Below, piece by piece: positions 1 to 17,461 of a stretch of DNA of 17,461 bases; positions within the stretch are counted from its first letter, which is position 1; the number at the start of each line of letters is the position of its first letter. The notes under the pieces are model-generated. The model had not been told where the DNA came from and did not search any database. It saw only the letters and a list, made by a program, of their open reading frames with translations. The DNA is taken from positions 1 through 17,461 of the forward strand of contig JBDIWJ010000038.1 of NCBI GenBank assembly GCA_039638295.1. The letters are read 5' to 3'. Origin of the DNA: Candidatus Phoenicimicrobium oleiphilum (lineage in GTDB: Bacteria > Atribacterota > Phoenicimicrobiia > Phoenicimicrobiales > Phoenicimicrobiaceae). The position numbers were made by a program, and so were the translations under genes.

Positions 1-35
1 GTTGATGAATTTGACTACGAACTTCCTGATTAAGA

Positions 36-92
36 GTGCACGATCTTATGCTACAATATTAAACATTAAAACGAGTACACGATCTTATGCTA
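36..92 (+). repeat. Left-end array: 2 direct copies of GT(G/A)CACGATCTTATGCTA (36-53, 75-92)
   Basis: Read directly; the reverse complement of the right-end repeats differs at 1-2 of 18 positions. Confidence 0.92.
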
Positions 93-175
93 TATAACAT
101 ATAGCCATTAGCCCACTTCTTTGCTTTCTCGCTATTCTGGCTAACGACTATTTACTATTCACTAACGACTATTTT

Positions 176-454
176 TTAAGCTCCTACATCCATAACATCA
201 GTAGACTTATAATCAAGGATTCGAGCATTGACTTTAGCTACTAAGTCATTACCATTGTTATGAAAGATATTCTTAGCAATTATAGTATCCATAACCCCCT
301 CAATAGCTGCATCTTGGGCCGCAAAATCCACATAGTCTCCATCCTCTACAGTCTTAGGATTATTTAGGGTAAGATTTACCGATTTGCCTGCACTATCTCT
401 AAACTGCATATACAGTCTCTTGTAAGTGGTTACTTCTCCTAATTCAGTTGCCAT
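176..454 (-). CDS. DUF2922-family protein
   Basis: 92 aa with the LxMxFxDxxGK...L.L.NPK...VMDTII.KNIF...G.DL..A pattern; AAAGGAGGTG RBS upstream; paired with DUF1659. Confidence 0.8.
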   Translation of the reverse strand: MATELGEVTTYKRLYMQFRDSAGKSVNLTLNNPKTVEDGDYVDFAAQDAAIEGVMDTIIAKNIFHNNGNDLVAKVNARILDYKSTDVMDVGA

Positions 455-486
455 TGGTTATTCACCTCCTTTGATAATTTGTCAAT

Positions 487-524
487 CCTCGTTCCCCGTT
501 ATCACGGGGACAAGTTTCACGAGG
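487..524. repeat. Short REP-like palindrome between DUF1659 and DUF2922
   Basis: TCCCCGT-TATC-ACGGGGA stem nested in CCTCG...CGAGG. Confidence 0.45.
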
Positions 525-534
525 GCAAGTTTAA

Positions 535-762
535 TTACTGAGTTAGTTGAGACTCTTTTTCAAGTCTAATTTCATCTAAAGGATACTTCTGTAAGCCCAA
601 TAACGCAGTTGCTACATCATAGACATCCTGTTCGGCAGCACCAGATTTAACCTTATTAAAAGTCTTGGCTTGAATGATAGGTGCTCCGGTAGTAGGATTA
701 GTACCGGTAACTAGTCTTAGTTGTAAAGATGAATCTCTGGGAACTACTACGACTACGGCCAT
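535..762 (-). CDS. DUF1659-family protein
   Basis: 75 aa with the SSLQLRLVTG...G.PI...KTFNKVK..A..QDVYDVA.AL..LQ pattern; GGAGGTG RBS upstream. Confidence 0.82.
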   Translation of the reverse strand: MAVVVVVPRDSSLQLRLVTGTNPTTGAPIIQAKTFNKVKSGAAEQDVYDVATALLGLQKYPLDEIRLEKESQLTQ

Positions 763-780
763 TTATATCACCTCCTTTTT

Positions 781-847
781 TAAACCCCGTTAGATGTCTA
801 CTCCGTTAAATAATAAACCCCGTTAGATAATAAACATCTAACGGGGT
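781..847. repeat. REP/MITE-like element: TAAACCCCGTTAGAT x2 (781-795, 814-828) plus inverted CATCTAACGGGGT (835-847)
   Basis: Direct and inverted copies read from the sequence. Confidence 0.65.
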
Positions 848-884
848 GAACTTTAAGTTTAGCAAAGCTAAGCGCTACGTAAAT

Positions 885-913
885 ATATTATCATATTTTT
901 ATATATTAGTCAA
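885..913 (-). promoter_or_regulatory. Putative sigma70 promoter for DUF1659-DUF2922
   Basis: Minus strand TTGACT-17 bp-TAATAT with a TG extended -10. Confidence 0.5.
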
Positions 914-1199
914 ATTTAGGATTTTATTGCCCTTTATAATATATAAAGCTTCCTATTACTTTAATTTCCTTATATATACTCTTTATTTTATACAAATAAA
1001 GGGATCCTTCCCGATATAAGCCTGTCCTCGACCCGACTGGGGAAAGGACCCCTTTCCCGCCAAAAATAGTTTTAATTAATAGATATATAAATATTATTTG
1101 TGAAATAAATAAAATTAGCTTAAAATAAGTATAAGAATCTATAAAGATATACCACAAGGAAATTTAGTGGTTAATTTTCGAAACTTCACCTAGAGTCGT

Positions 1200-1274
1200 G
1201 CATAAACGAAATAGTTCGCAAAACATGCCAATTTGGGAGCATAAACGAAGTAGTTCGATTATTTTAAGTTATCT
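1200..1274 (+). other. Putative integron attI-like site
   Basis: Two 19-bp direct repeats GCATAAACGAA(A/G)TAGTTCG (1200-1218, 1239-1257) followed by core G/TTATCT (1268-1274), which marks the start of cassette 1. Confidence 0.6.
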
Positions 1275-1307
1275 ACAATAGGTTGCCTTGATCAGTGGAG
1301 GTTTTGA

Positions 1308-2087
1308 ATGTTTCCGACAGAAAAGCTCGAATTCGAGGATTTTTATCTGCTTGAAGCATTCCAAATTGCATATTTACCGGGATGGATTTCTGAAAGAGAA
1401 TTTGCAGTAGTACTATGGGCTAATCCATCCATAGAGAACTTTCTAAAGAGGAAATGCCCTTCGATAAGCAATTTTATCAATAAGATTAAGAAAGAAAATG
1501 GACCAGCCAAAGACGATAAGGATCTTACTATTTGTATCAAGAAAGTCATTGAAACTTGTTCTGATATTTTAATCTACAACAAATGTCCACAAGTTTATGA
1601 TAATCTGGAATTTCATAATTGGGATTTCAAAGAGGTAACCTCTGTAGCCTCTTTGGATGACAAAATTATATTAGATGGAGGTTCAGGAACAGGGCGTGTT
1701 GCATTAGAAGTAGCTAAATATGCAAGATATGTCTTTGCAATGGAACCTGTTACTAGACTTAGGCAATTCATTAAAGATAAGGCTAAGAAAGCTAAAATCA
1801 ACAACGTATATGTAATTGATGGATTTCTACATTCAATCCCTTTGCCCGATAATTTTATCGATGTATTAATCACATCCCATGCATTGGGATGGCGGCTAAG
1901 AGATGAACTTCAGGAATTTGAGAGAGTTGTTAAGAACCAGGGGTATATCATCCACTGCCCAGGAACAGCTGATAACCCTTCTGAAGAGGAAACACATAAT
2001 GAATTGTTGAAAAATAGTTACAGTTTTGGTAAATACAAGGAAACGGATGGATGGAAAAGGAAATACTGGAAGAAAGTGACGAAATGA
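1308..2087 (+). CDS. Class I SAM-dependent methyltransferase (gene cassette 1)
   Basis: Motif I ILDGGSGTG, acidic residue after beta-2 (AMEP), IPLPDNFIDVL, ERVVKNQG; GGAGG RBS; bounded by attI-like and attC sites. Confidence 0.85.
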   Translation: MFPTEKLEFEDFYLLEAFQIAYLPGWISEREFAVVLWANPSIENFLKRKCPSISNFINKIKKENGPAKDDKDLTICIKKVIETCSDILIYNKCPQVYDNLEFHNWDFKEVTSVASLDDKIILDGGSGTGRVALEVAKYARYVFAMEPVTRLRQFIKDKAKKAKINNVYVIDGFLHSIPLPDNFIDVLITSHALGWRLRDELQEFERVVKNQGYIIHCPGTADNPSEEETHNELLKNSYSFGKYKETDGWKRKYWKKVTK

Positions 2088-2117
2088 AGGCTAAGGTTCA
2101 AAAAGGCAACCTACAGC

Positions 2118-2186
2118 AGATAACAGCGTGTTTGCGACGCTTCGCTAAATGCTTTCGGCACTTCGCAAACACGCAAACCGTTATCT
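2118..2186 (+). other. attC-type cassette recombination site 1
   Basis: R'' AGATAAC (2118-2124) and R' GTTATCT (2180-2186) around a perfect 12-bp stem GCGTGTTTGCGA/TCGCAAACACGC; located just after a stop codon. Confidence 0.82.
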
Positions 2187-2222
2187 GAAATATCGTTAAA
2201 TTTTATTTAGGGAGGAGTAATT

Positions 2223-3263
2223 ATGATTCAAAAATTTTGGGAAGACTTATTTAATTCATCTGAAGCAGAAGGTTTATCGATAGCCTCTAAGGAGGATGTT
2301 GAGCAGATTATTGACATACTCATAGCGGACAAAATCGACCCTCAAGTTTTTCTTTCAAATCTTGAAGCTTTACTACTAGGAGGTATGCCATCTATCAACG
2401 ATTTTTTTGGAGTTGGAGAAAAGAAAAAACATAAACCAACAGAATCAGTATCGCATTTTACATCCATAGTTAATAGACCGCTTGGTATTCCATTGTGGTT
2501 TCTCGCTGCTTATCCGGATGTTATGGTTTGGCTCGATGAGCAAGAGAAAAAATATATAAAATCTCATAATCGTGATTACGATGGTTGGGGAATAAAAATG
2601 GCAAAGTTATTCGGAATAAATATTGAGGATGGGCAATTAAATGAGAATCAGATTATGGATAGTAAAGGAAAAACTCGACCAAAGTATCTTAAAAACTTGG
2701 TTCAATCCTATAAAGATGCAACAGAAAAAGCACTTGAAACGGCAGTAAAAAATATAGAAAATGATGTATATTTAGGCGATGAAATCCTCAAAGTATTCGG
2801 ATCTGAAAATAATTTTACTTTTATCGCAGAAAATACGACTAAATTTTATCTGGAGTTATCAAGAAACTATGCCGGTAGATTTAATGACGAATCTTCATTA
2901 TTAGCTACAGCTGGAATACTTGATGCACGATTTTATATTTTTGTGGAACGAAAAATTAATCCCATGGAAATATTATCTATAGCGAAAAAATCATCGGAAG
3001 CAGGGAAGGAATCGCTAATAAACTTTATTATCGATCTTGAAGTAAAATTATTTAAGGTTGATACACCCGATATGGATTTTGATGACATAAAAGATGTTTG
3101 CGAAGAACAACGACAAAATATCGAAAAGGCAATTCAAAAAGTAAAAGATGAATATACCAGCGAACCGCGTTTTGCTTCGGAGGTTGCTGCCTTTATGAAT
3201 TCTACTACGTTTAAGCCATACAGAAAAATGTTGGGGATTAAGAACAAATTTTTGTTTTTTTAA
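2223..3263 (+). CDS. Hypothetical protein (gene cassette 2)
   Basis: 346-aa ORF with GGAGG RBS, flanked by attC1 and a degenerate attC2; no recognised motif. Confidence 0.8.
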   Translation: MIQKFWEDLFNSSEAEGLSIASKEDVEQIIDILIADKIDPQVFLSNLEALLLGGMPSINDFFGVGEKKKHKPTESVSHFTSIVNRPLGIPLWFLAAYPDVMVWLDEQEKKYIKSHNRDYDGWGIKMAKLFGINIEDGQLNENQIMDSKGKTRPKYLKNLVQSYKDATEKALETAVKNIENDVYLGDEILKVFGSENNFTFIAENTTKFYLELSRNYAGRFNDESSLLATAGILDARFYIFVERKINPMEILSIAKKSSEAGKESLINFIIDLEVKLFKVDTPDMDFDDIKDVCEEQRQNIEKAIQKVKDEYTSEPRFASEVAAFMNSTTFKPYRKMLGIKNKFLFF

Positions 3264-3283
3264 TTGAAGAATTTAACAACACA

Positions 3284-3388
3284 TCGTATAAAACAAACAG
3301 CATATACGCTATGGGTTTCAGTCCTTATCATTAGGGATATTGCTCCCTTCTGTTGCAACGTAGTATATATACTGGAAACATTATATGA
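3284..3388 (+). other. Degenerate attC site 2
   Basis: TCGTATAA(AA)C ... CAGCATATACGCTA/TAGTATATATACTG (11/14 complementary) ... GAAAC-ATTATATGA; the core GTT appears mutated to ATT. Confidence 0.55.
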
Positions 3389-3709
3389 AATGGTGGTTTT
3401 CACCATTTTGGTATAATCCCCCACCTAGAATATAATAATCATTAGTAAAATTATTGAAATAAACCCGGCTTAAATGAGTTTTTTCCTAATCAGCAAAGAG
3501 GCTTTTCCCTCACTCCATTAACTTACCCTTATTAATAAAAATTACAGTCAAAAGAGGGTATAAACATAAACAAAGAAAAAACAAATGCCTTAAAATCGAT
3601 TGTAGATGGCCTCTTTTCCTCTCTTCCCCGGTATTTTATTGAAATAATCTATCAACCTGCTTTTATTGGCTTCCTGGTAAATGGCTTCTGACATCTCATC
3701 ACAACGACC

Positions 3710-4765
3710 GCCCGCCGAGAGCTTTTTTTGCTAAGAAGTGTAATTGAAAGCCACCACATACATAACAAGACTTTATCGGACATTCTACAAGAAATATATG
3801 AGGGCTTATCTTATCCGATAAAGCTTTGTTATGTATAGCAAAAAAAGCATTATATTTTTAACCAGCTAAAAGCTTTTTTAGTCTGGTTAAAAATATAAAG
3901 GCGGGCTCAATTAGATACTTTTTATCGTAGGGCTAAATCTCTATTCCTAATAATCGAATGCCTTCCCCCCCTTCCCTCCCCTATTCCTGCTCACTATACT
4001 TCTTACGTTTAAATATTTTTTATCTGTCTGGTATGTACACTCCGGGAAGAACAGATAAAAAATACTAAAACTATCCCAAGAAATTATAGGTGCGACAACG
4101 AGGGCGTTTATAGAAGACTGAAGCACCACAAAAAAACAGAGAAGGCATTAAATACAGGACTTTTTGTAGTGCCGACTTCTACAAACGCCAGGAGAAGAAA
4201 ATACAATAAGAAGAAAAAAACGCTCTTTTCCCCTCGCGATAGGTAAAAAATCTCCAATCCAAAAAGGTATTTTCTTTTTAGTGGGAGATTTTTTTCTTAT
4301 CGCGCAAACACAAAGAATCGAAAAGACATAGCCACCGAAAAAGAAGATAAAAAGTTCCCACTCTTCTTCTTTCCCTTACTTTTTATCTTGTTTTTACGGG
4401 GAGAAGACGATATCACGAGAGATAGCAAAATCACGAAAAGGTTCGCAAATAGGGGCGGGGCAAGGGAGAGAGGAACGGCGATATACCCACATTTATTCTT
4501 GAAGAGCCTGGGTGAATCGACCGCAGTTTTTCCTTCCCCCTTAATGCTTCCCCCCTATCATTAATAACCTAACCTTATTTTTTTGCGGTGGCGAATAAAG
4601 CGGAGCAACAGCGGGGCATCAGAGCGACACACCTACAATTATGCTTTAAGAGCGTCCCCGCGAGCGTAGCTTTTGAGCCAAGGAGCAAAAAATAAAAGAA
4701 GGGGGTTAAGAGGGGGGTCTTAGGGGGGATTTAAGGGGGAAGGAAAGTTACCCGCCCCGTCGGTG
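3710..4765. ncRNA. Large structured non-coding region (candidate ncRNA or folded ssDNA element)
   Basis: At least 8 stems of 12-23 bp, several nested, with no credible ORF. Confidence 0.5.
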
Positions 4766-4784
4766 TAATTGTAAAATTAGAATA
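4755..4784 (+). repeat. 30-bp direct repeat, copy 1 (left of the R-M module)
   Basis: CCCCGTCGGTGTAATTGTAAAATTAGAATA; 28/30 identical to 8215-8244. Confidence 0.85.
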
Positions 4785-5158
4785 GGCGTAGTAGATTAAA
4801 ATAACCAAGTAAACCCTATTTAGTAGATATTCACTTAACAGGGTAAATTAGATAAGTCAGGGCGACTAGGATTGATAAGTTAATATTGGGCGAAGTGGAT
4901 TAAATTAGATCTAAAATAAAAAGTAGAGAGGGTTATGAGTAGAGAAATAAAAAGATTATAAATAGAGCCTGAAATATATTTGAGCCCCCATTTATTCTGA
5001 CACCTCCTATCCTCTATATTGATTTTAATAAATACTTTTTTGATAGTATCAATTTATAAAAATATGGAAAACGCATACTTATTTATTCTTTGTTGGCGAA
5101 TTAATAAGAAAAATATAAGCTGAAGAAATGTTACAAAGAACAACCCCCAGACACTATA

Positions 5159-5191
5159 TGATAATTATAGTATGTAGAACTATAATTATCA
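5159..5191. promoter_or_regulatory. Putative C-box operator upstream of the controller gene
   Basis: Perfect 13-bp inverted repeat TGATAATTATAGT-N7-ACTATAATTATCA about 40 bp upstream of the XRE gene. Confidence 0.65.
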
Positions 5192-5233
5192 ATAATATAT
5201 AATTAGATTAAATTTTTTTATAGGATTATTATT

Positions 5234-5449
5234 ATGAGTAAATCAATATTAATAAAATTTGGCAATATGGTTAGGAAGGAAAGATTAAAAAGAAATCTTT
5301 CTCAAGAAGATCTTGCTGCAAGGGCGGGAGTTCATCGCACATATATTGGTATGATTGAAAGAGCGGAAAAAAATATTACTCTTAATAATATTGAAAAAAT
5401 TGCTTCAGCGCTAAAAATTAAAATATATGAATTGTTTAAAGAGAGTTAA
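5234..5449 (+). CDS. XRE-family HTH protein, R-M controller (C) protein
   Basis: LSQEDLA.RAGVHRTYIGMIERAEKNITL is typical of C proteins; lies directly upstream of the putative endonuclease. Confidence 0.88.
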   Translation: MSKSILIKFGNMVRKERLKRNLSQEDLAARAGVHRTYIGMIERAEKNITLNNIEKIASALKIKIYELFKES

Positions 5450-5452
5450 TTT

Positions 5453-6256
5453 ATGAATATTTATGATATTTTGCGACAAATAAAAATTGATTTTGACAAA
5501 GCTATATTGTCTGCTCAATTTAATGGTAAGAGTTATGCAAATGGAAATAAAGCAAAGGAAGCATTAATCCGATCGCAAAGAATAATTAATTATATACATG
5601 AATTTGTAAAAAATGAGTTTAAACGTTGTGGTGTACCACCACAAATGATTTTCCCACCAATTGGAACTTCTAAACCAGAAATAAAGATCAAAGGATTTTT
5701 AAAATCAAAATATCAAGATGTTTCAATTATCCCATATAAAAGACTAATACTTCTTACCAACACAATGTTGCCAGAACTTGATCATATTCTTACCGTTAAT
5801 ATCCGAAGTCAACTAAGTAGCTTAAGTAAAAATATTGATACTTTATACGAAAGAACTTTTGCTGAAGCATTAAATTTGCATTTAAGTTATCCCAATCAAT
5901 GCCTTGGAGAAGTTTATTTGATTCCTACTCATGAATACGACGACAAAACTATGTTACAAAATAGAGTGAATTACAAATCAGTCTCAAAAATTGATGACTA
6001 CATACGGATGTTTCAAGCCATTAATAATAGACGTGACATCAATAAAGATGAATATAAATATGAAAGAATCTGCCTTTTGATTGTCGACTTCAGACAAGAA
6101 ACACCTAAATTATATAACTCAATAGAAGAATTAAAAAATGATGGCTTGGTACCTCAAAACTCAACAGTGAGTTTAAAGAATCTAACTGTTAAAGGTTTTA
6201 CAAAAGATTTAATCGCTATTTATACCGAAAGATTTGGCCATGGTATCATTGTTTGA
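5453..6256 (+). CDS. Putative type II restriction endonuclease
   Basis: C-R operon convergent with a DNA methyltransferase; PD-(D/E)xK-like spacing QDVSII...LTVNIRSQ...LYER. Confidence 0.7.
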   Translation: MNIYDILRQIKIDFDKAILSAQFNGKSYANGNKAKEALIRSQRIINYIHEFVKNEFKRCGVPPQMIFPPIGTSKPEIKIKGFLKSKYQDVSIIPYKRLILLTNTMLPELDHILTVNIRSQLSSLSKNIDTLYERTFAEALNLHLSYPNQCLGEVYLIPTHEYDDKTMLQNRVNYKSVSKIDDYIRMFQAINNRRDINKDEYKYERICLLIVDFRQETPKLYNSIEELKNDGLVPQNSTVSLKNLTVKGFTKDLIAIYTERFGHGIIV

Positions 6257-8099
6257 TATTTATACCGTATTTTTCAATTAAAAATTCATCAATTCTCTTT
6301 TTACAACTTTCTTTATTTAAGAAAGTTATTTCACTGGGTGTAAAGTATGGAATACCAAATAATTCTATAAAGTTCTTTTGGTAGCAAGGATACCCACCCT
6401 CAATCGATACACTTGTTTGCTTAATATAGTAATCCATTACGCTGGAATTTAGTATTTTCCCAAGAATAGTTAAATCCAATTGCTGTTCTATTTTGGAAAA
6501 CAAATTAGGTTTATCTTTTAAATAAATAGCATAGCCATTACAAAAGAGGGCACTTTCATCCTGTTCCAATAAAAACCTGGGTGTAGAGCTAAATGTCGGG
6601 GTAAGTAGTTTTTTCCCAAAAAAGTTTAGACCTTGAGTTCTAGCATATGCATACCATTCTGCATATTTAATCCTACCCTTATCTCTTGTAGCCAGTTCTA
6701 CTTTTGCTTCTAACAAGTACTCATAACAACAAGGATAATATTTCTTCAGTTCTTTTTCTTTAATTATTTCAACTTTACCATTAGATATTTGATAAGGGAA
6801 AATAATCTTGCGATTATTTTTATTTAAATCATCTTGATTTTTGAAATCAGATATTTTAGCAATCGGCTTAGTAATATTTTTTTCAATTTGGTAGACTTTT
6901 CCTTTATATTGTTTATGGTAGTAGCCATCTTTAAGTGTGGACCCATCAATAAAATAAACGGAGTCCTTACAGGTTGCTATACCAACTCGAATATCTACAA
7001 TATCCCCGAGTTTATTTCCAGCACTTTCTATTTTTTTAATATTATCTTGATCAGAATTTCTAAGAAGGCGCCATTTTTTATTATTTAAGTCTTTAAAATA
7101 TATTCTTGAGTAGTTAAGTTCATATAACGAATTTAACGCTTCATAATCATCGACTCTTTCGAAATAAAAGAAATCACTTTTCTTCCATTTTAGGAAAGTA
7201 ATACAGGTATATGTTTGAGCTTCAAAAAGTTTTAGGTGATTAAAATCTATAATTTTTTCTATGAGCTTATTTGATTCCATATATTTTCGTAGTTGAATAG
7301 CTGCAAGGGAAGTAAAATAATTATTTGGTGTAATATATCCCAAAACACCATCTTTTTTCATTATATTTATGCCTAATTCAAAAAATGCAAAATAAAGGTT
7401 ATAATTACCTATTTTTAGTGTTTTCCAGTTCTTGAATAATTTACCTCTTAATTTTTTGTTAAGATCTTGAAATTTAACATATGGCGGATTACCAATTACA
7501 ACATCAAATTTTTTTTCAGGAAATAATTTGTTCCAATCCACAGATAAACTATCAGCCGTTTTAAGATTAAAATTTATTTCTTCTTTATCCTCTTTATTTT
7601 TCAGGGCAAGTAAAGAAAGTAAAATTTTTGCCCTCCGAACACTGTAATTGGCAATATCCACTCCATACAAATTTTCCTCAATAATATCAATAATTCCTTT
7701 TTTATATTTTTCTAACATAAATAGGGCGGTGGCTATAAGAAAAGCACCACAACCACAACTAGGATCACAGACTTTCTGAGAGGAAGATGTGATTACTTGA
7801 GAAACAATATAATTGGTTATTAATTTTGGAGTAAAAAAAACACCATTTGTTTTCTTATCTTCGGCTGGTACCAATATTTCAAAAATGTTTACAAAATCAT
7901 TAATGTTTCTCGATTCAATTATTTTTTTTAATTCTTCTTTGGCAGACAATATTGTTTTTTTGTTATCATTAATTATTTTTTTAATAAAAATATTTTTCTT
8001 TACTTGAATATTATTGCACTCAACAAATAGCTGAACGAGTGCATTCTCAATAATTGTAATATCATATTTGCTTAAAATATTAGTCAATTTTTTTTGCAT
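6246..8099 (-). CDS. N6-adenine DNA methyltransferase, gamma class (Eco57I/TaqI-like)
   Basis: GVFFTP (motif X), DPSCGCGAF (motif I), VIGNPPY (motif IV), NLYFAFFE, C-terminal target recognition region; GAGGTG RBS. Confidence 0.92.
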   Translation of the reverse strand: MQKKLTNILSKYDITIIENALVQLFVECNNIQVKKNIFIKKIINDNKKTILSAKEELKKIIESRNINDFVNIFEILVPAEDKKTNGVFFTPKLITNYIVSQVITSSSQKVCDPSCGCGAFLIATALFMLEKYKKGIIDIIEENLYGVDIANYSVRRAKILLSLLALKNKEDKEEINFNLKTADSLSVDWNKLFPEKKFDVVIGNPPYVKFQDLNKKLRGKLFKNWKTLKIGNYNLYFAFFELGINIMKKDGVLGYITPNNYFTSLAAIQLRKYMESNKLIEKIIDFNHLKLFEAQTYTCITFLKWKKSDFFYFERVDDYEALNSLYELNYSRIYFKDLNNKKWRLLRNSDQDNIKKIESAGNKLGDIVDIRVGIATCKDSVYFIDGSTLKDGYYHKQYKGKVYQIEKNITKPIAKISDFKNQDDLNKNNRKIIFPYQISNGKVEIIKEKELKKYYPCCYEYLLEAKVELATRDKGRIKYAEWYAYARTQGLNFFGKKLLTPTFSSTPRFLLEQDESALFCNGYAIYLKDKPNLFSKIEQQLDLTILGKILNSSVMDYYIKQTSVSIEGGYPCYQKNFIELFGIPYFTPSEITFLNKESCKKRIDEFLIEKYGINIKQ

Positions 8100-8214
8100 A
8101 TATTCACCTCAATAATTGCTAATTATAGTATACGTGATTTAAAAACAATTATCAACAAAAAATAAAAAATTCTTTTTTTCGCAATAAATCAATGTTGGGG
8201 AGATTTATTACACA

Positions 8215-8244
8215 CCCCATCGGTATAATTGTAAAATTAGAATA
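8215..8244 (+). repeat. 30-bp direct repeat, copy 2 (right of the R-M module)
   Basis: CCCCATCGGTATAATTGTAAAATTAGAATA. Confidence 0.85.
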
Positions 8245-8519
8245 ACTGGTAGGTTAAATTGGAGTAGCTAAACTAGATTAGCCAGGATTAAAGAAAGTCA
8301 AAAATAACACTCGGGTCAAAGATTTATATACAAACATATGTTCTTATTATGAATCCTCTCCGCATACCCAAAGTCTCTAAGATTAAAGAGATTGATAGAG
8401 AGAATAAAAAGTAAAGAGTTAAACAGCCACCTAATGAGTATATTAGTCCGCATTTTTCCGCGGAAACCCTTGAGTAATATAGAAATTACCCCTGTAAAAT
8501 TACAGGGATTTTTGTGCAC

Positions 8520-9545
8520 TCAATATATAGATTTATCTATAACCCCTATTTCTTTTAGTTCCCCTATCACCTTCTTAATAGTCCTGTAATCCATATCTGC
8601 TGTTTCCGCTATCTTATTTATTGAAGGACTTTCGTCTTCAAAAACAGTCCCTAAAAGACAAGCCACTCCCCGTTGTGTATTACTCAATTCCGGTAATATT
8701 CTTATATTTTTAATTAAAATATTGCTCTCTTTTAATTTACCACCCTTAAACCTATATCCACAGTCCTCACATTTTATATAACCAAGCTTATTTCTGATAC
8801 CACTACACCCATAATTATAAGCTTTCCGATAGACCTTTTTTAATTCTAATTCAGTTAGAGGTTTTGATAATGCTTTATTCTTTGCAATAACTAACTTTTT
8901 TGCATACTCTTTTGTGTTTTTATTTCGAATTAATAAGTTATAGAGTATAAATAAGCTATTATTCCTCTCCCCTTCTTGTAAATCTTTACTTAATATCTGG
9001 CGTATGCAGTCAACTTTCTGGCCATGATATTTTGGAATTTTAAAAGTTTTATGCTTTCTATCTTCTTTGATTAATAATTTTGGTAGGGGCAACATCTCAC
9101 TAAGAGGTATTTCATAAACATATTGATGGGCTTTTATTATTGAGGGGGGAGCTATAACATAACTTCCATTACTTTTTAATTCGAGTCGCCTGCCGAATAA
9201 GCTATTGGTACTTTTAACGTATTCGCCATTAAGAGAAAAGTAATAATGGTAACCTCTTCTTGTTCTAACTCTGGTGGTTTCTTTTATCTCTGGTAATAAT
9301 TCTTTTAACTCTGGCAAAAGATTAAGGTCATCAACATCAATAACTGCTAGTTTACTTATTCCCCCGGTAACTATTCCAATATTTACCTCACTAAATTTAA
9401 TATACCAATCAAGAACATCTTCTATGTTTGCTTTTTTAAATTGGTAAGGTTTCCAATAGATATAAGGCTTTTTTTCACTATTAATCGGGATTAAACTATA
9501 TTCGTTTTTTAAATATTCATTTATTAAACTTGCAATATAGCTCAA
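8520..9545 (-). CDS. Bifunctional DNA primase/polymerase (Prim-Pol) with PriCT-like and C-terminal HTH regions
   Basis: KKP, NIGIVTG, VIDVD, T.RGYHYYF and YVIAPPS motifs; GERNNSLF (PriCT-1-like); TTG start with AAGGGG RBS. Confidence 0.88.
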   Translation of the reverse strand: MSYIASLINEYLKNEYSLIPINSEKKPYIYWKPYQFKKANIEDVLDWYIKFSEVNIGIVTGGISKLAVIDVDDLNLLPELKELLPEIKETTRVRTRRGYHYYFSLNGEYVKSTNSLFGRRLELKSNGSYVIAPPSIIKAHQYVYEIPLSEMLPLPKLLIKEDRKHKTFKIPKYHGQKVDCIRQILSKDLQEGERNNSLFILYNLLIRNKNTKEYAKKLVIAKNKALSKPLTELELKKVYRKAYNYGCSGIRNKLGYIKCEDCGYRFKGGKLKESNILIKNIRILPELSNTQRGVACLLGTVFEDESPSINKIAETADMDYRTIKKVIGELKEIGVIDKSIY

Positions 9546-10272
9546 CCCCTTTACTCGTTTTTACAGACGCAAGCTTTGGCCTGGTAGAAAGTAAGGGGTG
9601 AACTATGAATTCTTACCATGCCTACGCAGTTTTTCAACTGCTTTTAATTTATTGCTCTCCTATAATATTTTTATAGTTTCGCAAAAGTATATTCTTATTC
9701 TTGCGAAAGTGAGGGTAAGTCTAATAAAATAAAAAACCGAAAGAAAAACACATGCTAAATCTTTCGGTATAGGCAAAAAAAGGGAGTGTAATTTCGGCAA
9801 ACCGCACTCCATTTTGCATTTATATTATAACATTAAAAAAAGATAAATTGGGATAAAATTTCAATATTTTTATCTTATTTTTAAATCCTTTTAAATATTA
9901 ATTTTGGGCATTAAAAATGGAACAGATAACCGTCCCTTGTAACCATTTTTATTTATGATCCAGGAAACTTCTTATTTAATATCCCCATATAAGAAGGCAC
10001 GAGGGAATGATTATCAGACCCCTTATGAAAAGTTAGAAAAGGTTATCGAATTATTGACTTGGCACACCTTCCCTATTTATCTAATTTAAAAGTAGGATAT
10101 TAATTGTCTAAGAAAATAGGATGTATCTATTTATCTTTCTATTTATCTTTATTTATCTATTCTATTTATCTATTTATCATTTAAATATTCCTCCGAAAAT
10201 TGCCAATTTTCTCTTATTGTCTTAGAAGAAAATGGGATGTGTCTCTATTTATTCCCTATTTATTCCAAATTT

Positions 10273-10749
10273 TCAAGGCGTAAACTCTTTTCTTTTTTCT
10301 TCCAATAATTTTTCAACCGCTTTTCCGCTAAGTTTCTCCCTTGCAATACGAAATAATTCTGCATGAGGAATATAAGCATTGGCCGGATCTTTATACCATC
10401 CAGTCATAACACTTATAGTAAAATAGAAGTTATTACCTACTAGTGGTTCTAAATCCTCTCCAAATTTTAGAAGTTTACTCATTATTTTGCCAAATTCACT
10501 GGGAGCGATTGACGGTTCAATTTTCCACATCAGTTCTATAATTCTAAAATAAACATCGGTCGACCCATCCTCTAAACCCATTATATAAATACACTTTTCA
10601 TAATCAGTATAAGAAGCCCAGCTTTCACCATAATTGTAGGATTCACTGGTAGAATCACTAGTAGAATAAGAAAACTCCATTAAAAAAATTGAAGCAAAAA
10701 CAATTAGTATTATAAAAATTGCCTTACTCATCTTCATACGGATTATCAC
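10273..10749 (-). CDS. Hypothetical exported protein
   Basis: 158 aa with a hydrophobic N-terminal signal or anchor; the start may be a downstream Met (GAGGTG RBS nearby). Confidence 0.7.
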   Translation of the reverse strand: MIIRMKMSKAIFIILIVFASIFLMEFSYSTSDSTSESYNYGESWASYTDYEKCIYIMGLEDGSTDVYFRIIELMWKIEPSIAPSEFGKIMSKLLKFGEDLEPLVGNNFYFTISVMTGWYKDPANAYIPHAELFRIAREKLSGKAVEKLLEEKRKEFTP

Positions 10750-10847
10750 CTCTCAAAATAGCTAAAAATTATGATAAATATAGCGTTTTTATAAATCCAG
10801 GTCAATTTACTTTTTGCAATGTCTAATAAGGATTATAGGCAATATTT

Positions 10848-12350
10848 TTACGTCTTACTATTTACATCCTCAATCCTTCCGGATATAATCCACTCTTTTA
10901 TTATCTCTCTCCTCTTTTCTTCCAGGACAACCTCGAGTAATTTTGAGGTTTCTCCTCTACCTTTTACCTTATTAAACTTTTCTTTCCAAAAGTCAGGTAG
11001 TCTGTTTTCTGTTTCTTTCCTTATCTCTTCCTGCTGTAAGGAATTAAGTGAATTATAAATTTGTTCTATCTTTTTAATCTCTTCCCGCCTCTTTTTATTT
11101 TCCTCTTCTTGTAGTTTTATTTTAATATATTCTATTTTTTCCTCTTCTTCTTTCCGTTGTTCCTCTCTTTTTTCCCTTAAATATTCCCCCGGGAATTGCC
11201 AATTTTCTCTTATTGCCTTCACTAAATAAGCTGCTTTATCATCAGCATTAGAATAATCAATTGCCTCAATCCATTTTTCTATTAATTCTTGATCATTGCT
11301 TTTCATTAAATTTTCAGCGGTTACCTTAGAAACATTCATTTTAACTAATTTATTTATTAAATTAAGCTGTTCTTTAGAAAATTCTTCTGTATCCTCTTTT
11401 GGTCCTGGTAGATATTCTCCTGTCCGGTTATTAATATTCTTTGTCTCTGCCCCTTTCATTTCTTCCTTGGCTCTTTCCCCTGGCCAATAATAAATAAGCC
11501 AATCCTTTTTACCATTTTCACTCCATTCATATTTTGAAATAAAACCAGTATCCCTAAGTTCATTATTGCCTGGGTTTAATTGCTGTTTGGCTAAAGAAAT
11601 ATACTTGTGAGGGGTTACAGGAAGGAGTTGACATAATTTAGAATAGCGGTAACAGATAAAACCTTGCCTTTTATTCCTTAAACCATAAAACTTTACCCCT
11701 AAAATTTCATAAAGCCTGGAGGCTATTTTACTTTTGAGGCTTTGTAGATAATCGTAATCGATAGGTTTTATATAAAAGGAATTTAGGCTCTGGAGATAGA
11801 TATCGCCTAAATATAATAAGTTTGTTTCAGCAATAATATCGTCTTCTAATTGCTCACCTCTAAAAATAACCCCATCATATAATCCGAAAATCTTTGTTAT
11901 CCATTGCTTTTTGTCTTTATGATAAAAAGCTCCTTCTGATTTTATCCCAGTCATTTGTATCTTTTCTAAAGCCCTTTTTACTCGTCTATAATTCTCGCCT
12001 GAATCGTTGATTTTCATTCTATTACATAGATCATAAATGGAAAAAGGTATTGGATTTTTTATCTCTCCTTTTTCTTTTAAAATTTCACTGATAATCTGTT
12101 CTATGGCTTTATGAACTTCTCTATCAAAGGGACCAGGATATCCATATTTAGGATTTGCTGATACATTCCAAATAACTTCTATCTTTTGATCCCCTCTTTT
12201 AACTATCTCTTTATATTCGGTTTCTAATTTTTTATATTTTCTTTCTAAGGCAAAAAATGGGAATACTAATAAATTTACTTCAGAATTTATTATCTTTGGT
12301 AAGTCAACTTGATTATTCTTTTTTATAGTAGTCTCTTCGGATTCTTTCAT
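10848..12350 (-). CDS. repA: Plasmid replication initiator protein (RepA/TrfA-like)
   Basis: E.NL..FPFF.L, YG.PGPFD..V, FSIYDLC..M, SG.NY.RVK.AL motifs; iterons immediately upstream. Confidence 0.8.
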   Translation of the reverse strand: MKESEETTIKKNNQVDLPKIINSEVNLLVFPFFALERKYKKLETEYKEIVKRGDQKIEVIWNVSANPKYGYPGPFDREVHKAIEQIISEILKEKGEIKNPIPFSIYDLCNRMKINDSGENYRRVKRALEKIQMTGIKSEGAFYHKDKKQWITKIFGLYDGVIFRGEQLEDDIIAETNLLYLGDIYLQSLNSFYIKPIDYDYLQSLKSKIASRLYEILGVKFYGLRNKRQGFICYRYSKLCQLLPVTPHKYISLAKQQLNPGNNELRDTGFISKYEWSENGKKDWLIYYWPGERAKEEMKGAETKNINNRTGEYLPGPKEDTEEFSKEQLNLINKLVKMNVSKVTAENLMKSNDQELIEKWIEAIDYSNADDKAAYLVKAIRENWQFPGEYLREKREEQRKEEEEKIEYIKIKLQEEENKKRREEIKKIEQIYNSLNSLQQEEIRKETENRLPDFWKEKFNKVKGRGETSKLLEVVLEEKRREIIKEWIISGRIEDVNSKT

Positions 12351-12384
12351 TTCTTAACTCTTTAATTATTTTAAATTTTTTTAA

Positions 12385-12438
12385 ATAACAACAATATTTC
12401 CCTGTTGTTGTTATTGTATATATTGTATATATTGTATA
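12385..12438. other. AT-rich origin segment: ATAACAACA/TGTTGTTAT inverted repeat and 3 tandem TATTGTATA 9-mers (12412-12438)
   Basis: Lies between the iterons and the rep start, as expected for a DNA-unwinding element. Confidence 0.6.
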
Positions 12439-12476
12439 TTCCAGCAAGCTCTTATAAATAAAGGATAATAAGCGAT

Positions 12477-12600
12477 TTTCTTAAGTCAAACTACGGTATT
12501 TCTTAAGTCAAACTACGGTATTTCTTAAGTCAAACTACGGTATTTCTTAAGTCAAACTACGGTATTTCTTAAGTCAAACTACGGTATTTCTTAAGTCAAA
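12477..12600. repeat. Iterons (oriV): 5 perfect tandem copies of TTTCTTAAGTCAAACTACGGTA (22 bp) plus a 14-bp partial copy
   Basis: 22-bp period (two helical turns), no spacers, upstream of rep. Confidence 0.92.
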
Positions 12601-12606
12601 GTTAAA

Positions 12607-13440
12607 TTAGTTGACTTTAATTACCCAACCTTCTTCTTTCCACTTATTCCACTTTTTATCATCTATTCCATCTACCAGCTTAATATCTTCTGGTACTTTA
12701 AATTCTCCATGAACTTTTCTATAATCAATTATATTTTGTGCAATTTTCTTACCCACTCCCCAAAGCTTACTTAATTCCTCTAAAGAAGCGATATTAATAT
12801 TTATAATTTTATTATCTGGAGAAATAATATTTTCTGTGGCAGTTTCTAATATTGACGAGGGTTTCATATTTATATTTGTTTTACTAATTAATTCCTGGTA
12901 TCTTTCTGTGCTATATTTATTATTCCATAAGTTATTAAATTGATTTTGATATTTTTTAACTATATTCTTATCGTCTATTACTAATAAATTTTCATCATTT
13001 CTTTCTCCAGCAGAAGCAGTCCAATTATATGAGCCTGTAATTACTATTTCATTATCTATTACCGCAAATTTATTATGCATAATATAATTATTTGAACTTA
13101 TTCTTATTTCTTTTATACCGTTGTTTATAAAATAACGAGACTTACTATATTCGGCGTTAACCTGTGAACGATCTAAATATATTTTAATATCCACTCCCCT
13201 ATCTTTCGCTCTAATTATTGCCTGGGCTATTTCTCTATCAGTAAAGGTATACATAGCAATATTAATAAATTCTTTTGCATTATCTATATTTTTAATGATT
13301 ATTGATTCTGGATCATCATAAAGAGAGAAATAGACTTCTATTTTAGCAAGAGAATTTAAGGAAAATATAAATAATAAACTAATAATTAATATAACAATAA
13401 ACCTAAATTTAAATTGTTTTTTATGAATTAGAATATTCAT
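12607..13440 (-). CDS. Exported PLD-family (Nuc-like) nuclease fused to a ComEA-type helix-hairpin-helix domain
   Basis: Signal peptide; single HKD motif HNKFAVID...GSYNWT...NDEN; ININIAS.EEL..L.GVG...A..II.YR..G.F. Confidence 0.88.
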   Translation of the reverse strand: MNILIHKKQFKFRFIVILIISLLFIFSLNSLAKIEVYFSLYDDPESIIIKNIDNAKEFINIAMYTFTDREIAQAIIRAKDRGVDIKIYLDRSQVNAEYSKSRYFINNGIKEIRISSNNYIMHNKFAVIDNEIVITGSYNWTASAGERNDENLLVIDDKNIVKKYQNQFNNLWNNKYSTERYQELISKTNINMKPSSILETATENIISPDNKIININIASLEELSKLWGVGKKIAQNIIDYRKVHGEFKVPEDIKLVDGIDDKKWNKWKEEGWVIKVN

Positions 13441-13501
13441 AATAAATTCCTCTTTTTAACTTATTTTAACTTTAATTGAGTATTCTTAATATTAGAAAGA
13501 A

Positions 13502-13702
13502 TTATTTTTTATCTAGGACTGGGTAATCTCCACTCAGATACTTTTTAAGATTCTCTTCTGTGATATACCATTTCCCGGTAATTTTTTGTCCTTTAATTTT
13601 TCCTTCTCTAAAGTAGGCTCTTATAGTAGGCTTGGTACTTTTCAACATCTCTGCAACTTCATCTACACTATATAATTTAATTCCGCTAACTTCTAAAGGC
13701 AT
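13502..13702 (-). CDS. Excisionase-like HTH DNA-binding protein
   Basis: YSVDEVAEML...TIR.Y.REGKI...K..GKWYI pattern; GAGG RBS. Confidence 0.85.
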   Translation of the reverse strand: MPLEVSGIKLYSVDEVAEMLKSTKPTIRAYFREGKIKGQKITGKWYITEENLKKYLSGDYPVLDKK

Positions 13703-13745
13703 TTTCTTTCCTCCTATTTATTTCTATTAAAATATAGTTATACGT

Positions 13746-13849
13746 TAAAACGTTTTGATGGCGAAGCTCTTTAGCGTTTAAGCGTTTTGACGTCAAAACA
13801 CTAAAGCTCTTTGACGCTTTAACGCTTTGACGTCAAAACACTAAAACGT
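13746..13849. repeat. Putative partition centromere: 13 contiguous degenerate 8-mers
   Basis: TAAAACGT TTTGATGG CGAAGCTC TTTAGCGT TTAAGCGT TTTGACGT CAAAACAC TAAAGCTC TTTGACGC TTTAACGC TTTGACGT CAAAACAC TAAAACGT, abutting the adaptor gene stop codon. Confidence 0.7.
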
Positions 13850-14145
13850 CAAATATTTTCGTCAATTAATTTTTCAATAACTTCACTCAATTGCATATCA
13901 TTGTCGGCGGCATAAACCCTTAATTTCTTTGATTGGCTGGAAGACAAATAAATAGTATGTTTTCTTTTTGTTTCTGGTTTTTTAACTTTTTCTGGCTTTG
14001 ATATTTTAGAGTCTTGACGCTTTAACGCTTTAGGTTTTACTTTCTTTGATTCTTTAGATTCTTTTTTTTCTTCCCTGGTATCCTGAATCCAATCCAAAGA
14101 AGATTCTTTAAAGGGATCACTACCTAAACGTTCTTTTTTTGCCAT
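13849..14145 (-). CDS. Small partition adaptor (type Ib ParB/ParG-like, C-terminal ribbon-helix-helix)
   Basis: Follows parA by 2 bp; low-complexity charged N-terminus; KHTIYLS...KKLRVYAA..DMQLSEVIEKLI. Confidence 0.72.
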   Translation of the reverse strand: MAKKERLGSDPFKESSLDWIQDTREEKKESKESKKVKPKALKRQDSKISKPEKVKKPETKRKHTIYLSSSQSKKLRVYAADNDMQLSEVIEKLIDENI

Positions 14146-14147
14146 TT

Positions 14148-14897
14148 TTAACCTCTTTTTATGATTTCCTTACAAAGGTCTAAATAGTCTTTTGCTCCAT
14201 AACTATTAGATTTATACTCAAAAATAGTTTTACCGAAACTCGGGGCCTCGGCCAAAGATATATTATCTCTAATTAAAGTATTAAATAGTTTGTTGCCAAA
14301 ATACTCTTTTATTTTCTCTACAACTTCCCGGTTAAGGTTTTTTCTGCCATCAAACCTCATAGCTATAATTCCGGCAATTTCGATATTTTTATTTAGTCTT
14401 TTTTTAACTATATTAATAGTTTCTAAAAGTTTCGTCATACCTTGTAGGGCCAAATATTCTGTTTGTAAAGGGATATAAACACTTTGAGCAGTGGTAAGGG
14501 CATTTAAAGTTAAAAGTCCCAAGCTGGGGGGACAATCAATAAACACATAATCATATTTTTTTAGTCCCTCCAGGGTTTCTTTAAGTAAAAATTCCCTGCC
14601 AGCTACTCCTGAAAACTCTATTTCGGCTCCGGATAAATTAAGAGAAGAGGGGACCAGGTTAAGACTATTTCTTTCGATAATTGTTTCTTTTAAAGTTGAG
14701 GTTCCTTTTAAAAGCTCATAAACTGTATTTTTAAGCTCGTGAGCAGGTATCCCCAAACTGTAAGTTAAATGTGCCTGAGGATCTAAATCTATCAATAGAA
14801 CACGCTTCCCAAGCTTATTTAAGCCCGCTCCTATATTAATTGTGCAAGTAGTTTTACCTACCCCGCCTTTTTGATTGATTAAAGCGATTATTTGCAT
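14148..14897 (-). CDS. parA: ParA/Soj-family partition ATPase
   Basis: NQKGGVGKTT, LIDLDPQ, IDCPPSLG and EAPSFG motifs. Confidence 0.95.
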   Translation of the reverse strand: MQIIALINQKGGVGKTTCTINIGAGLNKLGKRVLLIDLDPQAHLTYSLGIPAHELKNTVYELLKGTSTLKETIIERNSLNLVPSSLNLSGAEIEFSGVAGREFLLKETLEGLKKYDYVFIDCPPSLGLLTLNALTTAQSVYIPLQTEYLALQGMTKLLETINIVKKRLNKNIEIAGIIAMRFDGRKNLNREVVEKIKEYFGNKLFNTLIRDNISLAEAPSFGKTIFEYKSNSYGAKDYLDLCKEIIKRG

Positions 14898-15171
14898 TAA
14901 ATTGCCCTTTAATTTAAATATTTTCTTTTAGTTATAGTTGGACTTCTTTATTATTAGTATTAGTATATTTTCTATTAATTTGTATTTTATATTTTAAGGG
15001 GATTTCTCCATTCAATTTTAGTCTTTCTTGTATCATCTTATAATAAATTTCATCTATTTCCGCTGAAATAAAATTTCTTTTAAGTTTTTTTGTTAAAAAT
15101 ATTTCATTGCCCGAACCCCCAAAATGTATAAAAATTAAATATTATTTATACGGATATTTAACTTAAAACTA

Positions 15172-15960
15172 TTAAAACAAAGCTAAACCTTTATTTTTTA
15201 CATTATTTTCCTTATAATGAACTATTCCCCTATAAAGAGGATTTTCCAGTATATATTTAATGGTCCCGGCATACCACTTGCCACCTCTGGCAGTAGGTAC
15301 GCCTTTTTTATTTAATTCCCTGGCTATTGCTCTTAAACCCATCCTCTTATATCTTTTCATTTTAAAGATCATTCTAATTATTTCTGCTTGTTTTTCATCT
15401 ATTACTAATTTTTTATTTTTTGTTTTATATCCTAAAGCGGTAGCCCCTCCGGCATAACCACCCTTTTGAGCTTTATTAATCCTTCCTCCGCTAAGCCGCA
15501 TAGTGATAAAAGCCTTTTCTAATTCAGATACTATTCCCATAAATTGCCGGAAGGCCTTTCTCATTGGATCATTGCTATCTAAATGAGGTTCTTTTATACT
15601 GATAAGTTTTTTATTAAGCTCTTCTAATTTTTTAATCAAATGCTCTTGGATATAAAGGTCCCTGGCTAATCTATCTAACTTGAAAATTAAGACACCTTCA
15701 ATTTCTTTATTATTCTCTATATAACCAAATAATTCTGCTAATCCTGGCCTGTTTTCTAGTTCACTTGCTCCACTTATCCCATTATCCTTAAATATTTTTA
15801 CCAACTCACAATTATTTTTCTCAGCATATTTTTTTAGACTGTTTTCCTGTAATTCTATAGTCCCTTCTTCTTTTTGATTATCTGTACTTACCCGGCAATA
15901 ACCTACTAATATTTTAGGCTTATTCATATTCTTACGCCTATATGATATTACTTTAAACAT
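15172..15960 (-). CDS. Serine recombinase (catalytic plus recombinase domain); the true start may be Met at 15927
   Basis: YCRVST, D.GISG, RPGL, KLDRLAR, then G...LGY, IARELN.KG...GGKW....IL.NP.Y.G; the protein ends there. Confidence 0.9.
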   Translation of the reverse strand: MFKVISYRRKNMNKPKILVGYCRVSTDNQKEEGTIELQENSLKKYAEKNNCELVKIFKDNGISGASELENRPGLAELFGYIENNKEIEGVLIFKLDRLARDLYIQEHLIKKLEELNKKLISIKEPHLDSNDPMRKAFRQFMGIVSELEKAFITMRLSGGRINKAQKGGYAGGATALGYKTKNKKLVIDEKQAEIIRMIFKMKRYKRMGLRAIARELNKKGVPTARGGKWYAGTIKYILENPLYRGIVHYKENNVKNKGLALF

Positions 15961-15990
15961 ACATTAACATATATAAAATATTTTTGTCAA
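15961..15990 (-). promoter_or_regulatory. Putative promoter of the recombinase
   Basis: Perfect TTGACA -35 followed 16-18 bp later by TGTTAATGT. Confidence 0.45.
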
Positions 15991-16292
15991 ATATTTTTGA
16001 TATATTTTTTAATGTGATTTGATATGAAAAAATGAAGAACTCTTTAGCAAACTAATAAGTATGCAGAGATAATAAGAGGATATACAAGAAAATGAGAGAA
16101 TATAAATGAAAAAAGAATTAATAGGGGAGATTTTCAGGGGTCATGAAAAAATATCATCTATTTAAACCTGTTTTAAGCGATTATTTCAAATTGTCTGGTA
16201 TGATTCCTTATGAAGCAACAAAATTTCTTCATATAAGAGAAATATGAAGGTCTTCTAAAAAACGCTAAAAACCTTATATATCAACGGTTTCA

Positions 16293-16493
16293 TTAATTTT
16301 TAGCAATATCAACTCGTAAATCATTAATTGCATGCTTAATTTCTTTGATTTCGGCAGTAACATTATGGGAAAATTCTTTCTGGTTTTTTATGATTTCATT
16401 AATAAAAAACTCTAATTTCCATACTAAATATACAGAAAGTACCAGGGGGAATCCGTTATTGGCTATTAATTTTAGTATATATTCAATATCCAA
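16293..16493 (-). CDS. YvrJ-family small membrane protein
   Basis: IANNGFPLVLSVYLVWKLE signature followed by a coiled-coil-like tail; overlaps the peptidase stop. Confidence 0.8.
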   Translation of the reverse strand: MDIEYILKLIANNGFPLVLSVYLVWKLEFFINEIIKNQKEFSHNVTAEIKEIKHAINDLRVDIAKN

Positions 16494-16872
16494 TTAATTC
16501 TTTTCCTTTCCAAATTCGCCTTTCTCCAGGCCTAATATCAACGTGTAAGAAATTTTCCTTCTCGTAAAAACCAATCCCATTAAAACCTAATTCCTTTACA
16601 TAAATAAGAAGATCAGAAAGCAAGAAATTTTGGGCATAAATGTCTGCCGCCATACCTACAAGATGATAAGAACTAGGAACTCCCCCTACCCTTTGATTTT
16701 CATCTTTACAGCGGTAACCGGAATTGATATAAATAGGCCTATTTATAACCGTTCTTAGATGGTCTAGTCTAGCCAAAAGATCTGGAGATAACATTACCCG
16801 CCGACAACAGGGACATTCAAACTCATACAAAGAAAAATATTCAGTTATTTTTATATCATTGATTTTTCTCAT
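16483..16872 (-). CDS. Peptidase M15 family zinc peptidase, putative endolysin
   Basis: INSGYRC...N..VGG...SYH..G.AAD...FLHVD. Confidence 0.9.
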   Translation of the reverse strand: MRKINDIKITEYFSLYEFECPCCRRVMLSPDLLARLDHLRTVINRPIYINSGYRCKDENQRVGGVPSSYHLVGMAADIYAQNFLLSDLLIYVKELGFNGIGFYEKENFLHVDIRPGERRIWKGKELIGY

Positions 16873-17233
16873 TTTTTACTTTAATCTTCCTGGCATTTCT
16901 TATAGAATCTGGCATAGCGTTATAAATTTTTTCATTTATCTCCGGGACTGTTGCCTTCATGAGATCCTGGACATAGGAAATTTCACCCTCTTTTAATTTA
17001 ACGTTTTGTTTCTTTAATATCTCAATTAATTTCTTCCAGGCTTCTTCCCATTTTTTGTTACCATTTCCTATTCCAAATTCTTCTTCTGCCCAGAGCATAG
17101 CCGCAAGAATAGCCTCTTTTATTTTTCTTGCCCTATCTTCTCCAAATTTGCTAATCATAAATTTACTAACTATACCTACTAAAAATACAATTACAAAATC
17201 TAATAGATATTTAGTGATAAATGCTTCTATCAT
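16856..17233 (-). CDS. Putative holin (LL-H-like)
   Basis: Single N-terminal TM helix, then AMLWAEEEFG.GNG.KK..A; overlaps the peptidase start; AAGGAG RBS. Confidence 0.65.
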   Translation of the reverse strand: MIEAFITKYLLDFVIVFLVGIVSKFMISKFGEDRARKIKEAILAAMLWAEEEFGIGNGNKKWEEAWKKLIEILKKQNVKLKEGEISYVQDLMKATVPEINEKIYNAMPDSIRNARKIKVKNEKNQ

Positions 17234-17249
17234 TTACTACTCCTTTCTC

Positions 17250-17287
17250 TCTCCCAGGGAAGGTCCGCGGTCCCTTCCGAGGGAGAA
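17250..17287. promoter_or_regulatory. GC-rich hairpin just upstream of the holin RBS
   Basis: TCTCCC..GGAAGG-loop-CCTTCC..GGGAGA; possible terminator or leader structure. Confidence 0.4.
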
Positions 17288-17369
17288 TTATATTAATTGA
17301 CCAATTCATAATCGTAAGAGTAAATATGCTGAGCGAAAAAAGTTAATCGATTAATATATAGCTGACAAC

Positions 17370-17448
17370 TAGCATAACATCGTGTACCAAAATTATAGCA
17401 TAACATCGTGTACTGTCTAATACTATTCTATAGCATAACATCGTGTAC
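17370..17448 (-). repeat. Right-end array: 3 identical copies of TAGCATAACATCGTGTAC (17370-17387, 17396-17413, 17431-17448)
   Basis: Read directly; inverted relative to the left-end copies. Confidence 0.93.
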
Positions 17449-17461
17449 TATTTGTTCTTTG

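Follow-up and report, generated by a model that had tools for sequence, protein, structure and literature searches.

The best-described relatives of the genes studied here are sroA and sroB of Staphylococcus aureus, which in the passages available from their study are driven by a sigma factor (SigS), inducible about 1000-fold and responsive to DNA damage (10.1101/2022.10.19.512975), a behaviour that by analogy is like that of a late operon. According to the same passages, SroA and SroB interact in a two-hybrid assay, and neither lysis genes nor plasmids are mentioned. Related in another way are the UviA-UviB-amidase-Bcn5 and ChiW/ChiX type 10 export loci, where holin-like genes lie beside a wall hydrolase without signal sequence, often together with a dedicated activator. 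Geobacillus plasmids of the pBSO1/pHTA426 type (rep_cluster_349) combine rep, parA, an RHH gene, a recombinase and restriction-modification (RM) cargo with a DUF1659-DUF2922-YvrJ-M15 cassette and are almost all typed as non-mobilizable; a study of this cassette was not found in the open-access full-text literature. Phage-plasmids and PICI satellites are further small mobile elements that unite a replicon, primase and recombinase with lysis-like genes.

We analyzed a 17,461-nucleotide contig of Candidatus Phoenicimicrobium oleiphilum (JBDIWJ010000038.1; this whole stretch is called the window; Table 1) that agrees with the SigS-SroAB system in its two Pfam families, their order and their strong ribosome-binding sites. 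The pair, which the original prediction regarded as lacking an assigned function, thus does have published data. The host's chromosomal copy resembles that system further in that the pair follows a sigma factor, whereas the window's pair is followed by holin, M15 and YvrJ genes on a plasmid without any sigma factor and its interaction is predicted. Like the export loci, the window has holin-like genes next to a signal-less hydrolase, but it lacks a bacteriocin, toxin or chitinase cargo, has two holin-like genes and keeps them at a fixed place in a plasmid backbone. It differs from the Geobacillus plasmids in its Rep family, in having no ComK ahead of the cassette and in its LL-H holin, which is not annotated there. 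Unlike in phage-plasmids and PICIs, no virion, terminase or capsid-redirecting gene was found in it, and no helper was found in the host bin.

Table 1. Features of the window with their positions, strands and family matches.
Feature	Position	Strand	Match or remark
IS481-like multicopy IS end: last transposase codons and stop (1-33), then terminal region with two internal repeats	1..99	+	
Target-site duplication, left copy, 6 bp	100..105	.	
DUF2922 (SroB-like), 92 aa	176..454	-	PF11148, E 1e-17
DUF1659 (SroA-like), 75 aa, first gene of cassette	535..762	-	PF07872, E 2e-21
Putative upstream control region	780..1270	-	kept in 15-24 related loci
Class I SAM methyltransferase, cargo	1308..2087	+	
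Unassigned 346-aa ORF, cargo	2223..3263	+	
Branched-hairpin conserved non-coding element	3700..3912	.	
Second conserved non-coding region	4224..4813	.	70-bp palindrome at 4235-4304
37-bp direct repeats flanking RM cargo	4748..4784 and 8208..8244		
Controller HTH of RM cargo	5234..5449	+	
Putative endonuclease	5453..6256	+	no family match; assigned by position
N6 methyltransferase of RM cargo	6246..8099	-	
Primase-polymerase	8520..9545	-	Prim-Pol, PriCT-1
RepA replication initiator	10848..12350	-	PF10134, E 2e-12
Iterons, 5.6 exact copies of a 22-bp unit, upstream of repA	12477..12600	.	
PLD-family nuclease with helix-hairpin-helix domain, variable cargo slot	12607..13440	-	
HTH_17 protein	13502..13702	-	
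Repeat array in partition block	13759..13864	.	
RHH adaptor	13849..14145	-	family match below cut-off
ParA	14148..14897	-	
Serine recombinase, 262 aa	15172..15960	-	resolvase and recombinase domains
Breakpoint hotspot between YvrJ and recombinase; candidate att or cargo-insertion site	16005..16075	.	closed in this copy
YvrJ, one hydrophobic helix and polar helical tail	16293..16493	-	PF12841, E 8e-5, below cut-off
M15 peptidoglycan peptidase, no N-terminal signal	16483..16872	-	PF08291, E 9e-20; PHROG endolysin 894, E 3e-31
LL-H-type holin	16856..17233	-	PF09682, E 2e-4; PHROG holin 6918, E 3e-10
Target-site duplication, right copy, 6 bp, same hexamer as 100..105	17357..17362	.	
Opposite IS end, three internal repeats	17363..17461	+	identical at ends of contigs C23, C36, C43

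Replicon and terminal insertion sequence

Matches of the Rep protein to PF10134 and PF01051, together with the upstream iterons, are those of an iteron-type theta-replicating plasmid. RepA matches, many of them fragmentary, occur in 26 of 61 genomes, and a 19.7-kb relative (L190) carries a related 22-bp unit four times where the window has its iterons; the primase-polymerase is present in L190 as well as in L085, L036, L087 and L234. ParA, the RHH adaptor (a sub-cut-off match) and the repeats make up a partition module, and relatives keep the order of the block from HTH_17 to ParA (13502..14897, minus strand).

Both ends of the window belong to an IS. The left end recurs identically at the ends of contigs C29, C33, C49 and C54, and an 87% match to it in genome G023 continues into a 394-aa transposase with HTH and rve domains. 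The features resemble those of IS481 in part, with TGT at one end, TGA at the other and a 6-bp target repeat; a relative's transposase matches NF033577 with E 4e-30 but, at 105 bits, stays below the cut-off of 224. Among 20 pairings of IS ends, just 3 shared 6 bp (the window's own pair and two internal control pairs; the others shared 0-2). Since the window's ends bear each other's target duplication, they must previously have been adjacent in a circle. The likeliest reading of the contig is an entire iteron plasmid, circular and opened in assembly at one IS. The plasmid-backbone element, probably circular, of the original prediction is thus supported by the target duplication and by one relative with overlapping ends: L190 has the same backbone and a 105-bp terminal overlap, which falls within an IS30-like transposase. 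The window itself has no direct terminal overlap. Apparent circular overlaps of L204/L213 and L221/L250 were rejected, because the members of each pair are separate copies that share a contig. An identical contig would also result if two IS copies in direct orientation had formed a cointegrate.

The terminal repeats had been read as a repeat junction of the element; they are instead the opposite termini of an IS present in several copies and also lie on 7 other contig ends, which rules them out as att sites or telomeres. Nor is the cassette reunited only in circular form, as had been proposed, because chromosomal and integrated copies have it unbroken and the IS split it here. Judging from relatives, the order obtained by joining the ends (DUF1659, DUF2922, holin, M15, YvrJ) is indeed the natural one. 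Sequencing runs holding most of positions 8000-17362 (8 rows, with rows covering a small share of the window left out) include oil-field and crude-oil samples and one RNA.

Lysis genes and the DUF1659-DUF2922 pair

Holin, M15 and YvrJ genes form an overlapping minus-strand operon, as had been seen before, with overlaps of 17 nt (holin/M15) and 11 nt (M15/YvrJ). The peptidase has the SxHxxGxAxD and HxD motifs of M15 peptidases, and YvrJ, we infer, is small-holin-like; the Pfam matches of holin and YvrJ fall under the curated cut-offs. A holin that adjoins a signal-less peptidoglycan hydrolase is the layout of type 10 secretion. In this copy, the IS sits between DUF2922 and holin on the strand opposite to the cassette, which probably uncouples the lysis genes from the upstream promoter. 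The putative upstream control region contains a terminator-like hairpin (817-847).

Both DUF genes are encoded by the minus strand and each is preceded by a AGGAGGTG ribosome site, which confirms the strong sites described for them earlier. Their products were modeled with pLDDT 84.4 (DUF1659) and 82.7 (DUF2922, beta-beta-alpha-beta), and the hetero-oligomer that had been suggested for structure prediction is supported by a complex score of 0.78 compared to 0.00 for the best control (the mark for this score was reached by 116 of 157 solved pairs versus 2 of 215 mismatched pairs), with a run agreement of at least 95% and a partner pLDDT of at least 83. The two proteins are therefore predicted to form a heterodimer packed helix to helix. 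Shared ancestry is unsupported despite the same topology (profile-profile probability 0.4%), and one search for natural fusions among longer proteins gave just a chance-looking chimera.

A capsid-like nature of the proteins is not supported: the fold search gave no capsid match for either model, and both proteins have a net negative charge (the median for a pair is -5, from 99 pairs). Of the earlier idea that the pair could form a particle or nucleoprotein, the first half is accordingly not supported, while the second persists as a weak p6-like fold lead. Foldseek searches of PDB and BFVD returned no match at E<=0.001, the best E in a sequence search of PDB was 0.78, and the ESM Atlas returned the own family alone or a 0.76 lead. 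Small podoviral proteins, among them one with the name p6, turn up again in each of the two viral Foldseek lists. All of 100 DUF2922 members match phage protein family phrog_21372, whose function is not assigned. The amino-acid cost of the two DUFs, calculated from a cost table, is low: compared with 80-aa segments of the host they stand at percentiles 2.7 and 8.7, and in Bacillota at 5.8 and 10.7. Tandem duplicated pairs occur in L132, L136, L144 and L182.

Occurrence of the cassette

Across 80 recombinase-bearing loci, the cassette genes never depart from this order; YvrJ is present at 33 loci, M15 at 27, holin at 23, DUF2922 at 20 and DUF1659 at 18, and the DUFs lay at most 4 kb away in 15 of the 32 recombinase loci having room. 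The proposed neighborhood survey thus brought out a conserved family with the same joined order and without recognizable virion or conjugation genes. Plasmid or phage records were not found with the window's own DUF1659 and required Bacillota queries. DUF2922 was matched in 18 of 19 Geobacillus-group plasmids carrying the pBSO1 Rep, and the two that were opened have ComK-DUF1659-DUF2922-YvrJ-M15 next to rep, parA and RHH genes, a recombinase and RM genes. Among four clostridial plasmids that were opened, three encode an amidase no more than about 2 kb away; on one clostridial plasmid, two DUF pairs occur without YvrJ or M15 in the vicinity. Carrier plasmids range from 13.7 to 344 kb. They were typed "non-mobilizable" in 40/41 and 35/35 cases, an enrichment that is weak after controls (clostridial 37/41, an overlapping set; broad Bacillota 415/888).

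Chromosomal copies were found in 38 of 61 relatives. The cluster includes YvrJ at 46 and M15 at 13 of 80 Bacillota loci, and many chromosomal copies have no hydrolase. Single-copy chromosomal cassettes amid ordinary host genes (L043-L045) suggest that the cassette has a host function. The host's own chromosomal copy (C2) is preceded by a split sigma factor; trans-activation of the plasmid by this factor is not supported, as no upstream motif was common to 7 sigma-linked and 25 plasmid-type copies.

Virion, transfer and cargo genes

None of the 18 window proteins matches head, tail, portal, terminase, relaxase or T4SS families (Pfam, PHROG), just as no such gene, nor a capsid gene, had been visible at first reading. 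Representatives of 150 of 226 clusters of the relatives' other ORFs likewise gave no capsid, portal, terminase, relaxase or T4SS match, the exceptions being two partial PHROG virion-category matches in loci without the DUFs. Terminase (PF03237), HK97 capsid (PF05065), TraG/VirD4 (PF02534) and, in a MOB search limited to MOBP, relaxase (PF03432) were not found in the 91%-complete host bin. The host has ComEC. The element may have an oriT. Cassette proteins had no matches in isolated phages with three queries or in IMG/VR with four (exact-word seeds, low sensitivity). A phage-plasmid or satellite, as originally envisaged, is not supported, given the lack of virion genes, a 91%-complete host bin without detectable terminase or HK97 capsid and the size range of the carriers.

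The cargo at 1308..3263 is essentially absent from relatives, and the PLD-family nuclease occurs in 3 of 80 metagenomic relatives. The element at 3700..3912 is a candidate single-strand priming site or RNA. Relatives match it over long stretches at roughly 85-95% identity, and 12 of 61 genomes contain matches; it has a DNA fold z of -10 on both strands, little covariation and no credible match in Rfam, where all matches were sub-threshold.

Discussion

We tentatively propose, at a probability of roughly 0.4, that the five-gene backbone operon opens some host cells and that the plasmid, which has no recognizable conjugation or virion genes, leaves as DNA to be taken up by competent neighbors. 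The operon would open a fraction of the hosts, with holin and YvrJ exporting the signal-less peptidase; lysis or perforation would release plasmid DNA, free or protein-bound, while the heterodimer may bind or escort DNA or time its release, and the released plasmid would enter competent neighbors by transformation. Gene content, IS ends with their target duplication, conserved gene order and occurrence on complete plasmids are the observed part of this release reading.

An unlikely extension is that a p6-like heterodimer polymerizes on plasmid DNA of any length and that the lysis genes free this filament for uptake without capsid, pilus or relaxase. Protein p6 of phi29, a nucleoprotein that wraps DNA, dimerizes via a second helix absent from the DUFs, whose predicted interface lies between core helices; hhalign against a single phi29 sequence gave a probability of 0.1%, and the p6 family was absent among the 25 of 29 Pfam families listed. 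If true, plasmids of Atribacterota, Geobacillus and clostridia would have in common this so far unrecognized route of plasmid spread by an inducible late operon, of which SigS-SroAB in S. aureus would be a domesticated remnant.

Other explanations place the DUF pair differently. It is doubtful that the pair is a cytoplasmic regulator or toxin-antitoxin-like unit (effector and antagonist, possibly an acidic nucleic-acid mimic) that stabilizes the plasmid or gates lysis: most of the S. aureus phenotypes were seen under overexpression and are perhaps indirect, the likenesses in fold do not rise above noise, and the tandem duplicates equally fit the dosage of an abundant protein. The cassette might also serve type 10-like protein export by holin and hydrolase, with an extracellular heterodimer (fiber, matrix or antagonist) as cargo and the plasmid as mere carrier. 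The cheap amino acids of both DUFs and the many chromosomal copies would fit this, as would the UviA-UviB-amidase-Bcn5 layout of sigma factor, small holin, wall hydrolase and signal-less cargo (PMC9527704), but the cost shift is modest, SroA works in the cytoplasm in S. aureus, and the fixed backbone position on plasmid families stays unexplained; we regard export as rather unlikely.

That the pair coats a true helper-free virion, making the element a minimal phage-plasmid, is very improbable, since despite the late-operon-like layout with lysis genes, the phrog_21372 matches and the predicted hetero-oligomer, the proteins are acidic, a packaging ATPase was not found, the phage and IMG/VR queries described above were negative, and carriers reach 344 kb. 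It is more improbable still that the window is non-episomal, being either an integrated island or a cointegrate formed by two IS copies in direct orientation, with the cassette as decaying cargo. Fragmented integrated relatives are frequent (L036, L039, L087, L088), the operon is broken by the IS, and the bin holds three partnerless IS ends; against this stand the reciprocal target duplication with the prior circular adjacency that it needs, the intact rep, iterons, par and recombinase, and the closed YvrJ-recombinase junction.

Our analysis gives the outline of a family of Atribacterota plasmids laden with defense genes, which was not found in print (open-access full text only). It also brings three DUF families together with the SroAB regulators of S. 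aureus in a single mobile cassette, for which the Geobacillus pBSO1-family plasmids are a harmless cultured system in which it can be tested. The cassette has a constant backbone position in plasmid families that are unrelated and come from two phyla, and it is a candidate module for the spread of plasmids without relaxase or T4SS.

Probable circular origin of the element and gene order of the cassette

The window, complete contig C38 of a 91%-complete, 1.65-Mb host genome, is bounded by the two ends of a multicopy insertion sequence (IS) that recurs at other contig ends (table). Named protein matches indicate Atribacterota. In a relative, the left IS end continues into a 394-aa HTH+rve transposase for which IS481 is closest, yet under the curated cut-off (naming based on 10.1101/2022.12.17.520857). 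Outside the IS, the same six bases border both window ends. Such a 6-bp match occurs in 3 of the bin's 20 IS-end pairings (C23/C54, C36/C29 and the window with itself), while the remaining 17 share 0–2 bp. Because the hexamer pairs the window ends with each other, we take positions 17362 and 100 to have been formerly adjacent; judged from sequence, the element appears to be, or to derive from, a 17,257-bp circle with a single IS between DUF2922 and holin. An identical picture would arise from a cointegrate of two IS copies in direct orientation. The position and orientation of the IS suggest that the lysis genes of this copy are probably uncoupled by it. An intergenic repeat family dispersed over many contigs usually provides the target context for this IS.

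Replication and partition genes comprise RepA with 5.6 exact 22-bp iterons, ParA-RHH, an HTH_17 protein and a primase-polymerase, accompanied by a serine recombinase, a restriction-modification (RM) module and a PLD nuclease. The DUF1659, DUF2922, holin, M15 peptidase and YvrJ genes named in the original prediction are all present, and its absence of virion, relaxase and T4SS genes holds: 0 of 18 window proteins scanned match these or terminase families. In the host bin, ComEC was found, and a search for terminase, HK97 capsid, coupling protein and MOBP relaxase found none.

The gene order proposed for the joined window ends is matched exactly by the relative locus L094 (recombinase-YvrJ-M15-holin-DUF2922-DUF1659). 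Contrary to the proposal, circularisation is not required for the operon, which is contiguous both there and on the host chromosome, where an HTH_36 protein, a split sigma factor, DUF1659, DUF2922, holin, M15 and YvrJ form one run. DUF1659 occurs in 38 of 61 related genomes, with up to 5 copies per genome. Upstream of the chromosomal cassette (also L031–L033, L090) lie a Hel308-like helicase with a response-regulator DNA-binding domain, the HTH_36 protein and the two-part sigma factor, with RM genes, radC and tRNA-Pro nearby. Window DUF2922 and DUF1659 are 97% and 85% identical to the host chromosomal copies, above the 84–95% and 69–82% to plasmid-type relatives among those listed, whereas the holin behaves oppositely (50% versus 72–81%). 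This suggests that plasmid and chromosome have undergone gene conversion or have co-adapted.

Coordinates of features in the window, the host genome and relatives
Feature	Sequence	Coordinates	Observation
Left IS end	window	1–99	identical to ends of four other contigs in bin
Right IS end	window	17363–17461	identical to ends of three other contigs in bin
Intergenic repeat	window	141–175	also IS flanks
DUF1659-DUF2922 compared	window	176–762	
Host chromosomal counterpart	G000 C2	33929–34568	
Non-coding element	window	3700–3912	210 bp
37-bp direct repeats (89%)	window	4748–4784, 8208–8244	flank RM module, as if cassette entry
Homology breaks	window	16005–16075	closed in window copy
Chromosomal cassette run	G000 C2	31866–36292	
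Region upstream of chromosomal cassette	G000 C2	28202–33720	
ComEC/Rec2-annotated protein with DUF3006	L178	12176–13247	Geobacillus plasmid
ComEC/Rec2-annotated protein with DUF3006	L180	21758–22829	Geobacillus plasmid
DUF-pair island	L049	4014–16282	distant phylum member

An Atribacterota plasmid family

Among metagenomic loci retrieved with the recombinase as query (best 80 of 339), backbone genes recur (ParA 34, HTH_17 24, RHH 20, RepA 16), and DUF1659 is reached in 18, all keeping the order DUF1659-DUF2922-holin-M15-YvrJ upstream. Upstream sequence exceeds 2.6 kb in 32 of the loci; a DUF gene lies within 4 kb in 15 of these, and in the rest that space is taken by cargo, genes of the host or other elements. 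L190, a complete 19.7-kb contig, carries the entire backbone together with iterons, and its ends overlap by 105 bp within an IS30-like transposase.

Under strict thresholds, representatives of 150 of the 226 clusters of remaining ORFs gave no capsid, portal, terminase, relaxase or T4SS match, and the two partial PHROG virion-category matches come from loci that lack the DUFs. Named matches were mostly RM, abortive infection, CBASS-type, transposase and host genes, and many clusters had no match. Across L183–L262 the cargo slots are filled by a wide range of RM, Abi, TIR, Cap15 and Vsr genes, which makes the family a mobile defence platform.

Homology breaks concentrate upstream of the serine recombinase, where relatives have differing cargo inserted or host genes joined; this spot may be the recombinase's att site or a cargo/cassette-capture site. 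The non-coding element (alignment A5, 18 copies) is better conserved than most family proteins; its predicted fold is a closed two-arm hairpin (z −10) whose G-T pairs favour the minus strand, with covariation in only 4 of 69 pairs. It may serve as a single-strand origin for the primase, as an oriT or as an RNA.

The cassette beyond Atribacterota

In Bacillota genomes (best 80 of 167 loci, mostly Desulfotomaculales-type), DUF2922 is part of the cluster in 73, YvrJ in 46 and M15 in 13, amid varied host genes; sigma factors account for 5 of 78 scanned neighbours. Over all loci, DUF2922 lies directly downstream of DUF1659 in 101 of 108 DUF1659 matches, 3 of the 7 exceptions being at locus ends. 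Two DUF2922 queries matched 41 and 35 PLSDB records in overlapping sets, and three queries found no match in isolated phages. These cassette plasmids are relatives of one another rather than independent samples, and their non-mobilizable label is weak once controls are applied.

The PLSDB matches include 18 of 19 Geobacillus-group plasmids with the pBSO1 Rep. Two that were opened carry ComK-DUF1659-DUF2922-YvrJ-M15 beside rep, parA, RHH, recombinase and RM genes, a layout that independently matches the window architecture. Besides ComK, Geobacillus cassette plasmids encode a ComEC/Rec2-annotated protein with DUF3006, beside which we note the PLD-HhH nuclease in the window's variable slot. An amidase is close by in three of four clostridial plasmids opened; the fourth has two DUF pairs and no amidase nearby.

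The DUF pair of a distant member of the phylum sits in an island with a tyrosine integrase, an HTH_36 protein, an IstB-like ATPase, a metallophosphoesterase and an LL-H holin. In the 97-aa database protein P0307, the N-terminal half of DUF1659 runs at the helix start into the C-terminal half of DUF2922; it looks like a chimera formed by deletion or an artefact of assembly, and it fits an equivalent topology of the two.

Possible function

We tentatively favour, at a probability of about 0.4, that the cassette lyses cells to release plasmid DNA for uptake by competent neighbours, since this accounts best for the fixed presence of a lysis-like operon in backbones without other recognisable transfer genes. 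An activator (sigma or ComK where present) would switch the operon on in some cells, the predicted DUF1659-DUF2922 heterodimer would accumulate, and the signal-less M15 peptidase would reach the wall by way of holin and YvrJ, so that the cell leaks or bursts and the freed plasmid DNA could be taken up. Holin-dependent export of the DUF pair is a close rival by analogy, with a gene layout as in PMC9527704. The many chromosomal copies without a hydrolase favour both export and another close rival, in which the pair would act as a cytoplasmic regulator or addiction pair. That the element forms a true virion is unlikely.

Every part of the element belongs to a known kind; full-text literature searches found neither the cassette as a plasmid-backbone module nor the Atribacterota plasmid family. 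New with this window are the reasoning from IS ends and target duplication, the survey of the plasmid family, the predicted heterodimer and a weak fold lead to p6, the DNA-wrapping nucleoprotein of phi29.
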